Below, piece after piece: positions 1 to 64,000 of a stretch of DNA of 64,000 bases. The stretch covers positions 1,056,001-1,120,000 of the forward strand of contig CAXXOU010000004.1 of the NCBI GenBank assembly GCA_963677495.2, written 5' to 3'. Both the position numbers and the translations under genes were made by a program. The DNA comes from Candidatus Cloacimonadales bacterium. GTDB lineage: Bacteria; Cloacimonadota; Cloacimonadia; Cloacimonadales; JAFGVF01. Each line of letters starts with the position of its first letter. Positions within the stretch are counted from its first letter, which is position 1. The notes under the pieces are model-generated. The model was not told the DNA's origin and made no database searches. It saw nothing but the letters and a program-made list of their open reading frames with translations.

Positions 1-988
1 AATAAGCCAGATTCTCGTATGGATCAGCTTTAATCATGTCTGTAACAAGAACTGAGTCAGTTTGCTCATTTAGAACCCATTTTTGGTCCAACATTAAAGC
101 TTTAGCACTGTTGACTGTTATCATGTCGTAGACTTGTTTCATTGATATCTGAGGATAGTGTTTCTTAATGAACTTGAACTCTTCAAACATATTTAAACTA
201 CTGGACATAGATGAATCAGTGCCAATCACCACATTTACACCAGCTTTAATGGCATAATCAATATCAACTGATTCTCCAATCAGGAACTCATTAGAGTATG
301 GGCACCAGCAAATTGAAGCACCTAACTCTGCCATCTTATCTATCTCCGTATGAGTAAGTGAGATGCAATGAATCAGTATAGTGTTGTTACTGATAATTCC
401 CATATCAAGGGCTTTCTTGAACTCAGCCCTTGTGGTTTCATCAAGTCCTTCCCCTAAGTGCATTATGAACGGTTTTTTGCCTTTAGCAGCAATAAACTCT
501 TCAGAAGCAGTACCCCCACCCCACCAGTTACCAAGAGTAATTGAGTGATGCTGAGTATATTCACGAACCAACTCAATAGGCATTTGGTCATAGTAGTTAA
601 AAGGTTGAGGAGGTATATGGTCTTGCACGACTGCACAACCGGAAAATAGGTTTTTATAAGCCCCGAGCAATGCTACTTTATGCCCATTATCTTTTGTAAT
701 GTCATCAAATCCCTTGTTAATCCAGAACTTATTACGTTCTAAATAAGCCTGAGAATCTTTCATATCTTCTACCCAAAGGTGGGAATTAATATATGGTCGA
801 TTAGTCCCGGCACGGGGATACCAATTACTGACTAGGTGATCATGAGCATTAATAAAAGGCATATACGCCACAGTATTAGATTCCAACTTCAGATGTCTGC
901 TTTGATCAGAACCAGCATCTATATCCAATCGTTGCTTGGTGACAACCTTGTTGGAATCCAATACTATTTGCGTTGGGGTTAGATACAT
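1..988 (-). CDS. Amidohydrolase family metallo-hydrolase (runs off window start)
   Basis: My translation from ATG at 988: MYLTPTQIVL...FINAHDHL...MHLGEG...IHC...IGTDS, the HxH/H/H/D metal ligands of the amidohydrolase superfamily; not in ORF track because it lacks a stop in the window. Confidence 0.8.
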   Translation of the reverse strand, partial: MYLTPTQIVLDSNKVVTKQRLDIDAGSDQSRHLKLESNTVAYMPFINAHDHLVSNWYPRAGTNRPYINSHLWVEDMKDSQAYLERNKFWINKGFDDITKDNGHKVALLGAYKNLFSGCAVVQDHIPPQPFNYYDQMPIELVREYTQHHSITLGNWWGGGTASEEFIAAKGKKPFIMHLGEGLDETTRAEFKKALDMGIISNNTILIHCISLTHTEIDKMAELGASICWCPYSNEFLIGESVDIDYAIKAGVNVVIGTDSSMSSSLNMFEEFKFIKKHYPQISMKQVYDMITVNSAKALMLDQKWVLNEQTDSVLVTDMIKADPYENLAY

Positions 989-991
989 TAT

Positions 992-2170
992 TTAGTCAAT
1001 TTTTTTTATTAGCAGTGGTAAAATCTCAAAGAGATCTCCTACAATACCCAAATCTGCCACTTTAAAGATAGGTGCTTCCGGATCTTTATTAATTGCAATG
1101 ATATAATCTGATGAAGACATACCGGCAAGATGCTGGATAGCACCTGAAATACCTGAAGCAATGTATATTCTTGGTTTAACCGTCTTACCGGTTTGACCAA
1201 TCTGATGATTATATGAAATCCATCCTGCATCAACAGCTGCTCTTGATGCTGCAACAGCACCTTCAAGTTTTTCTGCAAGATTGTGAAGTAAGTCGAAACC
1301 TTCTGGTCCTTTAAGGCCACGACCACCTGAGATAATAAAATCAGCTTCAGTAACGTTGATTAGTCCGGTTTCCTCTTTAACACTTTCAAGAAGAACTGAA
1401 CCATCGCTTTGACCGGCAAGGTCAACTTTCTCAACAACTACTTTACCCACTCTGTTGTCATCTCTTTCAAGCGGAGTCATGACTTTATGACGTACTGTGG
1501 CTAACTGAGGCCTATGGTCAGGAGTAACAATAGTTGCCATTATGTTACCACCGAAAGCTGGACGAGTCTGAAGTAAGTCTCCGGAATCAGAATCGATTTC
1601 AAGACCGGTACAATCAGCAGTTAAACCTGTATGAAGCGAAACCGCTACACGTGGAATGAAGGAACGTCCGATAACGGAAGCACCTGCAAGTACAATCTCA
1701 GGTTTATACTTTTCACTTACAGCAACCATAGCCTGAGTGTAAAGATGATCAGTGAACTTTTCAAGTTCAGGTTCGTTGACATAAAGAACTTCATCTGCAC
1801 CAAAAGCAATGAGCTCTTTGCTGAGTTCATCAACATTGTATCCGAGAAGTACAGCACTTAAAGGAACTTCAAGCTGATCAGCGAGTTCTCTGCCTTTACC
1901 AAGAAGTTCAAGTACAACCGGTGCTAGTTCTCCATCTCTCTGTTCAGCATAAACCCAAACACCTTTGAAGTCTGCTTTGTTAATAGTTGAACGTGAGTTT
2001 TTTCTTATAAAAATAGCATCAAATGGGCAATCAGTAACACATGCTCCACATAGAACGCAATTATCTGCATTAATTTCTGCAACTTTGTTTGTTATTGTAA
2101 TAGCATTGTAAGCACATGATTTGATACATTTTCCACAGCCTACACATTTTTCGACGATAACTTCAATCAT
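992..2170 (-). CDS. etfA: Electron transfer flavoprotein alpha subunit with N-terminal 2x[4Fe-4S] ferredoxin domain
   Basis: CxxCxxCxxxC twice; GLTADCT, RPAFGGN, QIGQTGKTV, GISGAIQH ETF-alpha motifs. Confidence 0.92.
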   Translation of the reverse strand: MIEVIVEKCVGCGKCIKSCAYNAITITNKVAEINADNCVLCGACVTDCPFDAIFIRKNSRSTINKADFKGVWVYAEQRDGELAPVVLELLGKGRELADQLEVPLSAVLLGYNVDELSKELIAFGADEVLYVNEPELEKFTDHLYTQAMVAVSEKYKPEIVLAGASVIGRSFIPRVAVSLHTGLTADCTGLEIDSDSGDLLQTRPAFGGNIMATIVTPDHRPQLATVRHKVMTPLERDDNRVGKVVVEKVDLAGQSDGSVLLESVKEETGLINVTEADFIISGGRGLKGPEGFDLLHNLAEKLEGAVAASRAAVDAGWISYNHQIGQTGKTVKPRIYIASGISGAIQHLAGMSSSDYIIAINKDPEAPIFKVADLGIVGDLFEILPLLIKKID

Positions 2171-2246
2171 TAATTTCTCCTGGAATTATCTATATTCATA
2201 TTTCATAACATTTATCAAATATAGTCAATATTTTTATTTATAATCT

Positions 2247-3512
2247 CTATTCAAAATAGAAAATAGCTTGAATTGGATTGATCTTTGCTGCTTTAATTGC
2301 CGGATAAAGCCCGGACACGAATCCAATCAACATCGAGAATCCGAAACCAAGTAAGATACCTAATATAGGGATACTAAACGGCATCCCTACAACAGTTGAG
2401 AATATCTTTAACAGAATCATAGCAAGACTTGTTCCTCCTATTGCACCTAGTATGGCAAGACTAAGTGCTTCAGCGATAAAGTAGAAGAATATATCTCCTT
2501 CCGTCGCTCCTATACTCTTTCTAATACCAATCTCTGTCATTCTTTCAGTAATTGATATAAGTAATGTACTAAAAAGGCCTATACCACCAACTATCAAAGA
2601 TACTGAAGCTATGATAGAAAGAGTTATATTGAACTTATCCATCATCTTCTTTGTTTGCTCTGTTATCTGCATTAGGAAAGATCCGACATTCTGGAACCCG
2701 AAGTTTGGGTACATCTGATGAGTAGAAAGTAATAACTGACGGGCACGATTCTTAAGGAACTTATACTCTTCAAGTGATGGTGATTGCAGATAAATATAAT
2801 CTATAGCACCATTGTTTCTTAAGTATTTTGCTCCTGTTGAAAGAGGTATATAAACTGCACGAAGGTCAGCCTTTCTTTCCCAAGCATTAAAGTTAAAGTT
2901 TTTGCGCTTTGATAACGGGTCATCAGCAAGGATACCAATAATTCTATAATTCTGGTCACCGAGATAGATAACTTTATTCAATGGGGTTTTATTGTTAAAA
3001 TACTTCTTCGCAAAATAATGACCAACTACGCAGACTTTTACACTATTATTCTCTTCATAACGAGAAAAGTATCTACCTTTTCCTATATCATAAGTCTTGT
3101 TAATAAAGAAATCAGTATTTGTTGCTCGTACTTTCACGTATTTCTTTTTATTATGATGTCGGTAATTGCTATTCTCTTCAATCATGCCATAGCTCATCTT
3201 AACTGATAAACTATCTGTTAGCATTTTATAGTCTTTGAAGTTTAAAGGCTCAACAGTTCGGCGTCTTCTACGACCATATCGCCATCTCATAGACCAGTAA
3301 TTCTGTTGAGCAGATGGTGTAATGATTATTGAGTTGTCCCACCCAAGTTTCTCCATGTTATCCATAACAAACGATTTCATTCCGTTTATAGCTGAAAACA
3401 TGGTAACAACAGCCATTACACCAATTACTATCCCAATAAGCGTAAGGAATGACCTTAGCTTATGCGAGAGTATTGTCTGTAAACTGCTACTGAAACTATC
3501 TCTTAAATGCAT
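2247..3512 (-). CDS. ABC transporter permease, MacB/FtsX family
   Basis: LRSFLTLIGIVIGV, ISITERMTEIGIRKSIGA, GLYPAIKAAKINPI. Confidence 0.9.
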   Translation of the reverse strand: MHLRDSFSSSLQTILSHKLRSFLTLIGIVIGVMAVVTMFSAINGMKSFVMDNMEKLGWDNSIIITPSAQQNYWSMRWRYGRRRRRTVEPLNFKDYKMLTDSLSVKMSYGMIEENSNYRHHNKKKYVKVRATNTDFFINKTYDIGKGRYFSRYEENNSVKVCVVGHYFAKKYFNNKTPLNKVIYLGDQNYRIIGILADDPLSKRKNFNFNAWERKADLRAVYIPLSTGAKYLRNNGAIDYIYLQSPSLEEYKFLKNRARQLLLSTHQMYPNFGFQNVGSFLMQITEQTKKMMDKFNITLSIIASVSLIVGGIGLFSTLLISITERMTEIGIRKSIGATEGDIFFYFIAEALSLAILGAIGGTSLAMILLKIFSTVVGMPFSIPILGILLGFGFSMLIGFVSGLYPAIKAAKINPIQAIFYFE

Positions 3513-3515
3513 AAC

Positions 3516-5735
3516 CTACTTCACAACAGTTTTACATTCCGGACAGATTTTGTAATCTCCATCTTTCTTCGAATGCTTCTGATAAAGGAAATAATGCCCA
3601 CAATTAGGACACTTTTCATCTACTGGTTTATCGTTTGATATGAACTTACATTTTGGGTAGTTTGTACATGAGTAGAAGAGTTTTCCGCGTTTATTCTTCT
3701 TTTCAGTAATGAAACCTTCCTTGCAATCAGGACATTTAATCCCTGTATGAATTGCTTCAGTATACTTACAAGTAGGATAATTAGAACATGCTATAAACTT
3801 ACCGAATCTACCTGATTTAACAGTAAGCTCACTACCGCATTTCGGACACTCTCTATCAAGCTTTTCCTCTTCTTTGATTTTGATAGTACCATCTTCATCA
3901 CGAGTAAAGTTTTTAATATTTCTACATTTCGGGAAGTTATCACAAGACAGGAACTGACCATTAGAGCCCCACCTTACAACGAGATGTCCCTCTCCACACT
4001 TGTCACACTTCATATCTGTAGTTTCCTGAAGCTTTTTCTTCAGCGCTTTGACATCAACATCTGCCATCTGTCCCTTCAGACTGCCATAGTACTTGCCTAA
4101 CAGGTCAACATAATCTATCTTTCCAAATTCGACCGAGTCTAAGTCATTCTCCATATCAGCAGTAAAAGCTACATTAAAGAACTTCTCAAAACTTTGTACA
4201 AGGAATGAATTCACATGTATTCCAAGCTCAGTTGGGAAGAAGTTTTTCTTCTCCATTTCAACATACTTACGAAGTATTATAGTATTTATGATAGTAGCAT
4301 ATGTAGATGGTCTACCTATTCCATCAGCTTCCATCTCTTTGATTAATGAAGCTTCACTATATCTACTTGGTGGTTTTGTGAAATGCTGATTAGTTTTGAG
4401 CTCATCAGTTTTAACAGCATCACCTTCAGCATAAGCTGCATCAATTAACTCACCTTTGTTTACTTTGACATGAGGGTATGCTTCTAGGAAACCTTTGCTT
4501 TCAATAATAGAACCGGAAGTATTAAATTGTCCTGGTCCAGCAACTGTTTCGATTTTAATTGTATTTACTTTAGCAGGAACCATCTGAGTTGCAACAAATC
4601 TCTGCCAGATAAGAGTGTATAATCTTAGTTCATCACGATCAAGACTCTTTGCGAGCATTTCAGGAGTATTGAAGGGATTTGTTGGTCTGATTGCTTCATG
4701 AGCATCTTGTGCTTTGTTCTTGTTCTTAAAATGTCTCTGCTTATCGTGTAAGAAACCTTTACCCCATCTCTCACCGATTAAATCACGGCAACTATTCAAA
4801 GCTTCACCGGACATTCTGACGGAGTCAGTACGCATGTATGAAATAAGACCTTTACGTTCACCATCAAAATCAATACCTTCATAAAGCTTCTGGGCAATCG
4901 TCATGGTTCTTTTAGCTGAAAAGTTCAATATCTTTGAAGCTTCCTGCTGAAGTGTACTTGTAATAAATGGTGGTAAAGGATGAAGTTTACGCTGAGACTT
5001 TGTAATCTTATCAATATTAATCTCATTATTTTTAAGCTTTTCAACAACTTCAGTAGCCTCATCTATATTGGCCATTTTTATCTTCTTACCATTGATCTTC
5101 TCGAGTACAGCTTTGTAAGGTTCTGCTCCATCTTTGTAGAATTCAGCAGAGATACTCCAATACTCTTCAGGGACAAATGCTTTGATTTGCTCTTCACGTT
5201 CACAAATAAGTCTAAGTGCAACTGATTGCACACGCCCTGCACTAAGACCTTTATATATACCTTTCCATAAGAAAGGGCTTACTTGATAACCTACTATCCT
5301 ATCAAGGATTCTACGAGCTTGCTGTGCATTGACTCTATTTTCATCTATCTCTCTTGGGTTTCTAATAGATTCCTGAACAGCTTTTTGAGTAATCTCATTA
5401 AACTCGATTCTTTTTATCTTTTTGCCTTTAATCTCTTTCTTCAGCACTTGAGTTAAATGCCATGCAATTGCCTCTCCCTCTCGATCAGGGTCAGCAGCAA
5501 GAAAGATTGTATTCGCTTCTTTTACAGCTTCTTTTAAAGCAGAGATAACTTTAGACTTGGTTCTATCTGTTACATATTTTGCTTTAAATTTATTCTCTAA
5601 ATCAACACCAAAATCTTTCTTTGGTAAATCTCTTACGTGTCCCATTGAAGCTAATATATTATACTTACCTTTAAGGAACTTACTGATTGTGCTGGCCTTT
5701 GCAGCTGACTCCACAATAATTAAATCTTTTGCCAT
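3516..5735 (-). CDS. topA: DNA topoisomerase I
   Basis: LIIVES, DPDREGEAIAWH, SAGRVQS, ISYMRTDS, C-terminal zinc ribbons. Confidence 0.97.
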   Translation of the reverse strand: MAKDLIIVESAAKASTISKFLKGKYNILASMGHVRDLPKKDFGVDLENKFKAKYVTDRTKSKVISALKEAVKEANTIFLAADPDREGEAIAWHLTQVLKKEIKGKKIKRIEFNEITQKAVQESIRNPREIDENRVNAQQARRILDRIVGYQVSPFLWKGIYKGLSAGRVQSVALRLICEREEQIKAFVPEEYWSISAEFYKDGAEPYKAVLEKINGKKIKMANIDEATEVVEKLKNNEINIDKITKSQRKLHPLPPFITSTLQQEASKILNFSAKRTMTIAQKLYEGIDFDGERKGLISYMRTDSVRMSGEALNSCRDLIGERWGKGFLHDKQRHFKNKNKAQDAHEAIRPTNPFNTPEMLAKSLDRDELRLYTLIWQRFVATQMVPAKVNTIKIETVAGPGQFNTSGSIIESKGFLEAYPHVKVNKGELIDAAYAEGDAVKTDELKTNQHFTKPPSRYSEASLIKEMEADGIGRPSTYATIINTIILRKYVEMEKKNFFPTELGIHVNSFLVQSFEKFFNVAFTADMENDLDSVEFGKIDYVDLLGKYYGSLKGQMADVDVKALKKKLQETTDMKCDKCGEGHLVVRWGSNGQFLSCDNFPKCRNIKNFTRDEDGTIKIKEEEKLDRECPKCGSELTVKSGRFGKFIACSNYPTCKYTEAIHTGIKCPDCKEGFITEKKNKRGKLFYSCTNYPKCKFISNDKPVDEKCPNCGHYFLYQKHSKKDGDYKICPECKTVVK

Positions 5736-5742
5736 ATCTATC

Positions 5743-6153
5743 CTAATTCTTTGTTAACTCTGTTTGTCCTGAAATCATTTCCAGATAGCCTCTTGAAGAG
5801 ACGTTCTGAACTCCTGTAAACATGTAGATTGTTACGATTTTTTCAAGCCTGTCTCTGTCAACTCTTGAATGTGTTTCATTATATATGTTCACACAAGCAT
5901 TAAGAATGTTCTCTAAGTCCATTGCAGTGATTGATTCCATCTGCAATAGTGTTAACAGATAACCGTATGCTCCAGTTGTTAGAGCATAGTTTTCTTGTCT
6001 GCTCAACATCCTGTTATAAGTGCTTTTCTCCTTGTCTTGAAGCGTGAGAAGGTTATAAAGAAAATCCTTCTCCTCATCAGTTAGAAGATTAAGCATCTCA
6101 TCTGTAATATCGCTATCTAAAGCCTTTATCATGTCCGTTTTATCAATCTTCAT
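5743..6153 (-). CDS. Smg/DUF494-like protein
   Basis: RMLSRQENYALTTGAYGYLLTL resembles the Smg core; position directly upstream of topA is the usual smg context. Confidence 0.5.
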   Translation of the reverse strand: MKIDKTDMIKALDSDITDEMLNLLTDEEKDFLYNLLTLQDKEKSTYNRMLSRQENYALTTGAYGYLLTLLQMESITAMDLENILNACVNIYNETHSRVDRDRLEKIVTIYMFTGVQNVSSRGYLEMISGQTELTKN

Positions 6154-9100
6154 TAATCTAAATCAGCTTTTCTCTTTCCACAGCATTGCTTATATTTCTT
6201 TCCACTACCACATGGACAAGGTTCATTTCTGCCAATGTTTACGTCATTAACAATCGGTTGAAGCTTTTGTCTTTCCTGTGGTTGAGGTTGTGTTTGTTGT
6301 TTTGCTTCTGAATCAGTTGCAAAAGTATCAATATCTTTATGCTCCATCTGTATGTTAGCCATAAGGTTCTTATACTCTTCAATAGTGTAGAGTTGCATAA
6401 TAAATACACTTTTTGAAACACGTGATTGCAATCTTTCAATGAGACTCTGGAATAGCTCAAAACTCTCTTTTTTATACTCAATAAGCGGGTCTTTTTGAGC
6501 ATAAGCACGTAAACCAATACCTTCTCTAAGATGGTCCATTTCATGAAGATGGTCACGCCATTCTGAATCAACTACTTCAAGAAGAGAACGTCTTTCTATC
6601 TCACGCATCTTCTCGTCACCTTGCATCTCTTCACGTTTTGCGTATGCATCCATAACAATTTCTTCTGCCATGGAATGAAGAGTTTCTGGTGTGAGTCTTT
6701 CTGTTTTAAAGCAGTCTTCTGGAACATTCAAACTATATTCTAAGTTAATCCAAGCTCTGATTCTACCAAGGTCCCAGTTCTCAGGATACTGTTCAACTGA
6801 AACAGTCTCTTCAACTTTTCTCCAAATAGTATCTTTAATCATCTCAATTATCTCAGATTTAATGTTGAGACCTTTGAGTACATTTCTGCGGTACTGATAG
6901 ATAACTTCCCTTTGTTGATTCATAATCTCATCATACTTCAGCAACTGCTTACGAATCTCAAAGTTATGTTCCTCAACCTTTGATTGCGCTCTTTCAACCG
7001 CTTTTGTCATCCAAGGATGCATAATTGGTTCATCTTCCTGCACGCCCATCTTTTGCATCATTGGTGCAATTCTATCAGAGCCGAAAAGTCGCATTAAGTC
7101 ATCTTCCAGAGATAAGTAAAACCTTGAAGTTCCGGGATCACCTTGACGTCCGGCACGACCACGAAGCTGTCTATCAATACGTCTGGAATCATGCCTTGCA
7201 CTACCGATAACATGTAAGCCATCGATTGGAGCTCCAAATGGTTGCTCTTTAGTGGGTTTACTTGAAATGTTTCTATAGCTTTCTTTGGACTGTGTAATAA
7301 CACCCTCTCCAAGTTTAATGTCTGTTCCACGACCTGCCATGTTTGTTGCAATCACAACTGATCCCGGTTTACCGGCCATAGCAACGATTTCAGCTTCTCT
7401 TTCATGGTATTTAGCATTAAGAACATTATGTACAATCTTCCTACGTTTTAGCATTCGGCTAAGGGTTTCTGAAACATCAACACTCACAGTACCCACAAGT
7501 ACGGGCTTCTTGAGTTTATGCCAATATTCAATCTCATCAATAATCGCTTTGTACTTCTCATTTTTAGTCATGTAGATAACATCATCATGATCAATACGTG
7601 TAATAGGCACATTAGTTGGTATTTGAATACATTTTAACTTATATATCTCATGGAACTCATTCTCTTCTGTGATTGCAGTACCTGTCATACCGGCAAGTTT
7701 TTCAAACTTTCTAAAGTAGTTCTGCAATGTTATCGTTGCAAGTGTCTGAGTGGCACTCTCAATCTTAAGGTTTTCTTTTGCTTCCAGAGCCTGATGAAGT
7801 CCTTCACTGAATCTTCTACCCGGCATAGCACGCCCGGTGAACTCATCAACAATAACAATCTTGTTGTCTTGCACAATGTAGTCTACATTCTGTTCGAAGA
7901 GCATATACGCTTTCAGAAGCTGGGTAATATTATGTAACTTCTCATTCTTATCCATGAAGTATTTAGTTAACTCTTGTCTTTGCTTCTCTTTCTCTTCATC
8001 AGAAAGATCTTCTCTTTGGTCTAAATCATATATCTCTTCATCAAGTGATTTAAGAAGGAAAAGATTAGTCTCATATTTATCAAGAAGTTCTCGACCTTTT
8101 TCATTGATATCAACAGCATTGGAACGTTCATCAACAGTGAAGAAAAGCTCTGCATCAAGCTCATGCATCTTCTTATCGCGGATATAGGAACCTTCACAGT
8201 CCTGAAGCAGTTTCTTGTAAATTGAATCCTTAAGGATTTTAAAAAGTGCTTTATTCTTTGGAGCACCACGATATACTTTAAGAAGTGCTTTACCAAGGGC
8301 GAATGAATCTTTATCTCCCTCATTAATCATCTGTCTAATCTCAGATAGAATACCGGCGATCATCTGTTGTTGCAGATGCACCAGTTTTGCTACATGAGGT
8401 TTAATCTCTAAATAGAAGTTTTTATCATGTTCAACCTTACCACTGATAATAAGGGGTGTTCTAGCTTCATCGATAAGAATACTATCGACTTCATCCACGA
8501 TTGCGTAATAGAACTCTCTTTGCACAAGTTGTTTAGGGCTTGTAGCCATATTATCTCTAAGATAGTCAAACCCAAATTCACTGTTCATACCATAGGTAAC
8601 ATCTTTCTGATACTCTTCTTGTCTCGCTTCAAAGTTTAAACCTGTTGTGATACACCCTACTTCCATACCATGGAAATTGAATATTGGAGACATCCATTCG
8701 GAGTCACGAGATGCCAAATAATCATTTACTGTAATAAGATGAGCTCCACGTCCTGTAAGAGCATTTAGAAAGAGAGGTAAAGTTGCTACAAGAGTTTTAC
8801 CTTCACCGGTTGCCATCTCAGCAATATTACCTTTATGAAGACATATACCACCAATAAGCTGTACATCAAATGGCACCATCTCCCATACAAGATCATTTCC
8901 ACGAACTGGGAAAGATTGCCCAACCAGTCTTCTGCAAGTGTCTTTAACAATTGCAAACACTTCAACAAGATGAAAATCAAGTATATCCTGAGTAGTCTTT
9001 TTAAGATTAGCTTTCAGAACATCAAGCTTATTACGAAGAGATTCTTTCTCTTTTTCATTAGCTTCAGTTTGATACTTTGAAAGCATCTCTTCATATTCCT

Positions 9101-9287
9101 CTTCTAAAGGAGTAATAACTTCTCTGATCTCAGCTTTTATTTCATTGATTCTATTGCGAATCTCATCATCGCTAAGTTTCTCTAATTCAGGATACTTATC
9201 ATTAATATCATCTTTTATGGGATAAAACTCTTTCAAGTCTCTTGATTGCCTATCACCCATCAATTTTTTCAACAATTTATTTAGCAT
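6153..9287 (-). CDS. secA: Preprotein translocase ATPase SecA
   Basis: [43 protein letters not shown]-terminal [17 protein letters not shown]. Confidence 0.98.
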
Positions 9288-9469
9288 TTCTTATCCTTAT
9301 ATCGATTTGATTTTCAAGTAGTTTTAACTACCCCCTTATTGTCAAACATTTTTGACATCTATAACAATAATGCAACATATAATCAAAGATTACATTATAT
9401 AGATTTTTTCTTTAGTTGTTATTTAGACTTGATATGAGTAACCCGGAATTAGTTTTCTACATAGTCGAC

Positions 9470-10210
9470 GTATCTCTACTTCGCTCAGGGTGACATACAC
9501 AGTGCCATTTGCAATGACTTACCGCATTTCAGGGAGTTTGTCGGCCTGATAAGGCAACGGACTTCCTGAAATGTACTTCGAAGTCGCATGTCCCTGATTT
9601 CGTTCTCGCGTCACGCTATCGCTGCAACGCAAGTCCGAAATTAACATACACAGTGCCATTTGCAACAACTTAGCTACTTTTATTGACCTTTCCACTCTCT
9701 TTTACTGCTCTATCTATCAACGCACTGTGCACGCACTGTGTCCCCACTGTGAAGGCACTGCCAACCCACTGTTTCACTGGGTGCACAGTGGGAAAACAGT
9801 GGGATGACTGCGATTTGCTGGATGGTTTAGTGAAAGCGAGAAGCAATACTACCTTGAAAATGGTCCTAAGACCTTTTCAATGGTGCTCTTGTAATGTAAA
9901 CCGATCCACTCTTGGTTGATTGAACCAGACCAAAAACCATTTATACGACCCCTTCTGGGTCGGATTTTTGTTGTATATCTAACCATAGGCTGCACCTATG
10001 GCTAATTAAACTTATACCTCTTTGAGGTAGGCATTATTCCAGCAACGCAATTCCGAGTTGTGTAACAAGACAAACCGACACAGTCGGTTAAGTCCATATA
10101 TGAACGCATCAACTGCGTAGATGCAACTGCAAGATGACTAAGGAAGAAGTGATTCGCAACGAAGTGTGAATCGCTAATTCCAGGAACTCGAAGTCTGATT
10201 CGTATTTCTC
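9470..10210. repeat. Mosaic of REP-like hairpin modules in the secA/skp divergent intergenic region
   Basis: Modules recur elsewhere: 9599-9638 ~ 33211, 33845, 58203(rc); 9851-9886 ~ 33716, 55073; 10069-10098 ~ 41574; 10106-10200 ~ 33119; local direct repeat ACATACACAGTGCCATTTGCAA at 9494 and 9645. Confidence 0.8.
9723..9801. repeat. 11-bp periodic inverted array (core CACTG/CAGTG)
   Basis: CACTG at 9723, 9734, 9745, 9756, 9767; CAGTG at 9786, 9797. Confidence 0.9.
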
Positions 10211-10498
10211 ATCCAAAAAGAGCATTCTCTATCAATTTTAGAATAACTGTTATATGATGATTTATAAATTATATACCATCTATTACCTAAAGTACTTTCT
10301 CTAACAATGTTCTCAAACTAATACATATCAATAAGAATACTAGCTGACATTGTAATTCTTAAACAAACATATTGGTCTTAAGATTGATACCGACTTTAGA
10401 ACGGTCTTATATATACATATAAAGTGTTGATATTTTTGTTTGACTAATTAGTCTTACTCCTAAAACTTGCGAAAATGTATTAAAATAGTGGAGGACTA

Positions 10499-11077
10499 AT
10501 GAAAAAATTAGTATTGATGCTGGTCTTAACAACTCTGTTAACGGTTGGCTTAGTAGCAAAATCTCAAGAGATAGCATATGTAGATATAGACGCAGTTATC
10601 ACACGTTGTAATGACACACAAGAAATCCAAAGAGCTTTTGATTTAGAACGCCAAGAGTGGGCAAATCAACTTACTGACCTTGAAAATGAAATTACAAGAA
10701 TGGAAACAGATTTCGAAACTCACAAACTTACTTACAGTGCTTCAGGACGTTCTGAACAGGAAAAGAAGATTGAAGATAAGAAAGCTGAATACAGAACAAT
10801 GGTTGAAAACTTCTTTGGTGAGAATGGAATTGCAGCTCAGAGATATCAGGAACTTGTAGAACCAGTTCAAAACAAGATTCTTGAAGTGATTCAAGACATT
10901 TCTATCCAGGAAAACTATTCATTAGTACTTAACGTTAGCGCCGGTGGCATACTTTATGCTACTCAAGAGATGGACATCACTGACATGGTTATCCAGAGAA
11001 TGGATGCTGATAGTGGTCAGATTGCTCCTGCTGCTACTGATGTACCTAAAGCTGATGACAAAGGCGGAAAGAAATAG
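10499..11077 (+). CDS. skp: OmpH/Skp periplasmic chaperone
   Basis: Signal peptide, IAYVD, coiled coil, ILYA...DITD; directly upstream of lpxD. Confidence 0.88.
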   Translation: MKKLVLMLVLTTLLTVGLVAKSQEIAYVDIDAVITRCNDTQEIQRAFDLERQEWANQLTDLENEITRMETDFETHKLTYSASGRSEQEKKIEDKKAEYRTMVENFFGENGIAAQRYQELVEPVQNKILEVIQDISIQENYSLVLNVSAGGILYATQEMDITDMVIQRMDADSGQIAPAATDVPKADDKGGKK

Positions 11078-12121
11078 ATGAAGAAATTCAGGCTTGAGAT
11101 TACACCGGAACTTATAGCTTCCCAACTTCCGGGGGAGTTGATACAGCGTAATGAAGTAACTTTGGATAATGTTGCTGAGCTCTTAGAAGCTAATGGTAAT
11201 TCTGTATGTTTTTTTGAGAATGATGCCTTTGCTTCTGACTTAAAAGTGACAAAAGCCGGACTTGTATTTGTTAAACAGGATTTTGATGTATCTATCCTTC
11301 CAAATACAAACCTGCTTAAAGTTGAGTATCCTTATGTCTATTTCATGATGTTAGTAAAAACATGGTTAAAACTCAGTAAGCCTGACTTCATGACTTCTAT
11401 TAGCGAAACAGCAGTTATTGCTAACTCTGCCAAGATCTCTGATAAAGTAGTTATTAAAGAGAATGTAGTGATTGGGCAAAATGTTGTAATAGATGACTAC
11501 ACAGTCATAGAAGCAAATTGCGTTATTATGGATGATGTGCAGATTGGTAAAAACTGTCACCTCTTCCCCAACGTGACAATCTATCAGGACTCAGTTTTGA
11601 TGAATGATGTTATTCTTCATGCCGGAGTTGTGATAGGTGCAGATGGATTTGGATATATTTATCACGAAGGTATTCAACAGAAAGTTCCACAAGTTGGAAA
11701 CGTGATTATCGAAGATAGTGTTGAAATTGGTGCTAATAGTTGTATTGACCGTGGAGCACTTGGAACCACACGAATCGGTAAACACACAAAGTTAGATAAC
11801 CTTGTTCAGGTTGGGCATAACGTACAGATTGGAGAAAATACTATGTTATGTTCACAAGTTGGCATTGCAGGTAGCACGAAAGTCGGTGACTTAGTGTATC
11901 TTGCAGGTCAAGTTGGAGTTGCTGATCATATCAGCATTGGTAATAATGTGAAAGTCGGAGCAAAATCGGGCATATCCGGAAATGTTGATAACGATAAGCT
12001 TATGTTCGGCATACCGGCCCGTGAATCCGGGGTAACTAAGAGAATTATGGCTTCACAACGTTACTTGCCTGAGTTAGTGAAATATTATAAAAAAGAACTG
12101 AAGAAAAAAGATAAAGAGTAG
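11078..12121 (+). CDS. lpxD: UDP-3-O-acylglucosamine N-acyltransferase
   Basis: Hexapeptide repeats, [24 protein letters not shown]. Confidence 0.96.
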
Positions 12122-12125
12122 TTTT

Positions 12126-13520
12126 ATGCAAGAACACAAACAAACAATCGGTGGGTCAATATCTTATACAGGTATTGGACTTCACACCGGAGAGATAACA
12201 ACTGTAACTTTTAAACCAGCTTCTCAGGATGATGGTATTGTATTCACAAGAATAGACATGCCAGACTCCCCTGAGATTCCCGCAGACATTGAACATGTTG
12301 TAGATATATCACGCGGTACTACTATTGGTATCGGTAAGGCGACTGTTTCTACAATTGAGCACGTTTTAGCTGCTATTAAAGGTCTTGATATTGATAATAT
12401 TAAAATCGAGATTAACGGACCTGAAGCACCTGTTGCTGATGGCTCAGCCATGCCTTTCCTTCAACTTCTTAAGCAAGTTGGAATAGTACAGCAGGATTCA
12501 ATTAGAGAATACTTTGAAATAGAGGAGCCTATCAGCTTCACGGCAGAAGAAGATAATGTAGATGTAGTGATTGTACCTTCAAGTGAACTTAAGGTTACTT
12601 TCCTCGTTGATTATCAGCACCCACTTCTTGGTACTCAATATACATGGATGCCTGATCTTAGTGTGTTTGAAAAAGAGTTTGCATCTTCAAGAACATTCTG
12701 CTTCGTGAAAGAGATTCTTATGCTCAAAGGTGCCGGACTCATCAAAGGTGGTTCCCTTGATAATGCTGTTGTTATCGGAGAACCGGATATTGACCCTGAA
12801 AAACTGGAAGAGCTCAGACAAGTATTCAACTTTGACGCTCCTATAGAGATTTCAAGTGAAGGTATTATCAACAACCAACCACTTCGTTATTACAACGAGT
12901 TTGTACGTCATAAAGTATTAGACCTTATTGGTGATATTGCCCTTCTCGGTGTGCCAATTAAGGGTCATATCCTAGCTGCTCGTTCAGGACATAAGACTAA
13001 TGTAGAGCTTGTTAAGAAACTTAGAAAGATTCAGAAGAAGCAACGTTTACAGAAAGAGTATCAGAAGAAGAGAACACAAAATGTAGTGTTTGATATCAAT
13101 GCGATAAAGCGAATACTACCTCATAGATACCCATTCCTATTCGTTGATAAGATTATTGAGTTTATCCCTGGTGAAAAGATTATCGGTATCAAGAACGTTA
13201 CAGCTAACGAAGAGTTCTTTAATGGTCATTTCCCGGGTGCTCCTGTAATGCCGGGTGTACTTATAATTGAAGCTATGGCTCAAACCGGTGGTATTATGCT
13301 TCTCAATAACCTTGAGAACCCACAAGACCACCTTGCAATGTTTGCTTCGATTGATAACGTTAAGTTTAGAAAACCTGTTTTACCGGGTGATACATTACGC
13401 TTTGAATTGAAAGTAATTTCACTCAAACGCTCATTAACCAAAATGCATGGTGACGCTTTTGTGGGTGACACAAAGGTATGTGAAGGCGACTTCCTCGCCA
13501 TGGTTGTAGATAGAAACTAA
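12126..13520 (+). CDS. lpxC-fabZ: Bifunctional LpxC/FabZ
   Basis: GIGLHTG, TIEH, HKVLDLIGD (LpxC) then LPHRYPFL, FNGHFPGAPVMPGVLIIEAMAQ (FabZ). Confidence 0.96.
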   Translation: MQEHKQTIGGSISYTGIGLHTGEITTVTFKPASQDDGIVFTRIDMPDSPEIPADIEHVVDISRGTTIGIGKATVSTIEHVLAAIKGLDIDNIKIEINGPEAPVADGSAMPFLQLLKQVGIVQQDSIREYFEIEEPISFTAEEDNVDVVIVPSSELKVTFLVDYQHPLLGTQYTWMPDLSVFEKEFASSRTFCFVKEILMLKGAGLIKGGSLDNAVVIGEPDIDPEKLEELRQVFNFDAPIEISSEGIINNQPLRYYNEFVRHKVLDLIGDIALLGVPIKGHILAARSGHKTNVELVKKLRKIQKKQRLQKEYQKKRTQNVVFDINAIKRILPHRYPFLFVDKIIEFIPGEKIIGIKNVTANEEFFNGHFPGAPVMPGVLIIEAMAQTGGIMLLNNLENPQDHLAMFASIDNVKFRKPVLPGDTLRFELKVISLKRSLTKMHGDAFVGDTKVCEGDFLAMVVDRN

Positions 13521-13529
13521 AGGAGAGTC

Positions 13530-14303
13530 ATGAATTACACAGTTCATCCTACTGCTATAGTTGATAAAGACGCGAAGATTGGAGAAGGTTGCAATATAGG
13601 TCCATATTGTATTATCGGACCTGATGTTGTGATGGGAAAGAATAACAACCTGCATTCACATGTGATTGTAAACGGTCCATCAGAAATGGGAGATGGAAAC
13701 AATGTATCTCCCTATGCTGTTATTGGTACCGACCCACAAGATCTTAAGTTCGACGGTTCTAAAACATACCTTAAGATTGGAGACAACAACAATATCAGAG
13801 AGTACGCCACTATCAACCGTTCAAACGGTCCTGAAGAAGCTACTGTTGTTGGTGATAATAACCTGATTATGGCCTATGCTCATATCGCTCATAATTGCCA
13901 GATTGGTAACAATATTGTGATTGCTAATGCAGTTAATTTTGCCGGTCATGTGATTGTTGATGACTTTGCGATTGTTGGCGGTGTAACTGCCGTTCATCAG
14001 TTCGTGAAGATTGGTAAGTATGCCTTCATCGGTGGTTGTTCTGCTGTTAAGAAAGATATTCCACCATTTGTAAGAGGACAAGGTAACCTCTTCGAAGTAC
14101 ACGGCTTAAACGGTGTTGGTCTTCTTAGAAAAGGCTTCTCCAAAGAGGAAGTATCAGGTCTTAAGAAAGTTTATAAACTATATTACAGAATGAATCTTAA
14201 TACTGCTCAAGCAACTGCTGAAGCTGAGAAGTTAGATCTTAGTGATGTTCAAAAAGAATTTGTAAACTTCGTAAAGAACTCAGAACGCGGAATTACTAAA
14301 TAA
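13530..14303 (+). CDS. lpxA: Acyl-ACP--UDP-GlcNAc O-acyltransferase
   Basis: PQDLKF, IREYATINR, HIAHNC, VHQF. Confidence 0.96.
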   Translation: MNYTVHPTAIVDKDAKIGEGCNIGPYCIIGPDVVMGKNNNLHSHVIVNGPSEMGDGNNVSPYAVIGTDPQDLKFDGSKTYLKIGDNNNIREYATINRSNGPEEATVVGDNNLIMAYAHIAHNCQIGNNIVIANAVNFAGHVIVDDFAIVGGVTAVHQFVKIGKYAFIGGCSAVKKDIPPFVRGQGNLFEVHGLNGVGLLRKGFSKEEVSGLKKVYKLYYRMNLNTAQATAEAEKLDLSDVQKEFVNFVKNSERGITK

Positions 14304-14322
14304 TACTATTTTAATATACATT

Positions 14323-14354
14323 AGAGTCCTCTCATTTTGAGTGGACTCTTTTTG
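14323..14354 (+). terminator. Rho-independent terminator after lpxA
   Basis: AGAGTCC...GGACTCT hairpin followed by T run. Confidence 0.75.
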
Positions 14355-14744
14355 TATCCCGATCATCCCTGATGGGGCTCTCAGCCAAATCTGAAACAGC
14401 TGAGTTACTCATGTCAATTCTAGCTCCTGAACACGATTGGCTTCCATGTTATAGCTCTATCGAGCTATGTGCAAGCGAGGGCACTTGCACTACGATTGTA
14501 CTGCAACTCTCCTGAGTTGCTGTGCCGACATGGTCGGCAGTTTCCACTGACCGAAACTTAGAAATCATACGTTCGACCGTTGAACTAAGTTTATGATTAC
14601 ACATGACAATATTAGCTTCTGAGTAAAGATTAGAGTGGTCGCTTCATATGTATCCTGTTCCCCATCCTGATCGGTGCAACATAGATGTAAAAATGTCATT
14701 TTGCTTGACACAAAATCAGGTTAAGATTTCTTAAAAACACTCTT

Positions 14745-14820
14745 GGGGCATTAGCTCAGCTGGGAGAGCACTACACTGGCAGTGTAGGGGTCATCGGTTC
14801 AAGTCCGTTATGCTCCACCA
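14745..14820 (+). tRNA. tRNA-Ala (anticodon GGC)
   Basis: GGGGCAT/ATGCTCC acceptor stem with G3-U70, CTACA-CTGGCAG-TGTAG anticodon arm, TTCAAGT T-loop, encoded CCA; TTGACA at 14705. Confidence 0.97.
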
Positions 14821-14826
14821 AGTTTT

Positions 14827-14850
14827 AAGCCATCTTCGGATGGCTTTTTT
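14827..14850 (+). terminator. Terminator after tRNA-Ala
   Basis: AAGCCATC-TTCG-GATGGCTT followed by T run. Confidence 0.85.
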
Positions 14851-14939
14851 ATTATATCCACCATGTAACTGTCGCTCAAGCTCAACCATTAAGAAGGTAC
14901 ATATCACTCCAATATCGGATGAATCAAATCATTGATATC

Positions 14940-15359
14940 TTATACAGCAGGTAACAGCTCATTCTCAACAGCCATTTTGATAGTAATAACCGGCAAATTA
15001 AGAGCAACAACATACTCCGGTGTTATTGTCTTTAGATCAACTTCGGGATAGGCTTTGTGCAGGTTATGCATCATTTTGATAAATACGTTGTAACCATTAT
15101 AAATAATGCCTTCACCGACTCTGATGTTGTTAAGCCTATTCGAATAATGTTTGATATCACTCTTGTAACTATCAGTGCAATTCTTATAAAACTTACTAAG
15201 ATTCTTGGTTTTAAGAGAAAAGTTCGAGTTATTCTTATTTTTTCTTGGTTTCACATAAGTTCGTGCTATAAGTGCATCACTCTGCGGATAGTAATAAAAT
15301 ACAAGTTTTCCGACTCTACCGTTCAAAGTCTTTGCTATCAAATCTAAATTTACTTTCAT
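14940..15359 (-). CDS. Small basic hypothetical protein (MKVNL..LNGRVGKLVFYY), possibly nucleic-acid binding
   Basis: GGAGG RBS before ATG 15359; Lys/Arg/Tyr-rich N-terminus. Confidence 0.7.
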   Translation of the reverse strand: MKVNLDLIAKTLNGRVGKLVFYYYPQSDALIARTYVKPRKNKNNSNFSLKTKNLSKFYKNCTDSYKSDIKHYSNRLNNIRVGEGIIYNGYNVFIKMMHNLHKAYPEVDLKTITPEYVVALNLPVITIKMAVENELLPAV

Positions 15360-15519
15360 TGTTTCCTCCAATTCCTTCTCAAAAAGGTTTTCGTTTAATA
15401 ATTACAGGCTATAGGCTTTTAGCTATCAGCTAAAAAACCTTCCTCTATAATTATATGTGTGAAAAATGAGAGATTCCGTGAAAAAGTATGCATTTTTTTT
15501 GAATAAAGTCTTCATTCCA

Positions 15520-15592
15520 CCCTTAGATTTCTCATGCCCCACTCTCGACCCTCCCTTGCAAACCCAAGGGAGAGCCAAGGGAGGGGCAAGGG
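15520..15592. repeat. 11-bp periodic inverted array (core CCCTTG/CAAGGG)
   Basis: CCCTTA 15520, CTCATG 15531, CTCTCG 15542, CCCTTG 15553; CAAGGG 15565, 15576, 15587. Confidence 0.85.
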
Positions 15593-15635
15593 AGGCTTCT
15601 GGATTTCAGGTTGACTTCCGGCAAGGTATTTGTTC

Positions 15636-15662
15636 TGTAAAAGCTTTGTAAAAGCTTACAAA
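15636..15662. repeat. Short 11-bp periodic palindrome (TGTAAAAGCT)
   Basis: TGTAAAAGCT at 15636 and 15647, followed by TACA. Confidence 0.6.
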
Positions 15663-15765
15663 ATATGCAATTAATTATGAATGTTTCCTCGAGAGTGATA
15701 TCAATCGATCCATTCTTATCTGCTTCTACGCTCCCTTTCAATTTTTACTCAACTTTTCTGGTTAC

Positions 15766-15850
15766 GTTGCTTATTACTTGTTTTTTTTCTTGGGCATTTA
15801 CTCAAGTATTGCTTAACTGTTTACCAAGGATTACCCAAGAGACTCTCAGG
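15766..15850. repeat. 11-bp periodic inverted array (core CTTG/CAAG)
   Basis: CAAG at 15803, 15825, 15836 and CAGG 15847; CTTG 15777, 15789; resembles 33391-33463. Confidence 0.7.
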
Positions 15851-16021
15851 AAATGTATTAGAGTATGGAGGGTTGTAAGTGCAAGGGGTATGAAATTGAT
15901 ACACGAAAGATTAGTAGACACTAACTGTTGGTTAAACTTGTTTAATTAGACTAGGGATTGCCCTGTGATTATTTATAGTTTAATAATATTTATAGTATTA
16001 TCTACTGGGTGTAATATAAAA

Positions 16022-16047
16022 GAAGCTCTACGTCAGTGTAGAGCTTC
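16022..16047 (-). terminator. Terminator for minus-strand lipoprotein/membrane protein pair
   Basis: GAAGCTCTAC...GTAGAGCTTC hairpin with A run on the left. Confidence 0.7.
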
Positions 16048-16075
16048 CAAATATAACAAATCTACGATTAAACTT

Positions 16076-16501
16076 TTAATTTATCGCCCTTTTTTCTATA
16101 TCTTTCAAAGTCTCGAATCTAGATACCATAATTGATACGAATAATATTAGAACTACTACTATTGATATATACTCAAAAGCAACATTGTTTAACTCTATAG
16201 AACGAGACATATGAAACACAATAAACCACAAATAGAAAAAATAGTGCATAAATTTAACGGATGCTTTTTGAATAATTACCATCCTTATATCATGTTTGTG
16301 TATCCTGTTTCTATATGTAATTGCTATGATTGTTGCACTTATCCAAAAGGCAACGAAAACTACGATGTAAAAAGAACTAGGAATCAATGATTCTTCTAAT
16401 GCATTTGGATTATTCTTCAAAAAGACTCGAATAACAACCGTAACGATAACAAGGCCAATTAATTGTAGTGCAAATGGTAAGATTGTTTTCTTATTAATCA
16501 T
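16076..16501 (-). CDS. Hypothetical membrane protein, about 4 TM helices
   Basis: Four hydrophobic segments; GGAGG RBS. Confidence 0.75.
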   Translation of the reverse strand: MINKKTILPFALQLIGLVIVTVVIRVFLKNNPNALEESLIPSSFYIVVFVAFWISATIIAITYRNRIHKHDIRMVIIQKASVKFMHYFFYLWFIVFHMSRSIELNNVAFEYISIVVVLILFVSIMVSRFETLKDIEKRAIN

Positions 16502-16547
16502 AAAACCTCCAATACTTTTTTCTATTACTACAAAATTACATACTTAA

Positions 16548-17516
16548 CTAAAATGCGTTAGAAATGAGGGTTAATACAAATTTGAGCAACTGTTTTTTTG
16601 CTTCAGCATTAGCTGAATAAAGAGCTGCTTGAATTTCTGCATCACAATAAATTGTCTCATCCTCTGCTGGATCATTATCTCCGTAATTATGATTATCCAG
16701 ATAACTCGCTAATGCTGCAGCATCAGAACTAGGCAAATCTCGTGTATACATCCAGACTCTCTCATCTATAGTTAATCCAGCATTATCATATAGATCAATT
16801 TTTAGCAACATAGTTTTTACATCATCCAAATCAAGGTACTCTGTATGATCAACAAACCAGAATTGATAATCCTCTTTTAAGAAAGTAATTGTTTTCTTCC
16901 CAACTTTTGATAATTTTGTATTATTATCTAAAATATTTTGCATATAAGAAATTACTAACGACCGATCTCTTGTTCCATTTCCTACTTGTATGTCATAAGC
17001 TAGAATGGCTTTAAATGCAGCTACATCAGAAGCATTGCAATTAGTTGCACTTTCTATAGTACTAACGAGTAATGTGTCCATGCACTCCATGTATTCTAAA
17101 ATTCCAATGTTTGATTTATAAGAGTTGGGAGTATCTGTTACTAAGTCTTCAAAATCTGAAAGATAGTCAGCCATTTCAGATGTTGTTAACGAGACATTAT
17201 CATCAAGTGCGGATGCCATAGCAGATGAAGAATAACTAAAGAGAGTTGAGTCAGATAAAATATCATATAAATCAGATAAACCCAATGTATCACCAATCGA
17301 ATAGTTATTAGTAATAAAGGTGTCTGCATATGCATTGTAATTTGTTGAATCAAAGTAAGTAAAGAAATCATTGAGAATCTCATTATGTAGGTTCCTTTCT
17401 CCACCTTTGCCCAATCCTTGATAATTGTAATCTGTTTTAGTTGCAACTTCACCACAACCATAAATGGCTAACAATAAGAATAAGATGATGTTTAGATGCT
17501 TTAACAATTTTTTCAT
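16548..17516 (-). CDS. Hypothetical lipoprotein
   Basis: Lipobox-like LAIYG-C21; LHNEIL motif. Confidence 0.8.
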   Translation of the reverse strand: MKKLLKHLNIILFLLLAIYGCGEVATKTDYNYQGLGKGGERNLHNEILNDFFTYFDSTNYNAYADTFITNNYSIGDTLGLSDLYDILSDSTLFSYSSSAMASALDDNVSLTTSEMADYLSDFEDLVTDTPNSYKSNIGILEYMECMDTLLVSTIESATNCNASDVAAFKAILAYDIQVGNGTRDRSLVISYMQNILDNNTKLSKVGKKTITFLKEDYQFWFVDHTEYLDLDDVKTMLLKIDLYDNAGLTIDERVWMYTRDLPSSDAAALASYLDNHNYGDNDPAEDETIYCDAEIQAALYSANAEAKKQLLKFVLTLISNAF

Positions 17517-17666
17517 AAAAACCTTCCTTAAAAATTAATAATACCAATATGAGTATTAAGGCATATGCTGTCAATAATATTTATCTAAGATATTCAAAAA
17601 CTTAAATATTGGCTTGACATTTAAGTTTAGAATTATAATTTGTAACAAATATGTAAGGAGTAGATA

Positions 17667-18449
17667 ATGAAAACACTTAACAGAATAGTAATATTCATAC
17701 TTATTGTATCGCTGTTAATACCGGGCTGTCACCAATCTAGACGAATTGTAAACCCAGAGGAAAGTGACTTAGCTAAGTCATTTGTAAATCCATATGCATA
17801 CATGGGTGAGATTCACAACGATTGTCTTGAATCAGTTTTAACATCATTAGAGGCCGAAACAGATAGCACAATCGTGGGAGTAACAGCGTTAAAAGATAGC
17901 ATTTCAGCATGGACAGTCAGTTTTTTAAGCCAAGACCTAGATGAATTAGGTTATTTAGATTTTGATTTTACTGATATTTTTGATGAATTCACAACAACCG
18001 ATACAACATCTTGGGATTCTTTGGTCTATAAGGTGTCATGGGCTAATAAAATTCAACCATATTTAGTACAAATGGATTCTGTTCTTCAAACACAACCAAC
18101 TGCCAGTACAGTTAAAACGAAATTCAGAGAAATTGGCTTTGAGGTATCTAAAGATACAAGCTTAACTTCAGATCAAAAAATACAATTGTATTGTGGATTG
18201 GCTGTTGGAGAAAGCTCTGCATTATATTGGGATGAATATTACGATGATTGGAGTTTAGCCCTTAAAAATGTTATGAGTACAGAAATGTCGAGTAAAGGGC
18301 TTCCTCCTATTGTGATTGAAGTCATTATTGCTGATCTTCTAGGAGCTTTGAAGGGAGCAATATTTGGTGGTTTGCATGGTGCTATCATTGGAGCTATTAT
18401 TGGATCTGTTGCAACTATTGTTATTAATTGGCTTGCAAATACACTTTGA
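17667..18449 (+). CDS. Lipoprotein with C-terminal glycine-zipper hydrophobic segment
   Basis: LIPG-C21; NPYAYMGEIHNDCL; C-terminal GALKGAIFGGLHGAIIGAIIG. Confidence 0.82.
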   Translation: MKTLNRIVIFILIVSLLIPGCHQSRRIVNPEESDLAKSFVNPYAYMGEIHNDCLESVLTSLEAETDSTIVGVTALKDSISAWTVSFLSQDLDELGYLDFDFTDIFDEFTTTDTTSWDSLVYKVSWANKIQPYLVQMDSVLQTQPTASTVKTKFREIGFEVSKDTSLTSDQKIQLYCGLAVGESSALYWDEYYDDWSLALKNVMSTEMSSKGLPPIVIEVIIADLLGALKGAIFGGLHGAIIGAIIGSVATIVINWLANTL

Positions 18450-18575
18450 TATATCCTATGAATGTATACATCTTTTGTTGACAAATTAGAGTTGAAGAAT
18501 AGTTCTGATATAATTTAAGATGACTAAACGATAATAATTCAGTATAAAAACTTATTAGCATCAAAAAGAGGAATA

Positions 18576-20378
18576 ATGACTTATTTAAAGTTTTCACTGA
18601 TGATAGTAATGCTATTTTTAATTGCTTTTCTTTTCTCAACAACATTTGTAAACACAAATGCAGATATCCAAGGAGTTTATTCAGGAACATTGGAATGGGG
18701 AGACTATGATAATGATGGAGATTATGATTTGTTTGTAGCAGGTGTTGTTAACAGCACAAATCATATTTACACAGCAGAATTATATGTAAATGACAATTAC
18801 GGTTTAACCAATAGTGGAGTTGTTATACCAGGACTCGCCTATGCTTCAAGTGTGTGGGGTGACTATAACCTTGATGGTTACATAGACTTATTTATATCTG
18901 GTAAGATAGATGATGATCCTGATGTAAAAATTTCTGAGCTACTGGAAAATGTAAATGGTGTCCTAGTAAATCAAACAGAATTGTTTGAACCTGTATCTTC
19001 CTCATCTTCAATATGGTTCGATTACAACAATGATGGTCTTTTAGACCTTTTGTTATCTGGATATACAGAAGATTCGCAAGCTATCACTGCCTTATACGAA
19101 CAAAACTCTACTGGTTTTGTTAATAGTGGGCTAAATTTCGTAAACGTAACATCATGCGATGCTCAAGCTTGTGATTTTGATAATGATGGGTTGATTGACA
19201 TTATTATTTCAGGCTCAGATAATTGTAACAATGGTGTAACTGAATTATATCGAAATAATGGTTGTGGGTTTGATATTGTTACTACTAGTATTTCAGATTT
19301 ATATCTTTCAAGTATAGAATGGGGTGATATTGATAATGATGGAGATTCTGATTTAATTATATGCGGAGATGATTCCAATCAGACTAATACTAATATATAT
19401 CTGAACAATAATGGGACATTTTCAGACATTACTTCAAATCTTCAGGCAGTAAAATATGGGGATGTTGAACTTGCTGATATTGATAATGATGGAGATATTG
19501 ATATAGTCTTGACTGGCAAAGAAAATTCTTCAGGAAGTACAATACCATTTACTTCAGTTTATTGTAATGAGTCTTTAAATTTTGTCGAACAATCAGAAAA
19601 CCTGTTACAACTCTGGGCATCGGATTGTAAGCTTTGTGATTATGATTTTGATGGAGACTTAGACTTAGCCATATCAGGGCGTGCCAGCAATGGAAATCCT
19701 AATTCTATACTTTATCGTAACGACTGTACAACACCTAATAGTGTACCAATTCCTCCTACAAACCTTCGTATCAGTGAAGAAGGAGAATACTTTAAGTTTG
19801 AGTGGGATATGGGAACAGATGTTGAACAACCTGATATTAGTTTAACTTATGAAGTCAAGATAGGTTCTACTCCGGGAGGATGTGACATTGTATCACCAAT
19901 GGCATTACCGGATGGTAGAGCATTGAAACCTGTATTTGGGAGAATTAACTCAAATTGTTTCTATCTAATAAAAAGCTCAGTGTTCGATGAAAATGAAACC
20001 TACTATTGGAGTTGCCAATCAATTGATAACTCCTTTGCTCGTTCTGCATTTGCTGAAGAACAATCTTTCACTTATCAGAGTGTTGGTAATTCAGATAATA
20101 CTGTCTTGATTGCTCCAACTTTATCCATTGATTCTGTTTACCCTAATCCTTTCAACCCTGTGACAACAATATCTTATAGTGTATCAGAAAACACTTATGT
20201 AACACTTAAGATATACAATATCAAAGGAGAATTAGTTGAAACTCTGATTGAAAGTAATGTCAAAGCAGGTAAACATACCTATGAATGGAAACCTGAAAGA
20301 ACAGCAAGTGGAGTGTATTTCTGTAAATTATCTAATGGAGAAAGGAAAGTCACACAAAAACTTGTACTACTCAAATAG
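18576..20378 (+). CDS. Secreted FG-GAP/VCBS-repeat protein with C-terminal T9SS-type-A-like/FlgD-Ig sorting domain
   Basis: Seven DxxxDGxxD repeats (most preceded by W or WG); tail YPNPFNPVTTISY...SGVYFCKL...KLVLLK. Confidence 0.88.
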   Translation: MTYLKFSLMIVMLFLIAFLFSTTFVNTNADIQGVYSGTLEWGDYDNDGDYDLFVAGVVNSTNHIYTAELYVNDNYGLTNSGVVIPGLAYASSVWGDYNLDGYIDLFISGKIDDDPDVKISELLENVNGVLVNQTELFEPVSSSSSIWFDYNNDGLLDLLLSGYTEDSQAITALYEQNSTGFVNSGLNFVNVTSCDAQACDFDNDGLIDIIISGSDNCNNGVTELYRNNGCGFDIVTTSISDLYLSSIEWGDIDNDGDSDLIICGDDSNQTNTNIYLNNNGTFSDITSNLQAVKYGDVELADIDNDGDIDIVLTGKENSSGSTIPFTSVYCNESLNFVEQSENLLQLWASDCKLCDYDFDGDLDLAISGRASNGNPNSILYRNDCTTPNSVPIPPTNLRISEEGEYFKFEWDMGTDVEQPDISLTYEVKIGSTPGGCDIVSPMALPDGRALKPVFGRINSNCFYLIKSSVFDENETYYWSCQSIDNSFARSAFAEEQSFTYQSVGNSDNTVLIAPTLSIDSVYPNPFNPVTTISYSVSENTYVTLKIYNIKGELVETLIESNVKAGKHTYEWKPERTASGVYFCKLSNGERKVTQKLVLLK

Positions 20379-20395
20379 TATTAATCGTTTATTTT

Positions 20396-20424
20396 AATGC
20401 CCTTGTCAGGAGATAAGGGCATTT
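20396..20424 (+). terminator. Terminator
   Basis: AATGCCCTT...AAGGGCATT hairpin. Confidence 0.65.
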
Positions 20425-20715
20425 ACTAATTCAGGATATAAAAGAAATTTAACCCCAGAGCTACCTATCAGTAGTATGAGAGACAGCTCTTAATGGTATG
20501 ATAATGTTTCATCAATATGAGACCAACTCGCATTCAACCCTTATAGGAAGTCCGCTTTCGCTTCTCTTGGTTCAGCTCGGGCAAACTCCCTAGAAGAGTT
20601 GAAATCTATAACTCCAATGATAGGTTTGCTTGCAACCTATCGATTTAGACAAATATCTTGACTCTATAAATAAATCCCAAAACTTGATTAAAATTAATAT
20701 TTTCAGGAGATTATT

Positions 20716-23313
20716 ATGTTGACCAGTAAAGAGATTAGGCAACAATTTATAGATTTTTTCGTATCTAAACAGCATACCGTTGTGGAATCTGATACAGTTA
20801 TTCCAAGAAATGACCCTACCCTATTGTTTACAAATGCAGGTATGAACCAATTCAAGAACATCTTTCTTGGTGAGATTGAACCAAAAGAGTTAAGAGTAGT
20901 AGATTCACAGAAATGTATCCGTGCAGGTGGTAAACACAATGATTTGGATGAAGTTGGTAGAGACGGTTATCATCACACATTCTTCGAGATGCTTGGCAAC
21001 TGGTCATTTGGTGACTATTACAAAAAAGAAGCAATTATGTGGGCTTGGGAGCTCATAACAGATGTTTGGAAACTTCCTAAAGAGAAGCTTTATGCTACGG
21101 TTCATGAGAGTGACCAGGAAGCCTTTGACCTTTGGAAAGAGCATACAGACATTGACCCTACTCATATCCTCTTCGATGGAGATAAAGATAACTTCTGGGA
21201 GATGGGAGAAACTGGTCCTTGTGGTCCTTGCTCTGAGATCCATTATGACAGAGGAACTGACTACTGCGGAGTTGAAGGTGAACATGATTGTAGAGTTAAT
21301 GGAGATTGCCATAGATACATCGAACTTTGGAACCTTGTGTTCATGCAATACTTCCGTAACAAAGACCGTTCTTTAACTCCACTTAAAATGAAACATGTTG
21401 ATACTGGTGCTGGTTTTGAACGTTTATGCCAAGTATTACAAGGTCATAACAGTAACTATGATACTGATCTCTTTGTTCCTATCTTGAAGAAGATTTCAGA
21501 ACTAACAGGTGTCGAGTACAGCAGAGATGAACAAGGAGTTCCCCACCGAGTGATCGCTGACCACATAAGAGCTCTAAGTTTCTCTATCGCTGATGGTGGA
21601 ATCCCTTCTAATGAAGGACGTGGATACGTCATCAGACGTATTCTTAGAAGAGCTGCTAGAATGGGTCGTCTTCTCAATATGAAGAAACCATTCCTTTATA
21701 AAATTGTTCCAACTCTTATTGAGATTATGGGACACCATTTCACTGAACTGAAAGAGCAACAGGAATATGTTGAGATGATTATCAAAGGTGAAGAGGAACG
21801 CTTTAATCTTACCCTTGATAAAGGACTTGTAAAGTTTGATGAGATGATTGAAAAGACTGAAAGAACTACCCTTTCAGGTGATAATGCTTTCATGCTTTAT
21901 GACACTTATGGCTTCCCATTAGACCTCACAATAATCATAGCTGAAGAGAAAGGCTATATAGTTGATACGGATGGCTTTGAGAAGAAGATGCAAGAGCAGA
22001 AAGAACGAGCACGTTCAGCTTCTTCCTTCAAGGTTGAGCTGGATAACAAAGAGTGGACAGTACTTGGTGAAGATGTACCCACTGAGTTCTTGGGTTATGA
22101 GAATACTACTGTTGAAGTATCAATAATTAAATATAGATTGAATCATGACAACTCAGTAATGTTCATTCTTGATAAGACCCCATTCTATGCTGAATCCGGT
22201 GGTCAGGTCGCTGATACCGGTATAGTTTCTAATGATGACTTTGAGATTGAAGTTAGTGAAGTTAAGAAGAGTGGTGAGCAGTTTATCCATATTGGTAAGC
22301 TTAAATCAGGTATGATTAATGATAAGAAGGTCACAGCCTCAATTGACACTTTCCGTAGAAGAAGAATTGCATCCAATCATACAGCTACGCATCTTCTCCA
22401 TGCTGCTCTTAAGAAAGTTCTTGGTGATCATGTTCAACAGAAAGGATCACTTGTAACTGCTGATTATTTACGCTTTGACTTTACACATTTCAATGGGATG
22501 AAACCTGCTGAAATCGCTGAAGTTGAGAAGCTTGTAAGAGCCGAGATAACTAATGCATCATTAGTTGAGACAAAACTCATGACACCTGATGAAGCTAAAG
22601 AAGATGGTGCAACAGCCCTATTTGGTGAGAAGTATGGTGATGTAGTTCGTGTGGTTTCATTAAGCAACTTTTCAAAAGAGCTATGTGGTGGTACACATGT
22701 CAGTAATAGTGCTGAGATAGGTATGATTAAGATTCTTTCTGAATCTTCCAGTTCTGCAGGAATCCGTCGTATAGAAGCCATTACCGGTGAAGCTGTTTAT
22801 AACTACTATGAGAAGAAAGAATCACTGCTTAATGACGTAGCATCTCTACTTAAAGCAAAACATGAGAAAATAGCAGATAAAGTTCAGCAATTAATAGATT
22901 TAAACAAAGAGATTGAGAAAGAGCTAAAGACAATAAAGAGTCAGGCAGCCGGTTCTGAAATTGATAATCTCATTTCAAGTGCAGTGGAGATAAATACAGT
23001 CAAAGTAGCAGCTGGCAAAGTTGCAATTGATAACTCTAACGAGTTAAGAAATGCCGGTGATACATTGAGACAAAAGCTCGGTAGTGGTATCGGTATACTT
23101 ATAGCTGAGATTAAAGGAAAAGTATCACTTCTTACTGTTGTGACAGATGATCTTAAGAAGCAGTATCCGGCCGGTAAGATTGTTGGACAGCTTGCTGAGT
23201 TTGTTGACGGAAGAGGTGGCGGAAGACCTGATATGGCTATGGCTGGTGGTAAATCCATCGATAAGATTCCAACAGCATTGGAGAATGTGGAGAATATTAT
23301 AAAATCTTTTTAG
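20716..23313 (+). CDS. alaS: Alanine--tRNA ligase
   Basis: DPTLLFTNAGMNQFK, HHTFFEMLGNWSFGDY, NHTATHLLH, ELCGGTHV, GGGRPDMA. Confidence 0.98.
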   Translation: MLTSKEIRQQFIDFFVSKQHTVVESDTVIPRNDPTLLFTNAGMNQFKNIFLGEIEPKELRVVDSQKCIRAGGKHNDLDEVGRDGYHHTFFEMLGNWSFGDYYKKEAIMWAWELITDVWKLPKEKLYATVHESDQEAFDLWKEHTDIDPTHILFDGDKDNFWEMGETGPCGPCSEIHYDRGTDYCGVEGEHDCRVNGDCHRYIELWNLVFMQYFRNKDRSLTPLKMKHVDTGAGFERLCQVLQGHNSNYDTDLFVPILKKISELTGVEYSRDEQGVPHRVIADHIRALSFSIADGGIPSNEGRGYVIRRILRRAARMGRLLNMKKPFLYKIVPTLIEIMGHHFTELKEQQEYVEMIIKGEEERFNLTLDKGLVKFDEMIEKTERTTLSGDNAFMLYDTYGFPLDLTIIIAEEKGYIVDTDGFEKKMQEQKERARSASSFKVELDNKEWTVLGEDVPTEFLGYENTTVEVSIIKYRLNHDNSVMFILDKTPFYAESGGQVADTGIVSNDDFEIEVSEVKKSGEQFIHIGKLKSGMINDKKVTASIDTFRRRRIASNHTATHLLHAALKKVLGDHVQQKGSLVTADYLRFDFTHFNGMKPAEIAEVEKLVRAEITNASLVETKLMTPDEAKEDGATALFGEKYGDVVRVVSLSNFSKELCGGTHVSNSAEIGMIKILSESSSSAGIRRIEAITGEAVYNYYEKKESLLNDVASLLKAKHEKIADKVQQLIDLNKEIEKELKTIKSQAAGSEIDNLISSAVEINTVKVAAGKVAIDNSNELRNAGDTLRQKLGSGIGILIAEIKGKVSLLTVVTDDLKKQYPAGKIVGQLAEFVDGRGGGRPDMAMAGGKSIDKIPTALENVENIIKSF

Positions 23314-23325
23314 GAGGTATATTCT

Positions 23326-24831
23326 ATGAAGCGGTTTGTATTGGTAACATTGATATTATCAGTAGTGCTTTTGATTGGTGCACAGGATTACATTGCACCA
23401 CTTTGGGAGCTTCCTGAGATTTATACAAAGGTTAGTCTCTCCTATTTAAAGTACAATAAAGAGGTTAAGTTTGAGGTGATAGAGAATGATATGGAGGCTA
23501 AGTACTATCATATGTTCACCTCTCCAACTTCCTTACAACAATCTATATGTGAGTATCTTACAGGTAGAGAAGACTATAAAAGTCTGCTTAAATATACTAC
23601 TAAAAAGGCATATATTGATTTCAATGTTGCCGGTTATATTGATTATCGTGCAGTTGAAAAGAATGCTTTTTATTTCACCGGCTACGGTATGGAGATAAAA
23701 GCAAATATCAATAACAGATTCCTGCTTCATACTGATTGGTGGAAAGGTCATTATTCCGGTGCTACAGATGCTGCCGTAAATGATTACATTGTTGATAGCT
23801 GGCACAAATCTGATGAAGGTGAAAACAATGTTACACATATTGATAATATCAAAGGAAGTCTGAGTTATCTGACAGACAATGCAATCTTCACTATTGGTCG
23901 AGGGAACTTCCTTGTTGGTAATAACATAAGTGGAAGTATAATACTCGATAACAACTGCGACGATTATGGTTACCTTAGTGCTAAACTAACTATGGGAGAT
24001 TTCAGCTATTCTGTTATGCAGGGAACTCTTATCCCTGATGAATATGATGGAAACTATGGGAAAACTATGGTAGATAAGTTTGTATCTCTTCATAAGATAG
24101 ATTGGAATTATCAGAATATTCATCTTTTCCTGGGTGAAGAGATTATCTATGGACATAGATCACTAGACTCCAACTATCTTCTCCCCCTTGGCTTCTGGCG
24201 TATTAATGAGCATTTGCTTAGAGATCGAGATAATGTGCTTATTTTTGCCGGTGGTGACATAAAGCTAAGCAAAACGACTCTCTATTCAAACCTGATATTA
24301 GACGAATTGAGTAAAGATAAGATATTCACAAATTGGTGGGGCAATAAATGGGCTTTTCAAGCAGGCTTATCCCAAGACTTTCATTACCTGCTGAAAGATG
24401 ACATTACACTTACTGGTGAACTTACTATTGTTAGACCTTGGTTATACACCCACAAATACTATTGGAACTATTCTTCACATTCAAATCAAACTCTAGGTTA
24501 TCCTGAAGGCACTAATCTAGTCAACTATAGCTTGGAATGCAATATTCCAATCGAAAGAATGGGATCTCTAGACTTAAATTATAGCCTTACACGACAAGGT
24601 GACTATGCTAACAGCTATCTCTGGAACTACGAGGACAATATTCCCGGTGACAGAGATGAGTTCGAAACAGAGCTTCTCGAGGGAGAGATTACTAATACTA
24701 CTGAGCTAACAGCTGTTTACAGTATTGAATGGTTTGCACATCATTACTTCAAACTGGCAGCAAGCACCAAGTTTGACTCGAATGATAAAAAAGAGAACAC
24801 ATTCTCGATTAGCTATATGACAAAGTTCTAG
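23326..24831 (+). CDS. Hypothetical exported protein, probable outer-membrane beta-barrel (Wzi-like)
   Basis: Signal peptide, aromatic-rich alternating strands, terminal Phe. Confidence 0.6.
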   Translation: MKRFVLVTLILSVVLLIGAQDYIAPLWELPEIYTKVSLSYLKYNKEVKFEVIENDMEAKYYHMFTSPTSLQQSICEYLTGREDYKSLLKYTTKKAYIDFNVAGYIDYRAVEKNAFYFTGYGMEIKANINNRFLLHTDWWKGHYSGATDAAVNDYIVDSWHKSDEGENNVTHIDNIKGSLSYLTDNAIFTIGRGNFLVGNNISGSIILDNNCDDYGYLSAKLTMGDFSYSVMQGTLIPDEYDGNYGKTMVDKFVSLHKIDWNYQNIHLFLGEEIIYGHRSLDSNYLLPLGFWRINEHLLRDRDNVLIFAGGDIKLSKTTLYSNLILDELSKDKIFTNWWGNKWAFQAGLSQDFHYLLKDDITLTGELTIVRPWLYTHKYYWNYSSHSNQTLGYPEGTNLVNYSLECNIPIERMGSLDLNYSLTRQGDYANSYLWNYEDNIPGDRDEFETELLEGEITNTTELTAVYSIEWFAHHYFKLAASTKFDSNDKKENTFSISYMTKF

Positions 24832-24834
24832 TTA

Positions 24835-25872
24835 ATGATTATTGCTTCAATCTTTGCAACATTCTTGATAATTCTCTCCATTGCCATGCTAAGATGGCAT
24901 CCGAGACAGCATGAGAAAACACATAGCTTCTCGATTGTTGTAGCAATTAGGAACGAAGTTGACTTGATAAGAGACTTCATGGAGTCATTACACCGTATTG
25001 ATTACCCAATAGACAAGTATGAGATTATACTCGTTGACGATGCCTCAATCGATAATACATCCAATGTTATAAAAGACTATATTGAGGATAAACCTCAGTT
25101 CAAACTCATCGTATTAGAGGAAAAGAGTACTGAGTATCTCGGCAAGAAAGCCGCCCTTAAAGCAGGAGTTGAAAGCTCTAACAACGAGATTCTTCTCTTC
25201 ACAGATGCAGATACAACCGTACCTTCTAAGTGGCTAAGCTCAATGAACAGTTTCTATACACCTGAGACCGGTTTTGTTATCGGATATGTTAGAAAACGTT
25301 TCATACCGGCAATGGCAAGGTTCAAAAGATTAATGTCAGTAGGTAATTTTGCTTCTACAGCCGGACTTGGTTTACCTTTCAGTTGCTCTGGCGGAAACCT
25401 ATCTATTCGAAAAGAGACCTTCGATGAGATTGGTGGTTATGAGACAATCAAGCATGAAGTTGCAGGTGATGATAAGCTTCTCTTGAAGCTTGTGAATAAG
25501 ACTAAATGGAAAGTTGCTTACAATTCAGAAATTAAGGTTCTGGAAAACAACAGACAGGAATCCTTGAGCTCAACAATCAACCGAGAGAAACGCCAGATGG
25601 GCAAGTTCAGAATGTCCTCTCCCCTCTACATGTTTCTTTCATTATTGATTCTTGTTTTCTTTATCTGGCTTCCCATAAACGTTATAGTCACTAAATCACT
25701 TCTACCTCTTCTGCCCTATGCTCTAGGAATGCTTTCATTCTATGTGGCAAGTTGTTTCAAACATCATGAAGAACTCAAACCTGTAGACTTACTGTTTATC
25801 TTTATTCTACCATACTACATGCTATTCTTTTCAATCTGGGGCGCATTATCGGGGTTTAAATGGAAAAACTAA
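24835..25872 (+). CDS. Glycosyltransferase family 2, membrane-bound
   Basis: VVAIRNE, VDDASID, FTDAD, GDD; C-terminal TM helices. Confidence 0.9.
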   Translation: MIIASIFATFLIILSIAMLRWHPRQHEKTHSFSIVVAIRNEVDLIRDFMESLHRIDYPIDKYEIILVDDASIDNTSNVIKDYIEDKPQFKLIVLEEKSTEYLGKKAALKAGVESSNNEILLFTDADTTVPSKWLSSMNSFYTPETGFVIGYVRKRFIPAMARFKRLMSVGNFASTAGLGLPFSCSGGNLSIRKETFDEIGGYETIKHEVAGDDKLLLKLVNKTKWKVAYNSEIKVLENNRQESLSSTINREKRQMGKFRMSSPLYMFLSLLILVFFIWLPINVIVTKSLLPLLPYALGMLSFYVASCFKHHEELKPVDLLFIFILPYYMLFFSIWGALSGFKWKN

Positions 25873-26738
25873 CTAAGAGTAGGATAACTTTCTTCCTAAA
25901 GCTGACTTTGTCTGCTATCATCCTTTTTTTGATATTCAAGAATCTTGATTTCAGGAATGTATTCAAGAATATAAGCTCATATTCTCTTCTAACAGTAATA
26001 GCTGTTCTGGCTCTCGCATTAGTTAAACATGTGACTCAGTATTATAACTGGAAGAAGTTCCTTCAAATTAATCCGGATTATAAGAGTTCAGAGCTAGATA
26101 TTATCAAATCATATCTGATTGGTTTAGCTCTAAGGTTTGTTATGCCCGGTGGTCTTGCAACCTTTGGTAAAGTCTATTACGTTGATAATAGTAGTAAAAA
26201 GGATACAGCACTTTCAATTGGTTTAGAGAAAGTGTTTGGCACATGGACAATCTGGTTCTTTGCCGGTTGGGCTTCATTATTCTACTTTGATAATTTTTCT
26301 TATAGTCTAAGAATAAGCCTTGCGTGTCTGATAACAGTGTTTCCAATTGTACTATACTTCGTTATAGGAAAGATTAATAAACTAAAGAAGTACCAGGTAT
26401 CTTACAAACACAACATCTTCAAGATTATCATTAGCCAATTAATCTACGAAAGCTCAACATTCATGCAATACTGGTTGTTTATTAACACGTTCATCAGCAT
26501 CTCATTAGCAAAAGTAGCATATAGCACAGCCCTTATCTTATTTTCTAACACTATTCCTATCACATTTAGTGGTATTGGACTCAGAGAGTTCTTTGCAATC
26601 AATGTTCTCAGTAAGTTCGCGATATCAAGTGAAATTGCTGTAGCATCTGCCTTTTCAATTTTCTTGTTTAATGATCTGCTCCCGGCTATTTTAGGTGTGT
26701 ATTTTATTCTTAAGAATAAGAAGTCTAGATTAAGATAG
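25860..26738 (+). CDS. Lysylphosphatidylglycerol synthase TM / flippase-like protein (UPF0104)
   Basis: Multi-TM; PITFSGIGLRE motif. Confidence 0.8.
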   Translation: MEKLTKSRITFFLKLTLSAIILFLIFKNLDFRNVFKNISSYSLLTVIAVLALALVKHVTQYYNWKKFLQINPDYKSSELDIIKSYLIGLALRFVMPGGLATFGKVYYVDNSSKKDTALSIGLEKVFGTWTIWFFAGWASLFYFDNFSYSLRISLACLITVFPIVLYFVIGKINKLKKYQVSYKHNIFKIIISQLIYESSTFMQYWLFINTFISISLAKVAYSTALILFSNTIPITFSGIGLREFFAINVLSKFAISSEIAVASAFSIFLFNDLLPAILGVYFILKNKKSRLR

Positions 26739-26984
26739 CTTACGCATAATTCCGGTCACTTGTGTGAGTTTAAGAGCATAGGGAATTGGAATTAAATGTT
26801 TATTCACTCCGAAGTCGCAAGAAGTTGGTTGTCGGTTCACCGAACTCCCGATGCTGGTTGTAATGTCTTATTGATTGTCATCCCGATAGTTTAATGCAAT
26901 CGAGTTAATACTTTTGCTATCCTGACGTGTAAGAAGACTATTGATTCGTGGATTATTAAACCTTGTCATTTACTTGTATGGGAT

Positions 26985-29900
26985 TTAGTTCTCCTCGAAC
27001 ATAATTAAGAAATCTTGCTTTATGGAATTAAAAGATAAAAACCTATGATTTAACTCATCACTTTCTAAGTAGCTGACGGGAATTATTTGATTTGTTAAGA
27101 ACATATACTTAAGCTTATACTCACTGACACTATCAAGAGAGAGTGAATCCCCAAGTAAATCAATATTTGCATTTAACCATTTTTCTCTTGCAGTTACTTT
27201 TTTATCCCAAGGAATAAACTTCTTTAATTCCCCATACTGTTCATATGGAGTTTTTGCAAGAATCAACTGCTTACATTCTAAGGCAATGATAAATTTTCTC
27301 TCTTTTGAGACGATGATTATATCAATATCTCCAAGATCCTTTTTAGATTTCAAAACACTTGTTGGACATATTTTCATTTCTTTTTCAACGATGAACTCAC
27401 TACTCTGATATTTACTAAGGAAATTGTAAACATCTTCATTAAAGTGCTTTCCCCTTAAATCATTTACTCTTCCGATGTACGAGATCATAGTTTTGCTTCT
27501 TGCTTTATATTTACCAAGGGTTATTGCCTCTGAAAGGTAGTACATTGAGTCTTGAAGCTCACGAGCTCCGAAACAAATCTGTTCAATTCCATTTTTATTC
27601 AACAAAATATAAGGTTTCATAAATAATGAGAACTTCCTTTTAAATCTCCATGGATGATATTCATATTGCTCATATATCCGTACATCTACATCACTGTTTT
27701 CTTGTGGCTTTAGACTAAATGCCTGAATAATTGCTTCCAATTCTTCTTGATTAAGTTCCGAATCAGTCCTTACTGACCTCTTAAAATCGTTGAAACTATT
27801 TAGATATACTGATCCTTCAAAATTAAATGCAATATCAATGGACTGGGATAGCAAATTGGTATAACTATCATAAGAAAAACCAAATTCCGATAAGAAAGCA
27901 ATCTTGAATTTTTCTTCATCAACACTTTCCTGCAATTTAAAGGGATTATATGCTTCTTTTGAGAATATGATCCTTTCCTCAAATTTATCTTTAAAATACA
28001 TTCTTTTGCTTTCTTTGTAGTCATAACTAATACCCAACCTACCAGATTTCAGCAATTTAACCCTAGGGTTATCAATATTGTAATAAATACTATCCCTAAT
28101 TGAAGCCCACTCAATAACATTTATCATATATGCAATTGCTTTGTCGAAATCTTTTTGATTAAATGTACTATCTCCGGAATAATTCATATAGATTGCTTTC
28201 TCGATAAGACATCTTATTGCTATTGAGACTTGATTGTTACCTTTGTCTTCTGAGATTAATTTATTTTTCACATCAACATCTTCAATAAAACATTCGATTT
28301 TTGATGCGAGAGACTTATTGAACCACATCCTCCTTTGAATTGATGATTCGTAATACATCAAGAATATCGAGACAACATCATTTACATCATATCTTTTCAA
28401 AATTTCTTCTAAACCATCAGTATAAAATTCAACAGCTTGTTTTAACTCTTCTAAGCAATCTTCTCTTCCTAAAATCTGTCCTTCAGCCTTTCCTACATTC
28501 CTTAACAACAATCCGAAATCATCAATTTGTGAGTTTAAATAATAACTTGGCAGTTTCACATAATCGCTTAAGTTTTCGGGACTTAGTCTACAATCATCTT
28601 GACTGTTATATAGAAAGAGCATTTTTTTTGATCCCAAAGGTAAACAACAATCTAATATACTCTGAATATTTAAAGTTACTTGAGAAAACTGCTCAAACCA
28701 TTTCATGAAATATTGGAATACTTCTGACATTATGCTTTTTTCAAATGAGTTATCTGATTTTGTAAGTCTAAGAATAAGGTATTCATCAAGCTCAATCAAT
28801 AGAGTGTTTTCTTCAAGATGGAATTTCCCAAGACAGGCAGGGGGATTTTTTTCTTCCAAACCAATGTTAGCTTTAAGACTCTTTGGTTGAAAACTGATGT
28901 TGAAGTTTAACTTATTTTCTACAGCAATCTGATCTTGATTAAATCTCTTTGATAAAGAATACATCCAGTAAGCAACGCATCTGGACAGTTCATGCATGAT
29001 TTGTTTGTTTATTGTTCCATTCTCTTTAGTTGAAAGTCTGTATTGAATAAAGACATTAACTCCTAATACTTCTGTTAGTACAAAATATGGGAGATTAGGA
29101 CTATACCAGGATGAATAGATAGGAAGAATAGATGGGTATTCAATTCTAATAACAGGGACATATATATTTTGTCCTTGGTACTTATATTGAACAAGGTGCT
29201 TATCTTGTGCATTGATTGTATCAAATTTCATGCTTAAAGCTGTACCGACTCCAACACTAATTGAACTAGAGGTGCTTTCATCCGATATATAGAAGCTGTT
29301 ATCGTTATCCAAAAACATCGCTATGTTATCAAGAATAAAAGGGGTTATGTAAGTTAATTTTTGACTTGCCTCTAAATAATTCCAAATTGAAAATTTAGTA
29401 GTAGCCTGATGTTGAAATATAATGTTTAAATCATTAAGTGCTAATATTATGCTGTCCTTAAAACCATCAATTTCCACAAAATGATCTATTGAAGATAACA
29501 ATGAGAATCCTCTACCGATACCATTGATAATGGTCAACCGGTAAATCTCATAATTATTGAAGCTCTTATCCTTTTGAAGTCCCTTAAGCAGGTTTTCTCT
29601 TCTCTTGGATATTTTTTGGGCTTCTTTTTCATCAAGTTCATGAGTATCTGTCATTATTGGATTGCATGGGTCTATCTGGGAACAATCATCGAGAATGTAT
29701 TCTAAATATAGTATTTTATTAGAATCAAAGCCAAAGATGCCATCCATAACAGGCAATTTTGTGGATGAAATTTGATAATCTTGAAGCGCATATCCTTTAT
29801 TCTGAAGAAGTTGAACTATCCTCTTCCAAGAATGTTGTTCATATAAATCTTTTACTGAGTGCAGAAATCCTAGTCGTATAGCATTATACCAAATATTGTT

Positions 29901-30785
29901 TAAACAAGCATAAATAATTGTTGTTGGACCAATAAGAATATAATAATTCCCTTTTTTTACTATTGGTCGTTGTAAAATGGGATTTGTAAAATTGTCATCA
30001 TTCTGTAAGAGTGGATTACCTAAATCTAAAACAAAATCATCAATCCATTCATTTTTAAATTCATAATCATTAAAGATTGAACTAATGACTTCTTTAGTAA
30101 GGATTAATTGTTTGCTTAACTCGATCAAAGTGATATTTTCAGGAATAGTAATTGCCCGATCAAGTTCATATTCTACAAACATATTTCTACTATGCTTCAT
30201 AGATTTAGCTAAATAGTTAGATATCGATAATAAAAGATATGTAGGTCCTAGAATCGATAGTTTTATTTCTTGTGTTAGACAACTTTTATCACGGAATATG
30301 GAATCTATCAATTGTTGTAGTATAAGTACCTGTCCTTCTGCGATACCTGTGTACACAATTCTATTACCAAAAGGAGTCATAATATTCTCTGTAAAAAGAT
30401 TTTCAGGTGGATCCTCAAGATGGTGTGATGGAAAATTTTTATGAATGATTTCTCTTAACTCATTAGAGCTAATTTTTTTGAGAGCTCCTTTATCGGATAT
30501 AAGTGCTTGCCGAGTAATTTCTTCTAATCTAATATTTTTGCTATGATTCTTAGGAGTTATATGTAGAATGCTAAGCTTTGAAAGCAAATCAACATTATCG
30601 TAAGTTGAGAAAAAACCTGTAACATCTTTAATTTCAGACTGAATTAAATCTTCTTCATATCTGTTGAAAGCTTCATCTATGTCATTCTTTAGTATAAAAG
30701 ACTGGCAATTTACAAGGCAACAATATTTATACTTTTTTCCGCTACCACATGGGCATTTTTCATTTCGACCAACTGTTTTTGTCAT
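26985..30785 (-). CDS. Large protein with N-terminal SEC-C motif and C-terminal PD-(D/E)xK nuclease-like motif
   Basis: [26 protein letters not shown]...ALECK near the C-terminus. Confidence 0.75.
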   Translation of the reverse strand: MTKTVGRNEKCPCGSGKKYKYCCLVNCQSFILKNDIDEAFNRYEEDLIQSEIKDVTGFFSTYDNVDLLSKLSILHITPKNHSKNIRLEEITRQALISDKGALKKISSNELREIIHKNFPSHHLEDPPENLFTENIMTPFGNRIVYTGIAEGQVLILQQLIDSIFRDKSCLTQEIKLSILGPTYLLLSISNYLAKSMKHSRNMFVEYELDRAITIPENITLIELSKQLILTKEVISSIFNDYEFKNEWIDDFVLDLGNPLLQNDDNFTNPILQRPIVKKGNYYILIGPTTIIYACLNNIWYNAIRLGFLHSVKDLYEQHSWKRIVQLLQNKGYALQDYQISSTKLPVMDGIFGFDSNKILYLEYILDDCSQIDPCNPIMTDTHELDEKEAQKISKRRENLLKGLQKDKSFNNYEIYRLTIINGIGRGFSLLSSIDHFVEIDGFKDSIILALNDLNIIFQHQATTKFSIWNYLEASQKLTYITPFILDNIAMFLDNDNSFYISDESTSSSISVGVGTALSMKFDTINAQDKHLVQYKYQGQNIYVPVIRIEYPSILPIYSSWYSPNLPYFVLTEVLGVNVFIQYRLSTKENGTINKQIMHELSRCVAYWMYSLSKRFNQDQIAVENKLNFNISFQPKSLKANIGLEEKNPPACLGKFHLEENTLLIELDEYLILRLTKSDNSFEKSIMSEVFQYFMKWFEQFSQVTLNIQSILDCCLPLGSKKMLFLYNSQDDCRLSPENLSDYVKLPSYYLNSQIDDFGLLLRNVGKAEGQILGREDCLEELKQAVEFYTDGLEEILKRYDVNDVVSIFLMYYESSIQRRMWFNKSLASKIECFIEDVDVKNKLISEDKGNNQVSIAIRCLIEKAIYMNYSGDSTFNQKDFDKAIAYMINVIEWASIRDSIYYNIDNPRVKLLKSGRLGISYDYKESKRMYFKDKFEERIIFSKEAYNPFKLQESVDEEKFKIAFLSEFGFSYDSYTNLLSQSIDIAFNFEGSVYLNSFNDFKRSVRTDSELNQEELEAIIQAFSLKPQENSDVDVRIYEQYEYHPWRFKRKFSLFMKPYILLNKNGIEQICFGARELQDSMYYLSEAITLGKYKARSKTMISYIGRVNDLRGKHFNEDVYNFLSKYQSSEFIVEKEMKICPTSVLKSKKDLGDIDIIIVSKERKFIIALECKQLILAKTPYEQYGELKKFIPWDKKVTAREKWLNANIDLLGDSLSLDSVSEYKLKYMFLTNQIIPVSYLESDELNHRFLSFNSIKQDFLIMFEEN

Positions 30786-30820
30786 GTTTCACACCTTTTA
30801 ATCGTATATATCTTCCTCAG

Positions 30821-31057
30821 TCACTTCCTATCTTTCGGTGGACATGGATCATTACCATAACTATTGCCACCACGAATCTGTCCATTTACACCATGAATCT
30901 TAGTATCAGACTTCTGGTTCTTTGCTATTCGAGTTGCGACTTTAATGGCTTCTTTTTGTGTCTTTGTGACTTTTGTTGCTTTAGAGTTACCAGCACCTTT
31001 TACAGCCCAGTCTTTTCCATGCTTCACAACATGTTGATTTTTCCCTTTAGTATACAT
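30821..31057 (-). CDS. DUF2188 family protein
   Basis: QHVV...WAVK..G..KAT....TQKEAI..A...A......IHG.NGQIR..NSYGNDPCPP pattern. Confidence 0.85.
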   Translation of the reverse strand: MYTKGKNQHVVKHGKDWAVKGAGNSKATKVTKTQKEAIKVATRIAKNQKSDTKIHGVNGQIRGGNSYGNDPCPPKDRK

Positions 31058-31475
31058 GCATCCTCCATTTTATAAATAAAATAGTTGTAATTCTTACTAA
31101 GAGTTTCTATCCCTAATAGTTTTTTAATATATTGGTTATTTTTAGCATATTCAATTCTGGGGTCAAGTAAAATAATTTAGAAAACATCATTGTTCAGATT
31201 GTAGCTCATTTTGAATTTCTATGCATAAATCATACATAGGTATATCCAATAGTTATGATCTACTATTTTCTTCGTTTTACCTAATATTTTTTAATCTACA
31301 TATAGTGGCTCCCCACCAGCTTATGAGCTCCTTAAAAAGTAGTTGCTTTAGTGTCTAAAGCGACCAGCAGAAGGAGCTCGCTTGCAATTGCAAGCAACAA
31401 TTAAACTCTCCGATAACTTTAGCCAATGACTAAAGAAGAGCTTATATGCCTTAAGAAAGTTGCCCTTAAAATACA

Positions 31476-31551
31476 AACTACGAAAACCACAAAAAGCACC
31501 CAAAGGGGGTTAGCTCTATTATTTTTCGTGTATTTAGTGTATTTCGTGGTT
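31476..31551. repeat. Inverted repeat of AAC(C/T)ACGAAA / TTTCGTGGTT type
   Basis: AACTACGAAAACCACAAAAAGCAC ... TTTCGTGTATTTAGTGTATTTCGTGGTT. Confidence 0.6.
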
Positions 31552-31608
31552 AAATATAAAACAAAGATGAATGAGTGATTTGTCTCCTTTACATCACATC
31601 TATTCCCT

Positions 31609-31646
31609 GTTAGCTTGCCGTTAGCTTCCCGTTAGAAACACGTTAC
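31609..31646. repeat. 11-bp periodic array (core GTTAG)
   Basis: GTTAG 31609, 31620, 31631; GTTAC 31642; downstream ~70 bp resembles 58660-58730. Confidence 0.85.
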
Positions 31647-31776
31647 AGGAAGCGAGAATTGCATTAGTACTAGATGATGAAAAGATGCAAGATAGATTTA
31701 CTATGTGAAAGTGCAATTTCATTGACAACAATCTCCAACGCATTAGAAAGTAGATAATAATCTAAAAGGACGTTTT

Positions 31777-32253
31777 ATGAAAACAATACTATCGATATTC
31801 ATGCTGGGAATCTTATCACTCTCAGTGCTTTCAGCCAAAGAGACAAAGACAATCGAGATATTCTTTAAGAATAAACCACCATCAATCAAAACACTTTCTA
31901 AAGTGCTCCCAATGGTTAACAAATACAGTAAAGAGTACAAGATTTATCTAAATGAGATATACAGTCCTGAATCAGCTGACATCATCAAAGCCTATGGTTT
32001 ACCTACAACCCACTTCCCATTTGCAGTTGTTATTAATGGTAAATTCACTGCCAAGATTGATGGTAAAGAGATTGGATTTGTGCACTTCCCAAAATTCATG
32101 AATGGAATTGGTAGACATGAAGGCAACTGGTCACTGGAGATGCTTGAAGCAGCAATTAAGAATCCTAAACTTCTTGCAAATGAGAATAAGTTACCTGCAA
32201 TTGAAGAGCACGATGATCATGATGGAAATGAGCATGGCGGTTGCGAAGAGTAG
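31777..32253 (+). CDS. Hypothetical exported protein (thioredoxin-like?) with His/acid-rich tail
   Basis: Signal peptide; HFPFAVVING; C-terminal EEHDDHDGNEHGGCEE. Confidence 0.7.
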   Translation: MKTILSIFMLGILSLSVLSAKETKTIEIFFKNKPPSIKTLSKVLPMVNKYSKEYKIYLNEIYSPESADIIKAYGLPTTHFPFAVVINGKFTAKIDGKEIGFVHFPKFMNGIGRHEGNWSLEMLEAAIKNPKLLANENKLPAIEEHDDHDGNEHGGCEE

Positions 32254-32262
32254 GTAATAGAT

Positions 32263-33000
32263 ATGAAAAGAGTCCTTCTCATACTTAAACTCACAGGTGC
32301 TGTTCTACTTGGTTTTATTACATGGTTCATTGTAGCAATTCTCAAAGAGATGCGTTTGATGAAACGTTCTGTCTCTGAAACAGAGAAAGTGACTGATGAT
32401 GTTTTTGTTGTAAAGGACAGGTTTGTGAACCTGTTCCTGATTAAAAGCGATGAAGGTTATATCGCTATTGATTGCTGTCAGGATGAAGGGAACGTTACCA
32501 AGCAGCTAAACAGCCTGTATGTTAATCCCAAAGATGTTAAGCATATCTTCCTCACTCATTCTGATTATGACCATACAGGTGCAATAGACCTCTTCCCTAC
32601 TGCTGAGGTTCATATCTCCAAGAAGGAGCATTTATTCCTTAAAGGTGGTAAACGTACTTTTGGCTTTATCAAACTCGGTAAACCGAATGAACTCAATCGT
32701 GATTATAAGACCTTTGAGTCCGGTCAGATCTTTGAGATTGGTGAGAAGAGAGTTGAATGCATAGTAACACCGGGACATACATCCGGAAGTGCAAGCTTTA
32801 TAGTAGATGACAAGTACATCTTCACAGGTGATACTGTTTCCATCAGAGATAGTAAAATCACTGCCTTCTCTCGCTTAATATCAATGGATAATAAAGAGAA
32901 CCTGAAGTCAGTGGATACGATTAAGCAACTCATCAAAGCACGTGGGATCGAGTATGTGTTTACTGCTCATCATGGGTATAAGAAGATGCATAGAGATTAG
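32263..33000 (+). CDS. MBL-fold metallo-hydrolase
   Basis: THSDYDHTG, TPGHT, FTGD, AHHG. Confidence 0.9.
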   Translation: MKRVLLILKLTGAVLLGFITWFIVAILKEMRLMKRSVSETEKVTDDVFVVKDRFVNLFLIKSDEGYIAIDCCQDEGNVTKQLNSLYVNPKDVKHIFLTHSDYDHTGAIDLFPTAEVHISKKEHLFLKGGKRTFGFIKLGKPNELNRDYKTFESGQIFEIGEKRVECIVTPGHTSGSASFIVDDKYIFTGDTVSIRDSKITAFSRLISMDNKENLKSVDTIKQLIKARGIEYVFTAHHGYKKMHRD

Positions 33001-33390
33001 TAGCCACTGATTTCTCTGATTAATCAGATGATGTGTACTCCGAAGTACACGTCGAACTATTTGTAGGGGCTCAACATTTTGAGCCCATTTTTTCGATTAT
33101 ATGAGTGCTATATGGACTGCATCAACTATGTAGATGCAACTGCAAGATAACCAAGGAAGAAGTGAATCGCAGCGGAGTGTGATTTGCTAATTCCGGTACT
33201 CAAAGCCCATTTCGTTCTCGCGTCATGCTATCACTACAACGCAAGTCCGAGTCAATTCCTCCGAATTGCACCATTTGCAAGGTCTTTGACCATTCCAAAG
33301 GTACAAGTCTAATTGTCAATAGCAGAAGCTCGAGTCCCCCTACTCCCAGCAGTAATTCTTGATTCCATAATAGTATTCTCTAAACAACAA

Positions 33391-33463
33391 CTTGATCATT
33401 TCTTGGCATTTAACCCAAGGATTACCCAAGTGTTTCTCAAGGGTTTCTCAAGTGTCTCTCAAG
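33391..33463. repeat. 11-bp periodic inverted array (core CTTG/CAAG)
   Basis: CTTG 33391, 33402; CAAG 33416, 33427, 33438, 33449, 33460. Confidence 0.9.
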
Positions 33464-34049
33464 AATTACAGCTGAGGACCAGAGGGAAAGTAGAATCAGT
33501 AGATGCTATTACTATCGCTTTTAATCTGCCCTCTCACTCCTCTGCATTAATTATTAAGTTAAACTAATCTCTATCCATTCTAAAACCGTATCCAAATCCT
33601 ATTATTCGATAATAACATTTCAATAGGGTTTCAATAGGTGTCTCTTACCTGAGGGGTTGATGATTGTAGCAGGACGGATGACCGGGGAAATGAAACTGAT
33701 GAAGGATTGCATTCTACCTTGCGAATGGTCCTTAGACCTTCTCAATGGTGCTCTTAGGAAGAAGTGAATCGCAGCGGAGTGCCTGAGAAGCCTTAGCTTC
33801 AGCGTAGGTTCTTGATTTGCTAATTCCCGGTACTCTAAGCCCGATTCGTTCTCGCGTCATGCTATCGCTACAACGCAAAGTCCAAGAAAATCCCTCCGAT
33901 TTGCACCATTTGCAAGGTCTATGACCATTCCAAAGGTACAGGATAAAGTGTCCTATACCTGAAGCTCGAGTCCAAGCGAAACATGTCAAAAAATTTATCG
34001 AGACTTGCAATTCACTGCCAAAAAGACACACTCCCACAGATAGATTTCA

Positions 34050-34120
34050 CGTACCTGAAAGGTAGCCCCTCCCGTAGCTACCTACGGGAGGGCTACGGAT
34101 GGGCTACGCGAGACCTACGG
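34050..34120. repeat. 11-bp periodic inverted array (core CGTAG/CTACG)
   Basis: CGTAC 34050, GGTAG 34061, CGTAG 34073; CTACG 34082, 34093, 34104, 34115. Confidence 0.9.
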
Positions 34121-34229
34121 GAGGGGATCGCAGGTTTGGTAAAGATTTGGAGGAAAAAAACATTCATTTATTGACATGGAAAGAATAAGTAATATGGGTG
34201 GCATAAACCGATTTCAAAAAGGGGTATAA

Positions 34230-36048
34230 ATGACTGAATTACATAAAACAGACATCTATAAATATACAAGAAAAAGCGAATATGATTTGGAATATCGCTG
34301 ATATTATACAAGGAACCTTCAAACCACATCAATATGGATTAGTTATTCTGCCTTTTACTGTTTTAAAGAGATTGAATGATACTCTTATGCCTACTAAGGA
34401 TAAGGTTTTAGAGAAATTTGAAGAGATAAAACATTTGGAAGTTAAAAGTGGCTTTTTAGAGAAAGCTTCCGGGTACTCTTTCTATAATACGAGTAAGTTT
34501 ACCTTTGAGAATCTGGTGAATGATTCTGAGAATATTGAAGATAATTTCAAAGACTTTCTTAACGGTTTTCTCTGAGAATGTGCAGGATATCCTAAAGAAC
34601 TTCGAGTTTATGGGGAACCATAAAGAAGTTGATTGGCTCAACAAAGCATGAGGGACAAGCTGTTCTATGTGATTCAGGAGTTTAATAAACCTCAGTCTTA
34701 TTTAGGTGCTGATAAAATCACAACTGTTTGACATGGGATATGTCTTTTGAAGAGCTTGTGCGTAAGTTCTCCGAGAGTTATGATGAGGATGCAGGGACAG
34801 CACTTCACGAGTAGAGATATTATTTATACTATGACAGACCTGCTGGTCGCTGAAGATGCCGATGCCCTTACTCAAGAGGGAGTTGTGAAGACTGTCTATG
34901 ATATGGCGATGGGGAAACAAGGTCAGATGCTTACCTGTATGGAGGAACGCTTACGACAATTGGATGCAGATGCAGAGATTACCTCCTTTGGACAGGAGAT
35001 AAACCACGAGACTTACTCTATTGCTAAGTCCGATGCGATTATTAAGGGAAGTTCTGCTGAGAACATGCGTCTGGGAGATACTCTTGCCAATGACCAGTTT
35101 TTGCAGGCTTTGAGTTTGATTATGTTATCTCTAACCCTCCCTTTGGAAGAGATTGGAAATCAGCGAAGAAAACTGTAGATACTGAACATAAGAAGGGCGA
35201 AGACGGAAGATTTGCTCCCGGACTACCAAAAAATATCAGATGGTCAGATGCTCTTTACGATGAATGGAATTAAGAAAACTGAAAGATTCCGGTAAGATGG
35301 CTATTATTCATAACGGCTCCCCTCTTTTTACAGGAGATGCAGGCTCAGGTCCTTCCGAGATTAGAAGGTACATAATAGAAAATGACTGGTTGGAAGCGAT
35401 TGTACAGCTACCTAATGATGTGTTTTATAATACAGGGATTAGTACCTATATTTGGGTAATCTCGAAAGAGAAACCGAGTCATAGAATTGGTAAGATCCAG
35501 CTAATCGATGCCTCCAAGATGTTTGAGAAACGCAGGAAAGTCGATTGGGAATAAACGAGTTGATATAAACAGTTGCTTGCAGAAAAGCGATTGTGCAAGC
35601 CTTTGGTGATTTCACTGATAAGCTCTATGAGTATGATAATGGTAAAACAGGTTGAATCACGCATCTTTGAGAATGAGGATTTTGGTTATTACAAGATTGT
35701 GGTGGAGTCTCCTGAACTTGATGAACAGGGCAATAAGGTTCTGAAAAAGGGGGAAACCGGTTTGCAGATACGAAGAAAAGAGACACTGAGAATGTGCCGA
35801 TGCAGAAGAGTCGTGATGAAAGAGAAGTGATTGAGGAATACTTCCAAAAAGAGGTTGTTCCCTTTAATCCCGATGCCTGGGTTGACTATAAGAAGACCAA
35901 GCTTGGTTATGAAATCCCCTTTAACCCGTCCACTTCTATAAGTATGTAGCTCCTGAACCATCTGAGAAGATAGCGGAACGCATCAGTGCTCTGGAAACAG
36001 AACTGATGGCATCTCTTAAAACCCTCTTCTCCGATGAGGAGGGAATAA
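34230..36048 (+). pseudogene. hsdM: Type I R-M methyltransferase HsdM, multiply frameshifted as written (probably sequencing error)
   Basis: Fragments across frames: IWNIAD..YGLVILPFTVLKR, GQHFTSRDII, SNPPFG (35130), IHNGSPLFTGDAGSG, FYNTGISTYIWV, KLGYEIPF. Confidence 0.88.
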
Positions 36049-37332
36049 TGCCTCGCAAGATGAAAGATAGCGGAATTGAATGGATTGGAGAGATTCCGGA
36101 AGGGTGGAGTGTTACCAGAAATAAAAACTCTGTTTCGTGAAAGAAAAGAGGTAACTGTAAATGGAGATGATGACTATGACCTTTTAGCAGTATCAGAGTA
36201 TTACGGAGTAGCTAGAAAAGCTGATGTAATAAAATCAGATGAATTTCTGACAAGAGCTAAGTCATTAACAGGATATAAGGTTTGTAGAATTAATGACTTT
36301 GCAATGAACATTATGTTAGCTTGGAAAAAAGCTTATGGGATAAGCTCTTATAATGGAATAGTTAGCCCATCATATGCTGTGTTTGAACCTACAATGAAAT
36401 ATTGTACCCAATACTATCACTACTTATATAGAACTACATTATATTCTGGTTTATTTAAAAGTAACTCTACTGGAATTATTGATTCAAGATTGAGATTGTA
36501 TCCAGATGTATTTCTTTCTCTTTCCTCGCATTATCCCCCTCTCCCTACCCAAACCCGAATAGCAGAATACTTAGATCGAAAGGTGGCATTGATAGATTCG
36601 ATAATTGAGAAGACAAAACAGACAATTGAGGAGTATAAGGCATATAAACAGTCACTGATAACTGAGGTTGTTACCAAAGGACTCAATAAAGATGCCAAGA
36701 TGAAGGACTCCGGGATTGAATGGATTGGGGAGATTCCGGAGGGGTGGGAAGTGAGAAGAACGAAGTACTTATCTCCTGTGTTAAGAGGAGCAAGCCCTCG
36801 ACCGATTCAGAGTGAGAAGTATTTCGATGTAAATGGAAGCTATGTCTGGACTCGTATAGCTGATGTCTCAAAGTGTACAAAATATTTTGATAAAGATTCT
36901 GAATATATGTCTGAACTAGGTGAAAGTAAATCAGTAAAATTGGAACCGGGAGAATTATTCCTTAGTATTTGTGCTACTGTAGGTAAACCAATTATTACTA
37001 AAGTCAAGTGTTGCATCCATGATGGTTTTGTGTACTTCCCTTTATTGAAACCCAAGTATGTGGATTTACTATTTTATATTTTTGAGAATGGTTCATGTTT
37101 CGGTGGACTTGGAAAAATGGGAACCCAGCTAAATCTTAATACAGAAACTGTAGGCGGTATTCATTTACCTATCCCAGAAGATAATGAACTAGGAAGAATA
37201 ATAAATCGATGTGAACGGATTAGTATTGATATCTTAGAAATTATCGAAAAGAAGATGAGATTTATCACAGAGCTTGAGAGTTATAAGAAGTCACTTATAT
37301 ATGAAGTGGTAACAGGTAAGAAAGAGGTGTAG
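36048..37332 (+). CDS. hsdS: Type I R-M specificity subunit; true start ATG 36048 with one +1 frameshift near 36120
   Basis: MKDSGIEWIGEIPEGW occurs at 36060 (different frame) and again mid-protein; two TRDs; KSLIYEVVTGK end. Confidence 0.9.
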
Positions 37333-37335
37333 GAT

Positions 37336-40335
37336 ATGAGTTTTGAGCAGACTGAAAGACGGTTTGAAGCTGATATAGAGGAGTATCTTTTAAATGAAGG
37401 TGGCTATAGAACAGCAAACAAAGATAATTATGATGCAGGGAAGGCTATCAACCTACCTGAGTTGATTAGCTTTATAAAGAAGACACAACCCAAGCAGTGG
37501 CAACGCTATGAGCTTATCTACAAAGATGAGGTTGAGAAGAAACTCTATAAACGCTTCAACGATGAGGTTAATGCACATGGTTTGTTACATGTGCTCAGAA
37601 ACGGGATAAGCGATAGAGGTGTAAAGCTTAAACTCGCCTATTTTAAACCGGAATCCGGACTGAACAGCGAACTCATAGAGAGATACAACCTGAACAGCTT
37701 AACAGTTACCAGGCAGTTTTACTATTCAACCGAGAACCAAAACAGTATTGATATGGTTTTATCCCTAAACGGGATTCCGATTGTGGCTTTGGAACTCAAG
37801 AACCAGATAACCGGGCAGTCGGTTGAGAACGGGAAATCACAATTCTGCTATGACCGAAATCCAAGGGAACTCTGCTTTAACTTTAATAAACGCTTCCTTG
37901 TCTATTTTGCTGTTGACCTTTATGATGTGGCAATGACCACAAGACTAAAAGGGAAAGAAACCTACTTTCTGCCTTTTAATCAAGGCTCGAATGGTGCGGG
38001 GAATGTTGGAGGAGCCGGGAATCCCGAGAACAAAGAGGGTTATGCAACCTCCTATCTCTGGGAGAAAGTGCTGAACAGAGATTCCCTCTTGAATATAATC
38101 CATAGGTTTATCCATCTCAGTAAAGAGAAGAAAGCTACTAAGTTAATCTTCCCTCGTTATCACCAATTGGATGTTGTAACAAAGATGATTTCAGATGTGA
38201 AAGAGAAGGGCTCTGGAGAAAGCTACCTTGTGCAACATAGTGCCGGTTCGGGTAAATCGAACTCCATTGCCTGGACCTGCTATAGACTCGCAAGTCTGCA
38301 TGACAGAAATGACAAGAATATCTTTACCTCTGTGATTGTTGTAACCGATAGAAGGGTATTGGATAGTCAGTTGCAGGAGACAATCTCCTCCTTTGACCAT
38401 AAGTTCGGACTGGTGGAGACAATTGGAGAGGGCAAAAGCTCTAAAGACCTGAGAGATGCAATAAACTCCGGGAAGAAGATAATTGTTACAACCTTACAGA
38501 AGTTTCCCGTTATCTACCAGGAGATAGATGATAATGCAGGGAAACGCTTTGCGATAATCGTGGATGAAGCACATAGCTCGCAGACAGGATCTGATGCTCA
38601 GAAGCTAAAGACTGCCCTGGCAGATAAAGAACAGGCACGTAAAGAGTACGCTGCTTTTGCTGATGATGAAGAGGACTTCGAGGATAGGATTGTGAAAGAG
38701 CTTTTGAGTCATGGAAAACATAAGAACCTCTCCTTCTTTGCTTTCACTGCTACTCCTAAACAGAAGACCTTGGAGATGTTCGGTTGTAAGATGAGTGACG
38801 GAACTTTCAGACCGTTCCATGTCTATTCTATGAAACAGGCGATTGAAGAGGGTTTTATCCTGGATGTCTTAAAGAACTACATGACCTATGAGATCTGCTA
38901 TAAAATAGCTAAGAATACTCCTGAGAACCCTGAATTGGAAGAGTCACAGACCCGGCAGGCGATAAGACGCTTTGAATCGCTACATCCTTATAATCTGCAA
39001 CAAAAGACGATGGTGATGGTGGAAAGCTTTAGAGAGAATACAGCCAAGAAGATTAGAGGGAAAGCGAAGGCGATGGTGGTTACCTCCTCTCGCTTACATG
39101 TTGTGAGATATTATAAGCAGTTTGTTGATTACATAAAATTGAAAGGTTATGACATCGGGGTGTTGGTTGCCTTTTCCGGAACTGTTAACGATAAAGGCGA
39201 AGAATACACAGAAGTCGGGATGAACAGGAAAGAAACCGGAGAGAGGATAAGTGAGAAACAACTTCCTGCTGCCTTCCATAGTGATAAATACCAAATCCTG
39301 ATTGTAGCTGATAAATATCAGACCGGGTTTGATGAGCCCCTATTGCATACTATGTTTGTTGATAAACCTCTGAAAGGTGTGAAGGCTGTGCAAACACTAT
39401 CCCGTTTGAATAGGATTGCTAAATATAAAAACGATACCTTTATCCTGGACTTTATGAATGATGCTGAGGGTATAAAGGCATCCTTCCAACCCTACTTTGA
39501 AGATACTCTATTAGATGAAGAGATAAATGTTAATCTTATCTATGATACTCTAACCATATTACACTCGATGATGCTTTATAATGAGCAGGATATTGATGCA
39601 TTTACGAAGATATACTATAAATCAGGGAAACAGTCTGCTACTGACTTGGGTAGAGTAACAAGTATGTTTAAACCTATTATCGAATCCTATAACAGATTGG
39701 ATGAAGATAACAGATTTAAGTTTAAGAAGAGTGTTCGTAACTTTGTGAAGTGGTATGCCTATATTATCCAGATTGTGAGGATGTTCGATAAAGAGCTTCA
39801 GAAAGAGTATCACTTCCTTAGCTATCTGAACAAACTCCTGCCGAATGACCCTCGAGAAAGTGTAAAGATTGATGATAAGATTAAGCTTGAGTATTACAAG
39901 CTTGAGAAGACTTTTGAGGGTGATATTGTGCTTGAAGAAGTTGAGTACGATAAGACATTAGTCAATCCGAAAACTGTAGATGCAGGCAAAAAGCAAGACC
40001 CTAAAAGTGAATTGCTAGAAGTGATAATCGAACAGGTGAATCAACGCTTTGCAGGTAAGTTTACCGAAGCTGATAGGGTGATAGTTGAAACACTTTTGGG
40101 TAAAGTCGTGTTCGGAGATGAGAAACTACGCAAAAAATGGAAAAGGCAAGCTAAAAACAATAACGCTGAGATCTTCCAGGATAGTATCTTCCCTAAGATA
40201 TTTAAAGAGATAGCAAATGAATGCTATACTGATTCTGTCGGAGCTTTTACCAAACTGTTTCAGGATAAGGATTTCTATAATGTTGTAATGGCTGAGTTAG
40301 GGAAGGAAGCTTATAGGCAGCTTAGGAATGGGTAG
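37336..40335 (+). CDS. hsdR: Type I R-M restriction subunit
   Basis: DMVLSLNGIPIVALELKN nuclease motif, HSAGSGKS, DEAH, FTATPK, TGFDEP. Confidence 0.96.
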   Translation: MSFEQTERRFEADIEEYLLNEGGYRTANKDNYDAGKAINLPELISFIKKTQPKQWQRYELIYKDEVEKKLYKRFNDEVNAHGLLHVLRNGISDRGVKLKLAYFKPESGLNSELIERYNLNSLTVTRQFYYSTENQNSIDMVLSLNGIPIVALELKNQITGQSVENGKSQFCYDRNPRELCFNFNKRFLVYFAVDLYDVAMTTRLKGKETYFLPFNQGSNGAGNVGGAGNPENKEGYATSYLWEKVLNRDSLLNIIHRFIHLSKEKKATKLIFPRYHQLDVVTKMISDVKEKGSGESYLVQHSAGSGKSNSIAWTCYRLASLHDRNDKNIFTSVIVVTDRRVLDSQLQETISSFDHKFGLVETIGEGKSSKDLRDAINSGKKIIVTTLQKFPVIYQEIDDNAGKRFAIIVDEAHSSQTGSDAQKLKTALADKEQARKEYAAFADDEEDFEDRIVKELLSHGKHKNLSFFAFTATPKQKTLEMFGCKMSDGTFRPFHVYSMKQAIEEGFILDVLKNYMTYEICYKIAKNTPENPELEESQTRQAIRRFESLHPYNLQQKTMVMVESFRENTAKKIRGKAKAMVVTSSRLHVVRYYKQFVDYIKLKGYDIGVLVAFSGTVNDKGEEYTEVGMNRKETGERISEKQLPAAFHSDKYQILIVADKYQTGFDEPLLHTMFVDKPLKGVKAVQTLSRLNRIAKYKNDTFILDFMNDAEGIKASFQPYFEDTLLDEEINVNLIYDTLTILHSMMLYNEQDIDAFTKIYYKSGKQSATDLGRVTSMFKPIIESYNRLDEDNRFKFKKSVRNFVKWYAYIIQIVRMFDKELQKEYHFLSYLNKLLPNDPRESVKIDDKIKLEYYKLEKTFEGDIVLEEVEYDKTLVNPKTVDAGKKQDPKSELLEVIIEQVNQRFAGKFTEADRVIVETLLGKVVFGDEKLRKKWKRQAKNNNAEIFQDSIFPKIFKEIANECYTDSVGAFTKLFQDKDFYNVVMAELGKEAYRQLRNG

Positions 40336-40369
40336 AGGAAGATAAATTATAAGTGATAGGAGGTTAGAC

Positions 40370-41374
40370 ATGGAGTTGATCACAACGCCCCAAGAGATAG
40401 TTTTTTATTTAGACGAAGACGGGCAAACAAAAATTGAAGTACATTATCATGACGATACGATTTGGTTAACTCAAAAACTTATATCACAACTATTTGATAG
40501 AGAACGAAGCGTAATTACTAAACATATAAATAACATTTTCAAGACACAAGAGCTTGATCAAACTCAAGTATGTGCAAAATTTGCACATACTGCAAGTGAT
40601 GGTAAGACTTACAATTCCACATATTATTCACTTGATGTTATTATAGCAGTGGGCTATAGAGTTAACTCCAAAAAAGCTACTCGTTTTAGACAGTGGGCAA
40701 CAAAGATTCTTAAAGAGTTTATCATCAAAGGCTTTGTCCTAAACGATGAAATGCTAAAAAATGGTAGAGTTTTTGGTAAGGATTACTTTGATGAACTGTT
40801 AGAGCGAATACGCGAAATCAGAGCTTCAGAAAGAAGATTTTATCAGAAGATAACCGACCTATTTTCAACAGCAAGCTATGATTATAATAAAAATTCGGAT
40901 ATAGCTAATACTTTCTATGCAGAAGTTCAAAACAAGTTGGAATGGGCAATTACGGGATATACTGCACCGGAGCTTATTGCAAATAGAGTTGATTCATCAA
41001 AAGCAAATATGGGATTACAAACATGGAAGAATGCTCCACATGGAAAGATTTATTCTTATGACATTACTGTTGCTAAAAACTATCTAAAAGAGAATGAGAT
41101 TAGTGAGTTAAATAGGGTAGTAAACATGTTATTAGATTATGCAGAAAATGTAGCTGAAAGAAAACAACTAATGAGTATGCAGAACTGGATTGAAGAGTTA
41201 GATAGATTTCTTGAATTTAATAGATACAAGATTTTGGAAGATTGTGGCAAGATTAGTCGTGAGTTCGCTGAGAAGAAGGCAAGGCGAGAATACAAAATGT
41301 ATAAACCAATCCAAGATTCTAAATTCATTTCAGATTTTGATATGATTATTGAAAAATCTAAAGAAGATAAATAA
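40370..41374 (+). CDS. RhuM-family (virulence RhuM) DNA-binding protein
   Basis: IWLTQK, YSLDVIIAVGYRVNS..ATRFRQWAT, IREIRASERRFY. Confidence 0.9.
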   Translation: MELITTPQEIVFYLDEDGQTKIEVHYHDDTIWLTQKLISQLFDRERSVITKHINNIFKTQELDQTQVCAKFAHTASDGKTYNSTYYSLDVIIAVGYRVNSKKATRFRQWATKILKEFIIKGFVLNDEMLKNGRVFGKDYFDELLERIREIRASERRFYQKITDLFSTASYDYNKNSDIANTFYAEVQNKLEWAITGYTAPELIANRVDSSKANMGLQTWKNAPHGKIYSYDITVAKNYLKENEISELNRVVNMLLDYAENVAERKQLMSMQNWIEELDRFLEFNRYKILEDCGKISREFAEKKARREYKMYKPIQDSKFISDFDMIIEKSKEDK

Positions 41375-41509
41375 AGTGAGCAATTTAGTTAATATAATAT
41401 GTCAAGAGAAGTTACAGCGATTATTCAGTTGAGAACACATCTACACACTTATGAACATAACATATCAGAGATAGTAATGTTTGATATGTTTTGCTGTATC
41501 ATGTAACCA

Positions 41510-41603
41510 CCCCTCACCTTAATCCTCTACCCAAAGGGGCGAGGAGAATGAGCCATTTTACTAAGTACCACATGACAAACCGACTCAGTCGGTTAAATCC
41601 ATA
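41510..41603. repeat. REP-like hairpins
   Basis: CCCCTCACCTTAATCCTCTACCCAAAGGGGCGAGGAG, and GACAAACCGACTCAGTCGGTTAAATCCATA (also at 10069). Confidence 0.7.
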
Positions 41604-41683
41604 ATTTATATAACTTTTGAATTGACAAGAAGTGTGGTATATAAAAGTTTGTAGAAAATTTATAATAAAGCGGGGTGAGAAGG

Positions 41684-41890
41684 TTGCCTACAGTAAGAGC
41701 TAGAGAGAACGAATCTTTCGATATATTGCTTAAACGTTTCAAGAAAAAATGTGAACGTGCTGCTATATTGTCTGATATCAAAAAACACCAGGCTTATGAA
41801 AAGCCAAGTGTTGTCAGAAAGCGTGAACGTAATGTTGCTCGTCGTAAGATGATTAAAGCAATGCGCAAAATGAACCGGTATAATAAGTAA
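41684..41890 (+). CDS. rpsU: 30S ribosomal protein S21 (likely TTG start)
   Basis: ENESFDILLKRFKK, YEKPS. Confidence 0.95.
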   Translation: MPTVRARENESFDILLKRFKKKCERAAILSDIKKHQAYEKPSVVRKRERNVARRKMIKAMRKMNRYNK

Positions 41891-42330
41891 TGTTTAATCG
41901 AATTTCAGAAGAGATTAAAACGGCAATGAGAGCCAAGGATCAGGAGAGACTTCTGGTACTTCGCTCAATCAAAACAGCCCTGATGAATCTTAAAGTTGAG
42001 CTTATGCGTGAGCCTGAAGAGGATGAAGCTTTAGAGATAGTTTTTAGAGCAGTAAAATCACGTGAACAGGCTATTGAGCTTTATGAAAAAGCCGGTAGAA
42101 CTGAGTTGGCAGATAAAGAACGAGCTGAGATAAAGATTGTTCAAGAGTTTCTGCCAAGTATGCTCACAGCAGATGAACTGAAAGCTGAAGTTGATTTGGC
42201 ATGTGATGAATTGCAAGCAGAATCCATGAAAGACATGGGTAAGGTAATGAAATACCTTAATGAAAAACTTGGCAAAAGAGCTGATGGAAAAACCATGAGT
42301 GGCTTTGTTCGAGCAAGACTTGCAAATTAG
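41890..42330 (+). CDS. yqeY: GatB/YqeY domain protein
   Basis: AMRAKD..RL..LRSIK, KDMGKVM, ADGK. Confidence 0.92.
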   Translation: MFNRISEEIKTAMRAKDQERLLVLRSIKTALMNLKVELMREPEEDEALEIVFRAVKSREQAIELYEKAGRTELADKERAEIKIVQEFLPSMLTADELKAEVDLACDELQAESMKDMGKVMKYLNEKLGKRADGKTMSGFVRARLAN

Positions 42331-42347
42331 TGCCAATAAAATAATTC

Positions 42348-42371
42348 GGGGGAAGCAATTCCCCCTTTTTT
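42348..42371 (+). terminator. Internal terminator between yqeY and cvpA
   Basis: GGGGGAA-GCAA-TTCCCCC plus T run. Confidence 0.75.
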
Positions 42372-42385
42372 AATTTGGAGGGAAA

Positions 42386-42904
42386 ATGAAAATTCTTGAT
42401 ATTATCTTATACATCCTGATGGCAGTTATCACATTTTATGGCTGGAAGAAAGGCTTTCTGGCTTCACTACTTCAATTGGTTGGTGTTATCGCTGCATTCC
42501 TACTTGCCGGGAAATATGCACCACTGTTTCAGAATGCCCTCGTGAATAATTTTAGCATAGGTCCGGGAATCTCTATGTTCCTGGCATATCTATTAGTAAT
42601 TATTATAATACTCCTGATTATCCAAGTTATAAGATTAATACTTGAAAGTCTGGTGAAAGCTCTGAATCTGACGATAATTAACAGATTATTAGGAGCGATG
42701 TTTGCCTTTATCAATGGAGTATTGCTGTTTGTTGTACTTATTACTTTTATTGAGATCTCTCCCCTACAGGAATCATTTGTAAATGCTACTGAGAAGTCAG
42801 TGTTTATTACGGGAGTGAGAAATGTGAAGACTGAATTACTTCAGATTATCAACAAACAGGATATTAAGTTTATAAACAAAATTAATGATAAACAAAGCGT
42901 ATAA
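42386..42904 (+). CDS. cvpA: CvpA (colicin V production) family membrane protein
   Basis: LDII...GWKKGF...INRLLGAMF. Confidence 0.85.
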   Translation: MKILDIILYILMAVITFYGWKKGFLASLLQLVGVIAAFLLAGKYAPLFQNALVNNFSIGPGISMFLAYLLVIIIILLIIQVIRLILESLVKALNLTIINRLLGAMFAFINGVLLFVVLITFIEISPLQESFVNATEKSVFITGVRNVKTELLQIINKQDIKFINKINDKQSV

Positions 42905-45252
42905 TGGACTATATAAAGCAATTAGAATACGATAAAATAAAAGCTATTTTAGCTGAAGAATGCCAATCCGAAGTCGGAAAGGCTATTGCTCTAAAGCTAA
43001 GACCGGAGCGTAATAAACCGGCAATTGAGTTAAAACTAAAACGTGCTCATGAAACTATTGAGCTGCACTCTTATGGGCATTCAGTTAACTTCGAAGAACT
43101 CACTGTTATCGATGATATCTTTGAGGAACCTTTCCATGGTGTTCTCAACTTTGAAGAGTTTCAGGCTATCTGCAGAAATGTAATTACTTCAAATCTGTTA
43201 AAGAGTTGTGAGGAGGAGTTCAGACCTTACGAACTTACTTCTAAACGACTAAATAAAATCTTAGGTCTTCCCCACATCGAAGAGAAGTTTAAAAAGACTT
43301 TCGGACCGGAAGGTGAAGTACTTGATACAGCTTCCGGAAACCTTAGAAGTATTAGAAGAAACAAGCAGAAGACCAGAACTGATATCATGAAGATTCTTAA
43401 TCGAAAGCTGAATGATTCCGGTTCTCAGAAGTTTATTCAAGAGAAAATAATAACCCAACGTGATGATAGATATGTGATTCCAATTAAGGAGAGCTCTGCC
43501 CCATTTGTTAAAGGAATTGTTCAAGGACGCTCAACGAGTAAATCCTCTGTATATGTAGAACCGGAAGAGGTTGTTGGAAGTAATAACACACTCAGACTCT
43601 TAGGTGAACAGGAAAAGCAGGAGATTTATAAGATTCTAAAAGAGTTCACAGGGATGATTTTAGAAGCTAAGGATGCAATCCTTGAAAACACTAAGATCAT
43701 GGCTGAGTTTGATTACTATTTTGCGATTGCTCGCTATGCAAAAACATTTAAGGCTGAGATCCCTAAACTCGTTGAAGAAGCAAGAATTAAACTAATTCAT
43801 GCAAGACACCCACTCTTGATACATCAGTTCAAGAATATTCAGAAAGTTATCCCATTTGATATGGAATTGGGTGAAGATTACAACCTTCTAATACTATCCG
43901 GACCAAACACAGGTGGTAAGACTATCACAATGAAAGCAGTTGGTTTGCTTACAATGATGGCTCTATCCGGTTTACCTATACCGGCTGATGAGGATAGTGA
44001 GATTGGCTTGTTTAAAGCCTTCTATACAGATATTGGTGATGGTCAGTCCTTAGAAAACTCATTAAGTACATTCTCTTCACATATTGCAAATATCAGGTTC
44101 ATGCTCGAAAAAGCACGTGGTAGATCTTTAGTCTTAATCGATGAGATTGGTGCTGCAACTGATCCTGAACAGGGTTCTGCGATTGCACAAGCAGTACTCG
44201 AGACACTTGCCCGAAAGAATGTGAAAGGTATAATCACGACCCACTATACTGCATTGAAGGTATTTGCTGAGCAATCTAAAACATGTATGAATGCATCGAT
44301 GCAGTTTGATTCTGAGAAACTTACACCTACATATAAATTCGTACCGGGATTACCCGGTGATAGCTTCGCGATTGAAGTTGCTGAGAATCTTGGAATGAAA
44401 AAGGGTTTCATTGATAGAGCTAAAAAGTTAGCCGGTACTCAGAATATTGAGTTCACTGAAATCTTAAGCAAACTGGAAGAGCAGAAGAAACTGCATGCCA
44501 GACAGAAGTATGAGTTTGAGCTAAAGACTAGATTGTATGAAAAGAAGATAGATGAGCTAAATGATAAGATCGAGCAAGTTGAAGAGGAAAAAACAACGAT
44601 ACGCAAGAAAGCTCTGAAAGATGCCAGAAACTACCTGACAACAATGCAGAAAGAGCTGAACAACGACTTAACTGAGATCAGAAAGCTTGATAAGCAGGAG
44701 CGTAAAGAAAAGAGCAAACAATCTCTTACTAAAGTAGTTCGACTTCAGAAGAAGATAAAAGAGGAATTTGAAGAGATTGACCCACAGGGTCGAGGAAAGA
44801 TAAAGAACCCTAGAATTGGTCAGAAAGTATGGTTGGCAAACTTCGAAACAGAAGCCTTAATAACAGATCTTAAAAATGGTAAAGTTATTGTTGACATGGA
44901 TGGAATCGCTTTCACTACTGAAGTTGGAAATCTGTATACTCCAAACATCCAAGCAGACCCTAAGAAAAGTGAAGCATTAGTTCGTCAACCTGATACAACT
45001 GAGAAAAGTTTTAAAACAGAATTGAAATTGCTTGGACTGACTTTCTCCGATTCTCAGCCTTTGATTGATGAATTTATTGATAATGCAGTTCTTGGTGGTC
45101 TCAATAAGTTACGCATTGTTCATGGTAAAGGTACAGGAGTTCTCAGAAACAAGGTTAGATATTATTTAAAAAGGATGAAGCAGGTAAAATCAATTCACAC
45201 TCCATCTGCAGATGTTGGTGGTGATGGTGTTACTGTCGTGGTATTGAAATAG
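42904..45252 (+). CDS. mutS2: Endonuclease MutS2
   Basis: SGPNTGGKT, STFSSH, DEIGAATDP, Smr domain IVHGKGTG. Confidence 0.95.
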   Translation: MDYIKQLEYDKIKAILAEECQSEVGKAIALKLRPERNKPAIELKLKRAHETIELHSYGHSVNFEELTVIDDIFEEPFHGVLNFEEFQAICRNVITSNLLKSCEEEFRPYELTSKRLNKILGLPHIEEKFKKTFGPEGEVLDTASGNLRSIRRNKQKTRTDIMKILNRKLNDSGSQKFIQEKIITQRDDRYVIPIKESSAPFVKGIVQGRSTSKSSVYVEPEEVVGSNNTLRLLGEQEKQEIYKILKEFTGMILEAKDAILENTKIMAEFDYYFAIARYAKTFKAEIPKLVEEARIKLIHARHPLLIHQFKNIQKVIPFDMELGEDYNLLILSGPNTGGKTITMKAVGLLTMMALSGLPIPADEDSEIGLFKAFYTDIGDGQSLENSLSTFSSHIANIRFMLEKARGRSLVLIDEIGAATDPEQGSAIAQAVLETLARKNVKGIITTHYTALKVFAEQSKTCMNASMQFDSEKLTPTYKFVPGLPGDSFAIEVAENLGMKKGFIDRAKKLAGTQNIEFTEILSKLEEQKKLHARQKYEFELKTRLYEKKIDELNDKIEQVEEEKTTIRKKALKDARNYLTTMQKELNNDLTEIRKLDKQERKEKSKQSLTKVVRLQKKIKEEFEEIDPQGRGKIKNPRIGQKVWLANFETEALITDLKNGKVIVDMDGIAFTTEVGNLYTPNIQADPKKSEALVRQPDTTEKSFKTELKLLGLTFSDSQPLIDEFIDNAVLGGLNKLRIVHGKGTGVLRNKVRYYLKRMKQVKSIHTPSADVGGDGVTVVVLK

Positions 45253-46976
45253 TGGAACAATCCCTAATAGAAGAGATAAGACAAGCCAATAACATTGTTG
45301 ATGTTATCAGTAGCTATATTCCAATCAAAAAGAGCGGAGCCAGCTTCAAAGCTTTATGCCCTTTCCATGATGATAAACATCCTTCTATGATGATTAGTCC
45401 ACAAAAACAGATATTCAAATGCTTTGTTTGTGGGAAAGGTGGTAATGTATTCACCTTTGTTCAAGAGTATGAGAAAATCACCTTTATGGAAGCCGTAAGA
45501 AAGCTTGCTGAGCGAGTTGGTATTACAATCAAAGAAACAAAACAAGCTAAGGTTGTCAGAACCCGTAATCAATTACTGCTTGAAGTTTATGATTCAACTA
45601 AAGAGTACTTTAAGAACAATCTCCATAAATTTGGTGACTCTGTTTTAGAATATCTTGTCAACCGGGGAATTGATAAGGATGTAATTACTAACTTCGACAT
45701 TGGGTACTCTTTGAATAGCTTTACCGGATTAAAAAGCTATCTTTTAAAACAACACTTTGGTACTGATATCCTGAAAGAATCCGGCTTATTTGGTTTTAAC
45801 CAGAATGGGGCTTTCGATCTGTTTAGAGAACGACTGATGTTTCCTATTCATTCCGCCAGTGGTAAAGTAGTTGCTTTTGGTGGAAGAAAACTGAGTGATG
45901 ACCAACCCGGTGGAAAATATATTAATTCCCCAACTACTCCTCTTTATACAAAGGGTAGGGAGTTGTACGGATTCTTCTTAACAAAGTTTGAGATAAACAA
46001 GCTGGATTATGCAATAGTCTGTGAAGGTTATATGGATTTTTTACGGCTTTACAGTTCCGGTTATAAGAACTGTGTTGCTTCTTTAGGAACTGCACTTACT
46101 GAGGACCAACTCAAACTATTGAAGCAGTTTTCTACCAGAATATATATGGCTTATGATGGAGATGATGCAGGAGTTAAAGCTGCAATACGCGGAGCAACAA
46201 TAGCATTAGGTGCAGGTTTCAAACCATTCATTATTGAGATGCCTACCGGTGAGGATCCTGACAGTTTCCTCTTGAAAAACGGGAATGAGAGCTTTAAAAC
46301 CCTTATTGAAAAAGCCTTACCATTTGTAGAATTCTACTCCTCTACAAGTAAAATAAAACTTGACAAAAAGGGTAGAATTAATGATTTACTTCAAGTCTTA
46401 AATAGCATCTCAGATGAGATTGCAAAGGACTTATTAATAAAGGAGATATCGGATTCCTTTAAAGTTAAGGAGAGCTCAATTCGGAAGAGCCTGTCAGGCA
46501 AATCCCGTAGAAGAGATGAACCTCAACAAGAGAATAAGTCTAATGTAGTTTCACGATTCACAGAAGAGAAATATGCTTTAATTGCAGCATTGAATGGGAA
46601 TTTGTTTGAGCATCTATTAGAAGAGGTGGATGAGAGCTATTTCTTTGTCGAAAAGTATAGAAATATTTTTGATTTCATAAATATGAATTATAATGATATT
46701 ATAGGGATTAATGAGCCTTCAGCTATTCTGAACCTCACAACAGACCCTGAAATACTAAGTACATTAAGTGAATTAATCTATGAGGAGTCACCTAAAGCTC
46801 CCATTGATAAGTTCATTATAGAGATGAAGCTTAGAAGACTTAAAGAAGACTTTGAAGTGGTGAGTAATAAGATTGCCCTGAACCCTGATGACACTGAACT
46901 GTATAAGGAAAAAGAGTATATACGCACCCAGATACGATTACTTGGAGCCCAAGTGATCAGTAAGACATTACATTAA
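45252..46976 (+). CDS. dnaG: DNA primase (GTG start)
   Basis: CPFHDD..CFVC zinc finger, KYINSP, EGYMD, YDGDDAG, DPD. Confidence 0.96.
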   Translation: MEQSLIEEIRQANNIVDVISSYIPIKKSGASFKALCPFHDDKHPSMMISPQKQIFKCFVCGKGGNVFTFVQEYEKITFMEAVRKLAERVGITIKETKQAKVVRTRNQLLLEVYDSTKEYFKNNLHKFGDSVLEYLVNRGIDKDVITNFDIGYSLNSFTGLKSYLLKQHFGTDILKESGLFGFNQNGAFDLFRERLMFPIHSASGKVVAFGGRKLSDDQPGGKYINSPTTPLYTKGRELYGFFLTKFEINKLDYAIVCEGYMDFLRLYSSGYKNCVASLGTALTEDQLKLLKQFSTRIYMAYDGDDAGVKAAIRGATIALGAGFKPFIIEMPTGEDPDSFLLKNGNESFKTLIEKALPFVEFYSSTSKIKLDKKGRINDLLQVLNSISDEIAKDLLIKEISDSFKVKESSIRKSLSGKSRRRDEPQQENKSNVVSRFTEEKYALIAALNGNLFEHLLEEVDESYFFVEKYRNIFDFINMNYNDIIGINEPSAILNLTTDPEILSTLSELIYEESPKAPIDKFIIEMKLRRLKEDFEVVSNKIALNPDDTELYKEKEYIRTQIRLLGAQVISKTLH

Positions 46977-46985
46977 GGAGCATTA

Positions 46986-48725
46986 ATGCTAAGTTACAAC
47001 GATTGCGTTAAGAAACTGGCTGAGCTAGGAAAAGATAACGGCTACATCACTTATAAACAGATTAATGAGGTGTTGCCGGATAGTCCGATTTTCCTGGATA
47101 AGATTGATGAAATTATTGTTGAACTCAACGACGAAGGTATTGAGGTAATCGACGAGACTGAGAAGAGAATTACAAAACGCTCCACTACTAAGAAGGCTAC
47201 GCCTACTAAGAAGTATCAATCTAAACGTTATTATGATGACCCTGTGAGAATGTATCTGCGTGAAATGGGTCGTGTTCCACTTCTTGACCGTGAGGGTGAA
47301 ATTCGCATCGCCAAGAAGATTGAGACAGCCCAGAAAATGATTACTCATAATGTTTATAAATCGGGTAGTACACTCCGTGAGATGTTCAACTTCCTTTATA
47401 GATTCAATGAGAAACGAGTTCGTCTTGATCAGATTTTTAAGATGGAACTTGGTAGTTGGATGGATAAGTCTCAAGATGAGAAACTTGTTGTAAGATTCTC
47501 AGATATTTTGAAAGACACTGAAGTCTATTTCAATGAGATTGGAGATATTCTTGATAATACCGAGTATGATGATACTGGTACTGCTGAAAGGCAGGAAGAG
47601 ATCGATTCCAAAAGGACATATATTGTTGATCAATATAGCACACTTTCTTTCAACGATAAACTCATTAAGAGAATGGTCTACAGAGTAAAAAGTCTTGTTG
47701 ACAGAATCGAAGAGAGTAACAAAGCTATTAGTGATTTAACTAGAATTAAGCGTTATACTATAGATGAGATTTGCACTTTTGGTAGAAGAGCTAAGAAATC
47801 TGATAGTGACTTTGCTGAAGTTAAATCTGAGACCAATGTCGATCCTACTCTATTCATAGAGACTTTAAGAAAAATAAAGAATGCAAGACGTAAAATCAGA
47901 CGTGTTGAGCTTGAAACACGCATGACTGCCAATGAGCTTATCTTCCTCTCCCGCGAAATCAGTCGTGGTGAGAAGATGAAAGAGAAAGCTCAGAATGATA
48001 TGATTGAAGCTAACGTTCGTCTTGTTATTAGTATTGCAAAACGCTACAACAACCGTGGTCTTGACTTCCTTGATTTGATTCAGGAAGGTAATACCGGTTT
48101 GATGCGAGCTGTTGAAAAATATGACTACCGTAAAGGTTATAAGTTTAGTACTTATGCTACATGGTGGATTAGACAAGCAATTACAAGAGCTATCGCTGAC
48201 CAGGCACGTACAATCCGTGTTCCTGTGCATATGATAGAATCTATCAATAAAATCAATAGAACAAGTCGTCGTCTCATGCAGAAACTTGGAAGAGATCCAT
48301 ATCCCGAAGAGATCGCAGCAGCACTTGATATGCCGGTAGAGAAAGTTAAGAGTATTCTCTCTATCTCTAAAGAACCGGTTTCTCTTGATAAGCCTATCGG
48401 TAATGATAATGAAGACAGTATCCTTGGTGATTTCATCGAAGATAAGTCTACTATTACACCGGAAAGAATGGCAGAAAGAACACTTCTTAAGAAGCAGGTG
48501 GATGAGGTACTTCAAACACTTACTGCTCGTGAAGAGAAAGTTATCAGGCTCCGTTTTGGTATTGATGATGGCTTCCATAGAACGCTTGAAGAAGTGGGAC
48601 ATATTTTCGGAGTTACCCGTGAGCGAATAAGACAGATTGAGGACAAGGCACTTAAGAAATTGAGACATCCTACCAGAAGTCAGCAACTTCACGAATTCTT
48701 TAGAAACTTCAATGTTAAGGAATAG
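46986..48725 (+). CDS. rpoD: Primary sigma factor
   Basis: [40 protein letters not shown]. Confidence 0.97.
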
Positions 48726-48794
48726 TGTATAAACCTGCACATTCTGCTTGACAGTTCCACGTGAATTGAAAAGTTATCATACTAATTAAACAAA

Positions 48795-48870
48795 GGACCT
48801 ATAGCTCAGTTGGTAGAGCTTCCGGCTCATAACCGGACGGTCAGAGGTTCGACTCCTCTTGGGTCCACCA
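48795..48870 (+). tRNA. tRNA with CAT anticodon, most likely tRNA-Ile2 (lysidine)
   Basis: GGACCTA/TGGGTCC stem, TCCGG-CTCATAA-CCGGA arm, CCA; G1-C72 paired and no GGG/CCC anticodon stem, so not initiator; sits after rpoD like ileX. Confidence 0.9.
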
Positions 48871-48893
48871 GTGACCAATCCCGAAAGGGTTCA

Positions 48894-49028
48894 TAAATAA
48901 AAGTCCACCTTGTGTGGGCTTTTTTATAACTATTACTTTTGCTAAATAAAAGTCCACCTTGTGTGGGCTTTTTTTATAACTACCACTTTGGTGAATAAGT
49001 AAAAAGTCCACTTTCTAGTGGACTTTTC
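48894..49028. terminator. Three tandem bidirectional terminator hairpins
   Basis: AAAAGTCCAC...GTGG(G/A)CTTTT at 48899, 48948, 49002. Confidence 0.8.
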
Positions 49029-49047
49029 TTTATTATACGAAACTCTC

Positions 49048-50151
49048 TTATATGTTATCTAATAATGATAGATACACTTTGATACCTACTTCTATAGCAT
49101 CACCACTAGGCAGGAAATATGACGAATGAAGTCCAAACTCTGTTTCACCGGTTCCTAACCAAAAGAGCAAGGATGGATAAATAGTAGAGAAGAATCCAAA
49201 GTCTTCTCCCGTCATTACTGTTTCTGCTTCTTTGAAAGAAATATCAGTATCATTTATTGCATCTTTAAAGCACTGATAAAGCTCAGAGTTATTATCCACA
49301 GCTTCATAAACAGAGACTTCTCTGAAAGTAAATTTAGCTCCGGTAATTGCTTCAACTGCTTTTCCTGTTTCCATAATCATAGTGTTCATTAATTGGTGGT
49401 TCTCAGCTGTTAAGGTTCTGTGAGTTCCCTGTAATGAACATCCACTTGCTAATATATTCTCTGCATCGCCACCATCGAACTTCCCAATATGGAAGATTAT
49501 GGGGTCTGTGGAACTAAAACGCTTTGTTATTGCTGATTGCATCATGTTATAGAATTGAACACCGGCATATATTGCATCAACACCTTTATGCGGGAAAGCT
49601 GCATGTGAGTTCTTACCTTCAAACTCAACTATAAACTCTTCAGGTATACCAAAGAAAATACCCGGTTTAGTTGATACAGTACCGACCGGAAGATCCGGAT
49701 TTGCGTGCAAAGCAAAGGCATTCTTAATATCCCAATTATCCAGAATCTTACTCTTAAGTATATGCTCTGCCCCACCTTTTCCCTCTTCAGCCGGTTGGAA
49801 TAGAAACAGTAGATTCTTCTTTGGTTTTAACTTACAAACTTGGAGTATGAACCCAATCATAACTGTCATATGGATATCATGACCACATGCATGCATTAAA
49901 CCTTCATGCTCAGACATGAAACCACAATCTGTTTGTTCCTGCAATGGCAACGCATCAATATCTGATCTAAACATTGAATAAGCATCATCACTACCATTAT
50001 ACTCAACAATCAGTCCTGTAGGCTCCAATTTAGTTATTCTAAGCTCTTTATACACTGAAAGAGTATCATATATGTATTGAGTTGTTTTAATCTCTTTAAA
50101 GGCCAGTTCCGGGATTCTATGGAGGTCTTCCCTTATCTTACTTAGATTCAT
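49048..50151 (-). CDS. M20D amidohydrolase, probable N-acetyl-diaminopimelate deacetylase
   Basis: LHRIPELAFKE, MHACGHD, FQPAEEG, GEDF; follows asd. Confidence 0.85.
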   Translation of the reverse strand: MNLSKIREDLHRIPELAFKEIKTTQYIYDTLSVYKELRITKLEPTGLIVEYNGSDDAYSMFRSDIDALPLQEQTDCGFMSEHEGLMHACGHDIHMTVMIGFILQVCKLKPKKNLLFLFQPAEEGKGGAEHILKSKILDNWDIKNAFALHANPDLPVGTVSTKPGIFFGIPEEFIVEFEGKNSHAAFPHKGVDAIYAGVQFYNMMQSAITKRFSSTDPIIFHIGKFDGGDAENILASGCSLQGTHRTLTAENHQLMNTMIMETGKAVEAITGAKFTFREVSVYEAVDNNSELYQCFKDAINDTDISFKEAETVMTGEDFGFFSTIYPSLLFWLGTGETEFGLHSSYFLPSGDAIEVGIKVYLSLLDNI

Positions 50152-51142
50152 CTCTCCCCTCTTCTTCAGTTCTATTTAGCTCGCACATCTTCTTCAAAAT
50201 TCTTACTGCATTCAAAGCTGCACCTAATCTTATATTGTCAGCAACACACCAGAAGGCGAGTGATTTATCATCTACTCCATACCTGAGTCTTGAAACATAG
50301 CTCTCATTTGTTCCTTCAATATCTAGAGGTGTATCAAAACTTTCAGAGTTAACCTTAACAGATTCCATATTCTCAATTACTTCAGATGCTTTGTGTAAAT
50401 CTACTTTATTCTTGAACTCACAATAGATAGATTCAGAGTGTCCACAAACAACAGGTACCCTCACAGTTGTAGCTGAGACTTTTACTCCATACTTCCCGAG
50501 GATTTTGTTAGTTTCAAACCGCATCTTTTCCTCTTCATCTGTGTACAAGTCATCGCGAAAAGTTCCAATTTCAGGTAACACATTTCTATGGATTTGTTTA
50601 CTGTATAGCTTGCTTTCATTTTTCCCTTTTTCCTGCTCTTCCAGCTCAGAGATACCCTTTCTTCCGCTGCCTGAAACCGACTGATATGTGGAAACAACCA
50701 CTTTTTCTAAATCATATTCTTTATCCAGAGCTGCTAATGGTAAAACCATCTGTATTGTTGAACAGTTAGGATTGGCTACGATTCCCTGATAATCTTTTAG
50801 CACATCCCCATTGATTTCCGGCACAACTAAAGGAATATTGTTATCTCTTCTAAATGCACTTGAGTTATCTATTACAATGTTTCCATTAGCAACAGCGATT
50901 GGAGCAAATCTAACTGATATTGAACTCCCTGCAGAGAACAAGAGATAATCATACTTCTCCCGCATAACTTTATCGGTAAGCTCTTCAACTATATACTTTT
51001 TACCTTTAAAACAGATACGCTTACCTGCTGATTTAGCAGAAGCAAAGGGCCTAATCTCAGTTACAGGTATCTCCATCTCCTCAAGTACTTGAAGCATCAT
51101 TCTTCCTACTTCACCTGTAGCACCTACAACTCCTATTTTCAT
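50138..51142 (-). CDS. asd: Aspartate-semialdehyde dehydrogenase
   Basis: GATGEVG, IDNSSAFR, NPNCST, YQSVSG, DNIRLGAALNA. Confidence 0.96.
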   Translation of the reverse strand: MKIGVVGATGEVGRMMLQVLEEMEIPVTEIRPFASAKSAGKRICFKGKKYIVEELTDKVMREKYDYLLFSAGSSISVRFAPIAVANGNIVIDNSSAFRRDNNIPLVVPEINGDVLKDYQGIVANPNCSTIQMVLPLAALDKEYDLEKVVVSTYQSVSGSGRKGISELEEQEKGKNESKLYSKQIHRNVLPEIGTFRDDLYTDEEEKMRFETNKILGKYGVKVSATTVRVPVVCGHSESIYCEFKNKVDLHKASEVIENMESVKVNSESFDTPLDIEGTNESYVSRLRYGVDDKSLAFWCVADNIRLGAALNAVRILKKMCELNRTEEEGRDESK

Positions 51143-51927
51143 CTATTTAATCTCCTGAATTCATTGATAAAACTTCTCACTCTCTCCACATCAATCTCAT
51201 TATTCCAAAGACCATCTTTCTTAAGATATGATCCAACTATGAAACCATTTGCATAAGGATAATACTCTTTCAGATTATCAGTTGTTAACCCTGATCCTAC
51301 AAAGATTGGAAGTTTGCTAACATCTCGAACTTCCTTCAAATCATTACATGATGCAGGTATACCTGTAGAACTACCTGTAATAATCAATCCATCTGTTAGA
51401 AAGAACTCAGCAGCAGTAGCATGTTCGGCTAGTGATAGGTCTGCAGTGATTGCATGGGATGAATGCTTCTTTTTAATGTCTGTATATATTTTTACATCAC
51501 CAGCACCAATACTTTTTCTATATCTCAACAACTCCCCGGCACAGCTATCCATAAATCCCTCATCAGCAACATGAGCATAAACGAAACCTTCAGCTCGAAT
51601 AAAATCCAGTCCCGTTGCGTGTGCAACTGCTAACGCCTCTTTATTACATCCTGCAAGAATCTGAATTCCACATGGTTTAGTTGTAAGCTTACGTATCTCA
51701 TGTGCTATTATTGTCATACTACTAACAATTTCAGGAGTACAAACTCTATTCATATATGGAACATCATGCATGTTTTCTATGATAATTCCATCAACACCTT
51801 CTGATAATAACAGTTGTGCTTCTTCGACTGCGATATCCACAACCTGTGACGGGCTAAGCTCATTCAAAGGTGTTCCCGGTAAAGCACGCACATGAACCAT
51901 GCCATAAACATTCTTTTTCATCTTCAT
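51139..51927 (-). CDS. BtpA/SgcQ family TIM-barrel protein
   Basis: GMVHVRALPG, IENMHDVPY, DIKKKH, VGSG. Confidence 0.9.
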   Translation of the reverse strand: MKMKKNVYGMVHVRALPGTPLNELSPSQVVDIAVEEAQLLLSEGVDGIIIENMHDVPYMNRVCTPEIVSSMTIIAHEIRKLTTKPCGIQILAGCNKEALAVAHATGLDFIRAEGFVYAHVADEGFMDSCAGELLRYRKSIGAGDVKIYTDIKKKHSSHAITADLSLAEHATAAEFFLTDGLIITGSSTGIPASCNDLKEVRDVSKLPIFVGSGLTTDNLKEYYPYANGFIVGSYLKKDGLWNNEIDVERVRSFINEFRRLNR

Positions 51928-52164
51928 ATAATTTCCTCTGTTACTAATAAAAAGAAGATTTCATTTAGGGCAAGGAAATTAAGAAAGTAGTTTTTTTACT
52001 ACACCGGTTTACAATAGAAAGCAAAAAAAGCCCCGGTAATACAAACCAAAGGCTTTTCCACTCCTTATATATCAAAAAGTTGTATAAACACATAATCCAG
52101 GCTGACAGGTGGTTCAAAGAATTCTCGTCCCGGGAACCACCTTAAACCTGTTTAGTGTATTAGT

Positions 52165-53022
52165 TTAATTCTCATCGAACTCCCTGAGCTTACACTCGTA
52201 GAGCTCTTTATTTTCTTTTATCCATTCATCAAAGGTCTGCGATTGATTCCATAAATACTCAAACATAAATCTATAGGTTTCAACTGTATTGGGATCTTTG
52301 ATTATGGAGGTACATAAATCCTGTCCTTCTAGGATAAATGTCTTATTAAATGTCATCATCAACTCATCATCGAAAATGAAGAGTTTTATTGGACTTTTAG
52401 GTGTTATTCTTAGTTCACATAAATCCGGATGTTCCAATGAAACACGAACACTATCAAACACGAATGGTGGTGAACTCTCATTAAGCTCATGTATTGCTTT
52501 GTCAAAGCCACCTTTATCTTGAAATCCTTTCAATGCTTCAGCTTGCTCTTCACTCTGTTTTCGTTCAACTATTGCATATGGTGGACAGGATATAGAATAG
52601 ACAAGTCTGGAACTGGATTTAAGTATCTTTACAAAGCGTTTATGCACATTCATTTTACCATACACTATCTCAATATAGTCTTCGAAACCTTCATTCTTCT
52701 TTCGAGTGTTATAGAGTTCTAGAATATCATCTTTCAAAGATTCTAGCTCTACAATCTCCTCTTTTTTCTGATCAAAGTATGGCTCAAAGAAATTCTCAGG
52801 GTTTGAAACATAATATTGAATCTTACTATTGGAGATTACTTTATAAACAAAGGATTTATTACAGAGCTCAGTCAAAACATTGTATATCTTCTTAATTCCA
52901 ACCCCACTGAGTCTATGCAATTCAGTAGCTGTTGAGCCTTCAGCAGACAGCAAAGCTAAGAACACTTTTGCCTGTCGCTCATTCATCAATGTTTCTGTTA
53001 GTCTGTTTAATAGTAGTTTCAT
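52165..53022 (-). CDS. TrmB-family transcriptional regulator
   Basis: N-terminal wHTH (AKVFLALL...TATEL...IYNVL..L..K) plus PLD-like effector domain (KLFIFD...FEYLW). Confidence 0.82.
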   Translation of the reverse strand: MKLLLNRLTETLMNERQAKVFLALLSAEGSTATELHRLSGVGIKKIYNVLTELCNKSFVYKVISNSKIQYYVSNPENFFEPYFDQKKEEIVELESLKDDILELYNTRKKNEGFEDYIEIVYGKMNVHKRFVKILKSSSRLVYSISCPPYAIVERKQSEEQAEALKGFQDKGGFDKAIHELNESSPPFVFDSVRVSLEHPDLCELRITPKSPIKLFIFDDELMMTFNKTFILEGQDLCTSIIKDPNTVETYRFMFEYLWNQSQTFDEWIKENKELYECKLREFDEN

Positions 53023-53114
53023 TATTATATTCCTAACACCCCCTTAAGGGGGTTGCACTCATTTCTTATATTTGTTTGATTATGTCAAACATTATTTTAT
53101 CTCTTTAAAACAAA

Positions 53115-53150
53115 AAGCAGGGAGTACCTATCAAAATGGTACTTCCTGCT
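53115..53150 (-). terminator. Terminator
   Basis: AAGCAGGGAGTACC...GGTACTTCCTGCTT. Confidence 0.7.
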
Positions 53151-53198
53151 TCCTGAATTACTTTTGGATGTTACGTTATTACTTTTTCAGATAAAGAC

Positions 53199-53669
53199 CT
53201 AATTCCTTTCCATAGGTGGTCTTCTCTGACCTCTCATCTGTTTACGTTGATTCTCCCGTTGCTCTTTCTGTAGACGTTTGTATTTCTTTATCTGCTTTTT
53301 GGTTAGATGTTTATAGATTCTCTTATCTGTTTTCTCGATAATCTTCTTCATCTTTTTCATAGCAGACATCATTGTTTTACGATCAGAATCTCGCTCTGGT
53401 CTGTACTGTTGAATCAACTCTAATCGTTCTTTCACGATTGGTCGGATTGATTTAATCTGGTTTGGCGTTAGTTTGAGTTCCTCAGTGTACTTAATCATCT
53501 GACGATTCGTTCTCTCAATAATACGTGCTTCCGGATCTTCACTTCCACCCTGTTCAAGTCTTCCCTCTGGACGACCTTGTGGTCTCTCACTAATATTTTG
53601 TGGCGTATCCTGAGCAAACATGGACATAACTGTCATCAATACAACTGCCAGTAATAAAATCTTCTTCAT
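53199..53669 (-). CDS. Periplasmic Spy/CpxP-like (LTxxQ) protein
   Basis: GGAGG RBS before ATG 53669; signal peptide; LKLTPNQ and LTKKQ motifs. Confidence 0.7.
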   Translation of the reverse strand: MKKILLLAVVLMTVMSMFAQDTPQNISERPQGRPEGRLEQGGSEDPEARIIERTNRQMIKYTEELKLTPNQIKSIRPIVKERLELIQQYRPERDSDRKTMMSAMKKMKKIIEKTDKRIYKHLTKKQIKKYKRLQKEQRENQRKQMRGQRRPPMERN

Positions 53670-53967
53670 AATTCCTCCACTCACGTTTCTACTAATAATA
53701 ACAAGCTTCTGTTGATTATCCTGCATTAAAAGTTCCAATTGAACATTATTAGTTCTCTGCACAGTCTCACTCCCCTATCATAATTCGGTACCGATTCTGA
53801 TGAGTCTCTTGGGGATCCCCGGGTAAAAACTGCATTTTGCTAACAAGAGATGGATACGAGAGAGGGTAGTATTTGATATTTATAGTTCACTAATTATGAT
53901 AGAGCAATGAGAGTGAAGTAAGATTGGAGTGGATTAACTAAACTAGTTAATATCTTCTTTGAGAAAA

Positions 53968-54531
53968 CTATCCTAGCTGCTTATACCTAAAGCAATCAGT
54001 TGTATGATCATTCACCATGCCGGTTGCTTGCATGAAAGAATAGCAGATAGTTGGGCCTACAAAATTCATACCACGTTTCTTTAGGTCTTTGCTAAGTTTT
54101 TCAGCTAACTCTGTTTTAACCGGAAGCTCTGAGAGTGATTTCCATGAATTTTGTATAGGCTTGTCATCAACAAATCCCCAGAAATATTTATCCAAAGAAC
54201 CAAACTCCTTGATAATATCTAAAGCAGCTTTAGCATTCCTGATAGTTGAATCGATCTTCCGCCGATTTCTAACAATCCCTGCATTAGATAATAATCGTTC
54301 TTTATCTTTATCGGTATAGTCTGCTATCTTATAAAAGTCAAAGTTATCAAATGCTTTTCGGTAGTTATCACGCTTCTTAAGGATAGTTATCCAACTTAGT
54401 CCGGCTTGCGCTCCTTCCAGTATGAGGAATTCAAAGAGTAGCCTGTCATCATGTACAGGTGTTCCCCATTCTTTATCGTGATAATAAATATATATAGGGT
54501 CATCACCACACCATTCACATCTTTTCTTCAT
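53968..54531 (-). CDS. tag: DNA-3-methyladenine glycosylase I
   Basis: RCEW, YHDKEWG, LEGAQAGLSW, FVGPTI, NDH...C. Confidence 0.96.
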   Translation of the reverse strand: MKKRCEWCGDDPIYIYYHDKEWGTPVHDDRLLFEFLILEGAQAGLSWITILKKRDNYRKAFDNFDFYKIADYTDKDKERLLSNAGIVRNRRKIDSTIRNAKAALDIIKEFGSLDKYFWGFVDDKPIQNSWKSLSELPVKTELAEKLSKDLKKRGMNFVGPTICYSFMQATGMVNDHTTDCFRYKQLG

Positions 54532-54533
54532 AT

Positions 54534-54950
54534 TTACTCACCAATAATCTTAACTAAAACTCGTTTCTTACGTTTTCCATCAAACTCCCCATAGAAGATC
54601 TGTTCCCATGGTCCAAAGTCTAACTCACCATTCGTAATTGCTACAACCACTTCCCTACCCATGATTGTCCGTTTAAGATGAGCATCACCATTATCTTCAT
54701 ACCCATTATGATGATATCTGGAATAAGGTTTCTCAGGTGCTAGTCCCTCCAACCAGTTCTCAAAGTCCTGATGAAGACCCGGTTCATTGTCATTTATGAA
54801 AACCGAAGCAGTTATATGCATAGCATTTACGAGGCAAAAACCTTCTTTAATCCCACTTTCTCTTAAACAACCCTCTACATCTCTGGTTATATTAATAAAA
54901 TCTCTTCTTCGGTCTGTTTTGAACCATAACTCTTTTCTATAGCTTTTCAT
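54534..54950 (-). CDS. yjbQ: YjbQ/UPF0047 family protein
   Basis: [25 protein letters not shown]. Confidence 0.92.
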
Positions 54951-55069
54951 TATATCTCCTTATTTCTCAATATCTCTAAGAAATAAACATATTGTAAAGA
55001 AGTTTCCAAGGAGTTATTCATACTCATCACAAATAGGGTTTGAACGTAGATGTGTCTCGTCACGAAACA

Positions 55070-55625
55070 AAGACCTTCGGAATGGTCGTTAGACCTTGCG
55101 AATGGTTGTACTTCGAAGATAAATCAATTGACCAGGGGTGGATCAATTTACATTACAGGAGCATCATTGAGAAAGTCTGTATACAACTATTATTGCCACT
55201 TTTCGCATTTCCCCATACTCCTATTAAGTCGTACAGGTGACTGCTTCCCAATTCCGGTCACCTGTGCGAGTATCGAGCTTGGGGAAATGGAATTGAATTA
55301 GCAAGGACTCGTGCTTTGTTTGTTTTATGCTAACCCTGAAAGGGTTACATATGAGTAGCCCCGAATGCAATTCGGGGTAGCGAATTACACACAGGAATCG
55401 ACAACTCCAACGGAGTTGAATTTATGTATTTATGCCAAATTCGACCCCATTGGGGTCGTTGTTTTCTAGGATTTACAACTATGCATTGATACATAGCTAC
55501 TCACATTTAATCACTCAGTGATTAGTCCTACCTCTGCCTACTTTCATACAAGCTCGCGTCCAAAGGAGTTTGCGACTTCGACGCCAAGCTATGGAGTGCA
55601 CCAACTACGTAGGTGCGTTTTGTCA
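55070..55625. repeat. Mosaic of REP-like hairpin modules
   Basis: AACCCTGAAAGGGTT, CCCCGAATGCAATTCGGGG, ACTCCAACGGAGT hairpins; 55439-55573 ~ 58366-58500; 55250-55294 ~ 26748 and 58306. Confidence 0.85.
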
Positions 55626-55694
55626 CACAACTATAATTTGCCATGTCACGCTATTCACCCAACTCCCATTCGGTCGCTATGGTGCCAGCTTAAG

Positions 55695-57929
55695 CTATTT
55701 CATCAATATCATCTTCTTAGTCTTTGTATAAGTCCCAGCCTGTAGCTTATAGAAATAAATCCCTGAAGCTACTTTAACTCCATTATCATCATCACCATCC
55801 CAGATAATACTATGTTCTCCGGATGGCATCTCTTCGTTTACTAATGTCTTAATTCTTTGCCCTTTGATGTTGAATACTGCTAGCTTGATGTTTCCTCTTC
55901 TGGGGATACTATAGTTTATCGTTGTAGTTGGATTGAATGGGTTAGGATAGTTAGATATTTTATACGTAGAACTTAGTAAGTAATCATTGTCGATGCCAAC
56001 AGGATTCCATTCATGACAACCAATATCTATTTGCCCTCCATATATTCGTGGATGACCAGTTAGGTCAAACTCTGGAAGTTCAACACCTTCCGGCATAACT
56101 AGAGTTCCATTATCAATTGCAGGGGATAGTGAAGACAGAAAGTAGTATCCTTCACTAACATCCCATAAAGGATTGTCATTCATATTGTTTTCTTGCCAAT
56201 CGACAAAGCTCTGACCAATATGTGCGATATTCCCCTCTCCTCCCTGAATTATTGAGTTTCTTACGAACAATGATTCCTGATAAGTTTGATTATTCATCAC
56301 TATTTGATATAGTGTATTCCCATATAATATTGAGTTAACAATGTTCAATTTAGATACTGTAGCAACAGATATAGCAGCTCCCCAGAATGAATCAGCACTA
56401 TTATTTGCTATTGTTGAATTAATTAAATTACATCTTGCAGGTGTAGGGTAGTTTCCGGAAGATATTGTTAACCCGACACCACTAGTATTCCATTCAGAAT
56501 ATGTTTCTATATTATTAACTACCTCAGTGTTCACAATATTCATCAAACTACCGTTATATGTGTTTAAAACAATACTGGAATAACTGAAGACATCTGGTGA
56601 GGAGTATTCAACATTATCATATATTCTGGTGTTTGATATTGAAGAATCGTCACAATAATGAAATTTTAATGCACCCCATGAACTGCAATCATGAATTCTT
56701 AAATTGTTTACATCACCACTACTATATATCATGTAAACAGGTTCTCGAGAACCCATATAGTTAGATAAATCAACATTGTCGATCTCGAAATCTATCGCAT
56801 GGTGGAGGTGGATTCCTTGAGTGTCATAACCATTTATTAGTGATAAGTTTCTAATCCCAACATTTCTATCACGATAGGTCGATCGAAAGAAACCTGTAAT
56901 AGATTCAGCATCAAGTATCGTACCGGTATCTGATTCACCAATAATACTTACATTATCCTTTAATTGGATCGGAAAAATCTGTTGATTTAGGCTTTCAGAA
57001 TAGACACCATCTTCAACATGTACTGTTCGATGTGTTAAACTATCTGAATCTACTTTTAACATTGCATATGCTATCGTTTTTAGGGGAGAACTAGGTGATT
57101 CACCACTATTATTGTCATTACCTGTTGTTGAAACATATATGTCAGATGCAACTTCGTCAACCACATGATTCTGTATCATGAACTCGAACCTGCTTTCTAA
57201 AGGGAACATAGGTTCAGAGTATCCGTCTGTTGGGAAAGCATGGTAAATTGTTGGATTTACTACAGTAAAAGTATCAACATATACTGTCTGAGTGGGGCAA
57301 TTAGGAGTACTAAACAAGTCGTTCCCTGTTCCAGCATAATTAAGATATACACTATTAATATTTGATGCTCCAAAGCTGACATTTGAATCACATAAATAGA
57401 AACCACCACCAAAAGTACTAGCAATATTCTTTTTTACGGTAGTATTTCCAAGACTCAAAAATGAGCTATCAAGTAGAATCCCACCACCATAATCTGCTCT
57501 ATTATTCTTTATTACACAATTAAAAACCCTAATACTTGAATCCTCAGCTCTAATTCCTCCACCTACAAAACATAAGAAATCAAAAGTACCTGAACCATTT
57601 CTAATTGTAAACCCTTCGATTTGAATCCAGTTAGTATCGATTATGTTGATTACGCTTCCGGTTCTGTTCCCATCAAGTACAGTATTCGCAATATCCATAG
57701 GATCATGAGACTCATGAAAATCACTGATAATTGTTATATCTTTCTCTGTAACAGTAAGATTCTCATAATACACTCCAGGATGCACTAAGATAGTATCGTA
57801 ATTGTTCGCAGAATCAATAGCATCTTGGATTGTAGTATAATCTCCTGTTCCATCTTCAAAAATTTCGATTACCACACAAAACATCTTGTTAACAAATAGA
57901 ATCATTAATAGAGCAAAGTTGATTTTCAT
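55695..57929 (-). CDS. Secreted beta-helix (pectin-lyase-like/DUF1565) protein with C-terminal sorting domain
   Basis: YTTIQDAID..VHPGVYYE, YVSTTGNDNNSG..PLKTI, NYPNPFNPTTTI...SGIYFYKL...KKMILMK; AGGAG before ATG 57929. Confidence 0.85.
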   Translation of the reverse strand: MKINFALLMILFVNKMFCVVIEIFEDGTGDYTTIQDAIDSANNYDTILVHPGVYYENLTVTEKDITIISDFHESHDPMDIANTVLDGNRTGSVINIIDTNWIQIEGFTIRNGSGTFDFLCFVGGGIRAEDSSIRVFNCVIKNNRADYGGGILLDSSFLSLGNTTVKKNIASTFGGGFYLCDSNVSFGASNINSVYLNYAGTGNDLFSTPNCPTQTVYVDTFTVVNPTIYHAFPTDGYSEPMFPLESRFEFMIQNHVVDEVASDIYVSTTGNDNNSGESPSSPLKTIAYAMLKVDSDSLTHRTVHVEDGVYSESLNQQIFPIQLKDNVSIIGESDTGTILDAESITGFFRSTYRDRNVGIRNLSLINGYDTQGIHLHHAIDFEIDNVDLSNYMGSREPVYMIYSSGDVNNLRIHDCSSWGALKFHYCDDSSISNTRIYDNVEYSSPDVFSYSSIVLNTYNGSLMNIVNTEVVNNIETYSEWNTSGVGLTISSGNYPTPARCNLINSTIANNSADSFWGAAISVATVSKLNIVNSILYGNTLYQIVMNNQTYQESLFVRNSIIQGGEGNIAHIGQSFVDWQENNMNDNPLWDVSEGYYFLSSLSPAIDNGTLVMPEGVELPEFDLTGHPRIYGGQIDIGCHEWNPVGIDNDYLLSSTYKISNYPNPFNPTTTINYSIPRRGNIKLAVFNIKGQRIKTLVNEEMPSGEHSIIWDGDDDNGVKVASGIYFYKLQAGTYTKTKKMILMK

Positions 57930-58019
57930 ATAACTCCTTACATATACCGAATATGTTATTTGTAATAAGCATATTTGGTTTGTCAAATGGTTTATCTAAT
58001 TGCCATTTGTTTGTTTGCG

Positions 58020-58500
58020 AAACCCTCGGCTTTCAATATATCACTTACATCCTTACAGGGCTCTCTAATTTTGGGGATTATTTACCCTACACTCACGTAT
58101 AGGGCTATTAAACAGTAGCTCCTTCCGAGCTAAAACCTAGTAATCATCTGTACCTTTTGAATGGTCCAGATCTTCAGAAGAGTGCACTTCGAAGGAACTA
58201 ACTCAGACTTGCGTTGCAGCGTTAGCGTGGTGCAAGAACGAAACAGACTTCGAGTACAGGAATTCGACCTGCACCACAACGAAGTGTGGGGCGGGAATAA
58301 ATCACAATTCCTGTCACCTTGTGAGTTTACGAGCTTAGGGAAATGGAATTGTCTGTTTATGTCATATTCTACCCCGTTTGGGTCGTTGTTTTTTGGGGAT
58401 TTACAACTATGCATTGCATACATAGCTACTCACATTTAATCACTCTGTGATTATTCCTGCTTCTTCCCACTTTCACAAGCTCGCGTCCATTGGAGTTTGC
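58020..58500. repeat. Mosaic of REP-like hairpin modules
   Basis: Reverse copy of 9599/33211 module at 58203-58242; copies of 55073, 55250 and 55439 modules. Confidence 0.85.
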
Positions 58501-58607
58501 TTCTGTTTGAGAATCATACTTCGAAACTTACTTAATATATTTATATCCTCGTTGACTACCTGCTATAAATCAGTTTCTTATCTCTATCTTATTCCGCATG
58601 CAACACA

Positions 58608-58662
58608 CGTTAGCTCCCCGTTAGCTCCCCGTTAGCTCCCCGTTAGATACCCGTTACAACGG
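58608..58662. repeat. 11-bp periodic array (core CGTTAG)
   Basis: CGTTAG 58608, 58619, 58630, 58641; CGTTAC 58652; inverted AACG 58658. Confidence 0.92.
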
Positions 58663-58786
58663 ATGGGAATTGGATTGGGTGCAGATAGCAAAGAAATGCA
58701 AACTCAATTTCCAATATGAGAGGGCACTCAAACTTGTTATCTACTCCTATTCCAGATACACATAAATAAGAGGATAATATTAATAG

Positions 58787-58815
58787 TTGACATAGTTATA
58801 TATTTATTGTAGTTT
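58787..58815 (+). promoter_or_regulatory. Sigma70-type promoter
   Basis: TTGACA-N17-TAGTTT upstream of the OMP gene. Confidence 0.55.
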
Positions 58816-58884
58816 TGAAATGTCTGTATAATATTCAATCAGTTAATCATAACTATAGAGGACACTTAGATATTGGAGGAGATA

Positions 58885-59496
58885 ATGAAAAAGGTAGTTC
58901 TGATAATAGGTTTCATCTTTTTAACTGCACTCTTGTTTTGCGGCCATGAAGGTTGTTTCTTGAAGGGTGGTATTAACCTTACTACAGCAACCGGAGATTA
59001 TAGTGAAGTCTCAGGCATTGTTTCAGGAAAACCCACAGGAAGTCATTTAAACTATCAAGTGGCAGGATATAGCCAGATTCCATTGAAGAAAGACGATTTA
59101 TACTGTGGTATAGGTTTACGGTTCAATACAAAATCCCTAAATTATTCAAAACGTGCTTACAACTATGAAGGAGAAATTGAAAAGCATACTGTTAACTTGG
59201 AAAGCTATGCCTTGGAAGTACCTTTAGACTTAATCTGGTACCTACATCACAATTATGGTATATCATTTGGTTTATCCTATTCATTCCCATTAGAAATTGG
59301 TATTGAAGCAGGAGATTCGTGGGACGATAAATATAACAGTTCTCTTAATGTTGAAATAGGGACTAAGTACCACTACAAAAGAAGTATTGTTGAGATAAGG
59401 TATCTACACGAGCTATTAAATCATTATACAAAAAATTATAAGGCTGAGTTGTTTAGAAGGCAAGTTATGCTGAATATTGGTTTTAAGTTATTTTAG
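58885..59496 (+). CDS. Outer-membrane beta-barrel (porin/PorT-like) protein
   Basis: Signal peptide, KGGIN, LEVPL, C-terminal LNIGFKLF. Confidence 0.75.
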   Translation: MKKVVLIIGFIFLTALLFCGHEGCFLKGGINLTTATGDYSEVSGIVSGKPTGSHLNYQVAGYSQIPLKKDDLYCGIGLRFNTKSLNYSKRAYNYEGEIEKHTVNLESYALEVPLDLIWYLHHNYGISFGLSYSFPLEIGIEAGDSWDDKYNSSLNVEIGTKYHYKRSIVEIRYLHELLNHYTKNYKAELFRRQVMLNIGFKLF

Positions 59497-59503
59497 TTGA
59501 AAA

Positions 59504-59526
59504 AGGGGATTCGCAATGAATCCCCT
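59504..59526. terminator. Bidirectional terminator between convergent genes
   Basis: AGGGGATTC-GCAAT-GAATCCCCT. Confidence 0.8.
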
Positions 59527-59548
59527 GTAATATATAGTTTATGATAAC

Positions 59549-61459
59549 TTATTCGCTATCAAGTTCATCTTTAACTGCTTTAAGTGCATCTTCCACAGAT
59601 AAAGCACCTAAGTCACCTTTTGTATGTCTGCGAACAGAGACTGTACCGTTCTCTTTCTCTTTGCCACCTGCGATGAACATATAAGGTATCTTCTTCATCT
59701 CAGCTTCACGAATCTTATAACCGATTCTTTCATCTCTCATATCGATATCAGCTCTGATTCCTGCTTGTAAAAGCTTATCCTGAATCTCTTTCGCATAATC
59801 AATATACTGATCAGAGATAGGTAAAACCTGAACCTGAACCGGGCATAACCAAACAGGGAAATTACCTGCATGGTACTCGATAAGAGTTCCGAAGAATCTC
59901 TCAATAGAACCAAGTAGTGCTCTATGCAACATGAAAGGTCTATGTGGCTGGTTGTCAGCACCGATGTACTCCATATCAAAACGAGTAGAAAGGTTGAAAT
60001 CGAACTGGATAGTTGTGCACTGCCAAGAACGATTAAGAGCATCTTTGATCTTAATATCAATCTTAGGACCGTAGAAAGCGCCACCACCTTCATCGACTTT
60101 ATATTCGAGTCCGGCTTTCTCAATGGACTTACGAAGTGACTCTGTTGCTTTCTCCCAATCAGCGTCTTCTCCAACTGATTTCTCTGGCTTAGTTGAGAGA
60201 TAGATATCCATATCTTTAAAGCCGAACTTCTTGAGAATATTCAATGAGAAGTCGATAAGTCTCTCCACTTCCCCATCAAGCTGTTCCGGAGTACAAATGA
60301 TATGAGCATCATCTTGTGTGAAACCACGAACACGCATAAGACCATGAAGTGTACCAGAACGTTCATAGCGATACACTGTCCCGAGTTCACCAAGTCTAAG
60401 TGGTAATTCTCTATAACTACGCTTTGTAGAGTTATAGATAGCAATATGGAAAGGACAGTTCATTGGCTTAAGATAATAATCCTGACCTTCTACTTCGATA
60501 GCTGAGAACATGCCTTCATTATAGAAACCTAAATGACCACTTGTTTCCCAAAGAGTAGATTTACCAATATGTGGAGTATAAACAAGTTTATAACCTGATT
60601 TGATGTGTTCCTCTTTCCAGAATGACTCGATCAAATGACGCATCATAGCACCATTAGGATGCCAGAGAATGAGTCCTGCACCTATATCATCAGATACAGA
60701 GAAAAGGTCTAACTCTTTACCGAGTTTTCTATGATCTCTTTTCTTAGCTTCTTCAAGATTATTCAGATAAACTTTGAGTTCTTTTTTACTTGGGAAGCTG
60801 ATACCATAGATACGTTTGAGCATCTTATTCTTCTCATCACCACGCCAATAAGCACCTGAAGTTTTGAGAAGCTTAACAGCTTTGAGTAAACCTGTATTCT
60901 GCATATGTGGACCACGACAAAGGTCTACAAACTTATCTTGTTTGTATACTGAGATAGTCTCTTCTTCAGGAATCTCACTTAAGATTTCCACTTTGTAAGG
61001 TTCATCCATCTCTTGGAACATCTTAAGAGCTTCATTACGAGGTAACTCTTCACGTGTATATGCATGCTTGCCTTTCGCAATCTCAAGCATCTTTTTCTCT
61101 ATCTTCTCAAGGTCAGCTTCAGTGAAAGCTTCATCTATATCAAAGTCATAATAGAAACCGTTCTCGATAGCTGGTCCGATTGTAACTTTCACGTTCGGGA
61201 AAAGTTCCTGAACAGCTTGAGCCATAATATGAGCTGAACTATGCCAGAATATCTCCGGTCCTTCGTCACTCTTGAAAGTAATAATACTAACTGTGGAATC
61301 CTCTTCAATCATTTCAGAAAGGTCACACAATTTATCATTTATTCTAGCAGCAAGTGCTACTCTAGCTAAACCTTCACTAATATCAAGAGCTACATCATGA
61401 GCACTAACCGCCCCTTCAAATTCCCTGATTGAGCCATCAGGTAAAGTAATCTTTAACAT
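59549..61459 (-). CDS. thrS: Threonine--tRNA ligase
   Basis: TGS domain, DLCRGPH, KPMNCP, RGFTQDDAH, FYGPKID, HRALLGSIERF. Confidence 0.98.
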   Translation of the reverse strand: MLKITLPDGSIREFEGAVSAHDVALDISEGLARVALAARINDKLCDLSEMIEEDSTVSIITFKSDEGPEIFWHSSAHIMAQAVQELFPNVKVTIGPAIENGFYYDFDIDEAFTEADLEKIEKKMLEIAKGKHAYTREELPRNEALKMFQEMDEPYKVEILSEIPEEETISVYKQDKFVDLCRGPHMQNTGLLKAVKLLKTSGAYWRGDEKNKMLKRIYGISFPSKKELKVYLNNLEEAKKRDHRKLGKELDLFSVSDDIGAGLILWHPNGAMMRHLIESFWKEEHIKSGYKLVYTPHIGKSTLWETSGHLGFYNEGMFSAIEVEGQDYYLKPMNCPFHIAIYNSTKRSYRELPLRLGELGTVYRYERSGTLHGLMRVRGFTQDDAHIICTPEQLDGEVERLIDFSLNILKKFGFKDMDIYLSTKPEKSVGEDADWEKATESLRKSIEKAGLEYKVDEGGGAFYGPKIDIKIKDALNRSWQCTTIQFDFNLSTRFDMEYIGADNQPHRPFMLHRALLGSIERFFGTLIEYHAGNFPVWLCPVQVQVLPISDQYIDYAKEIQDKLLQAGIRADIDMRDERIGYKIREAEMKKIPYMFIAGGKEKENGTVSVRRHTKGDLGALSVEDALKAVKDELDSE

Positions 61460-62749
61460 CTATTTCTCCTGTTTATATTTCTTTGCTAATTTTTCTTCAA
61501 TATCTTTTGCTGCTTGATTGAGAGCTTCCATAGGGTCAATTAATCCATTAATAACTCTTTCAAGCACTTGTTCTTCCAGGTCTTTTCTTGCATTATACCA
61601 TTCGGCAAACTGAGGTTCTGTTGTTGCAAATTGCAACTGACCGTAAACCTGTGCAAGCGATTCATTGCCTTCAAGCATACCTTTTATGGTATCTGTTTCT
61701 AAGGCACTCTTTCGTACCGGCATATAATTAGTCAATTTTGACCATTTAGCTGTTGCTTCTGTATCAGAGAACCACTTGATAAATTCCCAAGCAGCTCTTT
61801 CTCTTTCAGTGATTCCACTTTTGAAGATAGCAACATTGGTACCACTAATAATATTCTTCTTAGTTCTGTAGTGAGGAATCGGTGCCATACCCATGTTAAA
61901 GAGGAACTTTTGTTTCTTCATAAACACGATAGAAACAGAGGAACCTTCATACATACCAACTTTCTCAGCTAAGAAGTCATTTTGACCTTCGAAACCGGAA
62001 ACAGTATAAACGCTCTTGTCTTCATTCAATAAAGTACAAATGAAATCAAGAGCTTCACCTCCGGCGGGAGAGTTAAATGCAGGGGTTAAACCATCTTCTT
62101 GCATGATTGAACCACCGGCTTGAACAAGTAAGTTCTCGAATTGCCAGGCACTGACATTCATGTTTGTACCATAAGTATCAGTTACGCCATCACCATCGAG
62201 GTCTTTAGTAAGTTTATTGCAATAATGTCTAAAGTCTTCCCAAGTCTCAGGAGGAGTATTAGGGTCTAAACCATTTCTAATAAAAGCATCTTTATTATAA
62301 TAGAGAAGTCGTACGCTCTTATTGAAAGGCATAGAGTAAAGCTTTCCGTTTAAAGTATTTGAATGGATAAAGACTGGGAATATATCCTGCATATCTTCAT
62401 CGGTCATCTCCGGATCATTAGCAATCATATTATCAAGGTTAACAAGAACATCACCTTCAACAAAGTTTGCAGTCCAGGACTCAAAAACCTGAGCTACATC
62501 CGGTTGCTTATTAGCTTGGATAGACGCCATCAACTTCTGAGATAAAGCCTGATAGTTCCCTACAGATATAGATCTGACAAATATACTATCTTGGCTCATG
62601 TTAAAATCAAGTACAAGCTCGTTTAAAGCCTCTCCTAAAGGTCCACCCATTGCATGCCAGAAGATAATCTCAGTCTTTGCACTTTTAGTTTTTTGGCTAC
62701 AACCGAGCATAAGCCCAACCAATACTAGTAGGTATATTATCTTTCTCAT
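61460..62749 (-). CDS. ABC transporter substrate-binding lipoprotein (UgpB/sugar family)
   Basis: LMLG-C lipobox, FWHAM, PFNKS..LYYNKD, PETW. Confidence 0.9.
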   Translation of the reverse strand: MRKIIYLLVLVGLMLGCSQKTKSAKTEIIFWHAMGGPLGEALNELVLDFNMSQDSIFVRSISVGNYQALSQKLMASIQANKQPDVAQVFESWTANFVEGDVLVNLDNMIANDPEMTDEDMQDIFPVFIHSNTLNGKLYSMPFNKSVRLLYYNKDAFIRNGLDPNTPPETWEDFRHYCNKLTKDLDGDGVTDTYGTNMNVSAWQFENLLVQAGGSIMQEDGLTPAFNSPAGGEALDFICTLLNEDKSVYTVSGFEGQNDFLAEKVGMYEGSSVSIVFMKKQKFLFNMGMAPIPHYRTKKNIISGTNVAIFKSGITERERAAWEFIKWFSDTEATAKWSKLTNYMPVRKSALETDTIKGMLEGNESLAQVYGQLQFATTEPQFAEWYNARKDLEEQVLERVINGLIDPMEALNQAAKDIEEKLAKKYKQEK

Positions 62750-62952
62750 TTCTTCTCCATTAGTTTACATTATAATCAACTTGCTAATAATTATCAGAAT
62801 AATCTCCAGTCAAATAATTTTTCTGTTGAGATATAAGGGCATTTACATATTATATTTATTCAATACAGAGATTTCTAGTAGTTCCCAACAATTGAAAGAG
62901 ACTTTTTACTACCAATTTACAGTAGGAAACCTTACAGCAATGTGCTAAATAA

Positions 62953-63033
62953 CCACGTGCAAACCACGGGTTATCCACGCTCAAACCACGCGAGCCGTGG
63001 TCAACCCGTGGTTTACACGTGGTTAACCCGTGG
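62953..63033. repeat. 11-bp periodic inverted array (core CCACG/CGTGG), 4+4
   Basis: CCACG 62953, 62964, 62975, 62986; CGTGG 62996, 63007, 63018, 63029. Confidence 0.95.
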
Positions 63034-63156
63034 TAAGGTTTGACAATGGTATCTCACATGCATTAAATCACAAAGTAGGATTTATTCTTCATAAAACAGA
63101 TAAGATATTAGTTGTAAAAAAGATATGATTTGAGCAGTAATTAATTGTCGGAATAT

Positions 63157-64000
63157 TTAATAATATCTAACTTTCAATCTTATTCCGTTACCGGGAAACT
63201 CTCCAACAGTATACCCTTTTGAGAACATTACATAAAGTTGATCCTGATTCATAAGAGCGTTATCCAACTCGGTAGTTTGAAATAAGACTTTTCCATCTTC
63301 TTTAGGTTCAATCTTTACTTTAGTATAATCGAGTACTTTTCTGCCTTTGCCTGCTCTTGGTTCAATTGCGAGTATAAAGTAACCTTCAACTGCAACGTTA
63401 AGAGAATTATGCACTTCAGCAACCAAATCTCCGGCATTCTTCTCTCCTGCTAATTCATGAATGAAAGAATCCTTTTCCCATCCGGGTGCTATTTCAACAC
63501 TCTTTTTAAGAAAGATAGTTGTATCATCAATCCAACGTCCTGAATAAGCAACAGCAGATCTAAATCCACCCCAATATGATAATGAACGCTTATGCCAAGA
63601 TTTTAGTGCAGGGTCGTTAACTTTGTATGAAGAAGGTTTATAGAGTTGCCCGGATCGTTCAGTAACTAATACCCAATGCCCTTTACCACGACCAACTTTA
63701 ACAATAACCTTGTTACCAACAGCAAGGTGACGAGCTAAGAAGCGCCAATCATTCCTTTTCCAGGAACGCTCTTCGAACTCCATGCCATTTAAGAGTCCGT
63801 CAAATTTAGGTGGTACTTCCAGAATCATGTCAGCATTGATGAATCCATGATGTTTCCTTAACCACCAATTGAGATTGCGTGGAGTTACCTCTTTAGTTCC
63901 GGCTTCAGCGTTCAACATCATGGCAATACAGGATAGAACGCATCCGCTTTTAGCAATAGAGATAGATTTGGAATATCCCAGTTTGAGATGTTTCCAATCA
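63157..64000 (-). CDS. C39-like cysteine peptidase domain protein (start beyond window end)
   Basis: Frame is open upstream of 63921: DWKHLKLGYSKSISIAKSGCVLSCIAMM; GHWVLV and VNDP give the Cys-His-Asp triad. Confidence 0.75.
   Translation of the reverse strand, partial: DWKHLKLGYSKSISIAKSGCVLSCIAMMLNAEAGTKEVTPRNLNWWLRKHHGFINADMILEVPPKFDGLLNGMEFEERSWKRNDWRFLARHLAVGNKVIVKVGRGKGHWVLVTERSGQLYKPSSYKVNDPALKSWHKRSLSYWGGFRSAVAYSGRWIDDTTIFLKKSVEIAPGWEKDSFIHELAGEKNAGDLVAEVHNSLNVAVEGYFILAIEPRAGKGRKVLDYTKVKIEPKEDGKVLFQTTELDNALMNQDQLYVMFSKGYTVGEFPGNGIRLKVRYY

Follow-up and report, generated by a model that had tools for sequence, protein, structure and literature searches.

Dispersed intergenic repeat families with 11-bp-phased words in a genus of Cloacimonadota

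Intergenic DNA of one genus of the Cloacimonadota, a phylum without cultured members that is frequent in anaerobic digesters, contains arrays of short words recurring every 11 bp, and the window analyzed here (64,000 nt of CAXXOU010000004.1, assembly GCA_963677495.2; positions counted from the window start) raises the question of what these arrays are and what may read them. An earlier note on the window, made from its letters alone, described about ten such elements as sharing an architecture but not a sequence, and proposed that they were helically phased landing pads for a diversified family of DNA-binding proteins or templates for structured RNA or cruciforms.

Phasing at 11 bp greatly exceeds what chance would give, and it is specific to that lag. 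Scanning for a single 5-mer recurring three times at one fixed lag recovered 8 arrays in the window at lag 11 and none at any of the remaining lags between 6 and 16; each of 20 shuffles gave 0. Genome-wide (3.4 Mb), the same scan gave 275 arrays at lag 11 (3 in the shuffle), with 1-51 at other lags and 1-6 in shuffles. When four repeats were needed, lag 11 retained 145 arrays and lag 7 retained 20, with 0-3 elsewhere and 0 in shuffles. Spacing is also strict, 769 of 851 successive identical cores lying exactly 11 apart, 7 at 10 and none at 12. Tandem Repeats Finder (TRF) called period 11 at 9719-9772, 15564-15595, 15636-15657, 31603-31635, 33427-33463, 33618-33638, 34082-34125, 58608-58656, 62951-62992 and 62995-63034. 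A reverse-complement core occurs at most 40 nt from the array end in 202/275 arrays (9-25 for shuffled flanks), which bears out the orientation flip reported for most of them, and 269/275 fall outside ORFs of at least 150 aa and are counted as intergenic.

The first array of the window belongs to a family A element (9642..9836, + strand), in which a 75-nt conserved tail is followed by five CACTG words, spaced by 11 bp over 9723-9771 and then followed by an offset copy, and by inverted CAGTG words up to 9801; the element terminates in GCGATTTG. Fused to it is a REP-containing module (9478..9641) that has a 21-nt direct repeat at its borders and a REP hairpin at 9598-9638. This module is context for the A element and lies outside the 11-bp class; a 35-nt block of it also builds 97-bp tandem units around a Y1_Tnp (RAYT-like) gene at G000:C2:350415-350978. 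The array at 15552..15595 (+) consists of a single inverted word, CCCTCCCTTG, and three direct copies of CAAGGGAG at 11 bp, in a CCCTC/GAGGG context common to families G, K, L and J. It sits upstream of a 143-aa gene (14940..15371, - strand; 193 bp separate its start from the array at 15564) that belongs to an unannotated family of ~150-aa paralogs.

Family E is represented by a direct array of three CGTTAG words plus a degenerate fourth unit (31603..31645, +) and by CGTTAGCTCCC repeated 4.5 times and followed by a degenerate inverted copy, CCCGTTACAACGGATGGG (58608..58660, +; 17 copies aligned). Between them lies a B-like array (33385..33470, +; about 16 related copies) of CTTG words, then two CCAAG and three to four TCTCAAG words at 11 bp, and a family J array (34050..34125, +; 2 copies in the genome) of one inverted CCCTCCCGTAG, a short loop and four CTACG words at 11 bp. 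The last is a family C element (62950..63044), a 95-nt near-palindrome of four CCACG and then four CGTGG words, all 11-bp spaced. Three other items listed alongside these arrays in the earlier note turned out to be two-unit repeats only: TGTAAAAGCTT in 2.0 copies followed by a partial inverted copy (15636..15657, +; TRF); TTTCAATAGGG in 1.9 copies (33618..33638, +, listed at 33621; TRF), a motif that forms part of a repeat adjoining E arrays elsewhere, e.g. upstream of the E array at C1:735818; and a degenerate B-type fragment, CTTG...CCAAG (15766..15850; BLAST depth about 3) with one CCAAG pair 11 bp apart and no TRF call.

The description of the cores as locus-specific fails genome-wide, since every window core falls into a multi-copy family with conserved flanks. 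The arrays are genuine copies of about a dozen (at least ten) small non-coding repeat families, dispersed as about 270 arrays in 3.4 Mb, among them CACTG (A, 65 copies), CCACG (C, 36), CCAAG (B, about 24) and CGTTAG (E, about 20). Elements are 90-195 bp long, some have terminal inverted repeats, and they are intermixed with REP elements; each carries a family-specific 5-9-bp word three to six times at exact 11-bp spacing, usually with at least one inverted copy. Family A copies are 73-87% identical, with column identities of 98.9% in the core, 90.5% in the non-core array and 48.8% in the flanks; in families B, D, E and F, too, conservation is highest in the word columns. Families F and I have one common scaffold and differ in the word (AGTAAG vs ATCAAG), the inverted copy and all direct copies having changed together. 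Elements lie between divergent genes in 15/24 copies of family B and 7/10 of family F, and the array side of family A faces a gene start in 49/65. Replication-strand bias was not found in B (13/24), D (6/12), E (9/20) or F (7/10), and is weak in A (44/65), where it is confounded with gene orientation.

Among the genomes sampled, the 11-bp class is restricted to one Cloacimonadota genus, the sister species has different words, and the flipping design recurs in related genomes with a period of 9, 8 or 7 bp. The argument that 11 bp corresponds to a helical turn is weakened by these shorter periods in relatives. Array sites were syntenic in genome G001 in 0/17 cases (random positions, 40/60), and among intergenic gaps of at least 250 bp synteny was kept in 10/46 array-free gaps vs 1/18 with arrays. 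Long array-free gaps being also mostly non-syntenic, the association with synteny loss belongs mainly to long intergenic regions, and the arrays were discarded as synteny break-points. In genome G003, A-element matches often lie at contig ends.

About a dozen families with the same strict one-turn array and different words point to a shared reader or a reader family rather than to chance. The best explanation, to which we give roughly even chances, is that the arrays form a genus-restricted superfamily of small dispersed non-coding repeats whose words are read by a small cooperative DNA-binding protein, with the ~150-aa paralogs as the best candidate. The elements would have multiplied through intergenic DNA in REP/BIME or MITE fashion. 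A protein encoded elsewhere would recognise the words in double-stranded form, each binding unit taking one word, by the logic of iterons and centromeres (ParR-parC, omega heptads, ParG boxes). The single inverted copy may then provide a dimer-type nucleation site.

The candidate family has 23 matches in this genome, and in three Cloacimonadales families arrays of short units, repeating every 7, 8, 9 or 11 bp, lie ahead of its genes. A lag-11 array lies at most 1.2 kb upstream of 7/22 paralog genes, with 6 different words, a modest enrichment over a rough background estimate of about 13% of genes. In one subfamily, 4/5 examined members are preceded by heptad arrays at a distance of no more than about 300 bp. 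At a 20-kb locus of genome G013, 11/12 heptad rows fall at most 700 bp from its two paralogs and eight arrays abut the start of one of them; at four loci sampled in genome G014, an array lies within about 420 bp upstream of 4/7 paralog genes, and two further genes have arrays 1.5-4.5 kb away. No array was found at L004, L011 and L135. Copies peak in array-rich genomes (23 here, 11 in G001; 0-3 in the array-poor G004 and G005). Most dispersed arrays, including 6/7 window loci, have no adjoining paralog gene, and the window ORFs at 16076-16501, 31777-32253 and 58873-59496 were rejected as family members. Paralogs may also be mere occupants of repeat-rich variable islands, in which case their association with arrays could be indirect.

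By sequence the paralog family drew blanks in Pfam, PHROGs and PDB, and a word-index homolog search recovered only proteins of this same genome. Its structure model (pLDDT 82.6) gave nothing in Foldseek against PDB at E <= 0.001. The VIA rows for TraM, CopA, PutA, Arc, omega, ParG and NikR (Z = 2.9-4.3, best 4.3) cover residues 49-111, the ribbon-helix-helix rows lying below the trust level of the tool. Rep3_N, the domain of iteron-plasmid Rep proteins, had no match in the genome. The landing-pad proposal has gained a concrete candidate in the paralogs, whose role as readers is putative.

Of the alternatives, the one that survives best, though we consider it unlikely, takes the arrays for non-autonomous elements of MITE/REPIN type whose words are sites for a trans-acting transposase and have no host function, the periodicity stemming from transpososome assembly. 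The families occur in multiple copies whose boundaries are conserved; they form mosaics with REPs, sit in non-syntenic intergenic DNA and are genus-restricted, with other words in the sister species. Terminal inverted repeats of 10-15 bp occur in B (CTCTCAGCAGTAAT), D (CTCTTTCAAT) and F/I (CCCATTCAAT, 94.7% paired as a helix), and are not evident in A or E. Multi-copy occurrence, intergenic location and use as insertion-sequence targets are REP-type traits that the array elements display: all 6 copies of an IS3-family element lie about 24 bp beyond a family B array, with a GAC duplication, and an IS110-family copy directly adjoins a family C element. A 23-nt tandem array is also carried by a MITE described in a different bacterium of the FCB group (PMC4596501). 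On the other side, inspection by eye of the sequence around copies of B, C, D and F, whose loci are non-syntenic in G001 and offer no empty sites, showed no consistent target-site duplication, and clustering of multi-copy ORFs gave IS21-like, IS3-family, IS110 and IS200-like elements, none with matching ends (those of the IS3-family and IS21-like elements differ). The genome has 14 Y1_Tnp matches. At the 7 RAYT-like loci inspected the genes are flanked by other REP hairpins, and the idea of arrays as cognate REPs was dropped; the sole such gene with an A element (C4:1048444-1049124) has it on one side, about 110 bp upstream. None of the 7 has arrays on both sides, and no autonomous element with the ends of the array families was found. 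The replication-strand counts of B, D, E and F also speak against this reading, and the old A copies have nevertheless kept their words nearly identical, which suggests constraint on every copy.

An improbable reading is that the arrays work as single-stranded hairpins, either of RNA (a small RNA, leader or RNase target) or of DNA (a cruciform or lagging-strand structure), the 11-nt period following from A-form helix geometry with several pairing registers possible. When folded as single-stranded DNA and compared with shuffles, the CCACG (C), CACTG (A) and CTACG (J) elements do fold far better (z = -6.3, -3.4 and -3.0), and the C palindrome pairs 73.7% of cells in register vs at most 41% when slid. 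The F/I stem contains two compensatory pairs, a single strand folds better in 20/24 copies of B, 10/12 of D and 10/10 of F, a hint of a strand-specific hairpin, and the orientation of A arrays toward gene starts is in line with this reading. However, neither GTTAG array (z = -0.8 at 31603..31645, -0.1 at 58608..58660), the B-like array at 33385-33470 (-0.7) nor the array at 15535-15600 folds beyond shuffles (z = -0.1 to -1.0). Several direct-only arrays having no significant hairpin, pairing cannot be the common denominator. The long imperfect palindrome of the earlier note is a feature of some elements and not of all, and its RNA or cruciform alternative likewise suits only a part of them. 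In B, E and F the perfect words crowd one arm while the other has a single or degenerate copy, leaving most words without a partner. Covariation in C is no greater than in shuffles (40/500; RNAalifold returned an implausible consensus for this family and the in-register hairpin was counted in its place), and the compensatory change of F/I is a single event. Rfam found only two tRNAs in the whole window at gathering thresholds, and sub-threshold miRNA-type chance rows or none in 9290-10500 and 33000-34260 at E-value thresholds; promoter and terminator scans gave counts no higher than shuffles, with a single trivial 5-bp stem within the C element.

A role as tracks along which DnaA oligomerises, starting from the perfect pairs of DnaA boxes in some families, is very improbable and disfavoured for the families of the window: although perfect TTATCCACA occurs 154 times vs about 42 expected, an inverted box pair lies directly beside a lag-11 array at about 68 loci (G, K, L, F/I) and the same box flanks dnaA, the idea was rejected because consensus units of 16 word groups match the box no better than decoy 9-mers do (mean best 5.06/9 vs 4.79 +/- 0.31; a fraction of 0.21 of the decoys did as well or better). 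Words are moreover wholly different between families, no window element has a box pair, and elements with box pairs have multiplied in this species alone (in G001, G004 and G005 there are 1, 0 and 0 per 400 kb).

Reading by a cooperative protein, the preferred explanation, may be part of a wider scheme that we put forward tentatively and hold to be rather doubtful, in which the Cloacimonadales possess a previously unrecognised two-part system of fast-diversifying ~150-aa proteins, possibly ribbon-helix-helix-like, and cognate arrays of 7, 8, 9 or 11 bp, the words being specific to each paralog and the period to each lineage. Arrays would initially have been operators before each paralog gene, and in this genus would have escaped as dispersed families, bringing the proteins to hundreds of intergenic sites. 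If so, landing pads for these proteins, each addressed by its word, would be spread over the whole genome. Interspersed repeats in bacteria, by comparison, mostly consist of one hairpin or are what is left of a transposon. Should the paralogs be the readers, they would provide a natural case of diversified array-based DNA addressing and a handle on genome organization and gene control in the Cloacimonadota. On the practical side, the repeats mark non-syntenic intergenic DNA, draw insertion sequences and break short-read assemblies.

The view that no named element class fits has held, neither Rfam nor literature searches having returned a published element that matches the array class. REP, BIME and REPIN elements are likewise short, non-coding, multi-copy, intergenic, often palindromic, mosaic-forming and targeted by insertion sequences, but they are built on a single 20-40-bp hairpin rather than on a strict 11-bp word series, and the 7 RAYT-like genes inspected have ordinary REPs and not arrays on both sides. 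In known iteron and centromere systems, one or two plasmid-borne arrays lie beside their own operon: R1 parC-ParR uses iterons of 11 bp, omega uses direct as well as inverted heptads of 7 bp, and ParG uses tetramer boxes. The present arrays resemble them in their fixed-phase short words, direct and inverted, in a specificity that differs by system and in that some of them lie immediately before a presumed binder gene; they differ in being spread chromosome-wide as repeat families, and the candidate protein, putative as a binder, has no recognised ribbon-helix-helix signature. At oriC, low-affinity DnaA sites are phased at 11 bp in two opposed arrays, a period and arrangement shared by the arrays described here, some families of which have perfect DnaA boxes beside the array, whereas their words vary by family and bear no significant likeness to the box. 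Also comparable is the BrickBuilt MITE of Porphyromonas gingivalis, a member of the FCB group, which is described as a multi-copy, species-limited, small intergenic repeat with a leader, a tandem array, a tail and small inverted-repeat ends (PMC4596501). Its 23-nt units follow one another without spacers and with no orientation flip described, unlike the 11-bp units of a conserved word and a variable spacer found here, which come in many families with differing words and flip orientation in most arrays.

Tandem Repeats Finder places period-11 arrays at ten intergenic sites of the window. Three items listed in the earlier note, those at 15636, 33621 and 15766-15850, are two-unit repeats only. 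When one 5-mer had to occur three times with constant spacing, the window yielded eight arrays at lag 11 and nothing at lags 6-10 and 12-16, and its 20 shuffles yielded no array at all. A genome-wide lag-11 scan, as the earlier note had proposed, bore out the 11-bp recurrence over the whole genome (3.41 Mb, 37% G+C, four contigs): lag 11 dominates with 275 arrays, against 1-51 at other lags (lag 7, the second commonest, with 51) and 1-6 in the shuffled genome. Raising the requirement to four recurrences leaves 145 arrays at lag 11 and 20 at lag 7 genome-wide, with 0-3 at the remaining lags and 0 after shuffling. The longest exact run is three units in 128 arrays, four in 71, five in 72 and six in 2. 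Successive identical words (the 5-9-bp sequences that recur along an array) are 11 bp apart in 769 of 851 cases, 10 bp apart in 7 and 12 bp apart in none; 54 spacings of 8 bp correspond to the centre of family A. Nearly all arrays (269/275) lie outside ORFs of at least 150 aa. The orientation flip, claimed for most elements, was likewise upheld, the reverse-complement word being present within 40 nt of an array end in 202 of the 275 arrays, compared with 9-25 for shuffled flanks. The lag, spacing and flip counts therefore establish that phasing and flip are real and far from chance.

The arrays were previously thought to have locus-specific cores. This is wrong: when listed, the arrays fall into a small number of recurring families whose flanks are conserved, and all window arrays belong to them. 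Family A (CACTG/CAGTG) comprises 65 full elements of ~195 bp, family B (CCAAG) 24-28 copies of ~155 bp, and family C (CCACG/CGTGG) 36 loci of 95 bp; D (TCCCG) has 11-21 copies, E (CGTTAG) 17-20, F (AGTAAG) and I (TATCAAG) together 12, and J (CTACG) 2. Family G has the word CCCTA, and several smaller array groups occur genome-wide besides the lettered families. Families F and I share a scaffold that runs from CCCATTCAAT through a variable stretch to GTTATCCACAACTTGTGACTAA, continues with a single inverted word, GCTTTG and the direct words, of which there are four or five, and closes with ATTGAATGGG; between the two families the word is changed jointly in the inverted copy and in every direct copy. 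In 49 of the 65 copies of family A the array side is turned towards the start of a gene, and B and F are located mostly between divergent genes. Array orientation is random with respect to local GC skew for B, D, E and F, with a weak bias for A.

The window itself is ordinary chromosome, encoding secA, topA, lpxD/C/A, alaS, dnaG, rpoD, thrS and a type I restriction system, and the T9SS sorting domains among its annotated proteins fit a Cloacimonadota bacterium, in agreement with the Atlas clusters nearest to one of them. The hsdM gene of the restriction system seems fragmented (window 34231-36075), a 143-aa N6_Mtase piece (34747-35178) being the sole call between the J array and hsdS/hsdR. Directly after tRNA-Met, a 49-bp unit with a terminator-like hairpin is tandemly duplicated (48894-48989).

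All three further genomes of the genus carry the A element, which was found in none of 37 genomes from 25 other genera of the order. In 400-kb samples, 40 lag-11 arrays were counted in the genome under study and 20 in its sister species, where new words, for example TTATGCAAG, appear as well. A single array was counted in each of two further genera of the family, which are slightly enriched at other lags (G005, from one of them, has 12 arrays at lag 9). None of the 17 array sites of the sister species is syntenic with the genome under study, compared with 40 of 60 random positions. A special link between arrays and synteny break-points is not claimed, because long array-free intergenic gaps are likewise mostly non-syntenic (10/46 syntenic, against 1/18 for array-bearing gaps). 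The best-supported reading is that the arrays form a superfamily of non-coding repeats, dispersed through the genome and restricted to one genus, whose phased words would be read on the duplex by a small protein that binds them cooperatively.

A rival reading takes the arrays for MITE- or REPIN-type elements mobilised in trans. The ends of B, D and F/I are inverted repeats of 10-15 bp, and in the intergenic regions REPs and array elements are intermixed with other repeats as mosaics; a further dispersed repeat with ~60 genome matches lies immediately upstream of tRNA-Ala (window 14400-14610). The conserved blocks beside the window arrays (9598-9638, 9846-9890, 10106-10181, 33158-33305, 33711-33952 and 58203-58243) are ordinary REP hairpins, separate from the 11-bp arrays, and at other places in the genome the same blocks build the tandem units that surround Y1_Tnp (RAYT-like) genes. 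At least seven such genes are present, each flanked by REP hairpins of its own, some of them in 97-125-bp tandem units (e.g. C2:349900-351100 and C4:1048000-1049150). No arrays flank the RAYT-like genes inspected, one of which has an A element ~110 bp upstream.

Insertion sequences also meet the arrays. Six identical copies of an IS3-family element (orfA 144 aa, orfB 262 aa; C2:141822-143059 and five further copies, L006, L016, L017) are all inserted ~24 bp past the final CCAAG word of a family B element and accompanied by a GAC duplication, a target preference that appears to resemble that of REP-seeking insertion sequences. Three or four of the 16-17 identical IS21-like copies, which have 23-bp terminal repeats of their own, interrupt A elements, and an IS110-family copy adjoins a truncated C element. 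IS110-family copies at C2:338061-339400 and C4:1492830-1498012 carry a ATTGTGGATAA...TTATCCACAAT hairpin at one end. None of the insertion sequences in this genome has ends like those of the array elements, and no consistent target duplication was seen in the flanks of B, C, D and F copies inspected by eye.

A second rival holds that the elements act as single-strand hairpins of RNA or DNA, in line with the long palindromes described initially. Folding beyond chance was seen for some families: as single-stranded DNA, the window elements of C, A and J fold better than shuffles (z = -6.3, -3.4 and -3.0), while the array at 15535-15600, the B-like array and both E arrays show no such excess (z = -0.1 to -1.0). 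Family C is a near-palindrome held in register, with 73.7% of cells paired, compared with no more than 41.2% after sliding; covariation in this family is no greater than in shuffles (40/500). With RNA parameters, the strand with the regular arm 3' folds better in B (20/24), D (10/12) and F (10/10), and the preference is weak in A (44/65). In 5 of the 12 F/I sequences, both partners of two stem pairs are altered, a change that is one evolutionary event. Over the 65 copies of family A, identity is 98.9% in word columns, 90.5% in the other columns of the array and 48.8% in flanks. Taken together, conservation and folding indicate that the words are constrained as words and that only certain families form hairpins.

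For the perfect DnaA box TTATCCACA, which also flanks dnaA, the genome holds 154 occurrences against ~42 expected (e.g. C1:46918-46938, C1:203237 and C4:693264); at ~68 loci an inverted pair lies directly beside a lag-11 array, in families G, K, L and F/I. Per 400-kb sample, one such pair was found in the sister species and none in G004 or G005, from other genera of the family. The reading of the arrays as DnaA tracks was rejected, since their units are no nearer to the box than decoy 9-mers and no box pair occurs in the window elements. The excess boxes could affect DnaA titration.

For the preferred reading, of words read on duplex DNA, the leading but unproven candidate reader is a family of ~150-aa paralogs, which ORF clustering recovered with 22 members, one at window 14940-15371. 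Seven of these genes are preceded by a lag-11 array at a distance of up to 1.2 kb; the arrays use six different words, among them those of the rare families J and I and of the window CAAGGGAG array. In one subfamily, heptad arrays flank four of five members examined, on both sides and with many different units in 3-18 copies (C1:774500-775800 and C4:781800-783750), explaining at least part of the 51 lag-7 arrays; the loci of two paralogs of other subfamilies have none. Two array-rich genomes encode 23 and 11 copies, sampled array-poor genera 0-3, and some other families of the order 9-13. In two genomes from other families, flip arrays with 9-, 8- and 7-bp units precede paralog genes (G014 L129:16542-16630; G013 L131:10051-10591). 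Period-9 and period-8 arrays surround the paralogs of G014, lying within ~420 bp upstream of four of seven genes at four sampled loci, and include a clean flip of GGTTGAG (four copies) followed by CTCAACC (four to five). Dense clusters of heptad and 11-bp arrays lie directly upstream of paralog genes in G013, where 11 of 12 heptad rows in one 20-kb locus fall within 700 bp of two paralogs. Because sister lineages use 7-, 8- and 9-bp units, the argument that 11 bp represents one helical turn is weakened; the differing lengths fit a protein footprint that varies between lineages.

Among 1.84 billion proteins, 412 representative clusters match the paralog family at E <= 0.001, and it has no match in Pfam, PHROG or PDB sequences. 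Its model, predicted with confidence (pLDDT 82.6), consists of three short strands followed by five helices. Foldseek returned nothing significant; a wide structural search gave weak rows (Z <= 4.3), and about 18 of the 50 rows listed belong to DNA binders of the ribbon-helix-helix type, with omega, ParG, Arc and TraM among them, a likeness of the model that is a lead and not a finding.

The earlier note knew of no named element class, and none emerged here: no Rfam family matches the arrays, and such arrays are not described in the full-text literature searched on Cloacimonas repeats, 11-bp/MITE repeats and DnaA-box repeats. The searched passages of a REP survey mention neither Cloacimonadota nor tandem structure. 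The nearest published item is the BrickBuilt MITE of Porphyromonas gingivalis (PMC4596501), a 23-nt minisatellite within a MITE, whereas the arrays described here consist of 11-bp phased words.

Follow-up and report, generated by a model that had tools for sequence, protein, structure and literature searches.

The short module that recurs in the window (the whole 64-kb stretch analysed, from a Candidatus Cloacimonadales bacterium) is very probably a REP-type non-autonomous mobile repeat of 33-35 nt that was spread by an HUH/Y1 enzyme, the 11-bp arrays near some of its copies forming a separate family. REP hairpins and RAYT enzymes are already well known, and in that respect the finding is ordinary. 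The novelty is modest: a REP family lacking GTAG goes with enzymes that have no HTH and carry the motifs of TnpA-Y1 subclass 2.1, a group reported to lack REPs. The more striking claim of a first-pass annotation, that the module carries or makes the arrays, failed to hold up.

Copies and fold of the module

The pattern ACCTTNNNAATGGT gave 12 matches in the window and 0 in 100 shuffles. Ten of these matches pair up as five full modules (9851-9884+, 33270-33302-, 33716-33749+, 33905-33937- and 55073-55106+), which scored 51-55 bits with a covariance model (CM), against 13.9 bits for the copy at 58152+. Six copies had been listed in the first-pass annotation; five are exact, the sixth (58152+) is half-degenerate, and a lone half-site (14885-14898-) had been missed. 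The inventory is as follows, each hairpin being named by its most probable type.

9851..9884, + strand: REP-type hairpin with NNN pair GAA/TTC (52.7 bits), between divergent secA-like and OmpH-like genes, named from their translations
14885..14898, - strand: lone half-site, probably a remnant, downstream of tRNA-Ala (14.7 bits, E 0.066)
33270..33302, - strand: REP-type hairpin at the head of a ~160-bp composite repeat (33180-33337), from the CM and repeat comparison
33716..33749, + strand: REP-type hairpin, left-hand partner of 33905-33937 in an inverted doublet of REPIN-like form, from the CM and folding
33905..33937, - strand: REP-type hairpin, right member of the doublet, in the second composite copy (33813-33973; 87% to 33180-33337)
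55073..55106, + strand: REP-type hairpin (55.2 bits) without a neighbouring array; a decayed partner in inverted orientation comes next (55124-55178)
58152..58185, + strand: decayed copy of the composite repeat (58149-58264), second half degenerate (13.9 bits), no 5' array

The doublet region (33700-33950) folds back on itself (-44.5 kcal/mol, z -5.4). At the Rfam gathering score, only two tRNAs were found in the window and the module matched no family.

The module is a single stem-loop of 33-35 nt with two bulged T, the NNN triplets of its two halves pairing across the stem. Five of the six window copies in the first-pass list fold in this way, each as a single long stem formed by pairing between the two halves. 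Among the matches listed from all genomes, Watson-Crick pairs form at the three N positions in 114, 113 and 112 of 123 copies. The 34 distinct NNN combinations give 80 pairs out of a possible 102, where shuffles give 35.5 (0/10,000), and 84 cells changed on both sides, against 24 when shuffled and at most 12 in slid controls. The double hairpin described in the first-pass annotation was rejected by this covariation and also by energy (0/78): in each of the 78 copies the long stem was more stable than a pair of small hairpins (mean of -8.5 vs +0.7 kcal/mol). The stem is built from two copies of one half-site, and the two T bulges are symmetric, one per arm.

A GT[AG]G tetranucleotide was not found at the 5' foot of the stem, where no base exceeds 74 of 123 copies at positions -1 to -6. 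The 3' flank was likewise variable among the 123 copies, with no conserved guide. The invariant columns within the module were imposed by the search pattern and are therefore no proof about recognition.

A GTDB scan for the module gave at least 108 loci, mostly from Cloacimonadota, of which 101 are non-overlapping among the matches listed; the source genome of the window is absent from these loci, whose best DNA match to the window was 76%. The copies are scattered among unrelated genes, singly or in inverted doublets and clusters. Among the matches listed, 111 of 119 copies lie outside ORFs of at least 150 aa, even though ORFs of this length make up 80.5% of the long loci; 81 of the 119 copies are single, and for 24 an inverted partner lies within 250 bp. 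The 121 nearest genes, scanned over their first 330 aa, are of many unrelated kinds, with 4 Y1_Tnp matches and no integrase.

Y1 genes beside the hairpin

A TnpA-Y1/RAYT gene lies beside the module at six distinct loci among the matches listed, that is, at only 6 of the 101 non-overlapping loci, and only 10.8% of the locus DNA is within 300 bp of a module. In all five loci with long flanks among these matches, the hairpin is found on both sides of the gene, and in L081 on the one side fetched. L054 and L058 are the same insertion site in related genomes. In L058 the hairpin-enzyme unit sits between mutS2 and dnaG, two genes that abut directly in the window. The dispersed hairpin occurs in at least about 37 genomes of Cloacimonadota and Bacteroidota. 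The window itself holds no Y1 gene detectable by tblastn with five of the proteins (best E 0.38) or by a profile of 120 relatives. The first-pass annotation had guessed at an HUH/RAYT-type recombinase and had proposed a search elsewhere for RAYT/TnpA(Y1) genes flanked by the module. That search succeeded, and the guess is supported since the module flanks Y1 genes in related genomes. Judged from these sequences, a role of the module as cognate hairpin for an HUH/RAYT-type enzyme is supported.

Four of the five proteins pass the PF01797 cut-off; the fifth, from L041, is split by a stop. In those that pass, the HUH and Y-x-x-x-NP motifs are intact, as in TnpA-Y1 class 2. With the NCBIfam RAYT model NF047646, all five scored 34.8-79.9 bits, under the cut-off of 80. 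F replaces the W of the W[EQ] motif. Three marks of canonical GTAG REPs and group 2-3 RAYTs are thus missing, namely the GT[AG]G foot, a passing NF047646 score and W[EQ]. The enzymes are 173-190 aa long, with no HTH match. Among 120 relatives, NHYH is present in 116, LFE in 107 and an HUH-Y distance of 60 in 116. The closest plasmid relatives are 28-33% identical, and all 10 plasmid records are below 37%; one of the plasmid relatives, L109, carries a Bac_DnaA_C HTH tail, and a search of its flanks gave no half-site. A search of solved structures returned E. coli TnpAREP (4ER8) at E 0.01, and otherwise chance annexin matches only.

Altogether, four features of REP/REPIN elements in the broad sense are found: a stem-loop palindrome, many extragenic copies, inverted doublets and clusters and, in other genomes, a stand-alone TnpA-Y1 gene flanked by the repeat. 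When single-stranded, the module folds into one stem of 14 bp with a loop of 3-5 nt and two extrahelical T, one per arm. In the mechanism that we propose, a Y1 enzyme, encoded elsewhere in the source genome or since lost, would act on this hairpin, probably binding it at the bulged T and at fixed stem positions. It would nick ssDNA nearby through a 5'-phosphotyrosine link and rejoin the strands, and this rejoining would spread the hairpin into non-coding gaps. The 11-bp arrays would be a separate repeat family gathering in the same large gaps.

The 11-bp arrays and other readings of the module

The lag-11 arrays of the window are real and period-specific, with 9 clusters at lag 11 against 0-2 at lags 8-10 and 12-15. 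The following bear on the module (no strand assigned).

9714..9810: 11-bp array element that runs from CACTGTG units into inverted ones; its repeat family is distinct from the REP
33411..33469: 11-bp array CAAGTGTTTCT, same family as 15786-15852 (76% over 68 nt)
33618..33645: weak 11-bp array TTTCAATAGGG (1.9 copies; 15/22 matches)
34062..34125: 11-bp array element that includes inverted units CTACGGGAGGG, upstream of an hsdM with a frameshift
58601..58661: 11-bp array CGTTAGCTCCC on the 3' side of the 58152 copy, of one family with 31602-31647 (86% over 44 nt)

Four window modules have an array on their 5' side, in agreement with the first-pass annotation as to side and number; the distances are 41, 109, 71 and 131 bp, a somewhat wider range than the 50-110 bp it gave, and one of these arrays (33618-33645) is weak. 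No window module has a 3' array within 150 bp, the array of the 58152 copy being about 420 bp away on that side. By permutation, at least four of six modules with a 5' array gave P 0.009-0.026, with a cut-off chosen post hoc. That the arrays lie 5' of the module is probably explained by the element's own tail or its partner on the other side: common repeat tails fill the 3' side of all six copies, so that a 5' bias is expected anyway. Modules seem to lie near arrays because both collect in the same intergenic gaps. An ORF beside the arrays at 15.5 kb matched only unnamed Cloacimonadota clusters in an Atlas search.

Preferential insertion of the hairpin at array edges in this lineage, for example at extruded ssDNA or a cruciform, the two being separate elements, is unlikely. 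It would fit the coincidence at four of the six window copies, the several arrays that are inverted pairs, and locus L049, which resembles the 9714 array element and has no adjacent module. However, three of the four cases share one 1.2-kb gap and two of them are copies of one composite, the distances vary from 41 to 131 bp, and six of the 10 listed window arrays have no module within 150 bp. Moreover, seven loci of two Cloacimonadales chromosomes (L005, L049, L052, L061, L063, L080 and L081), one of which holds the array homologue, show no adjacent array. Equally doubtful is the fuller version, in which a guide-less REP system with HTH-less enzymes of subclass-2.1 type would land at array edges through DNA structure in this lineage.

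It is improbable that the module acts mainly as RNA (terminator or 3' stabiliser) or as a double-stranded operator with two direct repeats. In favour of such readings, 31 of the 41 modules found within 150 bp downstream of a stop codon share the strand of the gene, and the half-sites repeat directly at a spacing of 19-21 bp. Nevertheless, of 67 copies (among the matches listed), 14 are flanked by divergent genes and only 13 by convergent ones, and no conserved T-run follows the stem; direct repeats predict equal NNN, which was found in 1 of the 34 combinations. Neither model accounts for the flanking of Y1 genes. A secondary RNA role of the REP-type repeat is possible.

Slightly less probable still is the arrangement put forward in the first-pass annotation, in which a mobile unit would have the module as its constant end and the 11-bp arrays as variable cargo made or moved by the enzyme. 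The one-sided arrays of the window and the real RAYT link speak for it. Among the matches listed from other genomes, however, a 5' lag-11 signal of at least 15/22 was found at 2 of 110 copies, which is background (2/110 on the 3' side, 1-4/110 at other lags); the 101 loci listed show no array closer than 1.8 kb to a module, nor any at an enzyme locus. Outside the source genome, the cargo model is thereby largely refuted. These genomes are array-poor, with 4 arrays in 480 kb against 9 in the 64 kb of the window, and are therefore a weak test of the module-array link. Array cores also recur without the module. In L049, similarity to the 9714 array stops before the position of the module, and the two pairs of arrays that share a core extend to loci without one: no full module is near 15786-15852 and none is in the gap of 31602-31647. 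Two copies of the composite element (33302-, 33937-) have an array, and a third (58152+) has none on its 5' side.

Finally, an integron attC-like site is the least credible reading. The bulged stem, the many copies that start with AAC and end with GTT, the T at +1 in 76 of 123 copies followed by purine-rich bases and the strand bias after stop codons recall such a site. Against it, a 14-bp stem in a 33-35 nt element is shorter than attC sites (minimum about 57 nt), housekeeping genes have the module between them in either orientation and also as inverted doublets, and no integrase was found among the 121 neighbouring proteins (first 330 aa scanned).

Comparison with known systems

With REP/REPIN and TnpAREP/RAYT systems (REPtrons; E. 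coli RayT, groups 2 and 3), the REP-type module shares a short imperfect extragenic palindrome found as singles, inverted doublets and clusters, and a repeat on both sides of a stand-alone HUH/Y1 gene. According to PMC8266576, the E. coli REP also has a bulged stem, and its bulge is required for TnpAREP activity. The module differs from these REPs in lacking a GT[AG]G foot and in having a stem made from a duplicated half-site with two symmetric T bulges, and the enzymes are only 23-26% identical to E. coli RayT.

Judged by motifs and pairwise identity, the enzymes resemble TnpA-Y1 subclass 2.1 (Quentin 2018), which is Bertels group 1 and probably TIRYT (Di Nocera 2013). Shared features are NH[YF]H, F[QE] (F for W), Y[IV]HxNP and an HUH-Y distance of 60, the subclass being defined by NH[YF]H / F[QE] / Y[IV]HLNP and a distance of 58-67 (PMC6006769); the C-terminal HTH extension of subclass 2.1 is absent here. 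REPs and REPINs have been tied to RAYT groups 2 and 3 in the literature, with no REP-like sequences reported for subclass 2.1 (PMC6006769) and no REPINs for group 1 (10.1101/2021.07.10.451892). Contrary to these reports, the enzymes described here are flanked by multicopy, genome-dispersed hairpins. This gives a defined candidate enzyme-substrate pair for asking how a Y1 enzyme picks its cut site without a guide tetranucleotide, and raises the question of whether enzymes that lost the HTH also exchanged terminal inverted repeats for hairpins.

Subclass 2.6 (Bacteroidetes, atypical hairpins) is also similar, with a median length of 179 aa, untagged dispersed hairpins and related host phyla. Its motifs are NH[LIV]H and WQ with an HUH-Y distance near 82, against NHYH, LFE and 60 here, and a term search of Table S1 of the subclass 2.6 paper, with its 2.6 rows available in part, did not find the module hairpin. 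By analogy, HUH/Y1 chemistry and recognition of an imperfect ssDNA hairpin may be common to the module and to the subterminal hairpins of IS200/IS605 elements (IS608, ISDra2). The class 1 motif of the latter, Y-x-x-x-Q, is absent here, with Y-x-x-x-NP in its place; no tnpB was seen beside the genes and, unlike the two ends of an IS, the hairpin exists as many free copies.

Copies and fold of the module

The half-site ACCTTNNNAATGGT matched 12 times in the 64-kb window and not once in 100 shuffles. Ten of these matches make up five full modules, which scored 51.6-55.2 bits in a covariance model scan of the window; nothing beyond them exceeded 16 bits. The first-pass annotation had counted six copies. 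Five are full, the second half of the sixth (58152) is decayed, and a lone half-site had been overlooked.

Modules and half-sites in the window (coordinates, strand, description).
9851-9884, +, full module (two half-sites)
33270-33302, -, full module (two half-sites)
33716-33749, +, full module (two half-sites)
33905-33937, -, full module (two half-sites)
55073-55106, +, full module (two half-sites)
58152, +, module with decayed second half (half-site match)
14885-14898, -, lone half-site (half-site match)

The 33716+/33937- pair forms a REPIN-like doublet that folds back on itself at -44.5 kcal/mol (z -5.4). An Rfam scan of the window returned two tRNAs and no other family. Window DNA matched Cloacimonadota loci at 76% and 70%; together with the Atlas neighbors, this makes Cloacimonadota the probable host phylum.

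A double hairpin had been proposed for the module. In five of the six copies first described, half 1 instead pairs with half 2 in a single long stem from which two T bulge. Scanning GTDB for the full module gave at least 108 loci. Those listed are dispersed over 37 genomes (counted by accession prefix), by title 31 from Cloacimonadota or its genera, 4 from Bacteroidota and 2 from an 'uncultured bacterium'. Covariation was assessed on the 123 distinct copies among the matches listed, five window copies included. The three variable positions were Watson-Crick paired in 114/123, 113/123 and 112/123 of them. Among the same matches, the 34 distinct NNN combinations formed 80 of 102 pairs, against 35.5 in shuffles (0/10,000), and just one of the 34 carried identical NNN in both halves. 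In 78 listed copies picked for distinct NNN and loop, both-side changes filled 84 cells, against 24.3 after shuffling and no more than 12 in slid controls; the long stem was favored over two small hairpins in all 78 (mean -8.5 versus +0.7 kcal/mol). Covariation and energy thus contradict the double hairpin. Fixed columns carry no evidential weight, because the search pattern imposed them. A conserved tetranucleotide foot was absent from both flanks of the distinct copies among the matches listed.

Genomic placement

Placement was counted on 119 copies among the matches listed, after removal of seven overlapping loci. ORFs of at least 150 aa make up 80.5% of the long loci, and 111 of these copies lie outside such ORFs. 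An inverted partner occurs within 250 bp of 24 copies, and 81 stand alone. Where listed copies have genes on both sides (67 cases), the genes are co-oriented in 40, divergent in 14 and convergent in 13. Within 150 bp past a stop codon, the module shares the strand of the gene in 31 of 41 cases among the matches listed. This excess suggests that insertion is biased by strand or that the hairpin has a secondary role as RNA. The 121 nearest ORFs among these matches, scanned over their first 330 aa, belong to many unrelated kinds; there were four Y1_Tnp matches and no integrase.

Two 33-nt hairpin copies are apparently in frame within coding sequence, at 4001-4033 of locus L013 and at 301-333 of L089, where the ORF resembles a DNA methyltransferase by eye. 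In a single case (L072, 2357-3346, -), a reverse transcriptase gene adjoins a module copy.

The Y1 enzyme beside the module

A Y1 transposase gene was not found in the 64-kb window. Among the matches listed, it is present in six distinct loci (L003, L006, L041, L054, L058 and, in part, L081). Hairpins flank the gene on both sides in all five listed loci with long flanks, a REPtron-like arrangement that supports the earlier suggestion of an HUH/RAYT link. Between the open frame or gene end and the nearest hairpin there are 15-120 bp; the exception is the upstream side of the L041 gene, which is split by a stop codon. Only 10.8% of locus DNA among the matches listed lies within 300 bp of a module. 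L054 and L058 represent the same site, leaving therefore four independent sites, for which our arithmetic gives roughly 1e-4. In both loci the hairpin-enzyme unit sits between mutS2 and dnaG. These genes overlap by one base in the window (45250-45254); therefore the L058 unit is an insert, or was lost in the genome of the window. The L058 genome is only distantly related to that of the window (32-35% identity).

The Y1 proteins at module loci have 173-190 aa and the motifs NH[YF]H, [LI]FE and YIHxNP. Four of five passed PF01797, and all five matched NF047646, each under its cut-off (34.8-79.9 versus 80). NHYH and an HUH-Tyr distance of 60 are each found in 116 of 120 relatives listed, and LFE in 107. 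The motifs match the second motif set of TnpA-Y1 subclass 2.1 in the available part of PMC6006769, and the enzymes would probably belong there, a placement made by motifs and not by a tree. Unlike a plasmid relative (L109), the module-linked enzymes lack the HTH tail of this subclass; they are 23-26% identical to E. coli RayT. The same part of PMC6006769 reports REP-like sequences as absent from subclass 2.1, and a term search of its accessible supplements for the hairpin matched unrelated repeats only. The hairpin family may already be listed in the supplements of PMC3733652, a paper available in part, whose Figure 9 legend names 'double palindromic TIRs'. In published literature, mostly outside subscription journals, we found no paper on Cloacimonadota together with REP, tyrosine transposase or 11-bp repeats.

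The module is a genuine element of REP type, and its partner is RAYT-like. By analogy with TnpAREP biochemistry, as covered by the accessible part of PMC8266576, the enzyme would bind the hairpin as folded single-stranded DNA, the bulge being a determinant, and its catalytic Tyr would then nick and transfer the strand.

The 11-bp arrays

The lag-11 arrays are genuine: the window holds nine clusters, against 0-2 at other lags.

11-bp arrays in the window (coordinates, description).
9714-9810, 11-bp array
15557-15664, 11-bp array
15786-15852, 11-bp array
31602-31647, 11-bp array
33411-33469, 11-bp array
33618-33645, 11-bp array
34062-34125, 11-bp array
58601-58661, 11-bp array
62950-63039, 11-bp array

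Their density is about 17 times that of the other loci among the matches listed (9 in 64 kb versus 4 in 480 kb). The period is strictly 11, several arrays are inverted pairs, and most have C-rich DNA ahead and G-rich DNA behind. Another Cloacimonadales genome has a conserved copy of one array.

The first-pass annotation placed arrays on the 5' side of four modules and took the module for a constant end with the arrays as variable payload. The positional part largely stands: four of six window modules have a 5' array, at 41-131 bp, and none has one within 150 bp on the 3' side. Permutation P values of 0.009 (all gaps), 0.026 (gaps of at least 400 bp) and 0.026 (own gap) favor the payload model, but the cut-off was chosen post hoc, three of the cases fall in a single gap, and two involve copies of the same composite, a repeat of about 160 bp headed by the module. 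Four results go against the model. This composite occurs three times, and its copy at 58152 has an array about 420 bp away on the 3' side. Moreover, a shared repeat occupies the 3' side of all six window copies; therefore a close neighbor must be 5'. In other genomes, 110 listed copies had 200 bp of flank (8 of 118 did not). A lag-11 score of at least 15/22 was reached 5' in 2/110, which is background: 2/110 on the 3' side, and 1-4/110 for other lags 5'. The only four arrays in 101 listed loci (480,523 bp, 28 loci being under 750 bp) lie 1,849 bp or more from a module. Array cores are also shared without modules, between 33399-33465 and 15786-15852 (76%) and between 31604-31647 and 58615-58658 (86%). 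The 9714 array has a counterpart in L049, where similarity fades short of the module position. The payload claim is thus not supported.

Module-array coupling is most likely co-location, in which the arrays would be an independent repeat family in the same tolerant gaps as the module. A coupling peculiar to the genome of the window may remain, because the other genomes compared are array-poor.

Further dispersed repeat families occupy the module and array gaps (9597-9638, 10097-10193, 26745-26803, 33109-33250, 41570-41603, 55246-55573 and 58203-58500); these gaps are therefore mosaics of many REP-like elements. The available part of PMC3733652 mentions mosaic gaps in which repeat families are interleaved.

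Just past the 15.5-kb array cluster, a 143-aa hypothetical protein (14940-15371, -) is a candidate array partner. It had no Pfam match; in the Atlas it neighbors unnamed clusters of Cloacimonadota, which point only weakly to DUF6266 (0.85, 11% of members). In a type I restriction-modification locus, hsdM (34230-36050) is in several frameshifted pieces, which could be decay or sequencing error, and is followed by intact hsdS, hsdR and RhuM-family genes. A 1266-aa protein (26985-30785, -), recognized only by an N-terminal SEC-C motif, sits in a low-GC, apparently acquired stretch. Finally, a terminator-like hairpin occurs in three tandem copies spaced 49-54 bp apart (48894-49032) after tRNA-Met.

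Follow-up and report, generated by a model that had tools for sequence, protein, structure and literature searches.

The short module that recurs in the window (the whole 64,000-nucleotide stretch of DNA analysed here, from a Candidatus Cloacimonadales bacterium) belongs, we conclude with good confidence, to the REP-type elements and has a Y1/HUH tyrosine transposase (RAYT/TnpA-REP-like) dedicated to it; the 11-bp arrays near several of its copies are unrelated to it. The six window copies listed in the first-pass annotation are real: five are full doubles and the one at 58152 has a decayed second half. The half-unit, ACCTTnnnAATGGT, has 13 matches in the 64-kb window at one mismatch or fewer compared to 1.55 expected, and none of 100 shuffles reached 13. 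The copies and remnants are the following:

9851..9884, + strand: solitary twin-bulge REP-like hairpin of the y subtype, triplets GAA/TTC, tail GCTCTTG; single hairpin of -9.2 kcal/mol, z = -6.2
14885..14898, - strand: lone half-unit downstream of a tRNA gene, from the half-unit match
33270..33302, - strand: solitary twin-bulge hairpin of the z subtype (TGG/GCA), from pattern match and fold
33716..33749, + strand: y hairpin that forms a REPIN/BIME-like inverted doublet with the z hairpin at 33905-33937, from pattern match and fold
33905..33937, - strand: z hairpin of the same inverted doublet, partner at 33716-33749, from pattern match and fold
55073..55106, + strand: z-type hairpin opposite a decayed y half, with no array within 450 bp
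55163..55176, - strand: second half of a decayed y hairpin, in inverted orientation to its partner 55073, read by eye
58152..58183, + strand: decayed z hairpin, long-stem fold lost (z = -0.07)

The genome-wide profile scan that had been proposed as a check returned about 197 copies with nhmmer. Exact doubles number 119 in the genome, and a relaxed pattern recovered 173 copies and none in a reversed-genome control. Between genes, copies of the y and z subtypes combine into inverted doublets and into tandem arrays, in the manner of REPINs and BIMEs; 43 of 73 adjacent module pairs are arranged 3'-to-3', and 35 of these 43 combine y with z. The 5' flanks of the 119 exact copies are varied (CTGT 24, TTCT 18, CAGT 11, and others), and an unpaired 5' GT[AG]G tag at the foot of the stem, be it GTAG or GTGG, was found in none of them. 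No replication-strand bias of y or z was evident in 100-kb bins read by eye. The 155-bp spacer of the 33716/33905 doublet contains further dispersed repeats, and in a synteny comparison with a related genome (G001) the gene upstream of ompH at the 9851 site differs.

The module had been described as a double hairpin, a reading that the covariation analysis contradicts. Each module is a direct repeat of a near-palindrome in which the free central triplet is kept complementary between the halves. Since the two variable triplets are mutually reverse-complementary, the module is one 15-bp hairpin and not two, with two bulged T's and two-fold symmetry. Over 25 triplet types, 19 half-to-half mismatches were counted compared to a shuffle mean of 50 and a minimum of 36, and 140 metagenome and viral copies gave 34 mismatches over 36 types compared to a shuffle mean of 70. 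The long-stem model is supported by 25 compensatory cells, a value reached in 0 of 500 shuffles, while the two-hairpin fold showed zero covariation and was rejected. Of 122 copies, 119 have a T at both bulges. The two strands differ in the wobbles that they would carry: G-T outnumbers A-C on the top strand by 38 to 3 among 76 distinct copies of the host genome, by 11 to 1 among 25 copies from relatives, and by 30 to 15 among 112 metagenome copies.

Y1 transposase genes flanked by the module, a further point on which the first-pass annotation had suggested a search, are present both in the host genome and in its relatives. The genome encodes 14 Y1 (HUH) transposases, two of which (L008 and L009) carry the module on both flanks, while the other 12 have no copy within 700 bp. 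A tandem array of 17 modules adjoins L008, and L009 lies about 7 kb to the left of the window. The two proteins are paralogous (56% identical). The transposases are 172 aa long and end about 50 residues past the NP motif, and H55-Y56-H57 and Y115-I-H-x-N-P are invariant in alignment A1. A PDB sequence search with the transposase returned no match; an AlphaFold model matches IS608 TnpA (2a6o) and E. coli TnpA-REP (4er8; E 6e-5, rmsd 3.0). The NCBIfam RAYT model NF047646 scored 37.7, 41.1 and 44.8 bits for the three proteins compared with it, all under its curated cut-off of 80.

A contig search with a single transposase protein as the query gave no match. Y1 genes with the module on both flanks were found in relatives (L024, L025, L026, L028, L042, L100, L102 and L104). 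Among 21 genomes with a close homologue, 18 contain the module, compared to 24 of 156 genomes without one, kin in these sets not being independent. At E ≤ 1e-24, 24 further loci of the phylum were collected, only 4 of which are flanked by the module, 3 of them on both sides; most of the others have sister repeats instead, and genome-level co-occurrence therefore overstates the specificity. On a quick tree, hairpin type tracks the transposase clade, with 4 changes of the author-assigned labels compared to a shuffled mean of 20; the AATGGT label requires 3-4 changes on such trees. A fully symmetric sister form, ACCTT-n3-AAGGT twice, occurs by genes from Bacteroidota, Ignavibacteriota and Lentisphaerota. 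Judging from its place on both flanks of Y1 genes, here and in relatives, the hairpin is very probably what an HUH/RAYT-type enzyme recognises.

Two other readings of the hairpin were considered. It could now serve mainly as an RNA element (a terminator, an mRNA-stabilising stem or a protein-binding stem) or as a site for a host protein, its link to the transposase being historical. The position of the copies is consistent with this, as 166 of the 173 relaxed-pattern copies lie outside the ORFs called by a crude ORF caller and in 36 of 52 cases the gene on the 5' side of y is directed towards the module; one strand tolerates G-T wobbles, and modules persist in genomes where no cognate gene was detected (42 copies in G140, 2 in G001). 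However, no U-tract follows the stem, and an Rfam scan of the window returned two tRNAs only, with no family match for the module. Moreover, it is the module sequence, and not its structure alone, that four families of the phylum keep fixed, hairpin type follows the transposase clade, and folded single-stranded DNA explains the wobble asymmetry equally well. We consider a mainly RNA-based function improbable, while an RNA role would be compatible with the transposase reading as a secondary one. In the second reading, the hairpin is an attC-like site on which a tyrosine recombinase acts when the DNA is folded and the T's are extrahelical. The long stem with two extrahelical T's and the strand asymmetry resemble attC sites in outline. 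However, the genome contains only two PF00589 matches, neither with a module within 10 kb, the modules do not delimit single-gene cassettes, the attC core consensus is absent from the module, and the genes that are flanked are Y1 genes. We consider this reading highly unlikely, and the transposase-served REP-type element remains the preferred explanation.

The first-pass annotation had further proposed an arrangement of a constant end, formed by the module, and a variable payload, formed by the 11-bp arrays with their different cores, which a RAYT-type or other recombinase would move or generate; at four copies the array had been placed on the 5' side of the module, at about 50-110 bp. The arrays of the window that bear on this claim are listed below (no strand assigned):

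9640..9815: copy of the CACTGTG 11-bp array element, a separate dispersed repeat
33344..33478: CCAAG-family 11-bp array element, with the array at 33408-33467 and an inverted repeat of its own (about 18 bp) closing the element
33618..33650: short 11-bp array of 2-3 units, 5' of the y hairpin 33716, below the threshold of the genome-wide detector
34070..34125: CTACGGG 11-bp array, 5' of the z hairpin 33905
58608..58656: TAACGGG-family array, about 425 bp 3' of the 58152 module, a counter-example to the 5' rule

The 5'-side arrays at the four window modules all exist, at distances of 39, ~106, ~66-78 and ~133-145 bp. An excess of arrays at lag 11 is seen genome-wide, with 305 arrays compared to at most 11 at each of lags 7-10 and 12-16 (threshold 18). 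These arrays fall into some ten dispersed families of up to 67 copies, and within a family the core is constant and the ends are its own; a variable core was not confirmed beyond the window. They also bear constant flanks and inverted-repeat ends of their own. Among 25 other frequent intergenic words, 9 adjoin arrays in 67-100% of their copies, mostly on one side, and these words are the flanks of the arrays themselves.

Only 41 of 285 arrays have a module within 300 bp, while 244 have none; of the 67 CACTGTG arrays in the genome, 6 have a module at this distance, and in the window no module was found within 300 bp of the arrays at 15564, 15804, 31601 and 62950. Conversely, 33 of 100 module loci lie near arrays compared to 27-32 by random intergenic placement, which is close to expectation and does not support a constant end joined to a payload. 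A more sensitive detection gave 41 of 109 loci compared to 30-36 (p 0.01 and 0.13), a count inflated by a composite of array, linker, y and z that was amplified as a unit into 8 copies with one common linker. With this composite family set aside, 21 module loci lie near arrays compared to 24.5-29 under the intergenic null. The array element of the composite bears a DnaA-box.

The proposed side rule likewise fails beyond the window, as independent junctions are 16 on the 5' side and 13 on the 3' side (p 0.71). Single modules have the array on their 5' side 5 times and on their 3' side 15 times, while at multi-module loci it is 5' in 24 of 24, because inward-facing doublets largely force that side. 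The 5' bias is thus doublet geometry plus the one 8-copy composite. At doublets, arrays favour the y end over the z end, 33 to 11 raw and 21 to 8 when collapsed (p 0.024, post hoc). Free space was examined as a cause of this lean and rejected, the median distances to the next ORF being 385 bp (y) and 205 bp (z) (p 0.59, 48 loci).

The payload model can draw on the 5' arrays at the four window copies, on the composite with its common linker, on the y-end lean, on the consistent array orientation within some families, and on the array near the upstream doublet of L009, one of the two cognate genes. However, the low share of arrays with a module, the proximity and side counts at their null values and the arrays' own flanks argue against it, as does the distribution among genomes: outside the genus, none of the 30 module loci examined in G012 and G024 has an array, and 1 of 140 metagenome modules does. 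In G001, a sister genome, one array element gave 28 matches, but exact modules number 2 and a search for a cognate gene found none. A dedicated array-mobiliser family was not found among the 350 of 2419 called genes located within 400 bp of an array. IS21 and IS3-type elements occur near arrays, apparently inserted into the repeats. The general 5'-side rule and the payload model were rejected, and we see little chance that the payload model is correct. The 11-bp arrays are unrelated, genus-restricted dispersed elements that mostly occur without a module and are co-resident with doublets in repeat-rich intergenic islands.

By analogy with E. coli TnpA-REP, the transposase would bind the folded ACCTT-first strand, which the bulged T's may allow it to tell from the complement. 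The catalytic tyrosine would then nick nearby single-stranded DNA and re-ligate it, and this could lead to the spread of doublets; a single chance junction of an array and a doublet, once amplified, may have given the 8-copy composite. A search for empty sites in the genome yielded 5 loose candidates among the 100 loci, none with sharp ends, and no clean empty/filled pair was found in public contigs of the same strain. In one sample the contigs are nearly identical to the window, and most of their joints resemble other copies of the repeats.

In the literature, surveyed mainly as open-access text without figures, we found no description of this twin-bulge hairpin or of REPs in Cloacimonadota. 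The hairpin and its transposase apparently constitute an undescribed REP/RAYT variant, two-fold symmetric and with no GTAG tag, in a subclass-2.1-like lineage reported to be REP-less. According to the text of PMC8266576, RAYT recognition and REP spread have been worked out only for the GTAG-tagged groups 2 and 3, and the largest RAYT-like group, subclass 2.1 or group 1, is reported without REPs in that of PMC6006769. Our finding supplies a small 172-aa enzyme of subclass-2.1 type whose hairpin is sharply delimited and backed by covariation. Enzymes and hairpins also vary together in a natural series of pairs, on which tag-independent recognition, the choice of strand and monomer versus dimer action can be tested directly. 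The finding extends a known class, of interest to mobile-DNA specialists, and is not a new kind of system; the proposed array-moving mechanism is unsupported. More tentatively, these elements might form a distinct REPtron class within the subclass-2.1-like Y1 transposases, with a tandem of near-palindromes as target that folds into a two-fold symmetric site. Both halves could then be read by a transposase dimer, and the bulged T's would replace the GTAG tag as strand marker. Such a class would range from symmetric to bulged (Cloacimonadota) forms, co-diversify with its enzymes and perhaps at times carry neighbouring DNA, such as the array element of the 8-copy composite.

As described in the text of PMC8266576 and PMC6006769, the REPtron/REPIN/BIME system of E. 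coli with TnpA-REP (y, z1 and z2 REPs; group 2 = subclass 2.2) shares with the module the inverted hairpin doublets flanking a Y1 HUH gene, two alternating subtypes in doublets and tandem arrays, more than 100 intergenic copies and an imperfect stem that marks one strand. Unlike the canonical GTAG REPs of subclasses 2.2, 2.4, 2.5, 2.7 and 2.8 as given there, the module has no 5' GT[AG]G tag, and in place of the AA/GC mismatch of the E. coli REP it has two single-T bulges in a two-fold symmetric tandem of near-palindromes. In contrast to TnpA-REP, the Cloacimonadales proteins carry subclass-2.1-type motifs (NHYH, FE, YIHxNP) and fall below the NCBIfam RAYT cut-off.

By motif reading, the enzymes resemble TnpA-Y1 subclass 2.1 (RAYT group 1, TIRYT; PMC6006769, PMC5581495, PMC3733652) in NH[YF]H and Y[IV]HxNP; of the motifs tabulated for this subclass in PMC6006769 (NH[YF]H, FQ or W[EQ], Y[IV]HLNP), NHYH is present, FE stands for FQ, and the last reads YIHxNP. 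The text of Quentin et al. (PMC6006769) gives subclass 2.1 proteins a median of 238 aa and a C-terminal HTH and reports no REP-like sequence near their genes, whereas the proteins here have 172 aa, no C-terminal HTH/DnaA_C-like extension and a 100-200-copy hairpin family on both flanks. In the TIRYT sources (PMC5581495, PMC3733652), Di Nocera et al. describe TIR repeats in dimers and clusters. The GGGGWSAS TIR motif given there is not part of the module, but the module may overlap with the "double palindromic TIRs" known here from the wording of the Figure 9 legend.

The "atypical" Bacteroidetes REPs of subclass 2.6 (RAYT group 5), as presented in PMC6006769, are similar in their untagged hairpins by the gene, their ~180-aa proteins and YIHxNP, and one Flexibacter entry has an inner AAGGT-loop-ACCTT stem in common with the symmetric sister form. 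However, the subclass 2.6 rows compared, a part of supplementary file 2, contain no nested double palindrome or bulged T's, and the motifs are NH[LIV]H and WQ there, NHYH and FE here. Finally, the IS200/IS605 TnpA proteins (IS608, ISDra2), whose elements have subterminal hairpins, show the same fold and recognise imperfect single-stranded hairpins, but have Y-x3-Q where the present enzymes have Y-x3-NP. Those elements occur in many identical copies, whereas here there are two divergent transposase genes (L008 and L009), and the hairpins are dispersed far from the gene.

In the window (G000:C4:1056001-1120000, G000 being this genome), the half-unit ACCTTnnnAATGGT occurred 13 times with at most one mismatch, compared with 1.55 matches expected. 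All six module positions of the first-pass annotation were found again, five as intact doubles with both halves and one as a decayed double. Taken as a whole, that observation held in part: the copies stood and the double-hairpin fold did not. The inferred link to a RAYT-type transposase was supported, the view of the arrays as payload was not. Genome-wide, 119 exact doubles were detected, and 173 when up to 2 mismatches and loops to 14 nt were allowed, with none in the reversed genome used as a control; nhmmer recovered 197 modules in 109 loci. The module was also present on two IMG/VR viral contigs (L307, L308). Around the module, other dispersed palindromic repeats of several families make up mosaics (window 9480-9640, 10110-10210, 33120-33250, 55200-55700 and 58200-58500); a repeat survey gave dozens of families, each present in 10-56 copies.

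The module is one hairpin, since the triplets of its two halves are mutual reverse complements. The half triplets showed 0 or 1 mismatch to the reverse complement in 116 of 119 copies, and the 25 triplet types had 19 mismatches in total, compared with a shuffled mean of 50. In an alignment of 19 copies picked by hand, 95% of the cells of the long stem were paired and 25 were compensatory, a number reached in 0 of 500 shuffles; a two-hairpin model had zero covariation in the same alignment and was rejected. The result recurred among 140 copies taken from metagenome and viral contigs, where 34 mismatches were counted over 36 triplet types (70 when shuffled), although five of these types are direct repeats. 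In the window, five of the six copies fold as the long stem (z -3.6 to -6.2), and the decayed copy fails to do so. Besides its 15 pairs, the stem contains two bulged T's, with T at both positions in 119 of 122 copies; its two-fold symmetry comes from the near-palindromic sequence of each arm. On the top strand, G-T pairs are commoner than A-C pairs, at 38 versus 3 in the copies of this genome, 30 versus 15 among metagenome copies and 11 versus 1 in the modules of relatives. We infer that the recognised strand is the ACCTT-first strand.

By their tails, the modules divide into two subtypes, here named y (RCTCTTG) and z (RCACTTCG). Adjacent modules stood in 3'-to-3' orientation in 43 of 73 pairs, 35 of which combine y and z, and the spacers of such doublets mostly measure ~36, 70 or 103 bp.

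The genome contains 14 PF01797 matches. In line with the first-pass annotation, which took the module for a possible recognition or nicking site of an HUH/RAYT-type or other recombinase, modules lie on both sides of two of these Y1 genes, L008 (on contig C2) and L009 (~7 kb left of the window), and no module was found within 700 bp of the other 12. A tandem array of 17 modules adjoins L008. Both proteins have 172 aa, are 56% identical and carry NHYH and YIHxNP motifs; a structure model of the transposase (four input sequences, pLDDT 73) matches IS608 TnpA and E. coli TnpA-REP. Five divergent Y1 paralogues (L003-L007) have the YxxxQxxHH motif of subclass 1.2, and the module is absent from their flanks.

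In relatives, 28 loci were examined: the module is present beside 7 of the 8 closest ones (43-100% identity) and beside 0 of the 20 others. When 80 loci drawn from all genomes were examined, L100, L102 and L104 were flanked by it, and other loci of this set carry a symmetric variant lacking the extra T, or other cores in the same nested design; a generic detector of that design was positive at 29 of 105 loci and at 0 of 210 shuffled flanks. On a quick tree, ten module-flanked proteins fall inside a 12-row group with a support of 97. Hairpin types cluster on a quick tree, with 4 label changes versus 20 when shuffled, the labels being our own and 10 of the 49 rows unlabelled; the AATGGT label on its own requires 4 changes. 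Across 177 genomes of the phylum the module was found in 42, a close homologue in 21 and both in 18, a co-occurrence that overstates specificity because only 4 of 24 further loci have this module and most others have sister repeats. Some genomes, such as G140, retain modules although the cognate gene was undetected there. In sister Cloacimonadota transposase clades, other bulged hairpin families occupy both flanks, some as long tandem arrays, at these loci:
L027, L335-L337, L345, L346, L348
L101, L330, L331
L103, L341, L349

The arrays near four of the six window copies had been described as lying always 5' of the module, as a variable payload beside a constant end. An array was present within 300 bp of 33 of 100 module loci, where two intergenic nulls predict 26.7 or 31.8; with one family left out, the number was 21 versus 24.5 or 29.2. 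Sensitive detection yielded 41 of 109 loci versus 30 or 36 (p 0.01 and 0.13). Of 285 arrays, only 41 lie within 300 bp of a module. For 173 modules, arrays were equally frequent on the 5' and 3' sides within 300 bp (23 each), and the bias within 150 bp (16 versus 2) arises because the 5' ends of doublets face outward. Arrays were 5' versus 3' in 24 versus 0 cases at multi-module loci and in 5 versus 15 at single modules. After shared linkers were collapsed (one array-linker-y-z composite accounts for eight junctions), 29 independent junctions remained, 16 on the 5' and 13 on the 3' side (p 0.71). A lean of arrays towards the y end persists (21 versus 8, p 0.024, in a test chosen post hoc with lone z modules counted as having lost y), which runs counter to the reading as separate repeats.

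No array was found at 30 overlapping module loci of the genomes G012 and G024 or at 5 module loci from other relatives, and 1 of 140 metagenome modules had one. The genome G001 has arrays (6 matches in 100 kb sampled) and 2 exact modules, and neither protein nor family search found a cognate gene, with 10 of its 13 Y1 loci inspected. Of 13 array loci from relatives within this genus, one (L312) has a module, ~230 bp from the array. The balanced junctions, the small share of arrays near a module and the parting of the two features across genomes leave the payload reading unsupported; the arrays are elements separate from the module.

At a threshold of 18 of 24, lag 11 yielded 305 arrays, and none of the other lags between 7 and 16 yielded more than 11. 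The arrays group into some ten families, each with a constant core (67, 33, 32, 32, 21, 20 and 13 copies in seven of them, and 46 arrays unassigned), and their flanks are constant. Both families inspected closely have terminal inverted repeats of their own, and the CACGAGAGG element measures ~190 bp with inverted-repeat ends of ~30 bp. Array elements of the window, self-folding or closed by inverted repeats, are:
9640-9815
15520-15670
33344-33478
34070-34125
62930-63050
Two array elements tested in 41 genomes gave no matches beyond this genus, and no mobilising gene was identified for the arrays. An inverted pair of TTATCCACA boxes, which we take to be DnaA boxes, adjoins the array in two families, e.g. 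at G000:C1:331700-331830 and in the TAGGGAGG family. Genome-wide, 82 of 154 perfect TTATCCACA strand matches have an array within 60 bp, and in the flank consensus, judged by eye, box and array unit are 22 bp, or two periods, apart.

A 1.4-kb IS3-like element may prefer CCAAG-family arrays as targets: in each of its six copies, the first ORF begins 44-72 bp away from such an array, and the end of the array element concerned never varies. The copies are:
G000:C2:359505
G000:C3:93495
G000:C2:142625
G000:C2:235206
G000:C4:221018
G000:C4:1237849
Many of the 17 IS21-type copies (e.g. C4:1494223, C4:699174, C4:1307270) lie within or beside intergenic repeats, and some interrupt an array element or sit inside module clusters. 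Elsewhere in the window, a type I hsdM (34231-36130) is apparently split into three ORFs; the breaks are probably assembly errors, since the strain's short-read contigs show many single-base gaps there and zero substitutions. A 49-bp unit with a terminator-like hairpin is duplicated directly after a tRNA gene (48894-48989), and a 1266-aa ORF (26985-30785, minus strand) has an N-terminal SEC-C motif as its sole Pfam match.

The results show the structure of the module, its doublets, its flanking of the genes and its clade association. E. coli TnpA-REP works as a monomer, whereas IS200 TnpA is dimeric; we would guess that the symmetric hairpin site goes with a dimeric transposase. According to the accessible text of PMC8266576, E. 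coli TnpA-REP binds one folded strand, requires the stem bulge and cleaves at CT 5' or 3' of the hairpin. By analogy, the L008 and L009 enzymes would bind the folded top strand, nick close by and then re-join, so that doublets would spread.

The literature search found no description of the module hairpin, the figure of Di Nocera et al. on double palindromic TIRs not being visible. The module lacks the GTAG of REPs, and the transposases fall below the NCBIfam cut-off. Their motifs are nearest to subclass 2.1, yet without its HTH tail. In the parts available, Quentin et al. report no REP-like flanks at subclass 2.1 genes (PMC6006769), group 1 flanking 16-mers have a mean of only 12 copies (PMC5581495), and double palindromic TIRs adjoin some subclass 2.1/group 1-type genes (Di Nocera et al., PMC3733652). 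One subclass 2.6 entry in the supplement, as far as accessible, has its inner stem in common with the symmetric sister form of the hairpin (PMC6006769). The doublets and the tandem array match what the accessible portions of PMC8266576 and PMC6006769 describe for REPINs and BIMEs. Module and Y1 gene together have the layout of a REPtron, and by this analogy the system appears to function like one.
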